From the sequence record SRR20825006_915: 56,531 nt of DNA; one strand, given 5' to 3'. Each line of letters opens with the position of its first letter. Position 1 is the stretch's first letter. A model generated the notes under the pieces. That model searched no databases. It was not told the DNA's origin and saw only the letters and a list, made by a program, of their open reading frames with translations. This document shows, in pieces, positions 1 to 56,531 of this stretch. A program made the position numbers and the translations under genes.

Positions 1-1140
1 TATCTGCAGATTAACTTCTTTTTAGCTGGCGATCCCGATTATGCATTTCAGCACACACCGGCTAGTATTCGAGAATATGGTTTTAACGATGGCAGTATCT
101 ATCGCTCTTATTCAATTAATTTCGATACAATTCCTACCGACACCAATCCATTATTTTTAAAGGTCCTAATTAATAGAGGCAGCGATCTTTCACTACTTGT
201 TTTTAGAAGTTCTATAAATGAAGCGTTCTACTTTTTCGAAACTAGAGATGGTGAGATTATTTACATAGACCGAGATAGATACCGAACTTTTTTAAGTGAT
301 TATTCACAAGATTGTGCAGATACTTTTTCGAAAATCAATTTCTCAAGACTTCAGTATAACACCAAAGATCTTTCAGATTATGTAAATAGATACAACAGTT
401 GTTTTGATGTGTTTTACGATGATGACTACAGTTATCTCACCGATAATATTTTCAAGGTTGGCGTTAATATTGGAACAGGATTCGGTTTTATTGTGCACCC
501 TAACTATACCTTAGATTCTCCGGATCTCAATGTTGGGTTTTCACTCGAAAAAACGAAAAACAAGTCCTCTTCCATTCTTCTTGAACTTGGTTTTACGAAA
601 AAGTCGCTTACTTACGAATCCTCCCAAAAAGGTAAATTATATGTTGGAGGTTTTACTAATAACCTTACAATAACGGAGCTATCAACTAAATCTGAAATTG
701 ACCTAATTGCATTATATGCCAATTTAGAATTCAAAAAAACGTTACGAAACTCACTTTATCTGATTTATGGCGTGGGTTTTTCGCAAACCTCAAATAAATC
801 TAAAGGTGAATATACTATCATCACCACCGACCAAGATATTATTGACAGCCGCGATTACAGTTTTGAAGCAAAAAGTGAGTTTAAACCTTCTGGAAATTTT
901 TTTAGCCTGAACTTCGGAACTGGAATTCCGTTTAAAATAGGGGATTTACGACCTAGTTTAGAAGCAAGAGCTAATTACAATTTTATAAAAAGTAGTGCTG
1001 AATCAAATCGTAAAGATGAGCTGGGCAATAAGAAAGAAATGACAGTTATTGTGCCTTCTGTGCGATATAGTTTAGTACCTCCTTCTCTGCCTAAAATAAC
1101 ATTAGATTTAACGCTAAAAATCCCCGTTTACTCACGCTAA
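1..1140 (+). CDS. Putative outer-membrane beta-barrel / porin-family protein, 5'-truncated by the window edge
   Basis: Frame 1 is open from base 1 (YLQINFFLAGDPDY...) through the track's GTG at 409 to TAA at 1140, so the true start lies upstream. The C-terminal half has alternating hydrophobic/aromatic beta-strand patterns (FKVGVNIGTG, LYLIYGVGFS, LNFGTG, LEARANYNF). Confidence 0.6.
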   Translation, partial: YLQINFFLAGDPDYAFQHTPASIREYGFNDGSIYRSYSINFDTIPTDTNPLFLKVLINRGSDLSLLVFRSSINEAFYFFETRDGEIIYIDRDRYRTFLSDYSQDCADTFSKINFSRLQYNTKDLSDYVNRYNSCFDVFYDDDYSYLTDNIFKVGVNIGTGFGFIVHPNYTLDSPDLNVGFSLEKTKNKSSSILLELGFTKKSLTYESSQKGKLYVGGFTNNLTITELSTKSEIDLIALYANLEFKKTLRNSLYLIYGVGFSQTSNKSKGEYTIITTDQDIIDSRDYSFEAKSEFKPSGNFFSLNFGTGIPFKIGDLRPSLEARANYNFIKSSAESNRKDELGNKKEMTVIVPSVRYSLVPPSLPKITLDLTLKIPVYSR

Positions 1141-1161
1141 GATTCAATAATCGTAATATTA

Positions 1162-1884
1162 TTAACAGATTCGTCCGTTCAGTTCTTTCTTACGCTCGCG
1201 CCAATCTGGCAAAAACAAATCCATAAAAGCATGGAAACGTTTGTTATGAAGCCGTTCAAGAAGGTGTACCATTTCGTGCACCACCACATATTCAAGACAT
1301 TCGGGCGATTTTTTGGCTAACTCTAAACTCAGCCATATTCTCTGAGCTCGGATATTACAAGTTCCCCATCGTGTTTTCATTCTTTTAACGCCAATTTCTT
1401 TCACACTAACCTGCATAACGGGTTCCCATTTCGCAATCAATTTTGGGATATCCTCCTTCAAACTAGCTCGATACCATTCGTTCAAAACTTTCTCTTTCAT
1501 TTCTCTTGAAATTCCTTCTCGGGTCTGCAAAACAATTGTATGATCCTCAAATAGTTCTACCTTCGAAGAGGCTGCTTGGCTTATAACTTCAAGCTGGTGC
1601 GGCTTGCCTTTATAGAAATGAGTTTCTCCCGATATAAAATTCAATACTTCTACCTTTGGGACAACAGACTTTTTAGCCAATTGCTTCTTAATCCAATCGG
1701 CTCGAGATACTACAAAGTGCTCAATTGCTTTCTCAGGAACATGTATAGGCACAGAAACACGAACCTTCTGAGATATTGGTGAGACTTTAAGATATAGGTT
1801 TTTAATTTTTTTACGAGAAATTTCAACTTGAAACTCACCGATACGTTCGGTGGATATTTTCTCTTTTCTAAAGGGATTGAACAT
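1162..1884 (-). CDS. YgjP/DUF45-like (M48/SprT-type) zinc metallohydrolase
   Basis: MKTRWGTC, then EYVVVHEMVHLLERLH (HExxH) and FLPDWR, all typical of the YgjP/DUF45 family. Confidence 0.85.
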   Translation of the reverse strand: MFNPFRKEKISTERIGEFQVEISRKKIKNLYLKVSPISQKVRVSVPIHVPEKAIEHFVVSRADWIKKQLAKKSVVPKVEVLNFISGETHFYKGKPHQLEVISQAASSKVELFEDHTIVLQTREGISREMKEKVLNEWYRASLKEDIPKLIAKWEPVMQVSVKEIGVKRMKTRWGTCNIRAQRIWLSLELAKKSPECLEYVVVHEMVHLLERLHNKRFHAFMDLFLPDWRERKKELNGRIC

Positions 1885-1998
1885 CCGTCAACGATAGTAA
1901 ATAAATGGCTAATCTTCATTGCAAAAAAAGCTCTCGATTTTTCAATCAAGAGCTTCTCCACTAACAACTACAACTTCTTCGTTAAGGCTTTATAGTAC

Positions 1999-2511
1999 TT
2001 ATCTTCTATTTGAGGGCTTGTTAGAGCGGCCTCTTTGTCCCATTTTATTATTCTGGCGACCACCGGCAGTGGAATCGAAAACTAGCCGTTGCTCTTCAGT
2101 CAATAGAGATCTTATTTGTTGCTTATGTTCAATTTGAAAGAGCATCATTGTTTTTTCAAGTTTTGAAATATCATCAACAACAGCGTTTACTGCTTTTGAA
2201 TCGTATTTATCAGCTGTAGTTAGCGTAATAAGTTTTGCTTTTTTTTCTCTAAGCTGGTTTTTAACAGGTAACGCAGCTTTTTGACCGCTAGTTCTAATTT
2301 GATGAATCTGAGTTTTTTGTTCCTCAGTTAAATCAGGGATACGTAATTCTGGTCCAGCACCACGTTGGTTCTGATTGCCTTTCTGCAACATTTTACCTTG
2401 TGTATTTTGTTGCTTCTTCATATTTCCATTGTTCATTCTTTGAGCTTGAACGTTTATAGCAAATGCGCTCAACATGAATACTAAAAATGTGGTTTTAAAT
2501 AAGCGTCTCAT
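1999..2511 (-). CDS. Spy/CpxP-family periplasmic chaperone
   Basis: Signal peptide (AINVQA), two LTEEQ motifs (DLTEEQK, LLTEEQR) flanking helical segments, and a Shine-Dalgarno-like AGGAG upstream. Confidence 0.8.
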   Translation of the reverse strand: MRRLFKTTFLVFMLSAFAINVQAQRMNNGNMKKQQNTQGKMLQKGNQNQRGAGPELRIPDLTEEQKTQIHQIRTSGQKAALPVKNQLREKKAKLITLTTADKYDSKAVNAVVDDISKLEKTMMLFQIEHKQQIRSLLTEEQRLVFDSTAGGRQNNKMGQRGRSNKPSNRR

Positions 2512-2656
2512 GATCTATTCTCCTTTTCTTGATATTTATCGGGGTTATAGTATTAGGTGCTATTGCTTCAAAAAACTTGCGGGCAAGAAAATATATTTTT
2601 TAAATCCTACTAAAATAGAAGGCTAAAATTTGCTTCATAAAGTCTGATTTTATCTA

Positions 2657-2688
2657 GAATTAAATAGGCCTTAATTGATGGGTAACAT
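2657..2688 (-). promoter_or_regulatory. Copy 1 of a 32-bp 11-bp-periodic box (Pho-box-like)
   Basis: The minus strand reads ATGTTACC-CATCAA-TTAA-GGCCTAT-TTAA-TTC, with the same spacing as the copies at 7892 and 8022. Confidence 0.55.
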
Positions 2689-2823
2689 CAATACACATTT
2701 ATCTAATAATTCGTAAAATTGATCTGAAATATGAAGATAACCCACTGATTTTTTATATATTCAGATAGCTTTCACTGCCATGGTTTCTCATTATATAAAT
2801 CTTTATTAGACACCTCTTTTTTC

Positions 2824-3393
2824 ATGGATACATACATCATTGGGATTGGACAAAGAATTCGATCCATTAGAAAAGAAAAAGGAGTATATGCTAGCGAAAT
2901 CGCGAAGAGAGCAAATGTAAGTAACGGGTTGGTTTCTCGAATTGAAAACGGCCGAACAGTTCCTTCGGTACCTGTTTTGCTTTCCATTATTGAAGCATTA
3001 GAAGTACAACCAAGTGAATTTTTTGAAAGTATTAGCCAGTTTGCTCCGTTCAAGTATTTGAAAATCCCTGCCCAACAGCATCAAACTATTGAAAAAGAAG
3101 ACGAAGCGTCTGGTTTTAAATACGATCTAATTTTTAGTAAGCAGCTTCAAACTCTTGGTTTTGAGATCGTATTGTTAACTCTAGAACCAAATTGCCAACG
3201 TGAATGTGTTGAAACCGATGCTTTTGAGTTCAAATATATGCTTTCGGGAAAGTGTGAATACGTAATTGATGATGAAGTAGTGGAACTAAACGAGGGAGAG
3301 TCTATTTTCTTTAATGGCCGTTTACCACATGTTCCAAGAAATCCCAACATGGTACCTGCTACCATGTTGGTTTTCTATCTTTTTAATGAATAG
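2824..3393 (+). CDS. XRE-family HTH transcriptional regulator with C-terminal cupin sensor
   Basis: IRSIRKEKG...LVSRIENGRTVPS helix-turn-helix, followed by a cupin (EFKYMLSG...LNEGESIFFNGRLPH). Confidence 0.9.
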   Translation: MDTYIIGIGQRIRSIRKEKGVYASEIAKRANVSNGLVSRIENGRTVPSVPVLLSIIEALEVQPSEFFESISQFAPFKYLKIPAQQHQTIEKEDEASGFKYDLIFSKQLQTLGFEIVLLTLEPNCQRECVETDAFEFKYMLSGKCEYVIDDEVVELNEGESIFFNGRLPHVPRNPNMVPATMLVFYLFNE

Positions 3394-3402
3394 TACGTTT
3401 TA

Positions 3403-4521
3403 CTAAAGTTTAGCTAACTCTTCGAGTGCATAGCCAAATGAGAAGGTCATCCCTGCACCACCAAAGCCAGTTATAATTTTTACTTTATCCTCTGGTTGAG
3501 AAACAAACTCCGTTCCATTTGGATTTTTTGCATACACACCGTGCCATGTTTCTAATAAATCGATTTTCTTGGATTGCAAAAAAGTGTGCATGTAGTTCAT
3601 GATATAATCATTGATCTCTGTTTTGTCGAATGGATCAAAGCTGAGAGCATATTCATGAGAATCTCCTATAATGAGTTCATTAAATTCGTTTTGAGAAACC
3701 ATCACATGAATGCCCCATTTATCGAACTCTGGAGATTCTTTAGTAATACGATTTCGATACACTTCAAGAGAATCACATTGGGCAAAAGAAGCGTAATGCC
3801 TTAGAGTAAGTCCACCGCATAAAGTTGGTCCAAGAATAAATTGTTCGTCTTTGGATTTAGAACGCATCATTTGGAGCTTACTTTTTACAAGTCCACTTGT
3901 ATTAAAAACCTCAGGATATAGAGATTGAAAATCTGAACCTCCACAGATAAATACCTGCTCAGCCTTATACGAAGCTTTAGAAGTAATAAGCAATCCATCG
4001 TCTACGCTCAACACTTTTTCACCCAAATTCACCGTACACTTTGGATGTAGCGATAACCAATTGCAGATAGAATGAATGGCTCGTTTTGGGTTTACATTCA
4101 CTTCAGTGTCACTATAAAGACCACCTTTAAGATTCGTAGGATTTACATTGGGCGATTTTTGAAGAACCTTCGAAGCTGATAACAATTGAGTTCTATTTCC
4201 AAACTTAGTGTGGTATTCAGAAAGCACCGCATATTCATCTTCTTGATAAGCCAAATGAAGAGAGCCGTTTTCAAGAGCCCAGAAACCTGCTTTTTTTGAC
4301 ATATCCAGCCATTTTTCGCGACTTTTCACAGTCCTATCGTACAAATCCCCAGCTGGCTGACCAATTGGCCAAACCAAACCAAAGTTTCTAACTGAGGCTC
4401 CAACAGCCATTTCTTCTTGTTCAAATAGTTGAACAGAGTAGCCTTTTTCAACAGCAGCAACAGCGTGGGCTAAACCAATGATTCCGCCCCCAACAATTGC
4501 AATATCAATTTTATTCATCAT
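3403..4521 (-). CDS. FAD-dependent oxidoreductase, TIGR03364-like (aminophosphonate oxidase; DAO family)
   Basis: GGGIIG Rossmann motif, GASVRNFG, GLTLRHY, IIGDSHEY, WHGVY and GGAGMT motifs. It is clustered with a PhnX-like HAD, as is characteristic of this family. Confidence 0.85.
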   Translation of the reverse strand: MMNKIDIAIVGGGIIGLAHAVAAVEKGYSVQLFEQEEMAVGASVRNFGLVWPIGQPAGDLYDRTVKSREKWLDMSKKAGFWALENGSLHLAYQEDEYAVLSEYHTKFGNRTQLLSASKVLQKSPNVNPTNLKGGLYSDTEVNVNPKRAIHSICNWLSLHPKCTVNLGEKVLSVDDGLLITSKASYKAEQVFICGGSDFQSLYPEVFNTSGLVKSKLQMMRSKSKDEQFILGPTLCGGLTLRHYASFAQCDSLEVYRNRITKESPEFDKWGIHVMVSQNEFNELIIGDSHEYALSFDPFDKTEINDYIMNYMHTFLQSKKIDLLETWHGVYAKNPNGTEFVSQPEDKVKIITGFGGAGMTFSFGYALEELAKL

Positions 4522-4523
4522 TC

Positions 4524-5912
4524 TTATATAGTGTTTTTCATTGCTAAATCTGTGATTTCAAGAGCTTCATCAAAAGCTGATATCAGCATATCGATTTCTT
4601 CTTTGGTTACTATAAGTGGCGGAAAAATCCAGAGACCAAATTTATCACCAGGTACATAAATATTTTTTTCATCTAGTAGAAATTTCGACATCTGTTTAAC
4701 AGGTGTTTCAGAATATTTCTCAGATATCTTCCTGAATGATTCTTTGGTTTGTTGATTCTTAACCAATTCCATTGTCCACATCAAACCAACTCCTCGAACT
4801 TCCCCAACTGAAGCATGTTTTTCTTGAAGTTCGAGTAATTCTGATTCTAAATAAGCACCCATTTCTGTAGTATGCTCTAAAAGATTCTCTTGCTCAATAA
4901 CCTCTAAACTCGCTAAAGCAGCTGCTGCACCTAACGCATGGCCAGAGTAACTTTGTCCATGACCAAAGATATTCTCATCGAAAGAAGCAGCTACTTTTTC
5001 GCTAAAAATGGTTGCTGAAATGGGACAATATACACCCAGTGCTTTTCCCATGATTATGATATCCGGCTCAACATCATAATGCTCAATAGCTAGTAATTTG
5101 CCCGTTCTTCCCATTCCCGTCATCGTTTCATCAACAATCAGAAGTAGGTCAAACTCATCGCATATTTCGCGTAATCTTTTCATGTATGCTTTTGGAGCAG
5201 GAATCACTCCATTAGACCCAACAACAGGTTCTACTAAAACTGCAGCTACAAAGGCACTTCCGCCTTCCATTTCAATCATGTAGCGCATGTATTCAGCGGC
5301 CTTAAGTCCGTCGGGATCTTCACCAAATGGAGAACGGAATGGATATGCATCTGGTGCTTGGATAAAGCCAGGAACCGTTAGAGGCTCACTAAACCATTTT
5401 CTAGGGTCGCCACCAGCGGATAGCGCACCCATAGTTGCTCCGTGCCAAGCTCTATAACGTGATATAATTTTATACGGATATGGATATTGACGATTAGCTG
5501 CGTACTGATCAGTGCCGCCTTCCATAAGCTGGTTGTACTTATACATCCTAGCCGCTTTAATTGCAGCCTCAATAGAAGATGCCCCACTTTGACCAAACCA
5601 TACTTTTTTATTTGGTGAACCTGGCGTAATTGAGGCTAATTTCTGTGCAAGAAGCGCTGTTGGCTCCGTTGCAAAATCATCAGTTACATAAACTACTTTA
5701 TTGAGCTGTTCAATAATTGCTTGTTGTACTTTTGGATGATTAAAACCGAGGTTTACACATTCGTGAGCGCTTCGCAAATCAAAAATTTTGCGTCCATCTT
5801 TGGTGTGAATGTAGCATCCTTCGGTTTTATCAACAGCAATAGGGGAATAACTGGCCTGAGCAGACCAGCATTGCATCATGTACTTCCCTTGAACTTTGGA
5901 TATATCCATCAA
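4524..5912 (-). CDS. Class-III PLP-dependent aminotransferase (omega-amino/taurine-type fold)
   Basis: SRYRAWHGAT, VLVEPVVGSNG, DETMTGMGRTG, PDIIIMGK (PLP lysine), VRGVGLM and FPPL motifs. Confidence 0.85.
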   Translation of the reverse strand: MMDISKVQGKYMMQCWSAQASYSPIAVDKTEGCYIHTKDGRKIFDLRSAHECVNLGFNHPKVQQAIIEQLNKVVYVTDDFATEPTALLAQKLASITPGSPNKKVWFGQSGASSIEAAIKAARMYKYNQLMEGGTDQYAANRQYPYPYKIISRYRAWHGATMGALSAGGDPRKWFSEPLTVPGFIQAPDAYPFRSPFGEDPDGLKAAEYMRYMIEMEGGSAFVAAVLVEPVVGSNGVIPAPKAYMKRLREICDEFDLLLIVDETMTGMGRTGKLLAIEHYDVEPDIIIMGKALGVYCPISATIFSEKVAASFDENIFGHGQSYSGHALGAAAALASLEVIEQENLLEHTTEMGAYLESELLELQEKHASVGEVRGVGLMWTMELVKNQQTKESFRKISEKYSETPVKQMSKFLLDEKNIYVPGDKFGLWIFPPLIVTKEEIDMLISAFDEALEITDLAMKNTI

Positions 5913-5913
5913 C

Positions 5914-7821
5914 TTATTTGTGGCTTAACAAGAACGGTGCGATTGGCTTTTCTTCAAAACCAGGACCCTCGTATGTCAAAATTAGTCCTTCTCCTCCACC
6001 ACTTTCAAAAAACTCAACGCGTATTGGATGTTTTCCTTTTTCTAAGAGAACTTCCCCCGAAATTTTCTTCATTCCGTGTTCGCCATCATTATCTATAATA
6101 ATTTGATTGTGTAGAAATAGTTTACTGCCATCATCAGATGCGAGATTGAATTTATACCTGCCATCTTCTTTAACTTCTACGAATCCTTCATAAAGAATTA
6201 CGATATCATCCTCACGATGAGGAACGGCTTCTAGGGTAACAGATTTTGCTACGCCTTTAGAAACTGCTTTTAGTTTAGAGAAGTCTGGCAATTTTGTTAT
6301 GTCTTCCTCATAATAAGTATAAGCTAAACCTGATTTGGTACCCGAAGCTTTTACTGGATTCATTGGCATCAGTTTTCTTATATAAACTTTATTAACTCGG
6401 CTAGCTCTATTCTCTTTACTGTAAGCAATAACTTTAATTTCGCTAGTATTTTTAATAGTGAAAGGCTTAGTATACTTTTTTGAAGACTGATTTGGTTCGG
6501 ATCCGTCAGTAGTATAAAAAATGGTATTGTCTTCAAAGGCAGCTTCTAAAGCAATCTCAGTACTTTTTTCGAAAACACGACCTTCAGCTTTAATTTTTGG
6601 TGAAGGCGGCTGTAAAACAGATGCTTTGTTATTTACGCCTTCTGCTTTAGTAAGCTGAAAAGTATCAAAGGTTCTGCCTTCATGATCAATAGCTTTAAAG
6701 ATCACTGTTTTGTCATGAATTGCGAACGTACAGTAATGATGGCCAGTTTGAAGTTCAGCTGTAAACCAAGTTCTTGTTGGTGCAAAATCTTCCAAGCCAC
6801 CACCAGCTCCACCAGAGTTGATGTATACTACGCCATCTTCCTGATTTACCAAATTATCCTTAATAGGCCAAGTTCTTTCGTACATGTGAACATGTCCAAA
6901 TAGATCGAAATCAAGATTATATTTTTCGAAAAGTGGTACTAAGTATCTAGCGTGTGTTCCATAAGTTGAAGCTTCCTTAAAGGTATCACCACTATCATTT
7001 TCCTCTGATGTAAATGGAGGATGATGTTGAACTGCGATTTTCCATGTTGCATCCGATTTCGCCAACTCCCACTCTAACCAATTGTATTGCTCGGAACCTT
7101 CAGATATATCACGGTTCGAATCAATCATAAAAAATTGAGCATTACCATATTTGAATGTGTAGTAATATTCTGGCGCAGGATTCGCCATATACTGGTAGTA
7201 GTAATCAGAGTCATTTTCGTGATTTCCCAAAACAGTATATATTGGAAAACGGCTCATAGCTACGTGTCCAGGAGGGAAAAACTCGTCAGTCCAATCATCA
7301 AGATTGTTACCGTTATCTACAACATCGCCAGCTAAAACTGCAAAACTAGGGCGATCTTCCCACATACGTTGAGCAATTTTTTTCCACGCCCAAGGAGTGC
7401 TATTGTTACGCTGAGTATCTCCAATTAACGCGAACATAAATGCAGTACTATCATTTACTGCTGTTTTAAAAGAATACGTATTGCTTACAATTTCTTTGCC
7501 CGCAGATGTTTTAGAAACAATTCTCCAGAAATAATTGGTTTCCGTCTCTAAATCGTTTAAAACAACTTCATGCATAGTAGAAGATCCATCCACTGTTGCA
7601 TTCTGATTAAGAACTGGTTCACCCGAATTAAGAACTGCCTTCCCAAATTCAACTTTTGAAGTTGATTGCTCCTTCGTTTCCCAAAGTACAACAATGCTAC
7701 TTTTAGTAGCGAATTGTAAATAAGGCTTTACTATAAAATCGGTTTCGTTTTCTGTTGTTTGAGCTTGTACAAAAGGGGTTAACAAAAGTACAAGGCCAAT
7801 ACTAAATAGCCATTGCTTCAT
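5914..7821 (-). CDS. Exported metallophosphoesterase (PAP-like FN3 + calcineurin-like core + Fn3-associated + PA14)
   Basis: Signal peptide (FVQA). Metal motifs GDTQ, GDVVD, GNHE, HHP, GHVH. YTTDGSEP domain. PA14 signature SDDGSKL...DNDGEHG...GKHPIRVEFF. Confidence 0.85.
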   Translation of the reverse strand: MKQWLFSIGLVLLLTPFVQAQTTENETDFIVKPYLQFATKSSIVVLWETKEQSTSKVEFGKAVLNSGEPVLNQNATVDGSSTMHEVVLNDLETETNYFWRIVSKTSAGKEIVSNTYSFKTAVNDSTAFMFALIGDTQRNNSTPWAWKKIAQRMWEDRPSFAVLAGDVVDNGNNLDDWTDEFFPPGHVAMSRFPIYTVLGNHENDSDYYYQYMANPAPEYYYTFKYGNAQFFMIDSNRDISEGSEQYNWLEWELAKSDATWKIAVQHHPPFTSEENDSGDTFKEASTYGTHARYLVPLFEKYNLDFDLFGHVHMYERTWPIKDNLVNQEDGVVYINSGGAGGGLEDFAPTRTWFTAELQTGHHYCTFAIHDKTVIFKAIDHEGRTFDTFQLTKAEGVNNKASVLQPPSPKIKAEGRVFEKSTEIALEAAFEDNTIFYTTDGSEPNQSSKKYTKPFTIKNTSEIKVIAYSKENRASRVNKVYIRKLMPMNPVKASGTKSGLAYTYYEEDITKLPDFSKLKAVSKGVAKSVTLEAVPHREDDIVILYEGFVEVKEDGRYKFNLASDDGSKLFLHNQIIIDNDGEHGMKKISGEVLLEKGKHPIRVEFFESGGGEGLILTYEGPGFEEKPIAPFLLSHK

Positions 7822-7891
7822 GTTGATTTATTGCCTCTAAAAATTGATTGAATATTTCCGTAAAAAAGTTGTGTTGAATATCCCGTTTTTC

Positions 7892-7923
7892 ATGTTACCG
7901 TTACTTTAACTATGCGTTAACAT
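7892..7923 (+). promoter_or_regulatory. Copy 2 of the 32-bp Pho-box-like element
   Basis: ATGTTACCGTTACTTTAACTATGCGTTAACAT, with TTACC/TTAAC/TTAAC at 7895, 7906 and 7917 (11-bp period). Confidence 0.65.
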
Positions 7924-7934
7924 TCCAATCTAAT

Positions 7935-7963
7935 ATTGAGCATTTGTAAACCTATTGCTCAAT
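7935..7963. promoter_or_regulatory. Perfect 8-bp inverted repeat, candidate operator
   Basis: ATTGAGCA-N13-TGCTCAAT in the divergent promoter region. Confidence 0.35.
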
Positions 7964-8021
7964 CTGAATATTTACATAAACTATTGTTATTAAACATATA
8001 ATGAAATTTTTATAAATTTCT

Positions 8022-8053
8022 ATGTTACCAATTCTTTAAGACTTTATTAACAT
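8022..8053 (+). promoter_or_regulatory. Copy 3 of the 32-bp Pho-box-like element
   Basis: ATGTTACCAATTCTTTAAGACTTTATTAACAT, with TTACC/TTAAG/TTAAC at 8025, 8036 and 8047. It lies 130 bp from copy 2. Confidence 0.65.
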
Positions 8054-8122
8054 ATACGAAATCTATCTTTCTTTGCATGCCCATCGTTTATCTTTGGCTT
8101 AAAATTCAAACCGAGTAGATTT

Positions 8123-8806
8123 ATGAAGCCAAGATTAGTTGTATTTGATATTGCAGGAACCACCCTTAACGATACTGCAAATAGTGTGAACGATAGTTTT
8201 AGAGGGGCGTTAAAAATCCATGGCATTTCAGCCACACAAGAAGAGATTAATGCCGTAATGGGTTACAAAAAGAAGACGGCCATACAAACCATTTTGACAA
8301 GTTTGCCAAATCAAGAAAGTTCGCCTGAGCTAGTAGAACAGATACATGATTCATTTTTGGAACTTATTAACGAATATTACAGAAGCTCGCCTGACATTGC
8401 AGAAATTGAAGGCGCCTCTCAGCTCTTTGGTGAATTAAAAGGAGTCGGAATCAAGGTTGCTCTAGACACCGGTTTTAGCCGCTCTACCACTGATATTATT
8501 TTGGAGAGAACTGGTTGGCTACAAAATGGATTAATTGATGCATCCAAAGCGAGTGATGAAGTAGAAGATGGTCGTCCGCATCCTTTCATGATTCAAGCAT
8601 TAATGGCGGATTTAAATATTTCTAAGTCTTCGAGTATTGTAAAAGTTGGTGATACTCCCTCTGATCTAATGGAAGGCGAAAATGCGAAATGTGGCCTTAC
8701 GGTTGGCGTTCTTTATGGCACACATACTCGTAGCCAATTAAAAGACTTTCACCATGATTATTTGATAGAAGACATTACTGAGTTAAAGACTTTAATTGGG
8801 TTATAA
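8123..8806 (+). CDS. Phosphonatase-like HAD hydrolase (PhnX-like, TIGR03351-type)
   Basis: DIAGT (DxAGT rather than DxDGT), cap motif MGYKK, TGF, GRPHP (Arg in place of the HAD Lys) and KVGDT. Confidence 0.85.
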   Translation: MKPRLVVFDIAGTTLNDTANSVNDSFRGALKIHGISATQEEINAVMGYKKKTAIQTILTSLPNQESSPELVEQIHDSFLELINEYYRSSPDIAEIEGASQLFGELKGVGIKVALDTGFSRSTTDIILERTGWLQNGLIDASKASDEVEDGRPHPFMIQALMADLNISKSSSIVKVGDTPSDLMEGENAKCGLTVGVLYGTHTRSQLKDFHHDYLIEDITELKTLIGL

Positions 8807-8808
8807 CA

Positions 8809-10161
8809 ATGTCTCATTCAGTTGATTTGCACTCCGAGGGTGACTTAAACATCAGCCCTCGTAGACAAGATTGGTCAAAGAGAAATATCGCGCCGCAAAC
8901 GCAGGCTGTTTTAGATGAAGACTCCAAATATTTTCTACATCAATCTCTTTCGACCCCTTGTTTAAATGTCCTTTCACATTGTGAAGGCTCATATATTGTC
9001 GACCAATCAGGTAAAAAATTACTCGACTTCCATGGTAATTATATTCATCAAGTTGGCTTCGCAAATCCAAAAGTGATTGAGGCGATTACTCAACAAATGA
9101 GTACGCTCAGTTTTTGTACTCGTCGTTATACAAATTCGACGGCCATTGCTCTCGCAAAAAAACTATCTGAATTGAGTTCTGGTAGTTTAAACCGTGTCCT
9201 TTTTGCCCCAGGTGGAGCTGAAGCTATCGGGATGGCGCTTAAAGTAGCTAGAATGGCAACTGGGAAGTTCAAAACCATCTCTATGTGGGATTCTTTCCAC
9301 GGCGCTACACTCGACGCTATTTCTATTGGTGGCGAAGCAATTTTCAGAAATAATGCAGGTCCTTTATTGCCAGGAACCGAGCACGTTCCGTTTCCTTACC
9401 CTGGCGAAACTCCTTTCGGAAAATCTGTTTCTGATAACGCCGATGCTTGCGCTAGCTACTTAGAATATGTTCTTGAAAAAGAAGGTGATGTTGGTGCTGT
9501 TATTGCAGAAACCATTCGTTCCTCCCTTTCTATACCTCCAAAAGAATATTGGCAAAGAATTCGAAAAGCGTGCGATAAACACGGGGCACTTCTCATATTA
9601 GATGAAATCCCACATGCTCTTGGAAGAACTGGAAAGATGTTCACGTACCAACATTATGGCATTGAGCCAGACATGGTTGTAATTGGAAAAGGTTTAGGCG
9701 GAGGAATTTTTCCATTAGCGGCACTCATTGCCAAAGAAGAATTGAATGAAGCTATAAAAGAACGAGCTATTGGACATTTTACGCACGAGAAAAGCCCTGT
9801 AGCTTGTGCGGCAGCGTTGGCAACCATTCAAATTATTGAAGATGAACATTTACTTATTAGAACCGAGGAACTTGGTAAAAGCGCACTTTTTCAACTCGAG
9901 AAGCTAAAAACTAAGTATCCATTGATAAGTGATGTGCGTGGTTTAGGCCTCATGCTAGGCATTGAACTTCGTCATCCTGAGACTGGCGAAAAAGCAAAGG
10001 TTGAAGCCGACACTATTATGTACCGAGCGCTAGAACTTGGTCTCAATTTTAAAGTATCGATGGGTAGTACGCTTACACTTACTCCTCCGCTTACTGTAAC
10101 CCAAGGTGAATTAGAAACTGCGTTTTCCATCATCAATCAATGTTTAATGGAGGTTCAATGA
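8809..10161 (+). CDS. pbfA: (R)-1-hydroxy-2-aminoethylphosphonate ammonia-lyase-like class-III PLP enzyme
   Basis: N-terminal SEGDLN, FLHQSLSTPCL, DFHGN, SMWDSFHGA, DEIP..LGRTG, GKGLGGG and GHFTHEKSP, recognised as PbfA-type. It lies 2 bp after the PhnX-like gene. Confidence 0.85.
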   Translation: MSHSVDLHSEGDLNISPRRQDWSKRNIAPQTQAVLDEDSKYFLHQSLSTPCLNVLSHCEGSYIVDQSGKKLLDFHGNYIHQVGFANPKVIEAITQQMSTLSFCTRRYTNSTAIALAKKLSELSSGSLNRVLFAPGGAEAIGMALKVARMATGKFKTISMWDSFHGATLDAISIGGEAIFRNNAGPLLPGTEHVPFPYPGETPFGKSVSDNADACASYLEYVLEKEGDVGAVIAETIRSSLSIPPKEYWQRIRKACDKHGALLILDEIPHALGRTGKMFTYQHYGIEPDMVVIGKGLGGGIFPLAALIAKEELNEAIKERAIGHFTHEKSPVACAAALATIQIIEDEHLLIRTEELGKSALFQLEKLKTKYPLISDVRGLGLMLGIELRHPETGEKAKVEADTIMYRALELGLNFKVSMGSTLTLTPPLTVTQGELETAFSIINQCLMEVQ

Positions 10162-11468
10162 AAACATCGTCAACACTAAACACTTGGCTAGCCAAACAAA
10201 ATCAATGGGTTTTCTCGCTTTTCGCCATTGTTGCTGCTTTTAGCACTTATGCTTGTATGTATGCTTTTCGAAAGCCTTTTACGGCTGCCAGTTTTGATGG
10301 CATTGAATATTGGGGAATGGAATTAAAAACGTTGCTCATCATCTCACAAGTGGTGGGTTATACTTTATCCAAATTCATAGGTATAAAATTCGTTTCCGAA
10401 ATGTCGGCGCCTAAAAGAGCATGGGCGATTGTGGTTTTGATTATGAGTGCTCAATTAGCTCTTTTTCTTTTTTGGCAAGTTCCCGCTCCCTTTTCTATCG
10501 TTTTTCTGTTTTTAAATGGATTGCCTCTTGGTATGGTTTGGGGATTGGTTTTTAGTTTTCTAGAAGGCCGAAAAAATACCGAGTTATTAGGAGCCGGATT
10601 AAGTGTAAGCTTTATTGTTTCCTCAGGATTTGTAAAGAGTACGGGCAAGTATTTGATGCTTGATTGGGGTGTTTCAGAATTTGCAATGCCATTTTTCACA
10701 GGTTTGGTATTCACCTTGCCACTTTTCCTATTTGTTTGGTTGCTAAATCATATTCCAGCACCAACTGCTGAAGACGAATTACTTCGCACAAAAAGAGCGC
10801 CAATGACCGCAAAAGATAGATGGGCCTTTTTCCGACAATATGGCTCTGGAATAGCAGTACTCACTTTTATTTATATGTGTTTAACTGCATTTCGTGACTT
10901 AAGAGACAACTACGCCCTTGAGATTTTAGAAGCTGTTGGTTTTGTGGATGATGCAGGAATATTCACTAAAACAGAATTCCCAATTGCCATCATTGTTTTG
11001 GTAGTTATGGCTTCTCTCATGATTATCCGTGACAATAAAAAGGCTCTTATCATCAATCACTATATAGTTGGGTTTGGAATTCTACTTATTGGAGTTGCTA
11101 CGTTCTTATTTCAAAGTGGATGGGTTTCTCCCTATTGGTGGATGGTTCTAACTGGACTTGGCTCTTACCTCGCATATGTCCCTTTTAATTGCATTCTATT
11201 CGATCGCTTTATCGCCACATTTAAAACTGTTGCTAATGCGGGCTTTCTCATTTACATCGCCGATTCTTTTGGATACGTATCAAGCGTTGGAGTTCTACTC
11301 TATAAAAATTTCGGGCAATCTGATATAAGCTGGTATCAATTTTTCATCATTTTTTGCTACGCCACCAGCGCAATTGGTTTCGTATTCACCATTCTTTCCA
11401 TTTTCTATTTCAAACGGCAAGACCGAATAATTCAAACTCAACCACAAACAGAATTACAACCAACATGA
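10158..11468 (+). CDS. DUF5690-family MFS-like membrane protein
   Basis: About 12 hydrophobic segments, with YAFRKPF, SKFIGIK, NGLPLG, FLEGR and YIADSFGY motifs. Start placed at ATG 10158 (ATGA overlap with the pbfA stop). Confidence 0.8.
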   Translation: MKTSSTLNTWLAKQNQWVFSLFAIVAAFSTYACMYAFRKPFTAASFDGIEYWGMELKTLLIISQVVGYTLSKFIGIKFVSEMSAPKRAWAIVVLIMSAQLALFLFWQVPAPFSIVFLFLNGLPLGMVWGLVFSFLEGRKNTELLGAGLSVSFIVSSGFVKSTGKYLMLDWGVSEFAMPFFTGLVFTLPLFLFVWLLNHIPAPTAEDELLRTKRAPMTAKDRWAFFRQYGSGIAVLTFIYMCLTAFRDLRDNYALEILEAVGFVDDAGIFTKTEFPIAIIVLVVMASLMIIRDNKKALIINHYIVGFGILLIGVATFLFQSGWVSPYWWMVLTGLGSYLAYVPFNCILFDRFIATFKTVANAGFLIYIADSFGYVSSVGVLLYKNFGQSDISWYQFFIIFCYATSAIGFVFTILSIFYFKRQDRIIQTQPQTELQPT

Positions 11469-13108
11469 AATCCATATCTCTAAGTCTACTTGGTTTATTT
11501 CTTGTAGCTTGCTCATGCAATATAAATAAAGAGCAAAAACCACTTGCCAAGCACGTTATTTTAATCGGGGTTGATGGCATGAGTCCAAATGGAGTTATTC
11601 AAGCCAACACACCTATTATGGATGAAATGATGAAAAATGGCGCTCATTCTTTTCATGCGCGATCGGTATTGCCGAGTAGTAGTGGCGCAAACTGGGCAAG
11701 TATGTTAAATGGAGCTGGGCCTGAGCAACATGGTGTAATTAGCAACAATTGGAAAACAGATAATTTCATTTTACCAGCAACAGTGGTAAAAGATGCACAC
11801 CGTTTCCCTAGTGTTTTCACCGTAATAAGAGACCAAAAACCAAATGCTGTAATTGGTGCTATTTATGATTGGGAATCCATTGTTAACTTCTTTGAGCCAA
11901 GTGCGGTTGATTATAGCATCAGCCCAAAAGATGAAGACGAAACTACTTTAGTGGCTATAGATTACATCAAAGAAAACACTCCCGACTTCACTTTTATTCA
12001 CCTCGACCATGTAGATCATTACGGACATTCTATAGGTCATGGAACTCAAGCTTACTATCACGCAGTAGAAAAAGCGGATTCTTTAATTGGCGAGATTATT
12101 CAAGCCACAAAAGATGCTGGGATCTTCGAAGAAACGGTGTTCATAATTTCTTCAGATCATGGTGGTGTAGGTAAAGGTCATGGTGGTGAAACGATGGATG
12201 AAGTTGAAATACCATTTATCGTTTCTGGCAAAGATGTGAAAGAAAACTTCACATCTATAATTCCTATTAACACCTATGATACTCCTGCAACCGTTGCTTT
12301 TGTATTAGGATTGGATATTCCTTTTGAATGGATTGGTCGTCCCGTTAAAAGTGTATTTGAAGGTCACACTGAACCATCATTAATGTATTCATCTAATGTA
12401 GGGTTATCTAAACCTGTTATTTTTCCTACTGCTGACGAATACGATCCTGCAGGAGGGCTCTTTGTTGGTGAAACCGCCACATTAACAATTAGCAACCCAA
12501 ATCCAGACGGGGAAATTAGGTTTACGTTAGACGGAAAGCAGCCAACGATTGACTCAGACTTATACGAAAACTCTATTTCCATCGAAAAGACAACAGTTGT
12601 AAAAGCACAAATTTTTGAAGCAGGAAAATCTATTTCTGGTATTGCTACTGGATATTTTCGCATTCTTAAAAACAAGAGCGGACACGGTATTTCCTACAAA
12701 ACATACGAGCAAGATGATCTTGTTAAGCTACCAGATTTCTCAACACTAAAAGCAAAAAACTCAGGTACTACTTTCGAGTTTAGCCTAAACAATGTGAAAC
12801 TTCCAAGAGAAGAATCTGTTGCAATGGTAATGGAAAGCCAAATTGAAATTAAGACATCTGGAGAATACACCTTCTACCTTGCTTCTGATGATGGAAGTAA
12901 GCTTTATATCAACAACAAAGAAGTAGTTGATAATGATGGTGACCACGGAGTTATAGAGCGAAATGGCTCGATTGAACTTGAAGCTGGAAAACACGCAATC
13001 CGCGTGGAATGGTTTAACGGTGGTGGTGGCAAATGGCTAGGTGCCTTTTTCGAAGGTCCTGGTATTTCTAAACAAATTATAGATCCGAATATTTTATACA
13101 CAAAATAA
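11465..13108 (+). CDS. Alkaline-phosphatase-superfamily (NPP/type I phosphodiesterase) lipoprotein + Fn3-associated + PA14
   Basis: Start at ATG 11465 (ATGA overlap) gives the lipobox LVAC. Motifs GVDG, PSSSGANW (Ser nucleophile position), DHVDHYGH, SDHG and HGG. C-terminal FTLDGKQP and PA14 (SDDGSKL, DNDGDHG). Confidence 0.85.
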   Translation: MKSISLSLLGLFLVACSCNINKEQKPLAKHVILIGVDGMSPNGVIQANTPIMDEMMKNGAHSFHARSVLPSSSGANWASMLNGAGPEQHGVISNNWKTDNFILPATVVKDAHRFPSVFTVIRDQKPNAVIGAIYDWESIVNFFEPSAVDYSISPKDEDETTLVAIDYIKENTPDFTFIHLDHVDHYGHSIGHGTQAYYHAVEKADSLIGEIIQATKDAGIFEETVFIISSDHGGVGKGHGGETMDEVEIPFIVSGKDVKENFTSIIPINTYDTPATVAFVLGLDIPFEWIGRPVKSVFEGHTEPSLMYSSNVGLSKPVIFPTADEYDPAGGLFVGETATLTISNPNPDGEIRFTLDGKQPTIDSDLYENSISIEKTTVVKAQIFEAGKSISGIATGYFRILKNKSGHGISYKTYEQDDLVKLPDFSTLKAKNSGTTFEFSLNNVKLPREESVAMVMESQIEIKTSGEYTFYLASDDGSKLYINNKEVVDNDGDHGVIERNGSIELEAGKHAIRVEWFNGGGGKWLGAFFEGPGISKQIIDPNILYTK

Positions 13109-13121
13109 CTAGTGTTATGAG

Positions 13122-13162
13122 AGAACTCCTACCTTTTTAGAAGGTTTGGGGTTCTTTTTTTT
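13122..13162 (+). terminator. Rho-independent terminator
   Basis: AGAACTCC-T-ACCTT / AAGGT-TT-GGGGTTCT stem followed by a T run, just after the stop at 13108. Confidence 0.75.
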
Positions 13163-13351
13163 ACCCACCAACATCACTACGGCAAGTCATTTTTTACAGT
13201 TTACAACTTCCTTTGCTAAACTAGTATTTGGCACAGAATTTTTGCTTGATTTAAATGCTTTCGATTACTTTTTTCTAACATCCAATAATTAATACCTAAA
13301 TTCTTTATTCTCTTACGCAATAGTATCGTAATTTGCCAAATACAACATACA

Positions 13352-15196
13352 ATGTGGATAATTTTTAGGAACTTAATTCTAACACATCTTTTCTTACTCT
13401 TAGGAGTATCTAGCTATGTTAATGCTCAAAGTTCAAGTTCCTTTCAAGAACCTACAAAAAAGGTAACACTTCAGCTAAAATGGAAACACCAGTTCCAATT
13501 TGCTGGCTATTATGCCGCCATAGAAAATGGGTATTATAAAGATTTAGGCATTGAAGTTAGTTTAGTTGAAGCAGAGGAAAATATTGAGCCTGCAAATGCT
13601 GTATTCGATGGCAGGGCGGAATTTGGTATTGCTGCTGCTGATATTCTCATCCTTAGATCTCAAGGAAAAGAGGCTGTTCTATTAGCTTCCATCTTTCAAC
13701 ATTCGCCACAAATTTTAATAGCTGCACAATCCTCTGGAATTGAAAATACACAGGGTTTATTTGGCAAGCGGGTTGCTTTAGAACCTCACACAGCCGACAT
13801 CATTATGTACATGAGAGATGAAGGTGTTACACTGGACAAAATTGTACGATTTCAACACTCTTTTGGTATCGAACAACTAATTAATGGCGAAGTAGATGCC
13901 ATGACGGCTTACAAGTCGGATGAGCCATTTCTTCTTACCCAATCCGGTTTTGATTACATCATTATCGATCCATCGATGGGTGGAATAGATTTTTATGGAG
14001 ATGTACTTTTTACAACCGAAGAACTGATCAGACAAGATCCCGTTCTGGTAGAAAATTTCAGGAAAGCCTCCCTGAAAGGTTGGGAATATGCTTTAAAAAA
14101 TACTGATGAAATTATCGATCTTATCTATAATAAATACTCTCAAAGACACACTAAAGAACATTTAGCGTTCGAAGCTAGAAGAATGCAAATGCTCATTATG
14201 CCTGATGTTGTAGAAATCGGTTATTCTAACCCAGAACGCTGGAAACGCATTTTAGAGATTTATGACGAGCAAAATATGCTTCAAAACAAACCCTCTATTG
14301 ATGGGCTTTTCTATTTCGATTATGTTGAAGATGAAGCCCCATTCCCATGGAAGCTAATTACCGCATTAAGTACACTTATCATTCTTATAGCATCTGTAAG
14401 CATTTTCTATTATAACACGTCAAGACGCCTAAAAACAGAGAGTTCCAAAAGGCTTTTAGCCCAACAGGAACTCATGCAAAGTGAAACCAAGCTAAAAGAA
14501 GCTAATGCTACTAAAGATAAGTTCTACTCCATTATAGCTCATGATTTGAGAAATCCTCTATCCGCCATTTTAGGCTTTACTGAACTTATTTTGATGGACG
14601 AAAAGAATGAGAAAAAAGAAGAGAATCGTGAATTTTTAAAGATTATAAAGGACACCATTCTCCATACAGCCACTTTACTTAATAACCTTTTAACTTGGTC
14701 TAGAGCTCAACTTGGCGATATTGAATTCCGTCCAGAAATTTATAGACTTACACAACTCATTGACGACAATATTGCTTTTGTAAAAGGACAAGCTACTCAA
14801 AAGAATATCACAATCCATTCCCACATCACGCCAGTATGCACCATTTTTGGTGATAAAAACATGATTAACACCATCCTGAGAAATCTGCTTACCAATGCTG
14901 TTAAATTCACTCCCAATTATGGAGAAGTAAACATTAAAGCCGATATGACCCCAACTAATTGTGAGATATCGATTACTGATAATGGGATTGGGATTAGCCC
15001 TGCAGCCCAATCAAACCTTTTTGACGCAAGTACTAAATTCACTTCTGAAGGTACAAACGCTGAAAAAGGGACCGGACTCGGCCTTTTACTTTCCAAAGAG
15101 TTTATTGAAAAGCACGGAGGTTCAATTTTTGTGAAAAGTGAACTAGGCAAAGGAAGTACGTTCACTTTCACACTTCCAAGATTCAATAATTTCTAA
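13352..15196 (+). CDS. Sensor histidine kinase with NMT1/THI5-like periplasmic binding domain
   Basis: LQLKWKHQFQFAGYYAA...GIDFYGD sensor domain, a TM helix, IAHDLRNP (HisKA), RNLLTNAVKF, DNGIG and GTGLGL. Confidence 0.9.
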   Translation: MWIIFRNLILTHLFLLLGVSSYVNAQSSSSFQEPTKKVTLQLKWKHQFQFAGYYAAIENGYYKDLGIEVSLVEAEENIEPANAVFDGRAEFGIAAADILILRSQGKEAVLLASIFQHSPQILIAAQSSGIENTQGLFGKRVALEPHTADIIMYMRDEGVTLDKIVRFQHSFGIEQLINGEVDAMTAYKSDEPFLLTQSGFDYIIIDPSMGGIDFYGDVLFTTEELIRQDPVLVENFRKASLKGWEYALKNTDEIIDLIYNKYSQRHTKEHLAFEARRMQMLIMPDVVEIGYSNPERWKRILEIYDEQNMLQNKPSIDGLFYFDYVEDEAPFPWKLITALSTLIILIASVSIFYYNTSRRLKTESSKRLLAQQELMQSETKLKEANATKDKFYSIIAHDLRNPLSAILGFTELILMDEKNEKKEENREFLKIIKDTILHTATLLNNLLTWSRAQLGDIEFRPEIYRLTQLIDDNIAFVKGQATQKNITIHSHITPVCTIFGDKNMINTILRNLLTNAVKFTPNYGEVNIKADMTPTNCEISITDNGIGISPAAQSNLFDASTKFTSEGTNAEKGTGLGLLLSKEFIEKHGGSIFVKSELGKGSTFTFTLPRFNNF

Positions 15197-15213
15197 CTTC
15201 CTTTTCCCTCTTT

Positions 15214-16686
15214 TTATTGGAAAAATATTGGGTTTGAAATAACGGATATACCTGATTCATCGCTAAGGTTAAAACGAATCCACCCTTTTTTAGCTATTGA
15301 TATAGGAATAGAAATAGTTCTTTTGTTTTTGGAAACTGTTTTCTGAGCTTCAGTAATAGGAATTTGTTTTCCATTTTGAATGAGCTCTATTGCAAACTCC
15401 TTACCGCCATTGTATTCAATATTCAATTCCAATTCCTCATGAATCTTCTCATAAGGAATAACCTCTCCCATTTCCCACTTTTGATTCTTGGTACTAGCAT
15501 AAAACTCAATATCAGGACTTAGACTCCCTTTGGTTTTGATGTATACATTTCCAGCACGTACACCTTTAATTACCTCAGATTCAGAAAGGTTTTGAGCAAA
15601 AACCATAGTTGTTGGAATTCCTGGTTTATCAGAACCTGTACCAGCACCATGATCATCGCTTCCTCCAATTCCAATAATACGGTGCCCTTGGTTGAGGAGG
15701 TTTTCCCAAAATGGAATTCCAGAAATTGAGCTTCCAACGTCCGTACCATTAACAATTTCAATTGCTTCAAGGATTGAATAATCAATAGAATTTTCAGTCC
15801 AACCACACCCTGTACATGAAGCTCCAGATTCTCTACCAGGATGATTTAAAGAAAGCAAAGCTCCAACTTCAGCTGCATTCTGTTGCAAATCGTTCGCAGT
15901 ATAACCGTTAAAACCAATTGCATAATTGAGGGGAATTCCCGAACCAAATACATTGGCATGTCCGTAGAAAGTAGTTGCTTCTTGCCCTCTCATTAGTAGC
16001 ATATCTGGATATCTCTTTTGCAATGCTCTGATTTCGCTGTAGTGACTTATGGTGTTATGATCGGCAATGGCAACGAAATCTAGATTGTTGTTAGAAGCTG
16101 CTTCCGCTACTTGAGATACCTGACACGGTGCACGATTTCCACGGGTATCTTTGCAGCCAAATCCATCGCTATGTCCTGTATGCGTATGAAAGTCTCCCGT
16201 GTACCACCTGGAGGAATCACTTAGTGAATTTATGCTTGGACCTCTAAATTGAGCGCTTTCTTCTGAAATCATTTTTATATGAATTTCATAGTCTGCATCC
16301 TCCCTAATAGTTGGAAATGCCAGAGTTATATTCCATTCTCCAGCTCCAATTTCACCTGCTAAGTATGAGGGTGTTGCACTGTATTTCCCTATATAAAACT
16401 CTGTTTTAGAAAAACGACTCGTTCCTCTGAAACCTTTGGGGTCGGCAATCCCAATTTCTATTTCATTTTTTCCTTTACCTGAAAATGTATACGAAACTTC
16501 TAAAGCCGCTATGTTTTCTGGTACTTGAAAGGGTTCGTTTCGGTAACTAAGAGTCTCATCTGTGGTTACTTTACCATTAATGATTATTTCTTGATTATTT
16601 GTAATCTCATTTGGAGGAAGTGAACAGCCTAACCAAAATAGTACAAGCGTTGTCACAACTAAAGAAATTCGGGGGAATACGTGCAT
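15214..16686 (-). CDS. PHP-domain (CehA/McbA-family) metallohydrolase lipoprotein
   Basis: Lipobox WLGC, and GDFHTHTGHSDG, IADHN, GQE, GHAN, NHP and GGSDDH motifs. Confidence 0.85.
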   Translation of the reverse strand: MHVFPRISLVVTTLVLFWLGCSLPPNEITNNQEIIINGKVTTDETLSYRNEPFQVPENIAALEVSYTFSGKGKNEIEIGIADPKGFRGTSRFSKTEFYIGKYSATPSYLAGEIGAGEWNITLAFPTIREDADYEIHIKMISEESAQFRGPSINSLSDSSRWYTGDFHTHTGHSDGFGCKDTRGNRAPCQVSQVAEAASNNNLDFVAIADHNTISHYSEIRALQKRYPDMLLMRGQEATTFYGHANVFGSGIPLNYAIGFNGYTANDLQQNAAEVGALLSLNHPGRESGASCTGCGWTENSIDYSILEAIEIVNGTDVGSSISGIPFWENLLNQGHRIIGIGGSDDHGAGTGSDKPGIPTTMVFAQNLSESEVIKGVRAGNVYIKTKGSLSPDIEFYASTKNQKWEMGEVIPYEKIHEELELNIEYNGGKEFAIELIQNGKQIPITEAQKTVSKNKRTISIPISIAKKGWIRFNLSDESGISVISNPIFFQ

Positions 16687-16701
16687 TTTAGTAACGAAAT
16701 T

Positions 16702-17790
16702 TTAGTGATCTAATTGAATATGGAAACCTGTTCCAAAAAGAGTTTCAGGCAAATAGTAATCCGTGCTTATAATTTGCGCCCCACTAGATTTTGCGGCTTC
16801 AAACATAGAATAATCGTTGCTTCTAGCCTCGTTAGTGTTGGCATCAGAACGAGTGCGAACTAAGTATCCTTTTGCAACCATTTCCTTGATTCGTTGTTGG
16901 TCATCAATTGGATTATTAATTACCATAAAAGCAGCTTCGGGGGTTCCTTCGTTTGCATTAACAAACATTACGCGACCTTTTAATGCGGGATGATGCTTTA
17001 TATATGTTGCTAATTTCTCTCCGCCGTGATCAAGAATGAAGTACACTTTACCTTTCGATTTTGAAAGTAATGGCCATCCTTCTGTTAACACTGCTTCTTC
17101 TAACGTAGCATACTTACCACGAACATCATCAGGTAGTAACAGTTGTTTTTTCCCAAATACATCTAAAATTTCTTGGTCCCACGCAGCAAAAGCTACTGAA
17201 TCAAAACCGAGTGGTTCCACAAAACCTTCACCTCCTACTCCTCCATCTTTGGCGTTCATCATAATGGCAATTGGCAAATGATCTGGGTTTTCATCCGACC
17301 AATTTTTAAGTTCTTCAAGACATAATTTAAAAGTTAAACAGTTGCTTCTAAAATCTACATCTGGCAAATGAAGTACTTTAAATCCTGGTTCATTCATTAT
17401 TCCTTTGGGGTCAAATTCAGACACTTCTAACCCCATTTTCTTTAATGCTGTGTATCCATAAGGCTGAGCATAAAGCCCTCCATTAGGATCGTATAGCACA
17501 TCAATTTCCAATTTGCGCAAACCTAGATTCAACTGCTCCGTTAATGATACGTGACTGTATTCTAAACCCCGAACCGATCCCGCTTTTCTCTCTTCCATTA
17601 CCTTTTTAAGAGACTCATCAATGGCTAGTTTATAACTGTTATGGCTACCTAGAACATGCATATCATTCATCCTTTTACCATTTTCTGTGGCTTTTTGGCA
17701 ACCAAATCCTATTCCTAGAAATAACAGAATTGTCAGATACCCAATTTGTTTTGGTCTCATAGAGATTGATTTTCTAAGTAATGCTTTCAT
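16702..17790 (-). CDS. Ca2+-dependent PI-PLC-like phosphodiesterase lipoprotein
   Basis: GSHNSY, LEIDV, VLHLPDVD, RTRSD and ISTDY motifs, plus lipobox GFGC. Start is either 17790 (ATGA overlap) or 17760. Confidence 0.85.
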   Translation of the reverse strand: MKALLRKSISMRPKQIGYLTILLFLGIGFGCQKATENGKRMNDMHVLGSHNSYKLAIDESLKKVMEERKAGSVRGLEYSHVSLTEQLNLGLRKLEIDVLYDPNGGLYAQPYGYTALKKMGLEVSEFDPKGIMNEPGFKVLHLPDVDFRSNCLTFKLCLEELKNWSDENPDHLPIAIMMNAKDGGVGGEGFVEPLGFDSVAFAAWDQEILDVFGKKQLLLPDDVRGKYATLEEAVLTEGWPLLSKSKGKVYFILDHGGEKLATYIKHHPALKGRVMFVNANEGTPEAAFMVINNPIDDQQRIKEMVAKGYLVRTRSDANTNEARSNDYSMFEAAKSSGAQIISTDYYLPETLFGTGFHIQLDH

Positions 17791-19835
17791 TTTAAAAGTG
17801 TCATTTTTTGTTCTTTGGTATATGAATCTGTAATAATTCTGTACACGTAGGTTCCACTTGCTAAGTGTTTTGCATTGAACACCACATTATAACTTCCAAT
17901 AGCTTTAAATTCGTCGACCACAGTAGCAACTTTACGACCACTCACGTCATAAACATTCAGCTGAACATGTCTTGGCTTAGAAATTTGGAACTTAATATTA
18001 GTTTCTGGATTGAATGGATTTGGATAATTTTGGCTGAGGATAAAAGAGTCGATTGGTTTTGATCCTTCATTTATGGCCGTTGGATTATCTTTAGTGATGG
18101 TAAATCTATCCACCAATTCGCCATGACGATCAACTGCTTTAAAGCTGAGTTTTGTATCGTTGATATCAACTCTTGAATAATGATAAACGGCTTCGGAATA
18201 CGAGATATGGGGAACATCTCGTCCAAAAGGATCCAAACTTCCACCACCACCTCCAGAAATTACATAATGCACGCCATTCAGCTCCCCATGCTCATAAGCA
18301 TGGGTATGTCCGTTAAACACAATATCGACTCCATAGCTTTCGAAAAGTGGCATTAAATCTTCGCGCACGACATCATGACCATCCCATTCTGGCCAAAACT
18401 CACAATACGGAGGGTGATGAAAATAAGCGAAGGTCCACATTGCAGTTTGTTGCCGTTCACTTTTTAGTGCTTCCTCAATAAACATATACTGAGGAGAACC
18501 TTTTCTCATGTCCAAATTCGAGTCTATATTGATAAAAAATGAATTTGCCCAGCGATATGAATAATATCGTTCGGTGGAATCAGCATTATTAGTTGGGTAG
18601 TAGAAATCGTCGAGGTAAGGCGCTGCATTATCGGTATAGGTATCATGATTTCCGATGCTTAAGTAGAAATTCATTTTGCTAAGCAACTCTTTGTAAACGT
18701 CGAAATAGATAGGATCATAATCGGAGCCATCTCCTTGATGAACATCACCCACATGAATTAAGAAATCGGCTGCATCAGCATTATGACTTTTCACCATTTC
18801 GTCTCTTACTAGGCGTTGAGTATCCGAATTAACACCGCTGTCTCCAAGAATAAGAAAGCTCAGGTCGTTTAGAGAATCTGGTTTTGCCGTGTTAAAGGAA
18901 TAATCCTCGAGTACAGTATTATTTCCGTTTTTAACTCGGTAAAAATACTTAGTGTTTGGCTTCAGTCCATCAATCTTGATATGATGCTTTTGCTCTTCTT
19001 TAGGCTCAGAAACCAGGGCTGTATAGTCTCCTTTTTGCTCACCGTATTCTACTGTTCCAATAGCTGGAACAAGACTACGCCAAGCAATTTCAACACCTGT
19101 TACAGTGGGATTTTGAATATAAGGTTGGCGGTCTTGGTCGACCGAATAGGTGATGGTCCGATCAGGTTTTTCGAAGATTAACTTTTCTTCGGTTACGGTG
19201 ATGTCATCGAATTTTGCACCAGAATTTGCATAGCAAAGAACACCTACTTTCCCTGAGGAGTAGGTAGAATCGATTGCTTGGCCAATGAGTTCTCCATCAA
19301 GATACGCACGTATTGTATCTCCTCTAACATCAGCAGTAAGAGCAAAGTATCCATTTGGAAAAGCAGGAGTAATTTTATTCTGGAAAAGTGTAGTTGGTTC
19401 CCCATCTACAAATTTTTGAATGCGTTGAAATGTACTGTTTGCAGCGCCGGAGTTTCCTACATCATTCAGTAATAGAATACGGTAGTAGTTTTTTGAGTCT
19501 TTATATCTAAAAATAAGCCCAATACCATCATCATCGTTCGATGTTAAAACCGCATTAACGGAATAATCTGTCCATTCAGCATCTCCTGAAACAGCATGCG
19601 TTCCTAAGTGATATAAAAATTCAGTTTCGCCGGTATACGACCAAATATTCGATGTTTGTTTAAACTCACCGTTCTCAACTAACCAGTTACTTGGCCCAGC
19701 AACAGCTTCAACATCATCTACAATTGTCCATCTATCAAAATTTTCAGATTCAAAATCTTCTACAAAAAGAGGTGTTTGTTGTGCCTGCACTATAAAAGGT
19801 GCGAATAAGCATAGAATGCTAAATAATTTTTTCAT
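17787..19835 (-). CDS. T9SS-secreted metallophosphoesterase (ConA/lectin-like + PAP-like FN3 + calcineurin-like core + CTD)
   Basis: Signal peptide. WTDYSV...DDDGIGLIFRY...SGKVG beta-sandwich. Metal motifs GDSG, GDVH, GNHD, HHP, GHTH. CTD QNYPNPFNP...KMTLLK. Confidence 0.85.
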   Translation of the reverse strand: MKKLFSILCLFAPFIVQAQQTPLFVEDFESENFDRWTIVDDVEAVAGPSNWLVENGEFKQTSNIWSYTGETEFLYHLGTHAVSGDAEWTDYSVNAVLTSNDDDGIGLIFRYKDSKNYYRILLLNDVGNSGAANSTFQRIQKFVDGEPTTLFQNKITPAFPNGYFALTADVRGDTIRAYLDGELIGQAIDSTYSSGKVGVLCYANSGAKFDDITVTEEKLIFEKPDRTITYSVDQDRQPYIQNPTVTGVEIAWRSLVPAIGTVEYGEQKGDYTALVSEPKEEQKHHIKIDGLKPNTKYFYRVKNGNNTVLEDYSFNTAKPDSLNDLSFLILGDSGVNSDTQRLVRDEMVKSHNADAADFLIHVGDVHQGDGSDYDPIYFDVYKELLSKMNFYLSIGNHDTYTDNAAPYLDDFYYPTNNADSTERYYSYRWANSFFINIDSNLDMRKGSPQYMFIEEALKSERQQTAMWTFAYFHHPPYCEFWPEWDGHDVVREDLMPLFESYGVDIVFNGHTHAYEHGELNGVHYVISGGGGGSLDPFGRDVPHISYSEAVYHYSRVDINDTKLSFKAVDRHGELVDRFTITKDNPTAINEGSKPIDSFILSQNYPNPFNPETNIKFQISKPRHVQLNVYDVSGRKVATVVDEFKAIGSYNVVFNAKHLASGTYVYRIITDSYTKEQKMTLLK

Positions 19836-19836
19836 G

Positions 19837-21348
19837 TTACCAATTAGGGTCGACGACTGGGAAAGCAGGTCTATTTGAGTTTTGTTTTAATAATTGAACG
19901 TTGATACCGGGATTTGAATCCTCATTCTGAACCTGAATAGTATCTAAGACATTATGAAATATGGTGACTTCAGTTTTACTTCTTAACTCTTTAGCTTTTT
20001 GAGAGATGCTATAGCTGAGGAAGTCTTTGCGCACTCTTCTTTTCATTACATCATCAAGGGCTTTGTAATTGGCGGTTTCGCCATTATTAAGACCATATTT
20101 TTGACTTTCCTTACTGAAATACTTGGCTACGTTATCTTCGGTGAATGAAAGTGTATCAAAGAATTGGGTTCTATATTCTTGAAAAGTCCATTTATTCTTC
20201 CAACTGTCAATTTCTCGTTGAACGGAAACTTCTTTAGCAAGCTGCTGATTGTTTGATAAATCGAGCAAGTAAAAATCACGAACAACCAAAGCGATAATAT
20301 CTGCAAAACGTGTTGTGAAAGAATCGAAAGAATCAGTGCGTAGTTGATACCGTGCAGGATTGAACTCTTCCAGAAAACGCTCTACCGTCCAACTTTTCCC
20401 TTCAAAAGTGATGAGTGTTAGTGGCAATAGCTTCTGAATATCTTGTTGATACACTCGTTCACCTTCTTTCACTTTCTCTAGCAAATCAGAATATGGAGGG
20501 GTGTCTTTGTACCATCTATATAGCGAGCCGTTTAGCCTATTAAACACTTCTCTATCAGTGGCTACATTTTTCGATTCCATAATACTAGACACAAAGGCTG
20601 TGCCTTGTTGCATGGCTTTTTTGTTATAAAGCACCTTGCGATAAGTGGAGGATTTATTCTCATAATCATAGTCTGATAATCGTTCGCGCCGGATGTCGGT
20701 AACTTCAAATAAAAACCATTGGTCTTTATATTTTACGGGCTCAGAGATGGTATTGAATTCCAAGTCTTTAATAATATTAAGAAGCTCGGGGTCAATATCT
20801 TCAGCTTTCATGTATGGAGAATCCATATCGCGAGGCGAAAGTTCTCCTTGTTGCATCTCGTTGCTTAAGCTAGAAAGAGCTTCTTCAAAACCTTTTTCAA
20901 TGACAATATTTCTAATAGTTGAAGCTTGGTTCTCTGAGTAAGCGGGGATAAACCTAAATTGAAATGAAACGGCAGATTTGTTTATCTCATCTCTAATTTC
21001 TTCGTCAGTTACTTCTATTTTCTCGAGCACATTCTTGTTGAACACTTCTTCAATTAAGCGTTCTTCACTAATAGTCTGAATGGCGTGCTGTATTTTTGGT
21101 TGCTTATGGATCCCAATCTTGATTCCTTCTTGAGCTAGAATCAGCTCATCAATCATACGGTTTAAATATTCTTGTTTAGGGTTTTCTCCTGTATGATATT
21201 TTTTATAGCCAAATTCATAATTCAATTTAAATTCTCGGGCGGTAATTACTTCGCTTCCAACTTGGGCAACAATGGCTTCTTTTTCTTCTGATTTTGAAGA
21301 ACATGCGATTGCTAAAATGATAGCTGAAAAGAGTAAATATCTATACAT
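19837..21348 (-). CDS. SurA/PrsA-like (PpiC-type) foldase lipoprotein
   Basis: Start at ATG 21348 gives lipobox AIAC. IVAQVGSEVITAREF, YLNRMIDELILAQEG, VTDEEI and ISEPVK motifs. Confidence 0.7.
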   Translation of the reverse strand: MYRYLLFSAIILAIACSSKSEEKEAIVAQVGSEVITAREFKLNYEFGYKKYHTGENPKQEYLNRMIDELILAQEGIKIGIHKQPKIQHAIQTISEERLIEEVFNKNVLEKIEVTDEEIRDEINKSAVSFQFRFIPAYSENQASTIRNIVIEKGFEEALSSLSNEMQQGELSPRDMDSPYMKAEDIDPELLNIIKDLEFNTISEPVKYKDQWFLFEVTDIRRERLSDYDYENKSSTYRKVLYNKKAMQQGTAFVSSIMESKNVATDREVFNRLNGSLYRWYKDTPPYSDLLEKVKEGERVYQQDIQKLLPLTLITFEGKSWTVERFLEEFNPARYQLRTDSFDSFTTRFADIIALVVRDFYLLDLSNNQQLAKEVSVQREIDSWKNKWTFQEYRTQFFDTLSFTEDNVAKYFSKESQKYGLNNGETANYKALDDVMKRRVRKDFLSYSISQKAKELRSKTEVTIFHNVLDTIQVQNEDSNPGINVQLLKQNSNRPAFPVVDPNW

Positions 21349-21364
21349 ATAAACGGAGTTTTGG

Positions 21365-21405
21365 AAAAAATAAAAAGCCGACACCTTGCTGGGTGCCGGC
21401 TTTAT
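21365..21405 (-). terminator. Rho-independent terminator inside the operon
   Basis: The minus strand reads AAAGCCGGCACC-CAGCAA-GGTGTCGGCTTT-TTATTTTTT, directly after the 21419 stop. Confidence 0.8.
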
Positions 21406-21418
21406 AGTTAGGATGAAC

Positions 21419-24400
21419 TTATTTTATGAGTAACATTTTGCCAACTTGAACCTGACCAGCAGATTGTAGTCGATAAAAATACATTCCAGTAGCAAGGTTT
21501 GAAGCATCAAACTGCACTGTGTAAGCGCCTGCCGTCTGACGAGCATTAACTAATGAGTGTACTTTTTGGCCAAGAAGATTAAATACTTCTAGTTGTACAT
21601 TTCCTGTTCTTGCAACTTGGTAACTAATGTTAGTTGTTGGGTTGAAAGGATTAGGATAGTTTTGCTCTAGTTTAAAGCTATACGCCTGTGTAAGCTCTTC
21701 ATCGTTTGAAGTAACAATTCCACCATTCGTTCTAGTAATAGCAAACTTGTATTCGCCACGAGCTGGATCACGAAGACGATTTGAATCTTTGCTACGTGGT
21801 GCTACATGAGCATCTTCACCAATTACTAGGAAATAATAGGTTCCAGAAGTGGTTACAGGAAATTGAATTCTTGAATGCCAGCCATAGCCACCATCATCGT
21901 TACTAGCTAATTCGTTTCCTTCAGCATCGTAAAGATACATGTAAGCATCAAAGTCACGGCTCCAAAATTCGCCATTAAATGGTGCCGTTTCCCCGATTAG
22001 GGTATCACCAGCAACAGCTTCAACTTTGTAGTAATCTAAATCATCGTAGAATCCTTCAACTTCACTATTGTAAAGCATGTAGTCGAAAAACTCGCCATTT
22101 GTTGGGTGTAAATCTAAAGCAGAAGCTTCTTCGATAGTGTTATTTGGCTCATAATTAGCATTAATATCAGAGATATCATTGCTCTTCATATACACTTTAT
22201 AAGCTCTTTCTACAGAACCAGCAGGTGCAATAAGTTTTAGATAGAAATCGCCTGAAATTTCAGGTACGAAGTTGATCTTAATATTATCGCCATCGTAGCG
22301 ATTGTTAAATCCACTTCCATCAGCATAAAGATTAGTAGTAGTTGCATCGGCGGCGTAGAACTCAGCTCCTATTACAGTATCATCTCCTTCCTCTTTTGAA
22401 GTACGGATGTGATAAATACGTCCTGCTTCAAGAGATACTTTAAAGATATCGATATCTGTTTCGTCAGCAAAAGTAGCACTTACAAAGCCACCATCACCAA
22501 GAGTATTCGCTTCTGCAAACGTATTGTTTGATTCACTTTCTTCATAAGAAGCGGCTACGTTTAGTATGTAGTCGCCACGACGTTGAGAGCGATCATCACC
22601 ACTACCAATTCCACGGCTGTTTGCAACTTGTAGATAGTAAACGGCATCTTCAGTAGCCGTAAACTCAATTTTAGAATACCACTCGTTTCCACCATCATCG
22701 TTACTTGCTACTTCAGTTCCATCTGTATCGTAAAGATAGATTTTGGTATCATTATCTTTATTCCAAAAGTTAACATCAGCGCTAGAAGCGGTGGCACCAC
22801 CAACTGGTTTAGCTTCTGCTACTAAGTTCATTCCTGATTTAAGTTCTAAACGGAAGAAGTCAGTATCACCAAAGAAACGAGCGCTATCTGGTGCAAAGTG
22901 AGCGTACATTTTATCTGTACCATCCATCAAATATGCAGTTTGAGTAGAAGCCTCTGCAATAGAGTTATCTGGCTCGTGCTTATCTATTAAAGCAGCAAAC
23001 TGATTGTTTGATCTGGATAGAATTTTATACTCGCCAGGATTCCCTGAGATTTTTATGTAGTAAGTTTTGTCAGTTTGAGGCACAATGTTCGCAATTTTGA
23101 AGTTGCCATCATAGTTGTCAGCCCAGCCAGACTCATCTAATAAAGTAGTACCATCGATTGTATCAAAGAACTCTACTGTTAGCGCAGAACCTGTGTTATT
23201 ATCGATTGAACGGAATGAATACAAAGTTCCTGCTTTTAGATCTACTTTGAAGAAATCTACATCATCAGGTGTGAGCGAAGCTTCGTAAAGCTGGTCAAGA
23301 ACAATGTTAGTTGCTGTTGCAAACTCATTGTTTGATTCTTCTTCAACAAAAGGCTCTCCACCATTTACTGAGTAAAAACCTACTTCTCCACTATTTACGG
23401 CTTCAACACGAAGAATAAATTGTGCTACTTCAGATGGAGAATAGGTGATTGAACCAGTTACAGATGTTGCCAATTCGGTTAATGAACCATCTAATAAAGT
23501 AAGCTTGGTGTCAAAATCTTTTACTAGATCTTCGTTTGTAGATTTGATAGTAAAAGTAAATTCTTCGCCTGTAGTGAAATGATACTGGTCAACATCGTTA
23601 GCAGGGAAAATCATAGCCGTTTTTGAAGCTGCCCCAGGACCAACCTGAATTGCATCGTTTTCAAGTGCCTCAGCTAAACTATTATCTGGTTCGTTAGAGA
23701 TTCTTCCGCCATAAATTTCACCTTTATCAAGTACACCTAGTTGGTAAGCGCCGCTACCAGAAGAAGTGATTTTTACGATATAAGCACCAGTATTTTCTGG
23801 GATAAAAGAATTGATTTGAAAATCTTTTCCAGATCGTTTAACGGGGATACTATTTGCTGCAATAATATCATTAGAAAGGTCTGTACTTCCATCAAAAGAT
23901 GGATTTTCAGACTCGTAGAACAACTCAACATTAACATCAGCACTTACTTGACCTTTTGAGAACAAGCTATACATACGAGCTTCGTGTAAATACATTCTAA
24001 ACATATCAACATCTCCGCCAGTTAGGCTTGCATTGATAACAGTGTCATTACGAGCAGCAATCATTGTAGCTGTTTCAGTTGTGTTGTTTGGCTCGAATTC
24101 AACTGGGTTGTTGCTATACTGGTAAGCGTACACATTATACATCATACGACCTGGATCGCTATTATCAACACCACGCGTTCCGTCTCCGCCACCCGTACGT
24201 TCTAATTCTTGAGAAGCCCAAGCAGAAACCCAAAGGACAAGAGGACCATCAGTGTTTGCACCAGCCTCTTCTAATTGATCAGAGTTTAGTACGATTCGAC
24301 CATGAATGTTATTTGGACCGTCCATAGCTTCTCTACCGCTGTCATCATCTTCAGCAATTTTAGTTGAGAAGTCACCATTATAAACACGGATTCTAGTATC

Positions 24401-25489
24401 TGAAAGTCGAGAGCTACCAGCTGCAATACTTCCGTCATTTTCACGGTAAAAACCAAAGTATGGAACTGTTTCTACAACAAGAGTGTGATCTGCTTTGTAG
24501 TTGATGAAGAATAAATCAACATCTTCGTCACCTTCAGCCATTAGGTCGTATACAGAGTTAGACTGAGATGGAACCGCTGGAGTTACAGTACGAACGGTAT
24601 CTGAGTATAACATATAAGAACGAAGCACACCATCGGTTGGTAAGTAAAACTCAGGATCTGCTGCGTTAAGGAGTAAGTTATTATAAGGGTAATTTGGTTC
24701 AGCTTTTTCTTTGAAATTAGCAAAAGGAATAGAATAAGCCGTCATGTTGTAGGTACCAACATCGCCATTTTCGTTAAATACCCATAGGTAATACTTGCCT
24801 GTTAATTGCTTGCCTGTTGCAGCATCAACTGGAGCAGACCAACCTGTAAGTCTAAACAAACCAGCGCCGCCTCGTCCGTCAGAATCACGTCCTGTAATGT
24901 CGCCACGACTTTGCTCGTTACCAACAATACCTTTAAAATCCTGTACAACTGTAGTATCAAGATCTGACTCATGGTAAATACGAGCGCCAACTGCCATTTC
25001 TTCGCCGTCGGCAGTAATACCGTGCAAGCCTGCAAAGTAATACATCATGCTAGTGTCTACAGTAAATTCGTACACATCAACATCAACGTCATCAGAAAAC
25101 TCAGCACTGATTAGTTTACCTGTGTATTTGTCATTTAATACACCAGGAGTAGCAAGTACATCGTCGATGTTATCTGCTACATTAAAAAAGTTATTTGGTT
25201 CAGCTTCTGAACGAGCCACATAAGGTGACACTTCTGAATTAAAACCATTCATCTTTGCGAAAAATTGGCCTAATCCGCTGCCGATAGGTAATGTTTTTCT
25301 GTAAGCATGCTCTTCTTCGGCTAGCTTTAGTAATTCAGGATTGTCTCCGTACTTGTCTAATATTTCGTTGTAATTAGAACCGTACCTTTCAGTAAGTAGT
25401 AAGTTGCCGTCATTTCTTTGTTGGGCAAAAGTTGTTGCCGTAAAAAGAAATGCTAAACCTAGTACCAGAATTGTAACTTTAGTTTTCAT
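21419..25489 (-). CDS. Large T9SS-secreted protein with about 8 tandem PPC-like beta-sandwich repeats
   Basis: Signal peptide, eight E-[PS]-[ND]-[NY]...D-x-D-x-[FY] units, NDDGG motifs, and CTD QNYPNPFNP...KMLLIK. Confidence 0.75.
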   Translation of the reverse strand: MKTKVTILVLGLAFLFTATTFAQQRNDGNLLLTERYGSNYNEILDKYGDNPELLKLAEEEHAYRKTLPIGSGLGQFFAKMNGFNSEVSPYVARSEAEPNNFFNVADNIDDVLATPGVLNDKYTGKLISAEFSDDVDVDVYEFTVDTSMMYYFAGLHGITADGEEMAVGARIYHESDLDTTVVQDFKGIVGNEQSRGDITGRDSDGRGGAGLFRLTGWSAPVDAATGKQLTGKYYLWVFNENGDVGTYNMTAYSIPFANFKEKAEPNYPYNNLLLNAADPEFYLPTDGVLRSYMLYSDTVRTVTPAVPSQSNSVYDLMAEGDEDVDLFFINYKADHTLVVETVPYFGFYRENDGSIAAGSSRLSDTRIRVYNGDFSTKIAEDDDSGREAMDGPNNIHGRIVLNSDQLEEAGANTDGPLVLWVSAWASQELERTGGGDGTRGVDNSDPGRMMYNVYAYQYSNNPVEFEPNNTTETATMIAARNDTVINASLTGGDVDMFRMYLHEARMYSLFSKGQVSADVNVELFYESENPSFDGSTDLSNDIIAANSIPVKRSGKDFQINSFIPENTGAYIVKITSSGSGAYQLGVLDKGEIYGGRISNEPDNSLAEALENDAIQVGPGAASKTAMIFPANDVDQYHFTTGEEFTFTIKSTNEDLVKDFDTKLTLLDGSLTELATSVTGSITYSPSEVAQFILRVEAVNSGEVGFYSVNGGEPFVEEESNNEFATATNIVLDQLYEASLTPDDVDFFKVDLKAGTLYSFRSIDNNTGSALTVEFFDTIDGTTLLDESGWADNYDGNFKIANIVPQTDKTYYIKISGNPGEYKILSRSNNQFAALIDKHEPDNSIAEASTQTAYLMDGTDKMYAHFAPDSARFFGDTDFFRLELKSGMNLVAEAKPVGGATASSADVNFWNKDNDTKIYLYDTDGTEVASNDDGGNEWYSKIEFTATEDAVYYLQVANSRGIGSGDDRSQRRGDYILNVAASYEESESNNTFAEANTLGDGGFVSATFADETDIDIFKVSLEAGRIYHIRTSKEEGDDTVIGAEFYAADATTTNLYADGSGFNNRYDGDNIKINFVPEISGDFYLKLIAPAGSVERAYKVYMKSNDISDINANYEPNNTIEEASALDLHPTNGEFFDYMLYNSEVEGFYDDLDYYKVEAVAGDTLIGETAPFNGEFWSRDFDAYMYLYDAEGNELASNDDGGYGWHSRIQFPVTTSGTYYFLVIGEDAHVAPRSKDSNRLRDPARGEYKFAITRTNGGIVTSNDEELTQAYSFKLEQNYPNPFNPTTNISYQVARTGNVQLEVFNLLGQKVHSLVNARQTAGAYTVQFDASNLATGMYFYRLQSAGQVQVGKMLLIK

Positions 25490-25508
25490 TTGTTTTTTTA
25501 TTGATGTT

Positions 25509-26537
25509 TTAGAGGTAGATACTCATTGAAATTCGGTGGGCTTTGCCTAATACGCCCCAATCTGACCAGGAATAGTCGAAGGTGAAGCGCTCTTGGCTAC
25601 TTAGCATATACTGTAGCCCACCACCCAGTGTTAAGCCATTAATTTGATCTCTTTCAAATAGGTTTTGATAACCAGCTCGGAAAAACACTAGTTTTTTGAA
25701 ACCGAATTCTGTTCCCAAATTCATACTTTCTGTAGAACCCGTTGGGTGGATTAGATCCAATGCTGTAGTAAAGTCAAAATCCTTTAGTTGTTTTTGGTAG
25801 GCTAAACCGAATCTAAAAATCTGAGGAAGTGGATATTCTTCCGTGTCGTAAGTGATAGGAATATTTGTAACCCCTTGGTTGTTAATATCAGGGTCAATTA
25901 CATCGGTAAGATTTTTACCCGACATTTGAATATCATCACCAAAATTTGAGATACTTGTTCCTAGAGTTAAGCCATCAACAGGTGTGTGGTAGAGCACTCC
26001 AAAGTCGAATGCCACTCCTGTTGCACTTTCACTCCAAATACGTTGGTTTACATATTTCGCTGTTACACCAAAAGAGAATGACTCTATAAGTTGTGAGGAA
26101 AGAGAAATATTTACGGCAAAATCTCTCGCATCATAGCGTTCACCGGTTTTACTTCCATCATAATTTCTCACATCTTGCTCAGGTACGCCTAAGGTTGTAA
26201 AACTCCCCGCGAGTACCGATTTGATAGCCGGTAATGGAACAGAAGCTGAAGCAAAGTTGAATGACGTGCTAGCTAGCCATTCAGTATTACTGAATGATGC
26301 GCTAACACCATCTATAGAAGCTAGACCTGCGGGGTTCCAGTAAATCATGTCGCCATAACCACTTTGTGCCGTATAAGCTCCCCCCATCGCTTCTGCTCTC
26401 GCATTCACGCTTATTTCTAGGAAAGCAGCTGCTACCGTTCCTTTGTTAGATACATTTTTTACGAAGCCAACTTGAGCCTTTGCAGAAACACTGCAAAGGA
26501 TTAGTAATAAGACTATTTGAGATAATTTTTTATACAT
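25509..26537 (-). CDS. PorV/PorQ-family outer-membrane beta-barrel (UPF0164)
   Basis: FLEISVNARAEAMGGA, YWNPAGLA, LPQIFRFG and FRAGY motifs, ending in an amphipathic strand. Confidence 0.85.
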   Translation of the reverse strand: MYKKLSQIVLLLILCSVSAKAQVGFVKNVSNKGTVAAAFLEISVNARAEAMGGAYTAQSGYGDMIYWNPAGLASIDGVSASFSNTEWLASTSFNFASASVPLPAIKSVLAGSFTTLGVPEQDVRNYDGSKTGERYDARDFAVNISLSSQLIESFSFGVTAKYVNQRIWSESATGVAFDFGVLYHTPVDGLTLGTSISNFGDDIQMSGKNLTDVIDPDINNQGVTNIPITYDTEEYPLPQIFRFGLAYQKQLKDFDFTTALDLIHPTGSTESMNLGTEFGFKKLVFFRAGYQNLFERDQINGLTLGGGLQYMLSSQERFTFDYSWSDWGVLGKAHRISMSIYL

Positions 26538-26542
26538 TTTTT

Positions 26543-29500
26543 CTATTTGATAAGTGCAAATCTTCCAATTTTTTCGCCAATCCCAGGAGCTTTCACATGG
26601 TAGATGTACACTCCAAATGCTACATCTAAACCATCATCACTTTTTAAATCCCAAGATTCTAAGCTTTGATACTCGCTACTGTTGTGCTCTATGGTTTTTA
26701 CAAGCCGTCCGCTCATAGTGAAAACCTGAATAGTGCATTGTTGAGGTAAATTTCTAAAATCGATTCTACGCTCTCCTCGTCCTGGTAAAGAAGTGTTGCG
26801 AGGCTCAAGTGGGTTAACTACGATATACGGATCTGGAGCTACGTAAATACTGTCCAAAGATGACTTCTGAATTTGCTCTTCAACAATATTTCCAGTCACT
26901 TTAAAACGGTATACATCGTCTCTGTTGAAAGGCTTCGTGGTTTCCATTAGGAGTTTGTCGCCAGAGATGGGCATCTCTTTGCTAAACAACTCGTCTAGCT
27001 CTTCTTTGTATTCCTTCGGAGAGTAGAAAGATGCTATTGCCGCGTTTACGCCGGGTGTGTTTTTAAGAGAATCTTCAACTTCTGCATACCAAGAGTTTAT
27101 CTCATCTAAAAAATCGATTATCTGTCGCCCTTTTAAATCTGCACCGTATTTTCGGGTACCGATATCGCGAACTTGATAGATTGCCAAGGAGTCATATAAT
27201 TCATTTACTTGACTTTTTATGCCATCCAATATTTCAGAATTATTCTCTGAAACACTGAAATTAAATCGCCAGGTAGAGTTCGCATATACTAACCCAAAGG
27301 GTGTATTAACTCCACCTACTTTAACATCAATTTCATCTCCAGGACTTAGTACACCTTTTACTGTATCCTGAGGGAAAATTGGTGTTGCCGCTTCTTTTAA
27401 ACTAAAAGGAAGTTGTTTAGCAGCATTTGGGTAGGTTACATCCCATATACTATAGTTGGTCGCAATTCTTGATGATACTGAAATTGAACTTGAAGTATCT
27501 GCATGAAGCTCACTTACTCTTATTTCGTAATCTCTAGGAACAGCTGTATTCGAGTTGTCCATAGCATTTACGTTAGCAGATAAGCTTGGTTTTCTTGTCC
27601 TTTGAGAATTTGCTTGCCAAGCCACTGATTCTACTTCTGGCTCTAATGGATTATCGATGGCAATTTTCATTCCGTCGTATATCCTTGCATTTAGTATTGG
27701 TGAATCAAAAATAGCAGCGCCCTGATCCGCAGGATTGCTAACCGCGAGAACTTCACCTGTAGTCGTATTCTTGAAAGTAAAGCCTGTGGTTTTTCCAAAA
27801 TCTAGATAAAGCGAATCCATATTCTTATAAGATTCATCATCCGTAAATGAAATCTCATACTCATATCCTTTAGAGTTTGCTGAGTCTGGTATTAGGAAGT
27901 CTACTTGAATATTCCCTGTAGATTTTCCTGAAATTTTTACAATCTCATCATTCTCGATAGTTGGCGGCACATAACCTGTAGCTCGAGCCTGAGGGACCAC
28001 AACTGCAGTGTTTCTATCGATATTCACTGGCCGTTCAAAAGCATCCACTTCAATTATTTTTGAACTTTCTGAAGGAGATATACTCGCCAACGAAGAATAC
28101 TCTGAAATGCCATCCGCGTAGAAGTTTGGTGCATAACCTTGATCTACAGAAGCAACTGCGTAATAATAGGTGCGTCCGTTATCAACATCTTCATCTATGT
28201 AACGATACTCTAATCCAGAATCGGTACCCATATCGTAGCTAATCCCAAAACTACCAATTGGGATTGGATGCGCACCTGTTAGTCCGTTCTTTTTATCAAA
28301 TTGCGCAACGGCTTCCCATAAAAGAGGATTTCCGAAGGCGTCAGTTATGGTTTTTATATCGTTAAATTCAGGATCTGTACTGCGGTAAATTTTGTACATC
28401 TCGAAATCGAAGCCATAAATAGGATCTCTTGAAATCTCTGCACTTTCATCCCAAACTAAAATCACTTTGTTGTCGTCCGGTACTGCGGTTAAGAAAGGGC
28501 GACGTGGTGGTTTTGCAAAATCGTAATCTGCATCGTAGATGTTTTGCATAGTACGTTTGTTACGAAGCATATCATCAAAATCGTTACCACAAAAGAATGC
28601 GATTGAAAAGCGTTGTGATTGATTTTTATTAATAGCTACAGAGCCCGAGCTGTATGCGTAGATTATATCAGCTGTTTCTGTTGGAATGATGAAATCTGAT
28701 TCATCTGAAGGTTGTATATAATCCTGCCAGAACAATTCGTCATCATCGATATCTCTATCAAAATCGGATGGAGTTCTGATTACCATATTGGTCAAGCCAA
28801 TCTGATCAATCTCATCGTTATCCGTGAACTCAAAGTTCGGCTCTCCTCTATCAGGAATACCGTTTGCTTCAGAACCATCAGGGTCAGGTCCTGGATAATT
28901 TTCGTCTTCCGGGCCTACACCATCCGAGCCTTTGTCGTCATTAATTGGCTCAATATCTAGTACACCATTGCCATTGGTGTCTTCGTTTGGATCTAGGATG
29001 AAATTGTTATTAGCATCCTCATTATCGTATTGGCCATTGCCATCAACATCAACCCAAATTCTCCAATCGCCGTCGTTATCAATCCCATCGTTTCGGCTTT
29101 CATCTACCATACCGTCGGCATCGTTATCGATACCATCATTTGAAATCCCAGGGCTTTCAAGGAAGCCAACGCCAGCATACCCAACTTTGAAGCCATTTTG
29201 AACAAGGTTATTCTTATGCCATTGATAAGTGATGTCATCCTTGGTATCAAAAAGTGCGTTATTACTGCCAGTGCTTCCACCGATATCATAATCCACCAAC
29301 ATGGCGATAATCGAGTTATTGATTTCATTACGGCTGACGTTCTTTACATCGAAGGTGGTAACAAAAATATCTTCAGCAAGTACGCTTGTCCATTGATATT
29401 GACGAGCTTCAATTTCAATCCCAATACCTCTTCTTCCGCCATCTTCCCAATCGCGGTTATCTGGCTGACCAGTAGCAGGATCAATAAACGGGTAGTAAGC

Positions 29501-30412
29501 AAATTCGTCATTATCTCGGTCATCTGAGATGTAATAAGATTCCTGATCCGCTCTAATAAATGACCCGTAAGCACCATTCCAGCGCCCAGCTCTAACTCCT
29601 GCGCGGGTTTCACCTACTTGCCGGTCATCACCTGGATATGATTGGGCTGGCCAAAACTCGGGCCATGTTTCAACAACATTCGATTGTGCGTTAAACTCGA
29701 CTTTATTTTCGAGTACCAAATCTAATTCGTTGTTGTTGTTTAGATCTTCGCCGGCGTCAAGTTCACCGTTTCCATTTAAGTCTTCACTTAATCCACCAAC
29801 AAAGTAAAAACCAGCACTTTCTAGTTGCTGGCGATCAGTGGAGTTATCATTAAGTTTATTTGTTGACGATTGATCACCGTACATATTGTAATAGCCAGGA
29901 ACAGGAGTAAAATGATATTTATGGCTACCATCAGGATCAGTATCTCCACCACTTCTGTTATAACTTTCTGATACAATAACGTGATTTTGGCCATCATCAT
30001 CTTGAACTTCAGCACCAACCATATAACTCATGGTATGCCCGTACTCAACACCAGAACCTTTTGGCCAGATAATTCTACTCGGAGATACAAAACTACTCCA
30101 ATATCCTGCTGAGATATTTACGTTAGTTATGTAAGGAACCTGAATTAGGTTACCAGTATGTAACCCTCCACGGGTAAAGTTCTTTAGAGAAAGATTTCCC
30201 GCTCTTTTGGCTTGGCTCTTATTTTTGGCAGAGTTTTTCTCCCAGCTCTCAATGCCTTTTTCATACTTTTCTTGAAGCTTTTCGGCTTCGCGCTCACTTT
30301 TACTTCGCTCCTTAGTTTGGGCATTAACCCAAACTGGAAGCTGTATAAAAAGTAGGAGCAACAGTATTTTATGTAGAGTAAATTTTGATTTTTTCACAAG
30401 ATTTGAGGTCAT
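26543..30412 (-). CDS. Large exported hypothetical protein with Ca-binding DxNxNGxxD loops, FN3-like region and CTD-like C-terminus
   Basis: Signal peptide, repeated EDLNGNGELD / DGIDNDxDG / EDTNGNGVLD loops, NGRTYYYAV, and C-terminal VAPDPY...IFTMSG-like...WDL...GVYIYHV...FALIK. Confidence 0.65.
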   Translation of the reverse strand: MTSNLVKKSKFTLHKILLLLLFIQLPVWVNAQTKERSKSEREAEKLQEKYEKGIESWEKNSAKNKSQAKRAGNLSLKNFTRGGLHTGNLIQVPYITNVNISAGYWSSFVSPSRIIWPKGSGVEYGHTMSYMVGAEVQDDDGQNHVIVSESYNRSGGDTDPDGSHKYHFTPVPGYYNMYGDQSSTNKLNDNSTDRQQLESAGFYFVGGLSEDLNGNGELDAGEDLNNNNELDLVLENKVEFNAQSNVVETWPEFWPAQSYPGDDRQVGETRAGVRAGRWNGAYGSFIRADQESYYISDDRDNDEFAYYPFIDPATGQPDNRDWEDGGRRGIGIEIEARQYQWTSVLAEDIFVTTFDVKNVSRNEINNSIIAMLVDYDIGGSTGSNNALFDTKDDITYQWHKNNLVQNGFKVGYAGVGFLESPGISNDGIDNDADGMVDESRNDGIDNDGDWRIWVDVDGNGQYDNEDANNNFILDPNEDTNGNGVLDIEPINDDKGSDGVGPEDENYPGPDPDGSEANGIPDRGEPNFEFTDNDEIDQIGLTNMVIRTPSDFDRDIDDDELFWQDYIQPSDESDFIIPTETADIIYAYSSGSVAINKNQSQRFSIAFFCGNDFDDMLRNKRTMQNIYDADYDFAKPPRRPFLTAVPDDNKVILVWDESAEISRDPIYGFDFEMYKIYRSTDPEFNDIKTITDAFGNPLLWEAVAQFDKKNGLTGAHPIPIGSFGISYDMGTDSGLEYRYIDEDVDNGRTYYYAVASVDQGYAPNFYADGISEYSSLASISPSESSKIIEVDAFERPVNIDRNTAVVVPQARATGYVPPTIENDEIVKISGKSTGNIQVDFLIPDSANSKGYEYEISFTDDESYKNMDSLYLDFGKTTGFTFKNTTTGEVLAVSNPADQGAAIFDSPILNARIYDGMKIAIDNPLEPEVESVAWQANSQRTRKPSLSANVNAMDNSNTAVPRDYEIRVSELHADTSSSISVSSRIATNYSIWDVTYPNAAKQLPFSLKEAATPIFPQDTVKGVLSPGDEIDVKVGGVNTPFGLVYANSTWRFNFSVSENNSEILDGIKSQVNELYDSLAIYQVRDIGTRKYGADLKGRQIIDFLDEINSWYAEVEDSLKNTPGVNAAIASFYSPKEYKEELDELFSKEMPISGDKLLMETTKPFNRDDVYRFKVTGNIVEEQIQKSSLDSIYVAPDPYIVVNPLEPRNTSLPGRGERRIDFRNLPQQCTIQVFTMSGRLVKTIEHNSSEYQSLESWDLKSDDGLDVAFGVYIYHVKAPGIGEKIGRFALIK

Positions 30413-30416
30413 TCTA

Positions 30417-33317
30417 TTAAAATTTCATCTGTAATGAGAGTAGCACTTGGCGTGGAGCCGAGTACCAAGTTGGACGTGCGTTGTCTTCAGCTTCAGAAAA
30501 CAATCCTACATAGTTGAGTACCGCAGAGCGCTCTAGCTGATCCTCTGGTAAGCGTACAATCTGGTCAGCACTTCCCGATATGCTATTTACTGTACTTTCA
30601 TTTAGATGGTTAAGCAGATTATTTACTTGTAGCCGAAGCATAAGCTGTGTTTTACCAACATTGAGTGCTTTTTCAGCAGTAAAATCGAGCGTTAAGAGAA
30701 GTGGTTTCTTCTCAGTGTTGTCGAAATAACTTTCGGGAAACTCTTTATCTGGATCGATAAAAGCGGGTGTATATGGCTGTCCTGAAGCTATCTGCTGTAC
30801 AAAGCCAACATTCCAGTTTCCAGGAATTCCAATTGTCATATACGCATTTGCCGTTAGCGTTTGATCCCAATTCAGTGGAATAATTCGACGGTCAACAACA
30901 ACATCACCAACTTCGCCGCGGCGGCCAGCAATAAGCACATCGGCAACACTATTTGGGTTGGATGAACTTCCTTGTACATCTTGGTAGGTTATATCTATAC
31001 CTGCTCCATTCAGCAAGCCTCTTGAGTTTGTAAAGAGTGCAATAGTTCCTCCTTTTATGAGGCCATAATCTCTATTCACGGTTCTGTTATAAAGAATACC
31101 ATCAGAGGTGGCTAACACTTCTCTACCAAGTAGATTCCGAACGTTTTTGTAGAACAGGTTGATGTCGATTCCGATAAAATCAGACACCTGTTGTTGCAGA
31201 CCTAATTCGTACTTAATTGTTCGTTCAGGAATCAAGTCTGGATTTCCAACAGTAGTTCCTTCCAACCTTCCTTGGTTAGTATTCGCATCAACAGGGTTTT
31301 GATACAACTGGCTATATGCTGGCATTTGAGTAAAGTGCCCATAAGCAATCCGGAAGGCGCCTCTTGTAGAAATTGGATACGATATTCCAACTCTTGGACT
31401 TAAATACATCTTAGCCTTTGAATCCTCTAAGTTGCTAGCGTCGCCAACCAAAGCCGCTTGTGTACCTGTGTTTACGATATATTTTTCTCTGGTGTCGTAA
31501 TACTCAAAGCGTAATCCGGCTTTAACTACTAAGTTAGAACCCAACTCGAGCTTGTCTTGTGCAAAAGCTGCAAACTCTATAGGAGATTGTTCAAACTCTG
31601 TAGTCTCATTAGTAAGATTCTTAAGGACATCTCTTTCAAGATTTATTGCCTGAAGAGCCGCAAGGTATTCATCAAAATATTCGTAACCACCTGCATTATT
31701 TGGACGTACAACGCCAACAGGTTCCTTTTGAGCATCGCCAGATAAGTACCAACCAATGCCTTCATCTCTTGAGTTAAATCGATTTGAACGAAACTGATAG
31801 CCGGCTTTAATTTCGTTGAAGTAGTTAATCTGCCAAGTAAAATCACCTGAGCTAATAAACTGATCTTCCTCGAAGTACGATCGTCCTAATTCCGTCCCAC
31901 CAAAATAAAATCCAGTAGTTTGATCGGATCCAGAGAAATAAGAGTATCGGCTATCATTAAAATCGGAGTAAGCCATCGAATTATTTCTCGATAACTTATA
32001 CGAGCCTCTCAAATTCAGAACAAAGTTGTTACTAATAGTTTGCTTAATGGAGAATATATTAGTTAACGAATAGCTCTTTGATACTCCTCGTCCATCTGGA
32101 GAGTAACGCTTGCTATCGCTGTAACCTTGACCTTCGCTACTATTATAAATAGCACTATATGTAAGCTTCGTTCGCGTAGATGGTCTATAAACAAACTTTG
32201 GATTTACAGATAACGATTTACGCCAATCCATTGCCACCACTTTGCCGTCACCACTAGCAAATGTAATTGCTTCTCCATTGCTATCTAAGATTTTCTCCCC
32301 TGATGGAGTTTTAGCTGTATCTAGGGCAATGAGCTGTGCATTATCTGGTGCATATACATTTCTATACCAAAATTGATAGGCATCAATTTTTTGCCCATCA
32401 GAAACAGAAAAAATATTCCGTCCTTTTAAATAACCTTCTCGATCTTCGTATCGGGTATTTAGGAAAAAGCCTAATTTTTCAGAATTTTTTCCGATAGGGC
32501 CACTAAGCGTAACAGATAAATCTTTGGATTGAGCTGGGTCTAGTATATTTCCTTGAAGGAATAAATCATCACCTCCAGAGTAGTAACCTCCCGTTCTAAA
32601 CTGGAAGCTTGTTTCCAGTTTCTGAGATGGGTCGCGTGTAGTTACATTTACAACACCAGACTGCGCCCCTCCAACTTCAGCATCAAAGGTTCCTGTTAGC
32701 ACTTGCAGTTCTTGTACAGAACCTATTTCAACATCAATGGTATTACCACCTGATTGCGAATAGATATCCTGAACAGGAATTCCATCTACTATATAAGCGA
32801 CCTCACGAGTTCGACCTCCTCTAAAGCTAAATCCGCCATCCGTTGCAACCACACCCGGTTGAAATTTCACCAAATCACTTACTTCCAGAACAGGGAGGGC
32901 ATCGATTGTTTCTTTTGAAAGAATGGAAACCGATGAAGTCTGGTCAACTTTTACGATGGGCTTTTCGGCTCTAATGATAAGTTCTTCGCCCTGAAAAACT
33001 TCCGAAGCCATAGAAACATTTATAGAAGTTGTTTGGCCAGTGTTTACTTCTACGTGCTCTATAGTTTGTGCAGAAAACCCAATAAATGAGAATCGCATCT
33101 CATATATTCCAGCAGGTACACTCAGAAGTACATAACGACCTTCGCCATCGGTACTAACTCCTTTTTGTATACTTTCTACATATACCGTTATTCCTGCTAG
33201 AGGCTCCCCTGTTTCTGTTTCTGTAACTACTCCAGAAATCTTGCCGTCTTGAGCATTTGCTGTTGCCGAGAAGAGGCTAAACAACAAACAAAAGTTTACT
33301 AATGATAAAATTTTCAC
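30417..33317 (-). CDS. TonB-dependent receptor with N-terminal carboxypeptidase-regulatory-like domain
   Basis: GKISGVV...TGEPL, FRGGRTREVAYIVDGIP, GTFDAEVG, SPRVGISYP and GNPDLIPERT motifs, C-terminal Phe, GTG start. Confidence 0.9.
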   Translation of the reverse strand: MKILSLVNFCLLFSLFSATANAQDGKISGVVTETETGEPLAGITVYVESIQKGVSTDGEGRYVLLSVPAGIYEMRFSFIGFSAQTIEHVEVNTGQTTSINVSMASEVFQGEELIIRAEKPIVKVDQTSSVSILSKETIDALPVLEVSDLVKFQPGVVATDGGFSFRGGRTREVAYIVDGIPVQDIYSQSGGNTIDVEIGSVQELQVLTGTFDAEVGGAQSGVVNVTTRDPSQKLETSFQFRTGGYYSGGDDLFLQGNILDPAQSKDLSVTLSGPIGKNSEKLGFFLNTRYEDREGYLKGRNIFSVSDGQKIDAYQFWYRNVYAPDNAQLIALDTAKTPSGEKILDSNGEAITFASGDGKVVAMDWRKSLSVNPKFVYRPSTRTKLTYSAIYNSSEGQGYSDSKRYSPDGRGVSKSYSLTNIFSIKQTISNNFVLNLRGSYKLSRNNSMAYSDFNDSRYSYFSGSDQTTGFYFGGTELGRSYFEEDQFISSGDFTWQINYFNEIKAGYQFRSNRFNSRDEGIGWYLSGDAQKEPVGVVRPNNAGGYEYFDEYLAALQAINLERDVLKNLTNETTEFEQSPIEFAAFAQDKLELGSNLVVKAGLRFEYYDTREKYIVNTGTQAALVGDASNLEDSKAKMYLSPRVGISYPISTRGAFRIAYGHFTQMPAYSQLYQNPVDANTNQGRLEGTTVGNPDLIPERTIKYELGLQQQVSDFIGIDINLFYKNVRNLLGREVLATSDGILYNRTVNRDYGLIKGGTIALFTNSRGLLNGAGIDITYQDVQGSSSNPNSVADVLIAGRRGEVGDVVVDRRIIPLNWDQTLTANAYMTIGIPGNWNVGFVQQIASGQPYTPAFIDPDKEFPESYFDNTEKKPLLLTLDFTAEKALNVGKTQLMLRLQVNNLLNHLNESTVNSISGSADQIVRLPEDQLERSAVLNYVGLFSEAEDNARPTWYSAPRQVLLSLQMKF

Positions 33318-33365
33318 TCTTTGTATCCGTATTATTTTACTTCGAGTAAAAAAAACGGAAACTGC

Positions 33366-33424
33366 GTTAAGAAAATATTATCTAAAAATTAGCTTTGGTT
33401 TGGGTCGTATTAATAAATTATTAA
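33366..33424 (-). promoter_or_regulatory. Degenerate 11-bp-periodic array upstream of the TonB receptor operon
   Basis: On the minus strand TTAAT (33424), TTAAT (33413), then CTAAT (33392), ATAAT (33381), TTAAC (33370). The background is AT-rich. Confidence 0.3.
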
Positions 33425-33551
33425 TGCATTGTTTCAGTATTAATACAACCTTTATTTAGTGCCTATAAAGCTCTTATTTAATTTATTGACGGATAATTTC
33501 ACCAAAATCATTTGAGCTAAATCAAAGTTAATCATTTTATTTTTTCTCTGA

Positions 33552-34427
33552 TTAATCGTCAATATTCAATTCAAAAGTGACCTCATCTCTTGGTTTGAGC
33601 TGGGCTAGTTTCCATAAGTCTTTATCGAGAACCTTGGCAATTCTTGGATAGCCTCCAATTGTTTGTCCGTCGTTCATTAGCACAATAGGATGTCCGCTAG
33701 AAGGTAGTTGGATAATTCCCGGTATAACCGCTGAAGAAAGCATGTGCTTTTGTGGAATATGTAATGCTTTTCCTGCCAACCGAATTCCCATTCTGTTACT
33801 CTGCGAACTTATACTGAACACTTCGTTCAAAAAATATGATTTCGAATCATCATCTAGCCAATTCCATTCAGGTGCTGTGCTAACCTGAACGTTAACCTTA
33901 TTTGGATAATCTAGTTTTTTTCGATTTAACGGTGATGGTGCATTCGCCTCAACATTTAGATTTAGCCAGTTTAATTCATCACCCGATTTCAAAGCTCTCC
34001 CATCAAAACCGCCAAACCCCCCCATCACATAGGTAGAGTAGCTATCCATAATTTTTTCGATTTCGAAAAGACCTCTGATTCCAATATATGCCCTACAACC
34101 TTTTTTAGCATAATCTAACAGCAGGATGTCATTCGGGTTTACACTAAAAGCTTTCTCTAACTCAACAGGTTCTCCATTCAATGTAGCCTGCATATCAGCA
34201 CCAGTTAATGCTACAGCAGCTGATGTTTCAAACCTATAGCAACCTCCTTTAAGCGTGCACTCTAAAGCTGGTAGATTTTGAGGATTTCCAACTAAAGTGT
34301 TTGCTAGTTGAAATGCTTTTATGTCCATCGCACCAGAAGTTGGGACACCATATTTCCGAAACCCGTGCCGTCCAGCATCTTGAATGGTCGTAAAAATTCC
34401 TCCATCTACAACTGAAAGTTTACCCAT
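33552..34427 (-). CDS. pxpC: 5-oxoprolinase subunit C (KipA-like)
   Basis: TTIQDAGRHG...GVPTSGAMD, SNRMGIRL and DGQTIGGYP motifs. Likely ATG at 34427. Confidence 0.9.
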   Translation of the reverse strand: MGKLSVVDGGIFTTIQDAGRHGFRKYGVPTSGAMDIKAFQLANTLVGNPQNLPALECTLKGGCYRFETSAAVALTGADMQATLNGEPVELEKAFSVNPNDILLLDYAKKGCRAYIGIRGLFEIEKIMDSYSTYVMGGFGGFDGRALKSGDELNWLNLNVEANAPSPLNRKKLDYPNKVNVQVSTAPEWNWLDDDSKSYFLNEVFSISSQSNRMGIRLAGKALHIPQKHMLSSAVIPGIIQLPSSGHPIVLMNDGQTIGGYPRIAKVLDKDLWKLAQLKPRDEVTFELNIDD

Positions 34428-35121
34428 CACTCGCCTCAAGCTCTCTAAATTTTTCTTCCGAAATTTCCTGAAACTCTAGCTTATCCCCTTGTTGAATTGC
34501 TGAAGGAGGTATTTGGTGTACATCAAAGAATGAAAGCGGTGTTCTTCCAATAATTTGCCACCCTCCGGGACTTTCTAACGAATATATTCCTGTTTGCGTA
34601 CCTCCAATCCCTATTGAGCCTTTAGGAATTGCCATTCTTGGCGATTTTTTTCTTGGGCATTTTATTGATTTGTCTAATCCATCAAGAAAAACAAAGCCTG
34701 GAATAAAGCCCATCATTGCTACCGTGTAAGTTTGAGAAACGTGCCGACGGATAATTTCACCCCGTTGCAATCCTGTTTCCCGTTCTACCTCTTCCCAGTC
34801 TAAACCGAGATTGTAGCAAACGGGAACTGTAAATTTTTTAGAGGGAGTTTCTCTCGCTGATTGGTGGGCAAGTTCCTGAAGTTGACTAATTACTTGCTCC
34901 AAATTATGTATAGGCTTCCGAAATATTAGCGCAATTGATTTATAAGCGGGAACTACATCCACCAAATTTTTAAAAAAGGCACCCTCAATTAGTAATACCG
35001 TATTATGAACTGTTGAAAGAGTGTCCCCTTCATCATTCTGAAGTTCCAACAGAATGGAGTTTTCACCAAGTGATGTAACGCCCCAATTTTTATTGTTAAG
35101 CTGCAGCAATTTCGACACCAT
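34420..35121 (-). CDS. pxpB: 5-oxoprolinase subunit B (KipI-like)
   Basis: DVVPAY, VPVCY, GFIPGF and SPGGWQIIGRT motifs. Confidence 0.9.
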   Translation of the reverse strand: MVSKLLQLNNKNWGVTSLGENSILLELQNDEGDTLSTVHNTVLLIEGAFFKNLVDVVPAYKSIALIFRKPIHNLEQVISQLQELAHQSARETPSKKFTVPVCYNLGLDWEEVERETGLQRGEIIRRHVSQTYTVAMMGFIPGFVFLDGLDKSIKCPRKKSPRMAIPKGSIGIGGTQTGIYSLESPGGWQIIGRTPLSFFDVHQIPPSAIQQGDKLEFQEISEEKFRELEASDG

Positions 35122-35851
35122 GTTCTTTTAAAAAGTAACATATCTTTTCGGCTAATTCAGTAGCGCCTTCCGTATCACTATGCAAGCAAACTGTTTCCGC
35201 TTTAATGGGCAGGCAATCGCCAGAATGAGTTTTCACTTTCCCATTTATCACCATAGAGTAAACATGTTCTAGAACTTCTTTCTCTGAGTGAAGAACAGCT
35301 CCCGCTAAGTTTCGGTCTCTCAAACTCAAATCGTTTTCATAAGCTCTATCTGAAAAAACCTCCGCTACAAATTCTAAATTCCCTGATGAAATCACATCTT
35401 CGAAAATGGAACTTGACTGTCCATAAATCAAAGTTTCGAGCCCAAGTTCTTTAGTTGCTTCTAGGATGGAAGTTGCAATTTGGTCATCAACACTAGCCGC
35501 ATTATACAGAGCCCCGTGTGGTTTTATATGATGAAGTTTGCCACCCATTTCATTAAGTATGATTCCGAAGTTATATAGCTGTTCTCTAATTACTCGTGTC
35601 AGTTCATCAGAAGTCATGGGAATTATTCGGCGGCCAAAACCTTCTCGATCAGGAAATGATGGATGTGCTCCAATTGCCACATTATGTTTTAACGCAAGCT
35701 CGATTGTTTTTTTCATGCTGAATTCATCGCCTATATGTCCACCACATGCAATATTACATGAGGAAATAAACGGCATTATCTTTTCATCTCGAGCAAAACC
35801 ATTCTCCGTTTTCCATTCACCCAAATCGCAGTTTAAATCTATGTTCGTCAT
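35096..35851 (-). CDS. pxpA: 5-oxoprolinase subunit A (LamB/YcsF)
   Basis: IDLNCDLGE, NIACGGH, GAHPSFPDREGFGRR, HIKPHGALYN and CLHSD motifs. Confidence 0.92.
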   Translation of the reverse strand: MTNIDLNCDLGEWKTENGFARDEKIMPFISSCNIACGGHIGDEFSMKKTIELALKHNVAIGAHPSFPDREGFGRRIIPMTSDELTRVIREQLYNFGIILNEMGGKLHHIKPHGALYNAASVDDQIATSILEATKELGLETLIYGQSSSIFEDVISSGNLEFVAEVFSDRAYENDLSLRDRNLAGAVLHSEKEVLEHVYSMVINGKVKTHSGDCLPIKAETVCLHSDTEGATELAEKICYFLKEHGVEIAAA

Positions 35852-37086
35852 TGTAAAAAGTGGAATACAGTGTTTAAACTTCTAAAGCCAACAATTATCG
35901 CTACTATTATCACACAAATCCCAAGTGAGTTTTGTAGGCGGTTATTCGCAAAGTTTCCTAGCAAATCGGTTCTATTCATAATATAAAGCAGGAATATGGC
36001 CACAAATGGAAGTAAAATACCATTGGCAACTTGTGCGAATTGGATGACCTGTATAGGATTAAAACCTATCATCGAAAAAACAACGCCAATAAAGAGAATA
36101 CCCATCCAAACACTTCTGAACTTTGCGTTTTTCAAATCTGCATTCCATCCAAGAATACCATTAGCCGCATAAGCTGCGGCAAGAGGTGCTGTGATAGCTG
36201 AGGAAATCCCCGCCGCAAATAATCCAATTCCTAAAAACTCTGCCGACCAACTTCCCAATAAAGGCTCTAACTGCTTTGCCATGTCTGCTGCATTATTTAT
36301 ATCGGCACCCGTTCCTCCAAAAGCAGCTGCGCTTGTGATAACAATAGCCATAGAAATAAGGCCACCCAATATTATAGCAACTGCATTCTCAATTCTAAGA
36401 TCATGGATTTCGCTACTGTCCTTATACTTTTCAGAAATTGTAGCCGCATGAAGAAACAAGTTATAGGGAACTACTGTTGTGCCAACCAATGCCATAACCA
36501 TTAGGAGTTGTCCTGCATCTGCTTGAGGGATGAATAATCCCTTTAGAATATCACTAATACTTGGATTGATGATTATTGCTGTGGTTATGAAAACCGCACT
36601 CATAATCACAACCAAACCAACCAAGAAGTTTTGAATCCGTTTAAAATTCCCAGAAAAGAGAAGCCAGAAAGCAATAATCCCAATCAATAAAGGAGCTATG
36701 CGAAGTGTAAATCCATTTATACTAATATCTAGACCGGTTATAATTTCTTCCCATCCAATTGCTGCGCCCGAAATATTTCCACTTTCGTATGCTGCATTTC
36801 CAATAACAATCGCCCCTAGAACTAATAAAGTGCTTACAATCTTGAATATGGGGTTTTTTATCTCGCTTCTAATAGCTTCGCCAAATCCTTTTTGAGTGAT
36901 TAAACCTAGCCTCGCAGACATTTCTTGCAGAATTATAGTAGCCACCATCGAAAATAGCAGTGCCCACAAGAGCATATATCCTGATTTAACGCCTGCTAGT
37001 GTGCATACCGTAACAGTTCCGGGGCCAATAAAAGCGGCTGTAACCAAGGTGCTTGGACCAAAATACTTAGTAAAATTTCTCTTCAA
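35848..37086 (-). CDS. NRAMP-superfamily transporter (YcsG-like)
   Basis: AAFIGPGT, LQEMSARLG and GTTVVPYNLFLH motifs, about 11 TM segments, TTG start, first gene of the pxp operon. Confidence 0.8.
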   Translation of the reverse strand: MKRNFTKYFGPSTLVTAAFIGPGTVTVCTLAGVKSGYMLLWALLFSMVATIILQEMSARLGLITQKGFGEAIRSEIKNPIFKIVSTLLVLGAIVIGNAAYESGNISGAAIGWEEIITGLDISINGFTLRIAPLLIGIIAFWLLFSGNFKRIQNFLVGLVVIMSAVFITTAIIINPSISDILKGLFIPQADAGQLLMVMALVGTTVVPYNLFLHAATISEKYKDSSEIHDLRIENAVAIILGGLISMAIVITSAAAFGGTGADINNAADMAKQLEPLLGSWSAEFLGIGLFAAGISSAITAPLAAAYAANGILGWNADLKNAKFRSVWMGILFIGVVFSMIGFNPIQVIQFAQVANGILLPFVAIFLLYIMNRTDLLGNFANNRLQNSLGICVIIVAIIVGFRSLNTVFHFLQ

Positions 37087-37268
37087 GGCAGTTCTATTTT
37101 AATTGAGTATTAGTCTTTAATGTAGTTATAGGTATAGAAATCACCAATTTTATGATTGAGTCATAAATAGGATTGAATTTTATTTAAAGATGCTTTTTTT
37201 TATTTGCTTGAAAAATTTATTATTTAGAAAAATTGTTTAACTAATTTAAATAGTCAAAATTGAGGGGA

Positions 37269-37685
37269 ATGGCAGATAATAAAACAAAGCCTACAACTTT
37301 AAAGGCTCTAGATTATCTCGAGAACATTGATAATGAACAGCGTAAAGCAGACTGCTTAACGCTAAACACCTTGATGAAAGAAATTACTGGAGAACAGCCT
37401 ATAATGTGGGGAACTAGTATTGTTGGCTATGGAAGCTACCACTATAAATATGAATCTGGGCGTGAAGGTGATATGCCTTTAATCGGTTTTTCGAACCGGA
37501 AGCAGAGTATCACTATTTATATAATGACGGGGTTTGCAAAGTGCAAAGATCAATTAGAAAAGATCGGAAAGTACAAAGTTGGAAAATCCTGTTTCTACAT
37601 AAAGAAACTCTCAGATATTGATGTTGAAATCTTAACGGAAATGATAATTTCTTCTATTGAGGTAATTAAAAATAAGTATCAATAA
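37269..37685 (+). CDS. DUF1801 (YdhG-like) protein
   Basis: MWGTSIVGYGSYHYKYESGREG and GKSCFYIKKL motifs. ATG at 37269 follows GAGGGG. Confidence 0.85.
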   Translation: MADNKTKPTTLKALDYLENIDNEQRKADCLTLNTLMKEITGEQPIMWGTSIVGYGSYHYKYESGREGDMPLIGFSNRKQSITIYIMTGFAKCKDQLEKIGKYKVGKSCFYIKKLSDIDVEILTEMIISSIEVIKNKYQ

Positions 37686-37688
37686 TAC

Positions 37689-38126
37689 ATGGAAAATAGA
37701 ATTGAACTAAAAACCACGATTCAAGCAACTCCAGAACAAATTTGGGATGCCCTAACTAACCCTGATAAAATTGAGCAGTATATGTTTGGGGCACGCTGCA
37801 ACAGCAATTGGAAGCCTGGTAGCAAATCAAATTTTTATATACTTCAAAACGGAAAAGAAAGTACCATTATAAAAGGTGAAGTTATTCGCTCCGAACCTTA
37901 TAAACTTCTGGAATACACACTTTTTCCAGCGAGAAGTGGGCTTGAAGATACCCTAGAAAATTATCTCGTTGCTACCTTTGAGATTATACCAGATGAAGAA
38001 GAAACTCATCTTGTTATCACTCAAAAAGGATTTGCCTATGTTGAGAATGGTCAAGATCGTTATATTGAGACAATGAAAGGGTGGAAAGTAGCTCTACCAA
38101 TGCTTAAAGCAATTGCTGAACAATGA
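37689..38126 (+). CDS. SRPBCC/AHSA1-domain protein
   Basis: [13 protein letters not shown]...W and C-terminal GW..L..LK. Confidence 0.85.
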
Positions 38127-38347
38127 CAGAACAACCAAATAACCCATTACACGGTGTTAAATTAAAACAAATGGTAGAAGACTTAGTGGAGTATTATGGA
38201 TGGGAGCAACTAAGCTATAACATCGATATAAACTGCTTTAAAAAAGATCCTAGTATAAAGTCTAGCCTTCATTTTTTACGTCGCCACGATTGGGCTAGAC
38301 AAGAAGTTGAAGACCTTTGGGTTGAAGTAATTGCACCAACAAATTGA
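38123..38347 (+). CDS. VF530/DUF2132-family small protein
   Basis: NNPLHGVKL...YGWEQL...[15 protein letters not shown]...WAR. Confidence 0.9.
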
Positions 38348-38453
38348 ATTTAAAATAGCTCGTTTGGATTAGCATATTTTATGCTACTTTTTGATGATTA
38401 AATTTTAACAGAGAATATCCCGTCTCAGCCGATATAACACCGATATTTATTTC

Positions 38454-39245
38454 ATGCACGAATTTCACTCTGATAAACCTCTTTACTTCGACTACCAATA
38501 CCGAACAGCTAAAGAATATATTATTCCTTTTCTTGAGAAGAACAACGTATTAGACAAGAATATTAAAGTGCTTGAGATAGGTTGTGCAGAGGCTGGCGTG
38601 CTAAAAGCTTTTACCGAACGCGGTGATACCTGTACTGGCATTGAACTACAAAGTACCCGTATTGAGCTTGCCAAAAAATTTATGGCTGAAGAAGTAGCCG
38701 AAGGTAAAATCAATTTCATAGTTAAAAATATTTATGACATTGATATTGAGAAAGATATCGGTTATAAATTCGACTTAATCATCCTCAAAGATGTCATTGA
38801 ACATATTCCTGAACAAGAAAAATTCTTCAAAAAACTACACGACTTTTTAGCTCCAAATGGAAAAGTATTTTTTGGTTTCCCGCCATGGCAGATGCCTTTT
38901 GGTGGCCACCAACAAATTGCGAAAAGCAAAGTTTTGATGTACCTGCCTTATTTTCATTTACTTCCTTATTCAGCATACAAAGGCATTTTGAAGATGTTTG
39001 GCGAATCGGAGGCAACGATTACGGGTCTGGAAGAAATTAAAGATACAGGAATTACCATCGAGCGATTTGAGCGTATTGTAAAAAATGAGCATTACTCGAT
39101 TGTTAAGAAGCAGTTCTTCTTTTTAAACCCTATTTATAAATATAAGTTTGGTTTGAGACCTCGAATGCAGCTGTCTTTAATTTCTGCAATTCCAGTATTA
39201 CGAAATTTCCTTACTACCTGCGCTTATTATGTGATTGAAAAATAA
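38454..39245 (+). CDS. Class I SAM-dependent methyltransferase
   Basis: VLEIGCAEAG, FDLIILKDVIEHI and FPPW..PFGGH motifs. Confidence 0.85.
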   Translation: MHEFHSDKPLYFDYQYRTAKEYIIPFLEKNNVLDKNIKVLEIGCAEAGVLKAFTERGDTCTGIELQSTRIELAKKFMAEEVAEGKINFIVKNIYDIDIEKDIGYKFDLIILKDVIEHIPEQEKFFKKLHDFLAPNGKVFFGFPPWQMPFGGHQQIAKSKVLMYLPYFHLLPYSAYKGILKMFGESEATITGLEEIKDTGITIERFERIVKNEHYSIVKKQFFFLNPIYKYKFGLRPRMQLSLISAIPVLRNFLTTCAYYVIEK

Positions 39246-40336
39246 CGATCATATTTTTCAATTTGCGCTTTCCAATCATAGTGTTTTACTAACGACTGAT
39301 AATCTACTTGCCGAACAGCCATTACATTTTCGATGGCTGTTTCTAGCATTATTACGAGTTCCCCTTCTTCGTATAAATAATCTCTTTGAATCTCTTTGGG
39401 AATATGCTCAGGATAGGCAAGGCGATTCGGAAGAATTGGATAACAATCACAGTACATCGCTTCTACTACACTTCCCCCAAAAAAATCTTGGTTCGATGTT
39501 ACTGGCAAGATATCGGCTCGCCACAACAAACGCGCATAATCCTCAAAGCTATCAACGTAACCCCAATGCAAAATTTCAGTATGAAGCTTTTGCTTAGCTT
39601 CCTCAAAAATTGGTGGAATCATCTCGTTGTGTTCTCCTAAAACAACTAATTTAAACTTCACTCCTTTTTCTTTTATCGAGAATAGAGCTTTAAAAAAGGC
39701 TTTCGGTCGTTTATCATATTCCCATCTATGATTCCATAAAATTACCGCCTCTGGCTCTTTCTCCTTTTCTGAGCCTATAAATGCATCGAAGCGTTGTAAG
39801 TCTAATCCCAAATGAAGTACTTCACTTTTAGCTTTTATTAGCTCAATATTTGCTCTCTCTCTTTTATCTGGAAATTGGGATAAGAACTTAGGGAGAGCCT
39901 CTAAAAATGAGTCTCTATGATAACTCGAATTGAAAAAGATTTTATCGGCCGCCAATGCCGCGGTATAATTGATAAAAGCATAATGGTTATTTCGCTTATT
40001 CTTAACATCTCTGTCTTGAGGCGACCATGGATAGGTAAGCTGATTTTCATGGAAATAGATTGCAACAGGAATCGCCGAAGACTTCTTTCTAGTAAGCGAA
40101 AGAAATGTACTCAAACCTAACATTGACGTTGCCAATATCAAATCTGGAGTTTGCTCTAATTCATTAAACTGCTTTGCCAACGAGATGGCTCCACCGTGCA
40201 TTCGCCACTTCCAATGTCGGCCTGGCAAGCTGAGAATACTAATATTATGGGAAGAATGTTTTTGTAAGCCTAAAGCCCATTGGCGATGTGAACCCGAGAA
40301 AAAAGGTTCTAGTAAAGTAATATTTAATGTGTTCAT
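39227..40336 (-). CDS. GT-B glycosyltransferase with DUF3524 domain (GTDC1/QTMAN-like)
   Basis: EPFFSGSH..W, LPGRHWKWRM, YFHENQLTYP, FNSSYH, WNHRWEYDK and PNRLAYPE motifs. Confidence 0.85.
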   Translation of the reverse strand: MNTLNITLLEPFFSGSHRQWALGLQKHSSHNISILSLPGRHWKWRMHGGAISLAKQFNELEQTPDLILATSMLGLSTFLSLTRKKSSAIPVAIYFHENQLTYPWSPQDRDVKNKRNNHYAFINYTAALAADKIFFNSSYHRDSFLEALPKFLSQFPDKRERANIELIKAKSEVLHLGLDLQRFDAFIGSEKEKEPEAVILWNHRWEYDKRPKAFFKALFSIKEKGVKFKLVVLGEHNEMIPPIFEEAKQKLHTEILHWGYVDSFEDYARLLWRADILPVTSNQDFFGGSVVEAMYCDCYPILPNRLAYPEHIPKEIQRDYLYEEGELVIMLETAIENVMAVRQVDYQSLVKHYDWKAQIEKYDRYFSIT

Positions 40337-40432
40337 GGTCTGAACCTATCCCTTTTAACTGCTTTCATCAAATTTAAATGGAGCAGTTAAAAGAAGTTTT
40401 ATAAGAAAACCGTTCTTAAATAAATACCAAAA

Positions 40433-41986
40433 TCACTTTGCTGATGCCACCGCATTGGCTACTTTTTCGCCATCAATAGCCGCAGAAACAATTCCGCCTG
40501 CATAGCCAGCCCCTTCGCCGCAGGGAAATAATCCTTTTATACGAATATGCTCTAGGGTTTTATAATCTCTAGGAATCCGAACAGGTGATGAAGTTCTTGT
40601 TTCTGGAGCATGAACTACGGCTTCATTAGTTAGATAGCCTCGCATAGATGAATCAAATGCATTAAACCCACCTTTTAGCGCTTTATGAATAAAATCAGGG
40701 AGCACATTTCCTAACTCTACTGAAGTAATACCAGGTGAATACGAAGTTTTTGGTAAATCTATAGATACTTTACCATTCACAAAATCTACTAAGCGTTGAG
40801 CTGGTGCTGTCTGCGTTTTGCCTCCCAACTCCCAAGCTTTATGTTCAATCGCTTTTTGGAATTCCATTGCGGCTAAAGGTCCGAATTTTTCAAAAGGCTT
40901 AAAATCTGCCTCTTTCAATTCTACTACAATTCCAGAGTTCGCTGTTGATCTAGCTCTACGCGATGAAGACCAACCATTAGTTACAATTTCTCCTGGTTTT
41001 GTGGCGCAAGGTGCCACAACTCCTCCTGGACACATACAAAAGGAATACACTCCACGTCCATTAACTTGTTTTACAATGCTGTACGGTGAAGGTGGCAGGA
41101 ACTCACCTCTGTCATCACAATTGTATTGGATTGAATCGATTAAAGATTGAGAATGTTCTACACGTACCCCAATAGAAAGTGGCTTTAATTCAATTTCGAT
41201 ACCTTTTTGGTAAAGTAATTCGAAAATATCTCTGGCTGAATGTCCTGTTGCTAAAATTACATTTTTGGCTCTAAAAGTTTCTCCACCTTGAACTTTCACT
41301 CCCTCCATTTGATTACCATTAACCAAAAAATCAGTTACTCGCATATTAAAATGAATTTCTCCCCCATGCGCTAAAATACATTCCCGCATCTTTGCAATAA
41401 TAGCTGGTAACTTGTTAGTTCCAATGTGTGGGTGAGCCTCAACCATAATCTCTTTCACCGCACCAAAACCAACAAGTAGTTCTAGAATTCTATTTACATC
41501 GCCACGCTTTTTAGATCGTGTATATAATTTTCCATCTGAGTATGTACCCGCACCACCTTCACCAAAGCAATAGTTAGAGTCTTCATTAACAATATGGTCT
41601 ACATTAATTCCTTTTAAATCTTTAATCCGATCTTTCACATTTTTTCCACGCTCAAGAATAACGGGTTTCTTTCCCACCTCAATTAAACGTAATGCTGCAA
41701 AAAGTCCAGCAGGCCCTGCCCCAACAATCAATACTTCTTCTGCATTTGCTACATTTGGGTAGTTAGGTAAGTAAATGGGCGTTTCAACAAATTCCTCATT
41801 AAGATAAATGCGAACTTTGAGATTCACTTTAATCTCACGTTGACGAGCATCGATAGAGCGTTTTATGATTTCAACGTGGTGAATTTCGTTTTGTGGTAAC
41901 CCAACACTCTTGCTAATATAATTAACTAATTGATCTGATTGCGCGGCAACCTCGGGTGAAGTTCTAAGCTGTATTTCTTTTTGCAT
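40433..41986 (-). CDS. Uncharacterised FAD-dependent oxidoreductase (COG2509-like)
   Basis: GAGPAG, FGEGGAGTYSDGKL, HIGT, SFCMCPGG, ETRTSSP and GEGAGYAGGI motifs. Confidence 0.85.
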   Translation of the reverse strand: MQKEIQLRTSPEVAAQSDQLVNYISKSVGLPQNEIHHVEIIKRSIDARQREIKVNLKVRIYLNEEFVETPIYLPNYPNVANAEEVLIVGAGPAGLFAALRLIEVGKKPVILERGKNVKDRIKDLKGINVDHIVNEDSNYCFGEGGAGTYSDGKLYTRSKKRGDVNRILELLVGFGAVKEIMVEAHPHIGTNKLPAIIAKMRECILAHGGEIHFNMRVTDFLVNGNQMEGVKVQGGETFRAKNVILATGHSARDIFELLYQKGIEIELKPLSIGVRVEHSQSLIDSIQYNCDDRGEFLPPSPYSIVKQVNGRGVYSFCMCPGGVVAPCATKPGEIVTNGWSSSRRARSTANSGIVVELKEADFKPFEKFGPLAAMEFQKAIEHKAWELGGKTQTAPAQRLVDFVNGKVSIDLPKTSYSPGITSVELGNVLPDFIHKALKGGFNAFDSSMRGYLTNEAVVHAPETRTSSPVRIPRDYKTLEHIRIKGLFPCGEGAGYAGGIVSAAIDGEKVANAVASAK

Positions 41987-42230
41987 GTAATAATTAGGTG
42001 GATTGTTGCGTAAGATATGGATTATGGATACAATCTGAATAAGAAAGCCCTTTTTTGATTAAATTAATGAGAATGAGCATCAAATTTATTTTTACATTCT
42101 GTTACAAAATCACTTTAGGATACCTTCTCAGTAAATCCTTTTTACACATTCCTAAGCTAATCTTTAACACTAAATCGGATATATTCTTTACACTATGTTT
42201 GAATAAATCCGATTAATACGACCTTAACTT

Positions 42231-43193
42231 ATGAAACTTAAAAAATTAGCTGTATTTGCAGCACTTTTTACCTTCATCCAAATGCCAATTGCTTTAAAGG
42301 CACAACCTAAAGCAACAAGTGAGCCAAAAATCTTGGTTCCTAGTAATGGACAGCTTTATCAAAATGCTGTATGGGCACCCGATGGAAGCTCTTTTGCATT
42401 TACATCAACCCAATTTCAAGGAATTTGGGTTGCTGATAAAAGTGGATCGAAGGTAACTCAGATCACAAACAAGAATGCTGGTTACGCTTTTTCTTGGTCT
42501 TCTGACTCGAAAACTATTTTAACTAGAGCAACAGAGTATGTAAATAGACGGAAGCAATCTGCTATAATGCTTTTCGATAAAGATAGTGGTGAGGAGATGC
42601 AGCTTTCTGAATTCCGTTCAGGAATGACCTCAATGCCACAATGGGCACAGTTTGATGAAAAGGTTGTTCTTATTTCGGATGAAAAGGTTGAAGCTTTTGA
42701 TTCTGGTAAAAAAGCCAATATTGAAAAGCAGAAAATGGTTCCAGATCAGTCTTTTTATCTATTAAAAAGAAATAAGCTAGCTAAAGGCATGATTCCTGAT
42801 AACAGTACTGAGAACATCTCTCCTTTCGAAGACGCTACTTATTTAAATCTTCAAGTGTCCCCAGATGGCAAAAAACTTGCCTTTGAAATTTTTGGTGGAA
42901 ACTTATATGTAATGAATGTGGATGGAAGCCAGTTAATCGACCTTGGTCCTGCTAACCATCCAAGCTGGTCACCTGATAGTAAATATGTTGTTGCCAATAA
43001 AATCAAGGACGACGGGCATAGCATTACTGAAGCTGACATCTATACATTTAGTGTTGATGGAAATGAAATAACCAATTTAACTGCTTCAACTTCTCTAATT
43101 GCACTAAACCCATCTTGGGCTCCTGATGGAACCAGCATCATTTTTGACGAACCTACCAAGGGTAACATTTACCTTCTAGAAATTACTCGATAA
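42231..43193 (+). CDS. Exported TolB-like beta-propeller (PD40 repeats)
   Basis: Signal peptide and repeated WAPDG/WSSDS/SPDGK/WSPDS/WAPDG blades. Confidence 0.8.
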   Translation: MKLKKLAVFAALFTFIQMPIALKAQPKATSEPKILVPSNGQLYQNAVWAPDGSSFAFTSTQFQGIWVADKSGSKVTQITNKNAGYAFSWSSDSKTILTRATEYVNRRKQSAIMLFDKDSGEEMQLSEFRSGMTSMPQWAQFDEKVVLISDEKVEAFDSGKKANIEKQKMVPDQSFYLLKRNKLAKGMIPDNSTENISPFEDATYLNLQVSPDGKKLAFEIFGGNLYVMNVDGSQLIDLGPANHPSWSPDSKYVVANKIKDDGHSITEADIYTFSVDGNEITNLTASTSLIALNPSWAPDGTSIIFDEPTKGNIYLLEITR

Positions 43194-43200
43194 TACAGAT

Positions 43201-45723
43201 ATGACATTTACTAGACGACTTTTACTACAAACAGCATGCCTCGCTTTTCTATTAAGTGGCACTAGCTTTTTATCTCCATTGATTGCACAAGAAATAACGG
43301 GGCTTAGTGGCTTTACTATTTTTATTGACCCAGGTCATAGCCAAACTGAAAACCAAGGTGCTTTTGGTTATTCTGAACCACAAAAAGTTCTACGTGTTGG
43401 TTTAGAGTTACAACGACTATTAATGGACAGAACAGACATTGACACAGCATATATTTTAAGGACAAACGATTCTCAGCTTTATAGTCTTTCTCAACGTACT
43501 TCTTTAGCTAATAGCTTAAACCCAGATTTCTATTACTCTATTCACAGTGATGCAGGAAGTACTACCGCACATAGTACTCTTACGATGTATGGTGGTTGGA
43601 GATCTAATGGTATTACTGTTGAGAAAAACCCTACTGGCGGTAAAGACTTTGGTGACATTCTTTCTCCAACCATGACAGCCGCTGCTAAAATGAGTGCTCG
43701 TGGCAATTATGCCGATCGTACTTTTTACCAAGGATTTCCAGCAAATTCCACAAATAAATGGCCATACCTTCATGTAAATAGAACAACAAACATGGCGTCT
43801 TTACTTAGTGAAGGTGGCTTCCATACAAATCCTTATCAGCAACAAAGAAACCTGAATGCTGATTACAAACGATTAGAAGCACGTGCAGCTTTTTGGTCGG
43901 TTCTAGAGTACTTAGGTGTTGATCGTCCTGTGGAAGGTATCTTAACTGGTGAAATTAAAGATCTTGATACTGAACTCTTTGTAAATGGTGCAACTATCAC
44001 CGTTCAAGGTAAATCGGTTACCACAGACACTTTTGAGTCTCTTTTTAATCAATACTCATCTGATCCCGACCAACTAAGAAATGGGTTCTATTATATTGAT
44101 GGTTTAACTCCTGGTCCTGCAGAAGTAATTATTAGTGGTGCAGATTATGATTCTGATACACTGCAGGTAGACATTAAATCTACTGACATGACGTACTTAA
44201 ATGCGTCTATCCGTAACAATCTTTTGCCAGCTGTAGATTATACAACACCCGCTGAAAGTGATACCACACATAATCCTGGTGAATTCATTTATATCTACTT
44301 CAATAAAAACATGAATCGCGCTTCAGTTGAAGGTGCCATTTCTATTGCTCCTGAAACCGAAATCGAATTTTCTTGGGCTGGTAGTAAGAGAGTTGGAATC
44401 ACTACTTCAAATCTAGATTTTGAAACAAATTACACTATCACTATTGACGAATCTCCTACCGATGATTCGCCAAGCGCTCTTAAATTTGATGGTGACAAGG
44501 ACGGTGAAGTTGGTGGAATTTTCACATTGAATTTTAAAACAGGTCCTGCCGATATTGTTGCACCAAAAGTGACCGGTATTGATCCATTTAAGACGACTAC
44601 CCTAACAACTACTGCTTTAGTTAATATTACTTTTGACGAATTATTAGATCATAGTACTATTAGCGATCAATCTATTCACCTAGAAGCTACTGGATTAGAA
44701 AACATTACAGGAACGGTTAAGGTTTATGATGTCTTTGAACGCAGTGTAATTACTTTTTTCCCAAATGAAGCACTAGCTAAAAACACTACGTTCACTACCG
44801 TACTAGCTCCTGGTATTGCTGATTTGACAGGCAATGTAACTGAAGTAGAGCGCAGAGCTAATTTCACTTCTGGAGATTTAGAACATAAATTTATCACGGA
44901 CATTTATGATTTTGAAAGTGGATTAACTGACTGGTGGGAACCAACTCAAAGTGGAAGTACTACTGGGTACCTATCAGATTTCACTAGCTATGGATCTACT
45001 GGTGATATAACCAACTTACTTTCTGGTAGTACCTCTGCAATGCGTCTTAATTACGGTTTTGAAACCGCTAAAGACATCCACCTAATTCGTGAATACTTAG
45101 AAAGATCATCCCCTAAGTTTAGTGATGGATTTACACTTCAAGCATATGTATTCGGTGATGGAAATGGCAATAAAATGCGTTTCGTGGTTAGAGATAACGA
45201 CAACGAACTTGAAGCTAGTGCATGGACAACCGTTGATTGGATTGGCTGGAAATTAGTTACTTGGGACCTTGGTGAAGACGAAGTAGTTGCATTTGCTAAT
45301 GGTGATGGAACTATTGACGGCTCTGTTTACTTTGATAGCTTCCAACTAACTTACACCGTAGGCCAACCTAATAAAGGGTTTATCGTTTTTGACGACCTTA
45401 AAGCGGTTACTTTTCAAGGCGCAACTAGTAGCGAAGACGAGTTTACTAATGACACACCTAATACACTTTCGCTAGACCAAAACTATCCAAACCCGTTTAA
45501 CCCTTCTACCAATATCCGTTTTGCATTACCAGCCAAAACCGAGGTTAGGTTAGAAGTGTTTGATATGCTAGGCCGCAAGGTAGAAACCGTATTTAACGGA
45601 GTTAAACCCGCAGGTTCGCACATGGTTACATTTGACGCCTCTGGTTTAGCAAGTGGAGTTTACATTTACAAGCTTAGTACTGCAACTCAAGTAGTAGCTA
45701 AAAAAATGCTTCTGATGAAATAA
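43201..45723 (+). CDS. T9SS-secreted N-acetylmuramoyl-L-alanine amidase (Amidase_3) with Ig-like and CBM-like domains
   Basis: IFIDPGH...SE, LSQRT..AN, SIHSDA and LLSEGGF motifs. Two Big_5-like domains (FNKNM, FDELLD), a GDGNGN...DWIGWK module, and CTD QNYPNPFNP...KMLLMK. Confidence 0.85.
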   Translation: MTFTRRLLLQTACLAFLLSGTSFLSPLIAQEITGLSGFTIFIDPGHSQTENQGAFGYSEPQKVLRVGLELQRLLMDRTDIDTAYILRTNDSQLYSLSQRTSLANSLNPDFYYSIHSDAGSTTAHSTLTMYGGWRSNGITVEKNPTGGKDFGDILSPTMTAAAKMSARGNYADRTFYQGFPANSTNKWPYLHVNRTTNMASLLSEGGFHTNPYQQQRNLNADYKRLEARAAFWSVLEYLGVDRPVEGILTGEIKDLDTELFVNGATITVQGKSVTTDTFESLFNQYSSDPDQLRNGFYYIDGLTPGPAEVIISGADYDSDTLQVDIKSTDMTYLNASIRNNLLPAVDYTTPAESDTTHNPGEFIYIYFNKNMNRASVEGAISIAPETEIEFSWAGSKRVGITTSNLDFETNYTITIDESPTDDSPSALKFDGDKDGEVGGIFTLNFKTGPADIVAPKVTGIDPFKTTTLTTTALVNITFDELLDHSTISDQSIHLEATGLENITGTVKVYDVFERSVITFFPNEALAKNTTFTTVLAPGIADLTGNVTEVERRANFTSGDLEHKFITDIYDFESGLTDWWEPTQSGSTTGYLSDFTSYGSTGDITNLLSGSTSAMRLNYGFETAKDIHLIREYLERSSPKFSDGFTLQAYVFGDGNGNKMRFVVRDNDNELEASAWTTVDWIGWKLVTWDLGEDEVVAFANGDGTIDGSVYFDSFQLTYTVGQPNKGFIVFDDLKAVTFQGATSSEDEFTNDTPNTLSLDQNYPNPFNPSTNIRFALPAKTEVRLEVFDMLGRKVETVFNGVKPAGSHMVTFDASGLASGVYIYKLSTATQVVAKKMLLMK

Positions 45724-45753
45724 TTTCACTTTCCAAATTCATCTAATTTCTTT

Positions 45754-45790
45754 AGCCTGTATTCTACATTAAGAATACAGGCTTTTTTTT
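45754..45790 (+). terminator. Rho-independent terminator
   Basis: AGCCTGTATTCT-ACATTA-AGAATACAGGCT followed by a T run. Confidence 0.85.
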
Positions 45791-45910
45791 ATTTAGATAC
45801 TAGGGTAATTATCTGAATTAAAATCTGTGTATTGCTAAATAGCGTTTTGCATTTGCAATTTCTAAACCGATATTCATCAATATTGGGATAACAGAAACCG
45901 AAAAATTAAG

Positions 45911-47218
45911 ATGACCAAAGAAAACAATGTCGGGGTAACCAAGCCTTCCTCTAAAGGGCTTTTTGCATGGGCTTTATATGATTGGGCAAACAGTTCTTAT
46001 TTTGTAATTATACAAACCTTTATTTTTGCAGCTTACTTTACTAAAGCCATTGCCGCTAATGTAGAAATTGGCACCGCTCAATGGGGGAATATGATAAGCT
46101 TAGCTGGTATTGTCATTGCCATTGGTGCCCCAATTTTTGGGGCAATTGCCGATCAAGCGGGAAGGAGAAAACCATGGATTGCATCCTTCACAGTTATTTG
46201 TATCGTTGCCTGTGCGTTACTTTGGTACGCTAAGCCAGGTATCGATTCTGTTTGGTTCGCGCTTTCTATGGGGTTTTTAGCCACTATTGGAGCCGAATTC
46301 GCTTTTATGTTTTATAGCGCTATGCTTCCCGATTTAGTGCCTCCAGAGAAACTTGGCCGATGGAGCGGCTGGGGGTGGGGACTTGGCTATGCTGGCGGCC
46401 TAGCTTGCTTGTTAGTTGCACTGTTCGCATTCATTCAAACAGACGGATTATGGCTCGGTTTAGATAAAGCCTCCTCTGAGCCCGTTCGCGCTACCTTTCT
46501 TCTTACTGCCGTTTGGTATGCGTTATTTAGTCTTCCTTTATTCTTTATGACTAAAGACACACCATCCACAAAAAAGTCAATTCCCTCATCAGTTAAACAT
46601 GGCTTTGCTCAAATTAGAGACTCAATAAAGCATGTCCGTAAGCTAAAGAACATCGTCCGGTTTTTAATAGCGCGGATGTTTTATAACGACGGAATTGTAA
46701 CTATTTTCGCACTTGGAGGTGTTTACGCAGCTGGTACTTTCGATATGGATGAGGAACAGATTCTAATGTTTGGTATAGGACTTAATATTACCGCGGGGCT
46801 TGGTGCATTTGCATTTGCGTGGCTCGATGATATTTCTGGCAGTAAATTTACTATCATCCTTTCAATCATTGGACTCTTATTGCCATTAGTTGCTTTAATT
46901 ATTGTTAAAAGTATATTATGGTTTATTATTTGGGGTCTATTCTTGGGTATTTTTGTAGGCCCAATTCAAGCGGCCAGCCGATCTTTTATGGGTAGGCTTT
47001 CTCCACCAGAATTAACAAACCAAATGTTTGGTTTGCTCGCCCTTTCTGGAAAAGTAACTTCCTTTATCGGTCCATTTTTAGTTGGATTTTTCACCCTCAG
47101 GTTTGGCAGCCAGCGCATAGGTATGTCGGCCATCCTGATTATGCTCGTTATAGGATTAGTTCTTATGTTTACCGTCAAAGAAGAAACAGCTCCTTATATT
47201 GAACCCACTGAAGAATAA
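45911..47218 (+). CDS. MFS transporter (UMF1/ATG22-like)
   Basis: WALYDWANS, GAIADQAGRRK, SGWGWGLGYAGG and QAASRS motifs. Confidence 0.85.
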   Translation: MTKENNVGVTKPSSKGLFAWALYDWANSSYFVIIQTFIFAAYFTKAIAANVEIGTAQWGNMISLAGIVIAIGAPIFGAIADQAGRRKPWIASFTVICIVACALLWYAKPGIDSVWFALSMGFLATIGAEFAFMFYSAMLPDLVPPEKLGRWSGWGWGLGYAGGLACLLVALFAFIQTDGLWLGLDKASSEPVRATFLLTAVWYALFSLPLFFMTKDTPSTKKSIPSSVKHGFAQIRDSIKHVRKLKNIVRFLIARMFYNDGIVTIFALGGVYAAGTFDMDEEQILMFGIGLNITAGLGAFAFAWLDDISGSKFTIILSIIGLLLPLVALIIVKSILWFIIWGLFLGIFVGPIQAASRSFMGRLSPPELTNQMFGLLALSGKVTSFIGPFLVGFFTLRFGSQRIGMSAILIMLVIGLVLMFTVKEETAPYIEPTEE

Positions 47219-47224
47219 ACTGCT

Positions 47225-47704
47225 ATGAATCTAGCTCCAGAGACAAGGATTAATAAAAAAGCCATTAAAGCGTGGAAAATTACCGCTTCCATTTATGGCT
47301 TGGTTTGGTTCATCGCACCCGCGCTTGTGATTTTCGTATCCTATATGGAGTCACTTGGATCAGTCATCATCATCTCAACTACTGTGCCCGCAATAATCCT
47401 GTATATAATAACTGTATTTGTTTTTCCTCCTTTGCGTTGGAAAAGATGGAAATATGATCTTACAGAGAACGAAATTGATCTACAACGCGGTTTTATTATC
47501 CAGAAAAGAACCATTGTTCCTATAAATAGGATTCAACATGTTGATACAAGCCAAGGGCCTATTTATAGAAAACTGGGACTTTCTTCAGTTAAAGTATCTA
47601 CGGCCGCTACCACGCACGAAATCCCAGCACTGGATGATGAAACTGCAATGGAAGTTCGAAATAAAATCTCCCAATTAGTTAGAAAAGTACGGGAAGATGT
47701 CTGA
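47225..47704 (+). CDS. YdbS-like bacterial PH-domain membrane protein
   Basis: Two TM helices, then RWKY...VPINRIQHVDTSQGP...IPAL. Confidence 0.85.
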   Translation: MNLAPETRINKKAIKAWKITASIYGLVWFIAPALVIFVSYMESLGSVIIISTTVPAIILYIITVFVFPPLRWKRWKYDLTENEIDLQRGFIIQKRTIVPINRIQHVDTSQGPIYRKLGLSSVKVSTAATTHEIPALDDETAMEVRNKISQLVRKVREDV

Positions 47705-49139
47705 GTTTAAGAGGCAACATCCAGCAGCAGCAGTTGACCAACTCTTTACCCTCCTAAGGAAAAACATTATTACGTTTGTTGTGCTATTCTTTTTGGGCAC
47801 CCGTGGTGACGATAACCGTATTTTTTTCTATGTTTTTATAAGCACTTTTATATTAAGCCTAGCTACAGGATTCTTTAGCTGGTGGAGATTTCGATATCGA
47901 ATTAATGGCGATGAACTTCAAATTCAGAAAGGCATTATAGTCCGTAAACATCTATATCTCTCTAAAGATAGGATTCAGGTAATTGATGTAACCGAAGGGA
48001 TTGTACAACGCGTTTTTGGTTTGGTAAAAGTTGAAGTTAAAACGGCTGGTAGTGGAACCGAAAGTGCAACTATACATGCTATCTCAAAGTCTGAGGCAAA
48101 CCACTTAATTAGCGAGTTGCGTGCCCCTACAAATGCTGCAGTGTCAGAATCAGTAATTGCTGATGAAAATCTGAATCAGAGTTTAGATACCAGCTCTGTC
48201 CTCGACTCTTGGCAAATATCTAAAAAAGATTTAATGATGGCTGGTTTTACTTCTGGTAACTTTGGGCTTATTGCTTCCATCCTTGGGGCAACTTCTGGCC
48301 AACTCGACTCTTTTATTAACGAAGAGAATCTTGACTATCTATTAAACCACCTTCCTGGGCTAAACAACGTAACACTCATTATTGCAATTGCGGTTCTTAT
48401 ATTAGTGATATCTTGGTCACTTTCATTTCTAGGTGTAGTTCTTAAATATTCAGACTTCAAGGTTGAGAAAACAGATAAAGAGTTAATTCTTACTTCAGGT
48501 TTAATTGAAAAAAAACACATCACAATTCCTTTTAATAGGATTCAGGCAATTCGATTCGTAGAAGGAGTTCTTCGCCAACCCCTTGGTTACGGAATGCTTT
48601 ATGTTGAAAGTGCAGGGTTTGAGGTGAAGGAAAATGAAAAGTCGATAATGCTCGTCCCTTATATCTCCAAAAAAGAGGTTAGTATATTCTTTGGACGCTT
48701 CCTAAGTGAGTATCATCATCATGAGTTGGATATAAAGCCACCAAACCGCGCGCTTGTTAAATTCTTACGCCGCCCAAATTACTTATTAATTCTAGCCCTT
48801 CCATTTTCTTGGTATGCTTTTGATTACGGTTGGAGCATTGTATTCCTCTCCCCTCTTCTAACTTATTTAGGCTGGCTTCAATTTAGAGACACTGGAATTT
48901 CAACGCACAATGGATTGATAACTTTACGCTATAGGACACTTGCTCGAGTTACCGCTTTTATAAAACGAAATAGAGTCCAGGTTGTCGATCGACAAATTAA
49001 TCCACTACAAGCTCGTAAAAACCTTGCAAGTATTACTGTTACAGCAGCCTCAGGGGCAAAGGGTATTCCTTTTAAAGTCAAAGATCTTGATTTAGCCGAT
49101 ATTCAAACCACGTTAGGTTGGATACTAAACAAAACTTAG
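47697..49139 (+). CDS. YdbT-like membrane protein with three bPH domains
   Basis: RIQVIDV..GIVQR, IPFNRIQAI and RVQVV repeats. It overlaps the ydbS-like stop. Confidence 0.85.
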   Translation: MSEFKRQHPAAAVDQLFTLLRKNIITFVVLFFLGTRGDDNRIFFYVFISTFILSLATGFFSWWRFRYRINGDELQIQKGIIVRKHLYLSKDRIQVIDVTEGIVQRVFGLVKVEVKTAGSGTESATIHAISKSEANHLISELRAPTNAAVSESVIADENLNQSLDTSSVLDSWQISKKDLMMAGFTSGNFGLIASILGATSGQLDSFINEENLDYLLNHLPGLNNVTLIIAIAVLILVISWSLSFLGVVLKYSDFKVEKTDKELILTSGLIEKKHITIPFNRIQAIRFVEGVLRQPLGYGMLYVESAGFEVKENEKSIMLVPYISKKEVSIFFGRFLSEYHHHELDIKPPNRALVKFLRRPNYLLILALPFSWYAFDYGWSIVFLSPLLTYLGWLQFRDTGISTHNGLITLRYRTLARVTAFIKRNRVQVVDRQINPLQARKNLASITVTAASGAKGIPFKVKDLDLADIQTTLGWILNKT

Positions 49140-49531
49140 TGTAACTCTAACGGTTTTTCTTTTATAAATACCTTTAGACCAAGAGCATTTCTAGCAACCG
49201 CTTGTAACTCATCCAGCATAAAAGGTTTTGTAATAATATAACTTTCTTCCTCTAGTAGGTTTACGTTAGCAGTACTATTAAAACTGGTAGCTATAAAAAC
49301 CATTTTCGAAGTTGTAGTACTTCTAATAGAATCGATGAGACCTTTACTATCATCTCCACTCATGTTCAAACCCAAAAATATTAAATCTGGATTATGCTTT
49401 TTTGCAAGAACTAGAGCTTTGCTTTCATTATTGGCAACGCCAACAGTATTGAAACCAAGCTTAGCGGCCATTTTCTCGAGTATCATAGAAAGAATATAAC
49501 TCTCTTCAACAATAAGTAATGTATTAGACAT
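49136..49531 (-). CDS. Stand-alone receiver-domain protein lacking the phospho-acceptor Asp
   Basis: Receiver pattern LLIVEES...PDLIFLGLNM...FIAT...YIITKPF, with Gly at the Asp position. Confidence 0.75.
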   Translation of the reverse strand: MSNTLLIVEESYILSMILEKMAAKLGFNTVGVANNESKALVLAKKHNPDLIFLGLNMSGDDSKGLIDSIRSTTTSKMVFIATSFNSTANVNLLEEESYIITKPFMLDELQAVARNALGLKVFIKEKPLELH

Positions 49532-49615
49532 AATAGGATAGAATTTGTGTTCTATCCTTATTACGAAAACAATATTTAATCGGATTGAATATTTATTTAT
49601 TCTGATGACTCTATC

Positions 49616-50437
49616 TTATCCAAGCGCTACATCTAGAACCATCATCACAGCAAAACCAACCATTGTTCCAAGAGTTGCAATATCAGTATTCCCATGCTGT
49701 TGGCTTTCTGGAATTAGCTCTTCTACAACAACATATATCATGGCACCAGCTGCGAAGGCCAATGCATAAGGTAACATAGGCTGAATAAAAATTACTGCCG
49801 CTGCACCAATTACTGCTGAAACAGGCTCAACTATGCCCGATAATTGGCCGTACCAAAAACTTTTCCCTCTGCTCATTCCTTCCCTTCTCAATGGCATAGA
49901 TACAGCTAATCCTTCTGGGAAATTCTGTATTCCAATTCCAATAGCCAAGGCAATTGCTGCTGCAACAGTCGCTGTACCTGTAGGATCAACGCCAGACGCA
50001 GCAGCACCAAACAGAACACCAACAGCAAGTCCTTCTGGAATATTATGTAATGTTATCGCTAGAACTAAGAGTGTGGAACGTCGCCAGCTTGTCGGCACTC
50101 CTTCAGCCTCAGACAAACCAGGATGTAAATGCGGCAAAAAGTGATCACAAACTCGTAAAAACAGCCCGCCCCCTAAAAATCCAATTACTGCAGGAAGCCA
50201 AGAAAGCACTCCCTGAGCTTCAGCCATATCAATGGATGGGATTAAAAGCGACCACACACTCGCGGCAATCATAACACCTGCCGCAAATCCCATCATACTA
50301 TCAAGCATGGTGTAGTTAACTTTTTTAGTGAAGAATACTAGAGCCGCACCTAATGCTGTAACTCCCCACGTGAATAAACCGCCACTCAAAGCTTGTGCAA
50401 TTGGGCCCAAATCATAAAACCAAGTTGGTAGAAACAT
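49616..50437 (-). CDS. ZIP-family (ZupT/GufA-like) metal transporter
   Basis: [28 protein letters not shown] and EELIPE motifs. Confidence 0.9.
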
Positions 50438-50475
50438 ATTACTTTGTGTATTATTTTTAACTTAAACTTAATAAA

Positions 50476-50498
50476 AAATTAGCTAAGACTAAACATTT
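50476..50498. promoter_or_regulatory. DtxR/MntR-family-like operator
   Basis: AAA-TTAG-CTAAGA-CTAA-ACATTT (TTAG-N6-CTAA palindrome), about 40 bp upstream of the ZIP start. Confidence 0.55.
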
Positions 50499-50587
50499 AT
50501 AATGTTATTATAAAATGATCGTTTATAAAACTATTGTTTTATTTGCGTTAACTTAATCCTATTACCTAGTTAAGTAGTTATAGATTA

Positions 50588-51313
50588 ATGAGTGAGCTAT
50601 TGGAAGTTTTTGAAAAACCGTTGAAAGAAGGTGCCGTAAGGATACTTATTAATATTAAGCAGGTTAAAACTAGTCTACTTAACAAGGCTCCCGATTTTCT
50701 TACTCCAGAAGAAGACCAGCCAAGGCTTCTGATAACTGTTAGTAATGAAGATATACTAGATGCCATTGATATAGCTGACGTTTTACTTTCTAAAGTTAAT
50801 AGTAGACCGGGAAGCGAGGAACTTATCTTTTCTATTGAAGAGCAATCTGTTTGGTTTGATATTGATATGGCACAAGTTAGTGCCGTATGGGCCGCAGATT
50901 TTGAATTTTTTATTGAAAGCAAATTCCCTTCTTATTTAGAATATACTATCCAAGAGTTAGATCACAGCTTAGAATGGCTACAGACCGATGCTAAAACAGA
51001 AAAAATAACTTCTGTAAGTGTTACTAATAAGTCCTTTAAACCCAAGACTATTACTCAGGAGCAAAGTTATACCATTGAGGACATTGAACGTTGCGCTGAT
51101 ATGTTGGGGCGGTCTATTAAAAAAATCGACTTACGTACAGGATCTGCTTTTGTCCGTTTCAATACTGATAATGATAGATTAGAACCCGTTATTGTGGGTA
51201 TGGCATCAAAATTAGGTTACGAACTTACAGCCGTTGATACAAAAATGGCTCGGAACCTTGAAAAAAAAGGTAACCGAGCCACTCATATTATATCATTGCT
51301 TCGGAGTTATTAA
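50588..51313 (+). CDS. Hypothetical cytoplasmic protein
   Basis: A 241-aa ORF filling the gap between flanking genes. No recognised motif. Confidence 0.65.
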   Translation: MSELLEVFEKPLKEGAVRILINIKQVKTSLLNKAPDFLTPEEDQPRLLITVSNEDILDAIDIADVLLSKVNSRPGSEELIFSIEEQSVWFDIDMAQVSAVWAADFEFFIESKFPSYLEYTIQELDHSLEWLQTDAKTEKITSVSVTNKSFKPKTITQEQSYTIEDIERCADMLGRSIKKIDLRTGSAFVRFNTDNDRLEPVIVGMASKLGYELTAVDTKMARNLEKKGNRATHIISLLRSY

Positions 51314-52431
51314 TTCTGTTTCCAGAAGATAATTCCACCAGCTTGTTTTCCTGTTTCTACAACAGCAACTCTTTTTAAGCTTTCTAGGTCTATTATATCA
51401 ACAGACCCCGGCTCACCTGCAACTCCCTCAACCGACATAAACGCAAATTTACTGTCGTTTGATATAGCTACACCATGTGTAATTCTCCTGCTATTCTCAA
51501 TTCTTGCAAGTTCTTTACCTGTTTCTAAGTTCCATACACCACTTTTTGCTTCACCTTTATAGCTTACTACTAATAGTTTGCCATTTGGTGAAACCTCTAG
51601 GTTATATGGAGCTTTGCCAGATTTAAAACGCTTGGTTATAGCCCAAGAATTAGTATTGACTTCAAGAATTTCGTTGGAGCCATTACCCGCTATGTAAACA
51701 AGAGGTTTACTTGGATGCGGATCTGCCCAAGTTGGTTTTACAATGGTTTTATGCATCGTCATACCTTCAGACATCTCATGATTCATCCCCGACATATCAT
51801 GCCCAGAATGATCTGCCATTTTTGGTTTTTCAGCTGCACCTTCAACCAAATCCAACCTACGCTGAACTTCCATTGTAATAGTATTTATTACAATCAGTTC
51901 ATCGGTCATCATAGAAACATGATATTGCCATTTCCCATCAGAGCTAATCCGAGAGCCATGTGGCATAATGCCTGTTGGAATTTCAGTAATTGTCTCCATC
52001 AATTCAGGATCCACAACAGATACAGTACTAGGTACCATGTCACCATGTAAATTAAAATTAACGATATACAAGAAACCTGTTATCGAAGAAACTTCCATAC
52101 TAGCAGGAAACATCCCAAGAGGTGCTTCTGCAATAAGCTCACCTGTTTCTGCGTCAAGCTTTTGGAGGAAACCATACGGGATTCCATGTGCAATTGACAC
52201 ATACACATACTTACCATCTGGAGAAACATTTATCCCGTGTGGACCTTCATTCTCTGCTGGATAACGACCAACTTCGATTGTTTTGGCCAACTCACCCATG
52301 CCCGTTTGGGCATTAAAGTGAATGAGATGGATTTGATCATCAGACTCGGCAGTTACATAAACATAGTAGTCTTGTGATTTTGCGACAACCGGAATGATGA
52401 ATAGTAATAATAGTGTGAAGAGTTTCTTCAT
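51310..52431 (-). CDS. Exported YncE/YVTN-type beta-propeller with His/Met-rich loop
   Basis: Signal peptide. GPHG, MPHG and ITHG blades, SPDGK repeats, and loop MADHSGHDMSGMNHEMSEGMTMH. Confidence 0.8.
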   Translation of the reverse strand: MKKLFTLLLLFIIPVVAKSQDYYVYVTAESDDQIHLIHFNAQTGMGELAKTIEVGRYPAENEGPHGINVSPDGKYVYVSIAHGIPYGFLQKLDAETGELIAEAPLGMFPASMEVSSITGFLYIVNFNLHGDMVPSTVSVVDPELMETITEIPTGIMPHGSRISSDGKWQYHVSMMTDELIVINTITMEVQRRLDLVEGAAEKPKMADHSGHDMSGMNHEMSEGMTMHKTIVKPTWADPHPSKPLVYIAGNGSNEILEVNTNSWAITKRFKSGKAPYNLEVSPNGKLLVVSYKGEAKSGVWNLETGKELARIENSRRITHGVAISNDSKFAFMSVEGVAGEPGSVDIIDLESLKRVAVVETGKQAGGIIFWKQN

Positions 52432-52445
52432 TATTCTATATAGTT

Positions 52446-54449
52446 TTAATTAGTTCCAGTTACTGGTTTATCAACTAACTTAATTGCCCAAAGGCCTGAG
52501 TTCCAATCTGAAATAAAGATGTGGCCTTTGTAAGGCTGAGGACCCCAAGTAAAGGGTGCATTAGGAACAATTGCATCAGGATCATTAGGTTCGAACCTAG
52601 CAATTTCTCTGCCTTGATCGTATAAATTACCCATCAATTCGCCGGAAATATCAACAATCCTTACACCTGCGTTATAATAAGCAACAAACATAATGTCATC
52701 TACAATCCAAAAGTTATGGGTTCCAGCTTCAGGAACTTGGTAACGAGCAACTTCATCGGGAGAATCCCAACCATCAAATTTAACAAAGTGGATCCAACCA
52801 CGCGCACCAACTGGGTTTGTTCTAGAAGGTAGACCAAATGGGAAAGATTCATCACCAGCAGCAATATAGAAGTCGCCAGTTGATTTACTTTTGAATGGAA
52901 ACGCAGCATGATTCCAGCCACTTGGGTAAGAATAGCTACCAAGTTGCACTGGATTTTCTGGTGATCCACCAGCACCTGGCATATCAGCGCTTGTGTTGCT
53001 TCCGATATCTACCGCAACAACACCATCACTCCAGTTAGATGAATACGCAATACCGTCTTCAATCCAAACATCATGAATAGAATGCCCTTCAGTTTCCAAT
53101 TCAAAGCGACTAACTGTTTTTGGGTTTTTTGGGTCATCGATATTTATAATATCATAACGACGACCATTATTCACAGCATACACATGGTTTTTGTAGATGA
53201 ATGCATTATGAACACCACCAGTTAAGCCTTCGTTATACTCTGATAATACTGTTACGTTTCTTGGATTTGATACATCCAAAAGCACAATCCCGTTCTTACG
53301 ATCTGATGCACCTTCACGAGTTAAAACAGCAACTCTTCCATCTTCCGATACTTTCACATCATTTACAGTTCTAGCATCAACATGAACGGTATCTATTCCT
53401 ACAATATTTGCTGGATCAGTTACGTCCCAGAAGTATGCATCACCATTAGCACCCCAAGTTCCAGTTACAGCGTAATCACGTCCGTCTACACCTTCCCAAA
53501 TCCAAAGGTCAGAAGTATGAATATCTAATACAGCACCTCTACCAACATACTCAACATCTTTCTCTACATTTCTAGGTTCAACACGAATAATTTGCTCTGC
53601 AAACACTCCTCCTGCTTTTACCATTAATGTAAATAAGCCTGGCTTGTTAGCTACAAACTTTCCATTTTGAGAAACCTGACCAGGAGCTGCGTTTCCTAGA
53701 GCATCATCAGGTTGTGCAACAAAAGAATAAACCAATGGAACATCAGTAAGTTCTGCGCCTTTGCGATCCATAACTTTAGCGTCAAAATTAATCACATCAC
53801 CTGTTCGGGCAACAGTTTTTTTATTGGCAATTTCTACATTTGCAGTAGGATTTTCTTTTACTTCCCCTTTAAAGGTCGCTTTCTTGCTTTCTGACTGTGC
53901 CGTAATTGTAAATTTACCTGTTTTTTTAGCCATCAATTTACCATGCTCAAAAGTAACTACATCGTTATTTGAGCTAGAATATTTTACGTCTGGATTCTCT
54001 CTTACTAGACCAGCTTCATCAGTAATAACAATTTCTAACTCTGATGTAGTCTTGGAGTAAATATTATTTGGTACGCCTTTAATTTCAACTTTTGCGATAG
54101 GCGGGAAAGCCACATTTACTTCAAAACTTGTACGGATACGAGCTTCACGCTCTGCAATATTCATTGCTGTTACACTATATACGCCTGGCTTAACAGCTTT
54201 AATCATTCCTTCTCTTGTTACAGAAAGAGCTTTTCTCGCACGAGTAAAGAACATTACCGTGTCAGGTAACGCTTTTCCATTTGCGTCAACTACAGTTCCT
54301 TTAATTTGTAACTCTTCGCCAACATTTAAATTAATTGGGTTTGGCGAAACAACAATTTTTAGCTCCTGAGCAATTACTTCTGAACTGACAAAAAGTATCC
54401 CAAACAAGGCTAAAAGGGTTAATATTGAACTTTTATTCTTTGTTTTCAT
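52446..54449 (-). CDS. Exported Ig-like (Big_2-type) + LVIVD-repeat beta-propeller protein
   Basis: Signal peptide and YSSSNNDVV Ig domains. Repeated WDVTDP, LDVSNP, INIDDP, VVAVDI and VRIVDI units. Confidence 0.75.
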   Translation of the reverse strand: MKTKNKSSILTLLALFGILFVSSEVIAQELKIVVSPNPINLNVGEELQIKGTVVDANGKALPDTVMFFTRARKALSVTREGMIKAVKPGVYSVTAMNIAEREARIRTSFEVNVAFPPIAKVEIKGVPNNIYSKTTSELEIVITDEAGLVRENPDVKYSSSNNDVVTFEHGKLMAKKTGKFTITAQSESKKATFKGEVKENPTANVEIANKKTVARTGDVINFDAKVMDRKGAELTDVPLVYSFVAQPDDALGNAAPGQVSQNGKFVANKPGLFTLMVKAGGVFAEQIIRVEPRNVEKDVEYVGRGAVLDIHTSDLWIWEGVDGRDYAVTGTWGANGDAYFWDVTDPANIVGIDTVHVDARTVNDVKVSEDGRVAVLTREGASDRKNGIVLLDVSNPRNVTVLSEYNEGLTGGVHNAFIYKNHVYAVNNGRRYDIINIDDPKNPKTVSRFELETEGHSIHDVWIEDGIAYSSNWSDGVVAVDIGSNTSADMPGAGGSPENPVQLGSYSYPSGWNHAAFPFKSKSTGDFYIAAGDESFPFGLPSRTNPVGARGWIHFVKFDGWDSPDEVARYQVPEAGTHNFWIVDDIMFVAYYNAGVRIVDISGELMGNLYDQGREIARFEPNDPDAIVPNAPFTWGPQPYKGHIFISDWNSGLWAIKLVDKPVTGTN

Positions 54450-54792
54450 AGTAGTTGGTTTTTGGTTTTTTATACATTAATTAATACCTCAGCAATAGGT
54501 TATAACACCCCATTCTATTGCTTACAATTATAAGTTATAATCGCTTTCTATCCTCAATTACGAGTAAGCTGATTTAGAAAAATATCTATTAATTTCATCT
54601 TACTTGTTATAACCCTCCAATAAAGCGAAAAAAAATCAGAAACAGAATTTTTGAAACACGATTTTACTCTTATTTAAATTCTATTTTCACTATTTTACTA
54701 AATGTATTTTTAAAATTTTAAAAGCACTTTTTCCACTCGCTTAAGTACTCATCTAACCAAATATACATACTAACCTTTAGGATTAAACTTTG

Positions 54793-56531
54793 ATGAATAT
54801 CAATTTTGGAAAAGAAGTTTTCGCTCACCGCCATAACGGAAACGACACCTCTGCAGTTAACGAAATGCTCGATGTTATTAAAGCTGAAGATTTAGACCAG
54901 CTTATTGATGAAACCATCCCAAAAGGTATTCGATTAAATGGTCCATTAAATCTTCCTAGGGCACTTAGTGAGGTCGATTTTCTAGAAGAGTTTCATAAAT
55001 TAGCTTCCAAAAATAAGATTTATAAGTCCTTTATTGGGATGGGTTATTATGGTACTCAGGTTCCAAATGTAATTAAACGTAATATTTTAGAAAACCCAGC
55101 TTGGTACACTGCTTATACTCCTTATCAAGCTGAAATAGCACAAGGCCGTTTAGAAGCCCTCATCAACTTCCAGACCCTGGTTAGTGATTTATCAGGAATG
55201 GAAATCGCAAATGCTTCTTTATTAGATGAAGGAACCGCAGCTGCAGAAGCTATGAGCATGTTACTAGGCCAACGCAAAGGAGCAAAGAAAAAAGAAGCAA
55301 TCAAGTTTTTCGCGAGTAATCTTTGCCATCCTCAAACAATTGATATCTTACAAACGCGAGCAGAGCCCATCGGCATAAACGTTGTTGTAGGTAATCATCA
55401 CGAAGTTGATGTGAGTGATCCTCAACTTTATGGCATTTTATTACAATATCCAGCAACAGATGGATCAGTTGAGGATTATACTAAACTGATTACTATCGCT
55501 CATGATAATAATGTTCATGTTGTAGTTGCCGCAGATTTACTTAGTCTCACTTTGTTAACTCCTCCTGGCGAAATGGGTGCAGATGTGGTAGTAGGAACTA
55601 CTCAGCGATTTGGAGTACCGATGGGATATGGAGGACCTCATGCTGCATATTTTGCTACAAAAGAAGAATTTAAGAGACAAATCCCTGGACGTATAATTGG
55701 GGTTACTCAAGATGCTGAAGGTAGATCTGCTTATAGAATGGCCCTACAAACAAGAGAACAGCATATTCGTAGAGAGAAAGCAACCTCTAATATTTGTACC
55801 GCTCAAGTTCTTCTTGCTGTAATGGCCGGAATGTACGGTGTTTACCATGGCCCCAAGGGATTAACTCAAATTGCTTCAAAAATCCATGGATTAACAAAGC
55901 TTACAAAACAAGGTCTCGATGAATTAGGTATAAGTGCTACTTCTCAAAACTTCTTTGATACTATTACTGTGGTTGCAGATAAAGCTATCATAAAACCATT
56001 GGCTGAATCACATGAAGTTAACTTCCGTTACTTTGATGATGGCCGAATTGGCATCTCTTTTGATGAAGCAAAAGAATTGGACGATGTAGCCTTAGTACTC
56101 TCAATTTTTGCAAAAGCTTTGGGTAAAGAAAGTAGCTTTGATGTCTTTAAAGCTGCTGAAAATGTGGCCGTGGAGTTACCTACTGAGCTAACAAGAACTT
56201 CTACATTTCTTGAGCATCCCGTTTTCCACTTGCATCAAACAGAGCACGAAATGCTCCGTTATATGAAGCAGCTTGAAAATAAAGACTTGTCTCTTGTTCA
56301 TTCTATGATTTCGTTGGGCTCTTGTACCATGAAATTGAATGCAACTGCAGAAATGATTCCAGTAACATGGCCAGAGTTTGCGCAAATTCATCCCTTTGTT
56401 CCAAAAGAACAAGCTGCTGGTTACACACAACTTTTTGATGAACTAAACGAATGGCTTTGTGAAATTACTGGTTTTGAAGCTATTTCACTTCAGCCAAATT
56501 CTGGTGCACAAGGTGAATATGCTGGTTTGAT
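54793..56531 (+). CDS. gcvP: Glycine dehydrogenase (glycine cleavage P protein), 3'-truncated by the window edge
   Basis: Manual translation from ATG 54793: MNINFGKEVFAHRHNG...SFIGMGYY...WYTAYTPYQAEIAQGRLEAL...NASLLDEGTAAAEA...LQTREQHIRREKATSNICTAQ...SMISLGSCTMKLN...QPNSGAQGEYAGL. Confidence 0.97.
   Translation, partial: MNINFGKEVFAHRHNGNDTSAVNEMLDVIKAEDLDQLIDETIPKGIRLNGPLNLPRALSEVDFLEEFHKLASKNKIYKSFIGMGYYGTQVPNVIKRNILENPAWYTAYTPYQAEIAQGRLEALINFQTLVSDLSGMEIANASLLDEGTAAAEAMSMLLGQRKGAKKKEAIKFFASNLCHPQTIDILQTRAEPIGINVVVGNHHEVDVSDPQLYGILLQYPATDGSVEDYTKLITIAHDNNVHVVVAADLLSLTLLTPPGEMGADVVVGTTQRFGVPMGYGGPHAAYFATKEEFKRQIPGRIIGVTQDAEGRSAYRMALQTREQHIRREKATSNICTAQVLLAVMAGMYGVYHGPKGLTQIASKIHGLTKLTKQGLDELGISATSQNFFDTITVVADKAIIKPLAESHEVNFRYFDDGRIGISFDEAKELDDVALVLSIFAKALGKESSFDVFKAAENVAVELPTELTRTSTFLEHPVFHLHQTEHEMLRYMKQLENKDLSLVHSMISLGSCTMKLNATAEMIPVTWPEFAQIHPFVPKEQAAGYTQLFDELNEWLCEITGFEAISLQPNSGAQGEYAGL

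Follow-up and report, generated by a model that had tools for sequence, protein, structure and literature searches.

The closest described systems to the locus analysed here are the Pus loci of Flavobacterium, which are reported to combine a SusCD-like pair with phosphodiesterases, sometimes together with phosphonate genes (PMC8115612; 10.64898/2026.09.03.749221). A recent preprint describes pusCD-like pairs that often adjoin aminophosphonate genes, and Pus1, with its PI-PLC and calcineurin-like pair, as serving the use of phosphatidylinositol (Connolly et al. 2026, 10.64898/2026.09.03.749221). Phosphatidylinositol is reported as the sole Pus substrate proven so far, and a role of phosphonate-linked Pus loci is predicted from their gene content. 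Of the cytoplasmic enzymes, PbfA is reported to convert R-HAEP to phosphonoacetaldehyde (PMC8154272). PbfD-type enzymes, with which the family TIGR03364 is equated, are described as oxidising N-methyl-AEP and AEP, and a PbfD2 plus PhnX route as functioning without PhnW (PMC10590968).

Layout of the island

We analysed a stretch of 56,531 nucleotides from record SRR20825006_915 (the window), in which one block of ≈30.5 kb (2824–33317) unites outer-membrane uptake genes, exported phosphoesterases and genes for aminophosphonate C-P cleavage (Table 1). An earlier note on this DNA had described 17 genes in the block, all of which were recovered by ORF and family searches at the same positions and with the same folds. 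The genes fall into three compact transcription units, two on the minus strand (7821 to 3403 and 33317 to 15214) and one on the plus strand (8123 to 13108). The left third is a recognisable aminophosphonate cluster with PbfD, PbfA, a PhnX-like HAD, an extra class-III aminotransferase and a DUF5690 transporter. The right 18 kb is a single tight operon of eight genes with intergenic gaps of −4 to 34 nt by their coordinates, starting with the TonB receptor and continuing through the 1289-aa protein, PorV-like barrel, T9SS cargo, SurA-like lipoprotein and three phosphoesterases. On either side lie unrelated genes, YgjP and LTXXQ to the left of the block and PxpABC and Nramp to its right. A Pfam scan of the 41 ORFs of at least 100 aa in the whole window gave no match to a family of glycoside hydrolases, SusD, PhnD/PhnCDE, class-V aminotransferases or C-P lyase; the earlier note had listed glycoside hydrolase, SusD, PhnCDE, PhnW and C-P lyase genes as missing.

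We read the island as an accessory organophosphorus utilisation locus of a Balneolaceae-like, marine-type bacterium, a SusD-less variant of the Pus type that would serve at least partly for aminophosphonates reaching the cell as esters of lipids or glycans, and give this reading a probability of about 0.55.

Table 1. Features of the island (window coordinates) and the matches on which each assignment is based.
Feature	Position	Strand	Basis
XRE-type HTH + cupin transcription regulator	2824–3393	+	Pfam HTH_3/HTH_31 + Cupin_2
PbfD-type FAD amine oxidoreductase	3403–4521	-	TIGR03364, 405.7 bits (cut-off 285.1)
Second class-III aminotransferase, distinct from PbfA	4524–5912	-	Aminotran_3, 311 bits
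Purple-acid-phosphatase-like metallophosphoesterase	5914–7821	-	Pur_ac_phosph_N + Metallophos + CHB_HEX_C/Fn3_assoc + PA14
Palindrome pair, candidate operator	7892–7923 and 8022–8053	divergent promoter	ATGTTAcc-N16-ttAACAT
PhnX-like HAD hydrolase	8123–8806	+	TIGR03351 178.4, TIGR01422 111.6
PbfA	8809–10161	+	NF049939, 666.5 bits (cut-off 525)
DUF5690 MFS-fold inner-membrane transporter	10140–11468	+	PF18943, 552.7 bits
NPP-type phosphodiesterase	11465–13108	+	Pfam Phosphodiest + CHB_HEX_C + PA14
Sensor histidine kinase, periplasmic NMT1/THI5-like binding domain	13352–15196	+	Pfam NMT1 + HisKA + HATPase
CehA/McbA-family PHP metallohydrolase lipoprotein	15214–16686	-	NF038032, 227 bits
Ca-dependent PI-PLC-C1 phospholipase C lipoprotein	16702–17790	-	PF16670, 401 bits
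T9SS-secreted purple-acid-phosphatase-like esterase	17787–19835	-	Pur_ac_phosph_N + Metallophos + Por_Secre_tail
SurA-like/PPIase lipoprotein, chaperone candidate	19837–21384	-	weak Pfam Rotamase_2/SurA_N_3
1356-aa T9SS cargo	21419–25489	-	three PPC domains + T9SS C-terminal domain
PorV/PorQ-family outer-membrane beta-barrel	25509–26537	-	NF033709, 177.9 bits (cut-off 90)
1289-aa secreted beta-sandwich-array protein	26543–30412	-	no Pfam family
TonB-dependent receptor	30417–33317	-	Pfam CarboxypepD_reg + Plug + TonB barrel

Linkage of the two halves in relatives

DUF5690 was present in 8 of 61 relatives, and full-length orthologues of the 1289-aa protein (60–99% identity) in seven of these eight and none of the other 53, counts that overstate independence because related genomes are kin. 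Beyond these seven, the next best match among the 61 was partial, at 46%. The two genes lay 15–18 kb apart on one contig in G001, G002, G009, G021, G032 and G051, that is, in every case where the assembly allows. G021 was fully collinear with the island, G051, from another family, was collinear, and G296 was collinear up to the contig end, with a 68% orthologue on another contig. In G032 and G063, the TonB operon is positioned between the genes for the PhnX-like hydrolase and regulator and those for PbfA, DUF5690, the purple-acid-phosphatase-like (PAP-like) esterase, the class-III aminotransferase and PbfD. An Ignavibacteria MAG (G062) has one co-directional string that includes the TonB receptor, a 46% orthologue of the 1289-aa protein, PorV-like, SurA-like, PAP-like and T9SS cargo genes, and continues with DUF5690, two class-V aminotransferases, a HAD, the class-III aminotransferase and PbfA.

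Linkage of the two halves outlasts rearrangement in two lineages, and these comparisons show that the physical linkage of the outer-membrane cassette with Pbf/PhnX genes is conserved across several genera, in one further family and in an Ignavibacteria MAG. Co-occurrence of the TonB/T9SS operon and phn/pbf genes in relatives, Ignavibacteria included, is what the earlier note had proposed to look for. A single ancestral fusion, inherited vertically, would yield much of the co-occurrence pattern, but the rearranged and Ignavibacteria versions argue against vertical inheritance as the whole story. Because it is conserved in relatives, the block is more than chance adjacency. The two halves are transcribed separately, and a genus-specific kinase gene lies between them, as might be expected of two unrelated modules juxtaposed by chance in one lineage, but such an origin is contradicted by linkage kept through rearrangement and across these groups, and we consider it highly improbable.

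Other features were variable. The lack of conservation of PI-PLC, PHP and kinase across the syntenic relatives counts against the organophosphorus reading. PI-PLC orthologues were found in G021, G032, G296 and G249 and not in the fetched stretches of G051 and G024, and PHP orthologues in G021, G051 and G249 and not in G032. The kinase, with an orthologue only in G021 and none found in G032, G051 or G296, is a genus-specific accessory. The second class-III aminotransferase was kept with the cluster in G021, G032, G051, G063, G296 and G062. In G249, from the same family, the esterases, DUF5690 and PbfA instead surround a SusC/SusD pair, which suggests functional equivalence of the island to Pus. 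No orthologue of the 1289-aa protein was found at E ≤ 1e-100 in G249, G113 and G228, three DUF5690 genomes of one genus, which likewise counts against the organophosphorus reading.

Predicted functions and regulation

Family searches bore out the earlier description of five phosphoesterases from four unrelated folds (two calcineurin-like, one NPP, one PI-PLC and one PHP). Each of the five carries a hydrophobic leader, and a lipobox-like Cys is seen in PI-PLC, PHP and the SurA-like protein; "exported" is judged here from inspection of the N-termini. The PAP-like esterase of the left half has a leader, a C-terminal PA14 domain and no T9SS tail, and is probably periplasmic; its PDB matches were purple acid phosphatases, and the motifs GDTQ, GNHE and GHVH are present. 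The NPP ORF opens at TTG 11354, with a likely start at ATG 11465, and encodes a signal peptide and PA14 domain without a T9SS tail. When aligned to Xanthomonas NPP (2gsn), it retained the metal-ligand Asp/His motifs and had Ser at the nucleophile position; homologues were found beside DUF5690 in 13 of 80 loci. The PHP had no Pfam match and showed an HTH motif in the active-site check. In the PDB, the T9SS-secreted esterase matched purple acid phosphatases and, over residues 68–213, a levanase carbohydrate-binding module, suggesting a lectin-like N-terminal module. Active sites look intact in the PhnX-like, NPP, PHP and class-III aminotransferase proteins and in both metallophosphoesterases.

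All of the esterase families are generic, which counts against the organophosphorus reading and favours general phosphate-ester scavenging. As in Pus1, the TonB/T9SS operon would then serve to import and hydrolyse sphingolipids, nucleic acids or ordinary phospho(inositol)lipids, with the aminophosphonate genes as mere neighbours in a region for phosphorus acquisition and free AEP entering by unspecific outer-membrane passage. Pus1 of F. johnsoniae, reported to be required for growth on phosphatidylinositol, has the same PI-PLC (pf16670) and calcineurin-like pair, and since this is exactly the Pus1 content, the right half may target ordinary phospholipids. The window also yielded no upstream operator common to both halves. 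However, cassette orthologues were found only in DUF5690/Pbf genomes (7/7 among 61). The cassette has Pbf/PhnX genes on both sides in G032 and G063 and is fused with them into one gene string in G062. Several syntenic versions lack PI-PLC, whereas the PAP-like and NPP esterases stay with the Pbf genes. We regard such general scavenging as unlikely, though far from negligible.

Genes for the 1289-aa protein and its paralogues are flanked by those for a TonB receptor and a PorV-like protein, the PorV paralogue lying downstream in 27 of 30 paralogue loci. Such a dedicated PorV paralogue within each TonB cassette suggests permanent tethering rather than transient shuttling. The AF2 model of the protein (pLDDT only 66.8) was mostly beta with a local PorZ match, and the protein is a candidate surface binding partner of the TonB receptor. 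The family profile of the PorV-like barrel matched F. johnsoniae PorV (6h3i; E = 2.6e-16). When the barrel was modelled in complex with the final 150 residues of the 1289-aa protein, the score was 0.93, against 0.01 for the best of three controls, although PorV structures are already solved, so that this pass may reflect likeness to them rather than independent evidence. At least 89% of contacts agreed between runs, and partner pLDDT was at least 69; of 78 solved complexes, 51 reached the mark used, as did 2 of 108 mismatched pairs. We predict that the barrel tethers the 1289-aa protein by its C-terminal domain. The 1356-aa cargo had no PDB sequence match and no family assignment for its N-terminal 1100 aa, and its gene contains internal repeats at ≈800-nt spacing. 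The SurA-like lipoprotein is conserved within the cassette (27–46% identity).

In the left half, the PbfD-type assignment predicts conversion of AEP or N-methyl-AEP to phosphonoacetaldehyde. In G001, a near-identical genome, no PhnW match reached the cut-off of 400.8 bits (best 55.6). The HAD fell below both NCBIfam cut-offs ("phosphonatase-like" TIGR03351, 218.9; TIGR01422, 220), which counts against the organophosphorus reading. Its top PDB matches were phosphonoacetaldehyde hydrolases, and the Asp of FD(I/W)AGTT is conserved, as is the Lys at the alignment position where entry 2ioh differs; it is PhnX-like, with predicted C-P cleavage of phosphonoacetaldehyde. The second aminotransferase was rejected as PbfA (272 vs a cut-off of 525). 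Its second-best PDB match was taurine:2-oxoglutarate aminotransferase (6jix), a Lys lies within its DIIIMGK motif, and it is a candidate AEP transaminase.

The AF2 model of DUF5690 (pLDDT 93.8) is a 12-helix MFS fold for which the top nine Foldseek matches were SLC37A4/SLC37A2, with GlpT at rank 25; the sequence matched no solved MFS structure at E ≤ 1. Within 7 kb of DUF5690 in 80 public loci were genes for PhnX-like (27), SusC-like (23), PbfD (22), SusD-like (19), HD-domain (14) and class-V aminotransferase (10) proteins. In G005, a 70% identical DUF5690 lies beside a LacI/ABC sugar-type locus, and there is no PbfA orthologue (best 36%). This counts against the organophosphorus reading, and DUF5690 thus stays a candidate aminophosphonate importer.

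The palindrome occurred twice against 0.10 expected, and none of 100 shuffles reached two. G001 retains two copies of it and G021 one; it was not found in the more distant G032 and G051, and may be an operator. It was the only significant operator-like motif in the window, in the Pbf divergent promoter with none upstream of the TonB operon, so the window gives no sign of common regulation; this also counts against the organophosphorus reading. Of 80 public loci, 22 had an XRE/cupin homologue no more than 7 kb from DUF5690, and in G032 and G063 the regulator is divergent from and adjoins the TonB receptor gene. This local, non-Pho regulator and the three ammonia- or amine-releasing enzymes would also fit a role mainly in nitrogen/carbon catabolism of aminophosphonates and related amines, substrate-induced and phosphate-insensitive, for which "organic-phosphorus island" would be a misnomer. 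Phosphate-insensitive AEP mineralisation for nitrogen is reported from other bacteria (PMC8316502). Against this, five phosphoesterases and a phosphonatase-like hydrolase indicate phosphorus release, and comparable Pus loci are reported to be induced by phosphate depletion (PMC8115612); we consider such a role improbable.

Proposed route and comparison with known systems

Under the organophosphorus reading, T9SS would bring the lectin-tagged PAP-like esterase, the 1356-aa PPC protein and the 1289-aa beta-sandwich protein to the surface, where the C-terminal domain of the last would dock on the adjacent PorV-like barrel. This assembly would take the role of SusD and the surface binding proteins of PULs, and the TonB receptor would import fragments bearing head groups. 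In the periplasm, the PA14-tagged PAP-like and NPP-type esterases, joined in some lineages by the PI-PLC and PHP lipoproteins, would cleave the single P-O ester, so that phosphonates would yield AEP, N-methyl-AEP or hydroxy-AEP, and ordinary phospholipids would yield phosphate or inositol phosphate. DUF5690 would move free aminophosphonate to the cytoplasm. There, phosphonoacetaldehyde would be the common product of oxidative deamination by PbfD, transamination by the extra class-III aminotransferase and elimination of ammonia from R-hydroxy-AEP by PbfA, and the PhnX-like hydrolase would split it into acetaldehyde and phosphate.

The earlier proposal of a PUL-like capture, import and cleavage system is supported by synteny, and the compartment logic fits, with T9SS cargo and the TonB receptor outside, PA14 esterases without T9SS tails, an MFS importer and cytoplasmic Pbf/PhnX enzymes. 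Its further claim of an undescribed system was too strong: Pus loci with phosphonate neighbours are reported in print (Lidbury et al.; Connolly et al. 2026), and the C-P half is a pathway type already known (PbfD + PhnX + PbfA). The island is a testable candidate route for the use of esterified phosphonates.

Like the island, the Pus loci of F. johnsoniae and other Bacteroidota are reported to cluster a TonB-dependent importer with phosphodiesterases and phosphomonoesterases (Lidbury et al. 2021, PMC8115612), and, according to the authors, with phosphonate-degrading genes and inner-membrane transporters; Pus1, as described, shares the PI-PLC-C1 and calcineurin-like pair. In the island, the SusD-like lipoprotein is replaced by the 1289-aa protein, PorV-like barrel, two T9SS cargo proteins and SurA-like lipoprotein, and the ECF sigma/anti-sigma pair by the XRE/cupin regulator and kinase. 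SusCD-type PULs likewise combine surface capture, TonB-powered import through a receptor with N-terminal CarboxypepD_reg, periplasmic trimming and inner-membrane uptake, whereas the island has phosphoesterases instead of SusD and carbohydrate-active enzymes, with carbohydrate-binding-type modules (PA14, levanase-CBM-like) fused to the esterases.

Hydrolytic AEP clusters (PhnW/PhnX, PbfA, PbfD; Zangelmi et al. 2021, 2023) share PbfA, PbfD and a PhnX-type HAD with the island, and the PhnW-less PbfD plus PhnX arrangement is as reported for Mariniblastus fucicola (PMC10590968). The island differs in having the second class-III aminotransferase as a conserved member, DUF5690 as transporter in place of an ABC system or AepP, two PA14-tagged esterases inside its operons and a PhnX-like protein below model cut-offs. 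The nearest solved structures to the DUF5690 model (SLC37A4, SLC37A2 and GlpT) belong to the organophosphate:phosphate antiporter MFS family, together with AepP of Pseudomonas putida, a GlpT relative reported as a proven AEP permease (PMC8316502); DUF5690 departs from this family in its lack of a match at the sequence level and the sugar-type context of the G005 orthologue. As in PorV–cargo recognition by T9SS (F. johnsoniae PorV, PDB 6h3i and 8gl* entries), a PorV/PorQ barrel adjoins proteins with T9SS-type C-terminal domains, but in the present case each TonB cassette has a PorV paralogue of its own. What is new is a SusD-less, T9SS-linked variant of "phosphate utilisation" loci.

Gene content of the island and its C–P bond half

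The window contains 51 ORFs of at least 100 aa, 17 of which make up the island and fall into three compact units (see table). ORF calls and family scores agreed with the gene inventory of the earlier note, as well as with its claim that genes for glycoside hydrolases, SusD and C–P lyase are lacking: none of the 41 Pfam-scanned ORFs of the window matched any of these, nor PhnD or a class-V aminotransferase, so that the claimed lack of PhnW in the window also stands. The flanking genes are unrelated: YgjP and LTXXQ precede the island, and PxpABC and Nramp follow it. In five complete congeners the YgjP and PxpC homologues lie hundreds of kb apart. A sigma-70 scan returned fewer promoter-like sites than shuffled sequences (22 vs. 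a mean of 44), and a terminator scan yielded no pattern of use for the operon borders. The ORF of the NPP-type phosphodiesterase opens with a TTG at 11354, so that its first 115 nt lie within the DUF5690 gene; the ATG at 11465, where the signal peptide begins, is the more likely start.

Features of the island and other observations in the window
Feature	Position	Strand	Content
XRE/cupin regulator	2824-3393		convergent to unit A
Unit A	7821 to 3403	-	PAP, a purple-acid-phosphatase-like esterase with CHB_HEX_C/Fn3_assoc and PA14; class-III aminotransferase (AT3); TIGR03364 FAD oxidoreductase
AT3	4524-5912	-	second class-III aminotransferase
PAP	5914-7821	-
Palindromes	7892-7923, 8022-8053		32 nt each, ATGTTAcc-N16-ttAACAT
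Unit B	8123 to 13108	+	PhnX-like HAD; PbfA; DUF5690; NPP-type phosphodiesterase with PA14
Histidine kinase			NMT1 domain; 243-nt gap after unit B
Unit C	33317 to 15214	-	8 genes, intergenic spacing -4 to 34 nt, in order: TonB receptor; 1289-aa protein without Pfam family; PorV/PorQ-family barrel; 1356-aa PPC-domain T9SS cargo; SurA-like lipoprotein; purple-acid-phosphatase-like T9SS cargo; PI-PLC-C1; CehA/McbA PHP hydrolase
1289-aa protein	26543-30412	-
1356-aa T9SS cargo	21419-25489	-
Repeats in 1356-aa gene	21860-23352		internal direct repeats, about 800-nt spacing (108 nt at 72% identity, plus shorter)
T9SS esterase, 682 aa	17787-19835	-
Glycosyltransferase (outside island)	39227-40336		N-terminal domain of tRNA-queuosine mannosyltransferase (PF12038, 211 bits)
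Amidase_3 + Big_5 protein (outside island)	43201-45723		T9SS sorting domain

We favor the reading, to which we assign a probability of roughly 55%, that the island serves to capture esterified aminophosphonates, import them and cleave their C–P bond. Its left half is of a known pathway type. The HAD protein scored below the cut-offs of both phosphonatase models (TIGR01422, 111.6 vs. 220; TIGR03351, 178.4 vs. 218.9); its top PDB matches were phosphonoacetaldehyde hydrolases (PhnX), and the alignment retained the nucleophile Asp as well as a Lys that aligns with the site of difference between entries 2iof and 2ioh. We take this residue to be the Schiff-base Lys; at two further active-site positions of PhnX, Cys22 and His56, the HAD of the island has Ala. 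The FAD oxidoreductase scored 405.7 against TIGR03364 (cut-off 285.1), which places it in the PbfD family, and PbfA scored 666.5 against NF049939 (cut-off 525). Passages of PMC10590968 equate TIGR03364 with PbfD, state that PbfD enzymes oxidise N-methyl-AEP and that PbfD2 also oxidises AEP, almost as well, and describe a PbfD plus PhnX route without PhnW; an excerpt of PMC8154272 identifies PbfA as an R-hydroxy-AEP ammonia-lyase. In the near-identical genome G001, no protein scored above the PhnW cut-off (best score 55.6 vs. 400.8). AT3 is distinct from PbfA (272 bits vs. 525 on the PbfA model), retains the PLP Lys, and has taurine:2-oxoglutarate aminotransferase as its second-best solved relative. 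Because taurine is the sulfonate analogue of AEP, we propose by analogy that AT3 may be an AEP-type transaminase.

Linkage of the two halves and the candidate transporter DUF5690

The relatives sample comprised 61 genomes drawn around G001, whose island is 95% identical to that of the window. DUF5690 was present in 8 of the 61, namely in 5 of the 23 genomes of the genus, in two other genera of the family and in one genome of another family. The 1289-aa protein had homologues in 46 of the 61, but full-length orthologues (60–99% identity) in only seven, all of them DUF5690 genomes, counts that are not independent because the genomes are kin; the best match beyond these seven was partial, at 46% identity. 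Synteny was assessed by tblastn of all island proteins. All 17 genes were collinear in G021, which has the same flanks, and the other-family genome G051 was collinear but without PI-PLC and the kinase. In G032 the island is rearranged, with the PhnX-like and regulator genes placed divergently beside the TonB gene, and PbfA, DUF5690, PAP, AT3 and PbfD at the far end of the operon. The same arrangement was seen in G063 (G221 gave identical figures, and the pair was counted once), and the island in G024 was fragmented but consistent.

In a class-wide sample, DUF5690 was found in 17 of 301 genomes. One of these (G296) was collinear as far as the contig end, and its orthologue of the 1289-aa protein (68%) lay on a separate contig; in G298 the orthologue was split across two contigs. 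No such orthologue was found in G249, G113 and G228, which belong to a single genus; in G249, a SusC/SusD pair beside DUF5690 and PbfA is surrounded by the same esterase set (PHP, two NPP + PA14, PI-PLC, three Metallophos and one GDPD). The Ignavibacteria MAG G062 carries a single co-directional string that runs from a TonB receptor through a 46% orthologue of the 1289-aa protein, PorV-like and SurA-like proteins, a purple-acid-phosphatase-like esterase with a Laminin_G_3 module, a T9SS cargo, DUF5690, two class-V aminotransferases, a HAD, AT3 and PbfA to a LacI regulator. Co-occurrence of the TonB/T9SS operon with phn/pbf genes, which the earlier note had named as a check on its proposal, was thus found in G021, G051, G032, G063 and G062.

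Without selection for co-inheritance or co-expression, it is difficult to account for a linkage that has survived two different rearrangements and a deep split. The chief rival explanation, which we consider unlikely, is that the right half serves ordinary phospho(inositol)lipids and that the linkage reflects nothing beyond a shared role in phosphorus scavenging. The divergent promoter of units A and B, between the PAP and PhnX-like genes, carries two copies of a palindrome (0.10 expected) found nowhere else in the window and kept among close relatives (two copies in G001, one in G021); the two make up a candidate operator, possibly one bound by the XRE/cupin regulator. No copy was present upstream of the TonB operon, and a search for an operator shared by the Pbf and TonB promoters, and across G032, G051 and G063, returned AT-rich chance palindromes only, none of them conserved. 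In G032 and G063, the regulator gene and the TonB operon use a common promoter region, which hints at common control.

Transport across the inner membrane would fall to DUF5690, for which no relevant literature was found under that name and no PDB match by sequence at E ≤ 1. The model (pLDDT 93.8, from a 61-sequence alignment) is a 12-helix MFS fold, closest to SLC37A4/G6PT1 and SLC37A2 (ranks 1–9), with GlpT at rank 25. Across the alignment of 61 sequences, Arg44 and Arg255 do not vary and Arg252 is conserved to at least 90%; these are candidates for the paired phosphate-binding arginines of the organophosphate:phosphate antiporter family. AepP, a relative of GlpT, is a proven AEP permease according to part of PMC8316502.

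Among 600 matched stretches in genome contigs, 578 contained confirmed DUF5690 relatives, and the best 80 were used for a neighbourhood analysis within 7 kb (822 ORFs, clustered, with one representative per cluster Pfam-scanned). These 80 were mostly from Bacteroidota; the closest named record was a Balneolaceae bacterium MAG at 66% identity. PhnX-like genes lay near DUF5690 at 27 of the best 80 loci, SusC-like receptors at 23, PbfD and the XRE/cupin regulator at 22 each, SusD-like genes at 19, NPP + PA14 homologues at 13, PbfA/AT3 at 12 and class-V aminotransferases at 10. Two frequent immediate neighbours in Bacteroidota are absent from the window: a 287-aa PHP-domain protein (e.g., L064:9028-9891; 23 of the best 80 loci) and a 191-aa HD-domain protein (e.g., L091:9369-9944; 14 of the 80), the latter possibly PhnZ-like. 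An exception was the relative G005 (locus L055, G005:C1:1704001-1724000), in which a 70%-identical DUF5690 has no Pbf/PhnX genes beside it and adjoins LacI, a GFO/IDH/MocA oxidoreductase, a MalK-like ATPase, a sugar-type ABC importer, a CBM_4_9 T9SS cargo and a paralogous TonB/giant-protein/PorV cassette. No PbfA orthologue was found in the G005 genome. Either this copy is a remnant, or the substrate range of DUF5690 is broader.

Outer-membrane cassette and esterases

The TonB receptor consists of CarboxypepD_reg, plug and barrel, with no SusC/RagA NCBIfam model among its matches at E ≤ 0.001. TIGR04183 identified the 682-aa esterase (43.8 bits) and the 1356-aa protein (62.7 bits) as T9SS cargo, the only two with a clear T9SS C-terminal domain; the match to the 1289-aa protein was weak (25.4 bits). 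The PorV/PorQ barrel scored 177.9 against NF033709 (cut-off 90) and matched PorV (6h3i) at E 2.6e-16. The 1356-aa protein had no match in the PDB; the direct repeats in its gene suggest that its unassigned N-terminal part may be built from repeated modules of ≈267 aa.

The family to which the 1289-aa protein belongs is multi-copy. Across the order, genomes carry several copies of a triad formed by a TonB receptor, a beta-rich protein of 1060–1340 aa whose 140-aa C-terminal domain is conserved, and a PorV/PorQ paralogue (loci L018–L047, from G001–G061). At the 30 loci kept (7 orthologous, 23 paralogous), the TonB receptor C-terminus lay just upstream in 22, a PorV-like gene just downstream in 27, and both in 20, some of the missing flanking genes being due to short flanks. 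The triad may represent a general, lineage-wide alternative to SusD/SusCD. The cassette appears to be a generic uptake architecture whose substrate is set by the attached enzymes, because the paralogous cassette in G005 is accompanied by a CBM_4_9 T9SS cargo and sugar ABC genes.

An atlas search with the 1289-aa protein returned unnamed clusters only. Its AF2 model (residues 110–1289) was poor (pLDDT 66.8) and mainly beta-sandwich, and Foldseek gave TM values <0.1 save for one local match to PorZ at 24% identity; the description goes no further than a predicted beta-sandwich array that ends in a T9SS-like C-terminal domain. When the PorV-like barrel was modelled, without alignments, in complex with the C-terminal 150 residues of this protein, the score was 0.93 vs. 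0.01 for the best of three controls. Of 78 solved complexes 51 attain this mark, as do 2 of 108 mismatched pairs. Agreement between runs was at least 89% of contacts, and the partner pLDDT was at least 69. This pass may reflect likeness to solved PorV structures that match the barrel family.

Export signals were judged from the N-termini by eye. All five esterases have a hydrophobic leader, and PI-PLC, PHP and the SurA-like protein have a lipobox-like Cys; the two PA14-tagged esterases, with a signal peptide and without a T9SS tail, are read as probably periplasmic. Catalytic motifs were conserved in the two metallophosphoesterases (GD.., GNH(D/E) and GH.H) and in the PHP protein (HxH), which had no match in the PDB. 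The NPP domain, aligned to Xanthomonas NPP, retains the metal-ligand Asp/His motifs, with Ser at the nucleophile position. The N-terminal module of the T9SS esterase matches a levanase carbohydrate-binding module. The locus joins phosphoesterases to modules of glycan-binding type and has no glycosidases, a combination that would fit head-group stripping from glycoconjugates or glycolipids. Animal members of the NPP family include alkaline sphingomyelinase and lysophospholipase C, which makes it chemically plausible that the NPP enzyme could cut ceramide-AEP in the manner of a PLC; from a phosphonate monoester, this cut would yield free AEP directly. The titles and abstract openings covered described no bacterial release of AEP from phosphonolipids, and in the available part of PMC7431532 ceramide-AEP hydrolysis by sphingomyelinase appeared as a reference-list entry only.

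A more far-reaching version of the aminophosphonate reading is tentative, and we hold it to be possible though doubtful: the island would encode an entire path from the cell exterior to the cytoplasm that is dedicated to aminophosphonates in esterified form (phosphonosphingolipids, phosphonoglycans), with a new class of SusD-independent TonB uptake cassette, DUF5690 as the missing Bacteroidota-type aminophosphonate permease, and AT3 as a new recurrent "Pbf" enzyme. The cassette would then comprise the receptor, a giant beta-sandwich protein that is delivered by the T9SS and stays permanently docked on a dedicated PorV paralogue, and a SurA-like chaperone. It would serve as a generic replacement for SusCD in Balneolales, in Ignavibacteria and probably in further FCB lineages. 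To our knowledge, the characterised phosphonate pathways begin at free monomers. The island gives named candidates for each missing step of access to lipid- or glycan-ester-bound phosphonates, among them the two PA14 esterases in Pbf operons, the lectin-module T9SS esterase, the dedicated TonB receptor and the MFS importer, and does so in a lineage that has complete single-contig genomes. It also provides two family-level leads: DUF5690, a candidate transporter for aminophosphonates, and the second of the class-III aminotransferases, which is recurrent in AEP clusters.

Comparison with Pus and polysaccharide utilisation loci

The earlier note had presented the island as an undescribed system. 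The concept is already in print, because both the phosphate utilisation (Pus) loci of Bacteroidota and the co-localisation of pusCD with aminophosphonate genes have been published. Pus loci were defined by Lidbury et al. 2021 (PMC8115612, in part). Excerpts of a preprint (Connolly et al. 2026, 10.64898/2026.09.03.749221) state that PusCD1/2 are required for growth on phosphatidylinositol, that Pus1 combines PusCD with PI-PLC and a calcineurin-like enzyme resembling glycosylinositol phosphoceramide PLC, and that pusCD-like pairs often lie beside aminophosphonate genes. The cassette was undescribed in the titles and abstract openings covered; the supplementary cluster lists of the Zangelmi and Lidbury papers may already include Balneolaceae-type clusters.

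A polysaccharide utilisation locus pairs SusC/SusD with carbohydrate-active enzymes; the island, in contrast, has neither SusD nor a glycoside hydrolase family. Like Pus1 as described, it combines PI-PLC (PF16670, 401 bits) with a calcineurin-like type of enzyme, here two Metallophos proteins, to which it adds NPP and PHP. Unlike Pus loci, it has no SusD-like lipoprotein among the 41 ORFs, the gene after the receptor having no Pfam family, and its surface module is SusD-less and T9SS/PorV-linked. The island extends the Pus concept past SusCD-bearing Bacteroidota, and differs from Pus loci further in its lineage, in a Pbf enzyme set that includes a second aminotransferase, and in its DUF5690 transporter.
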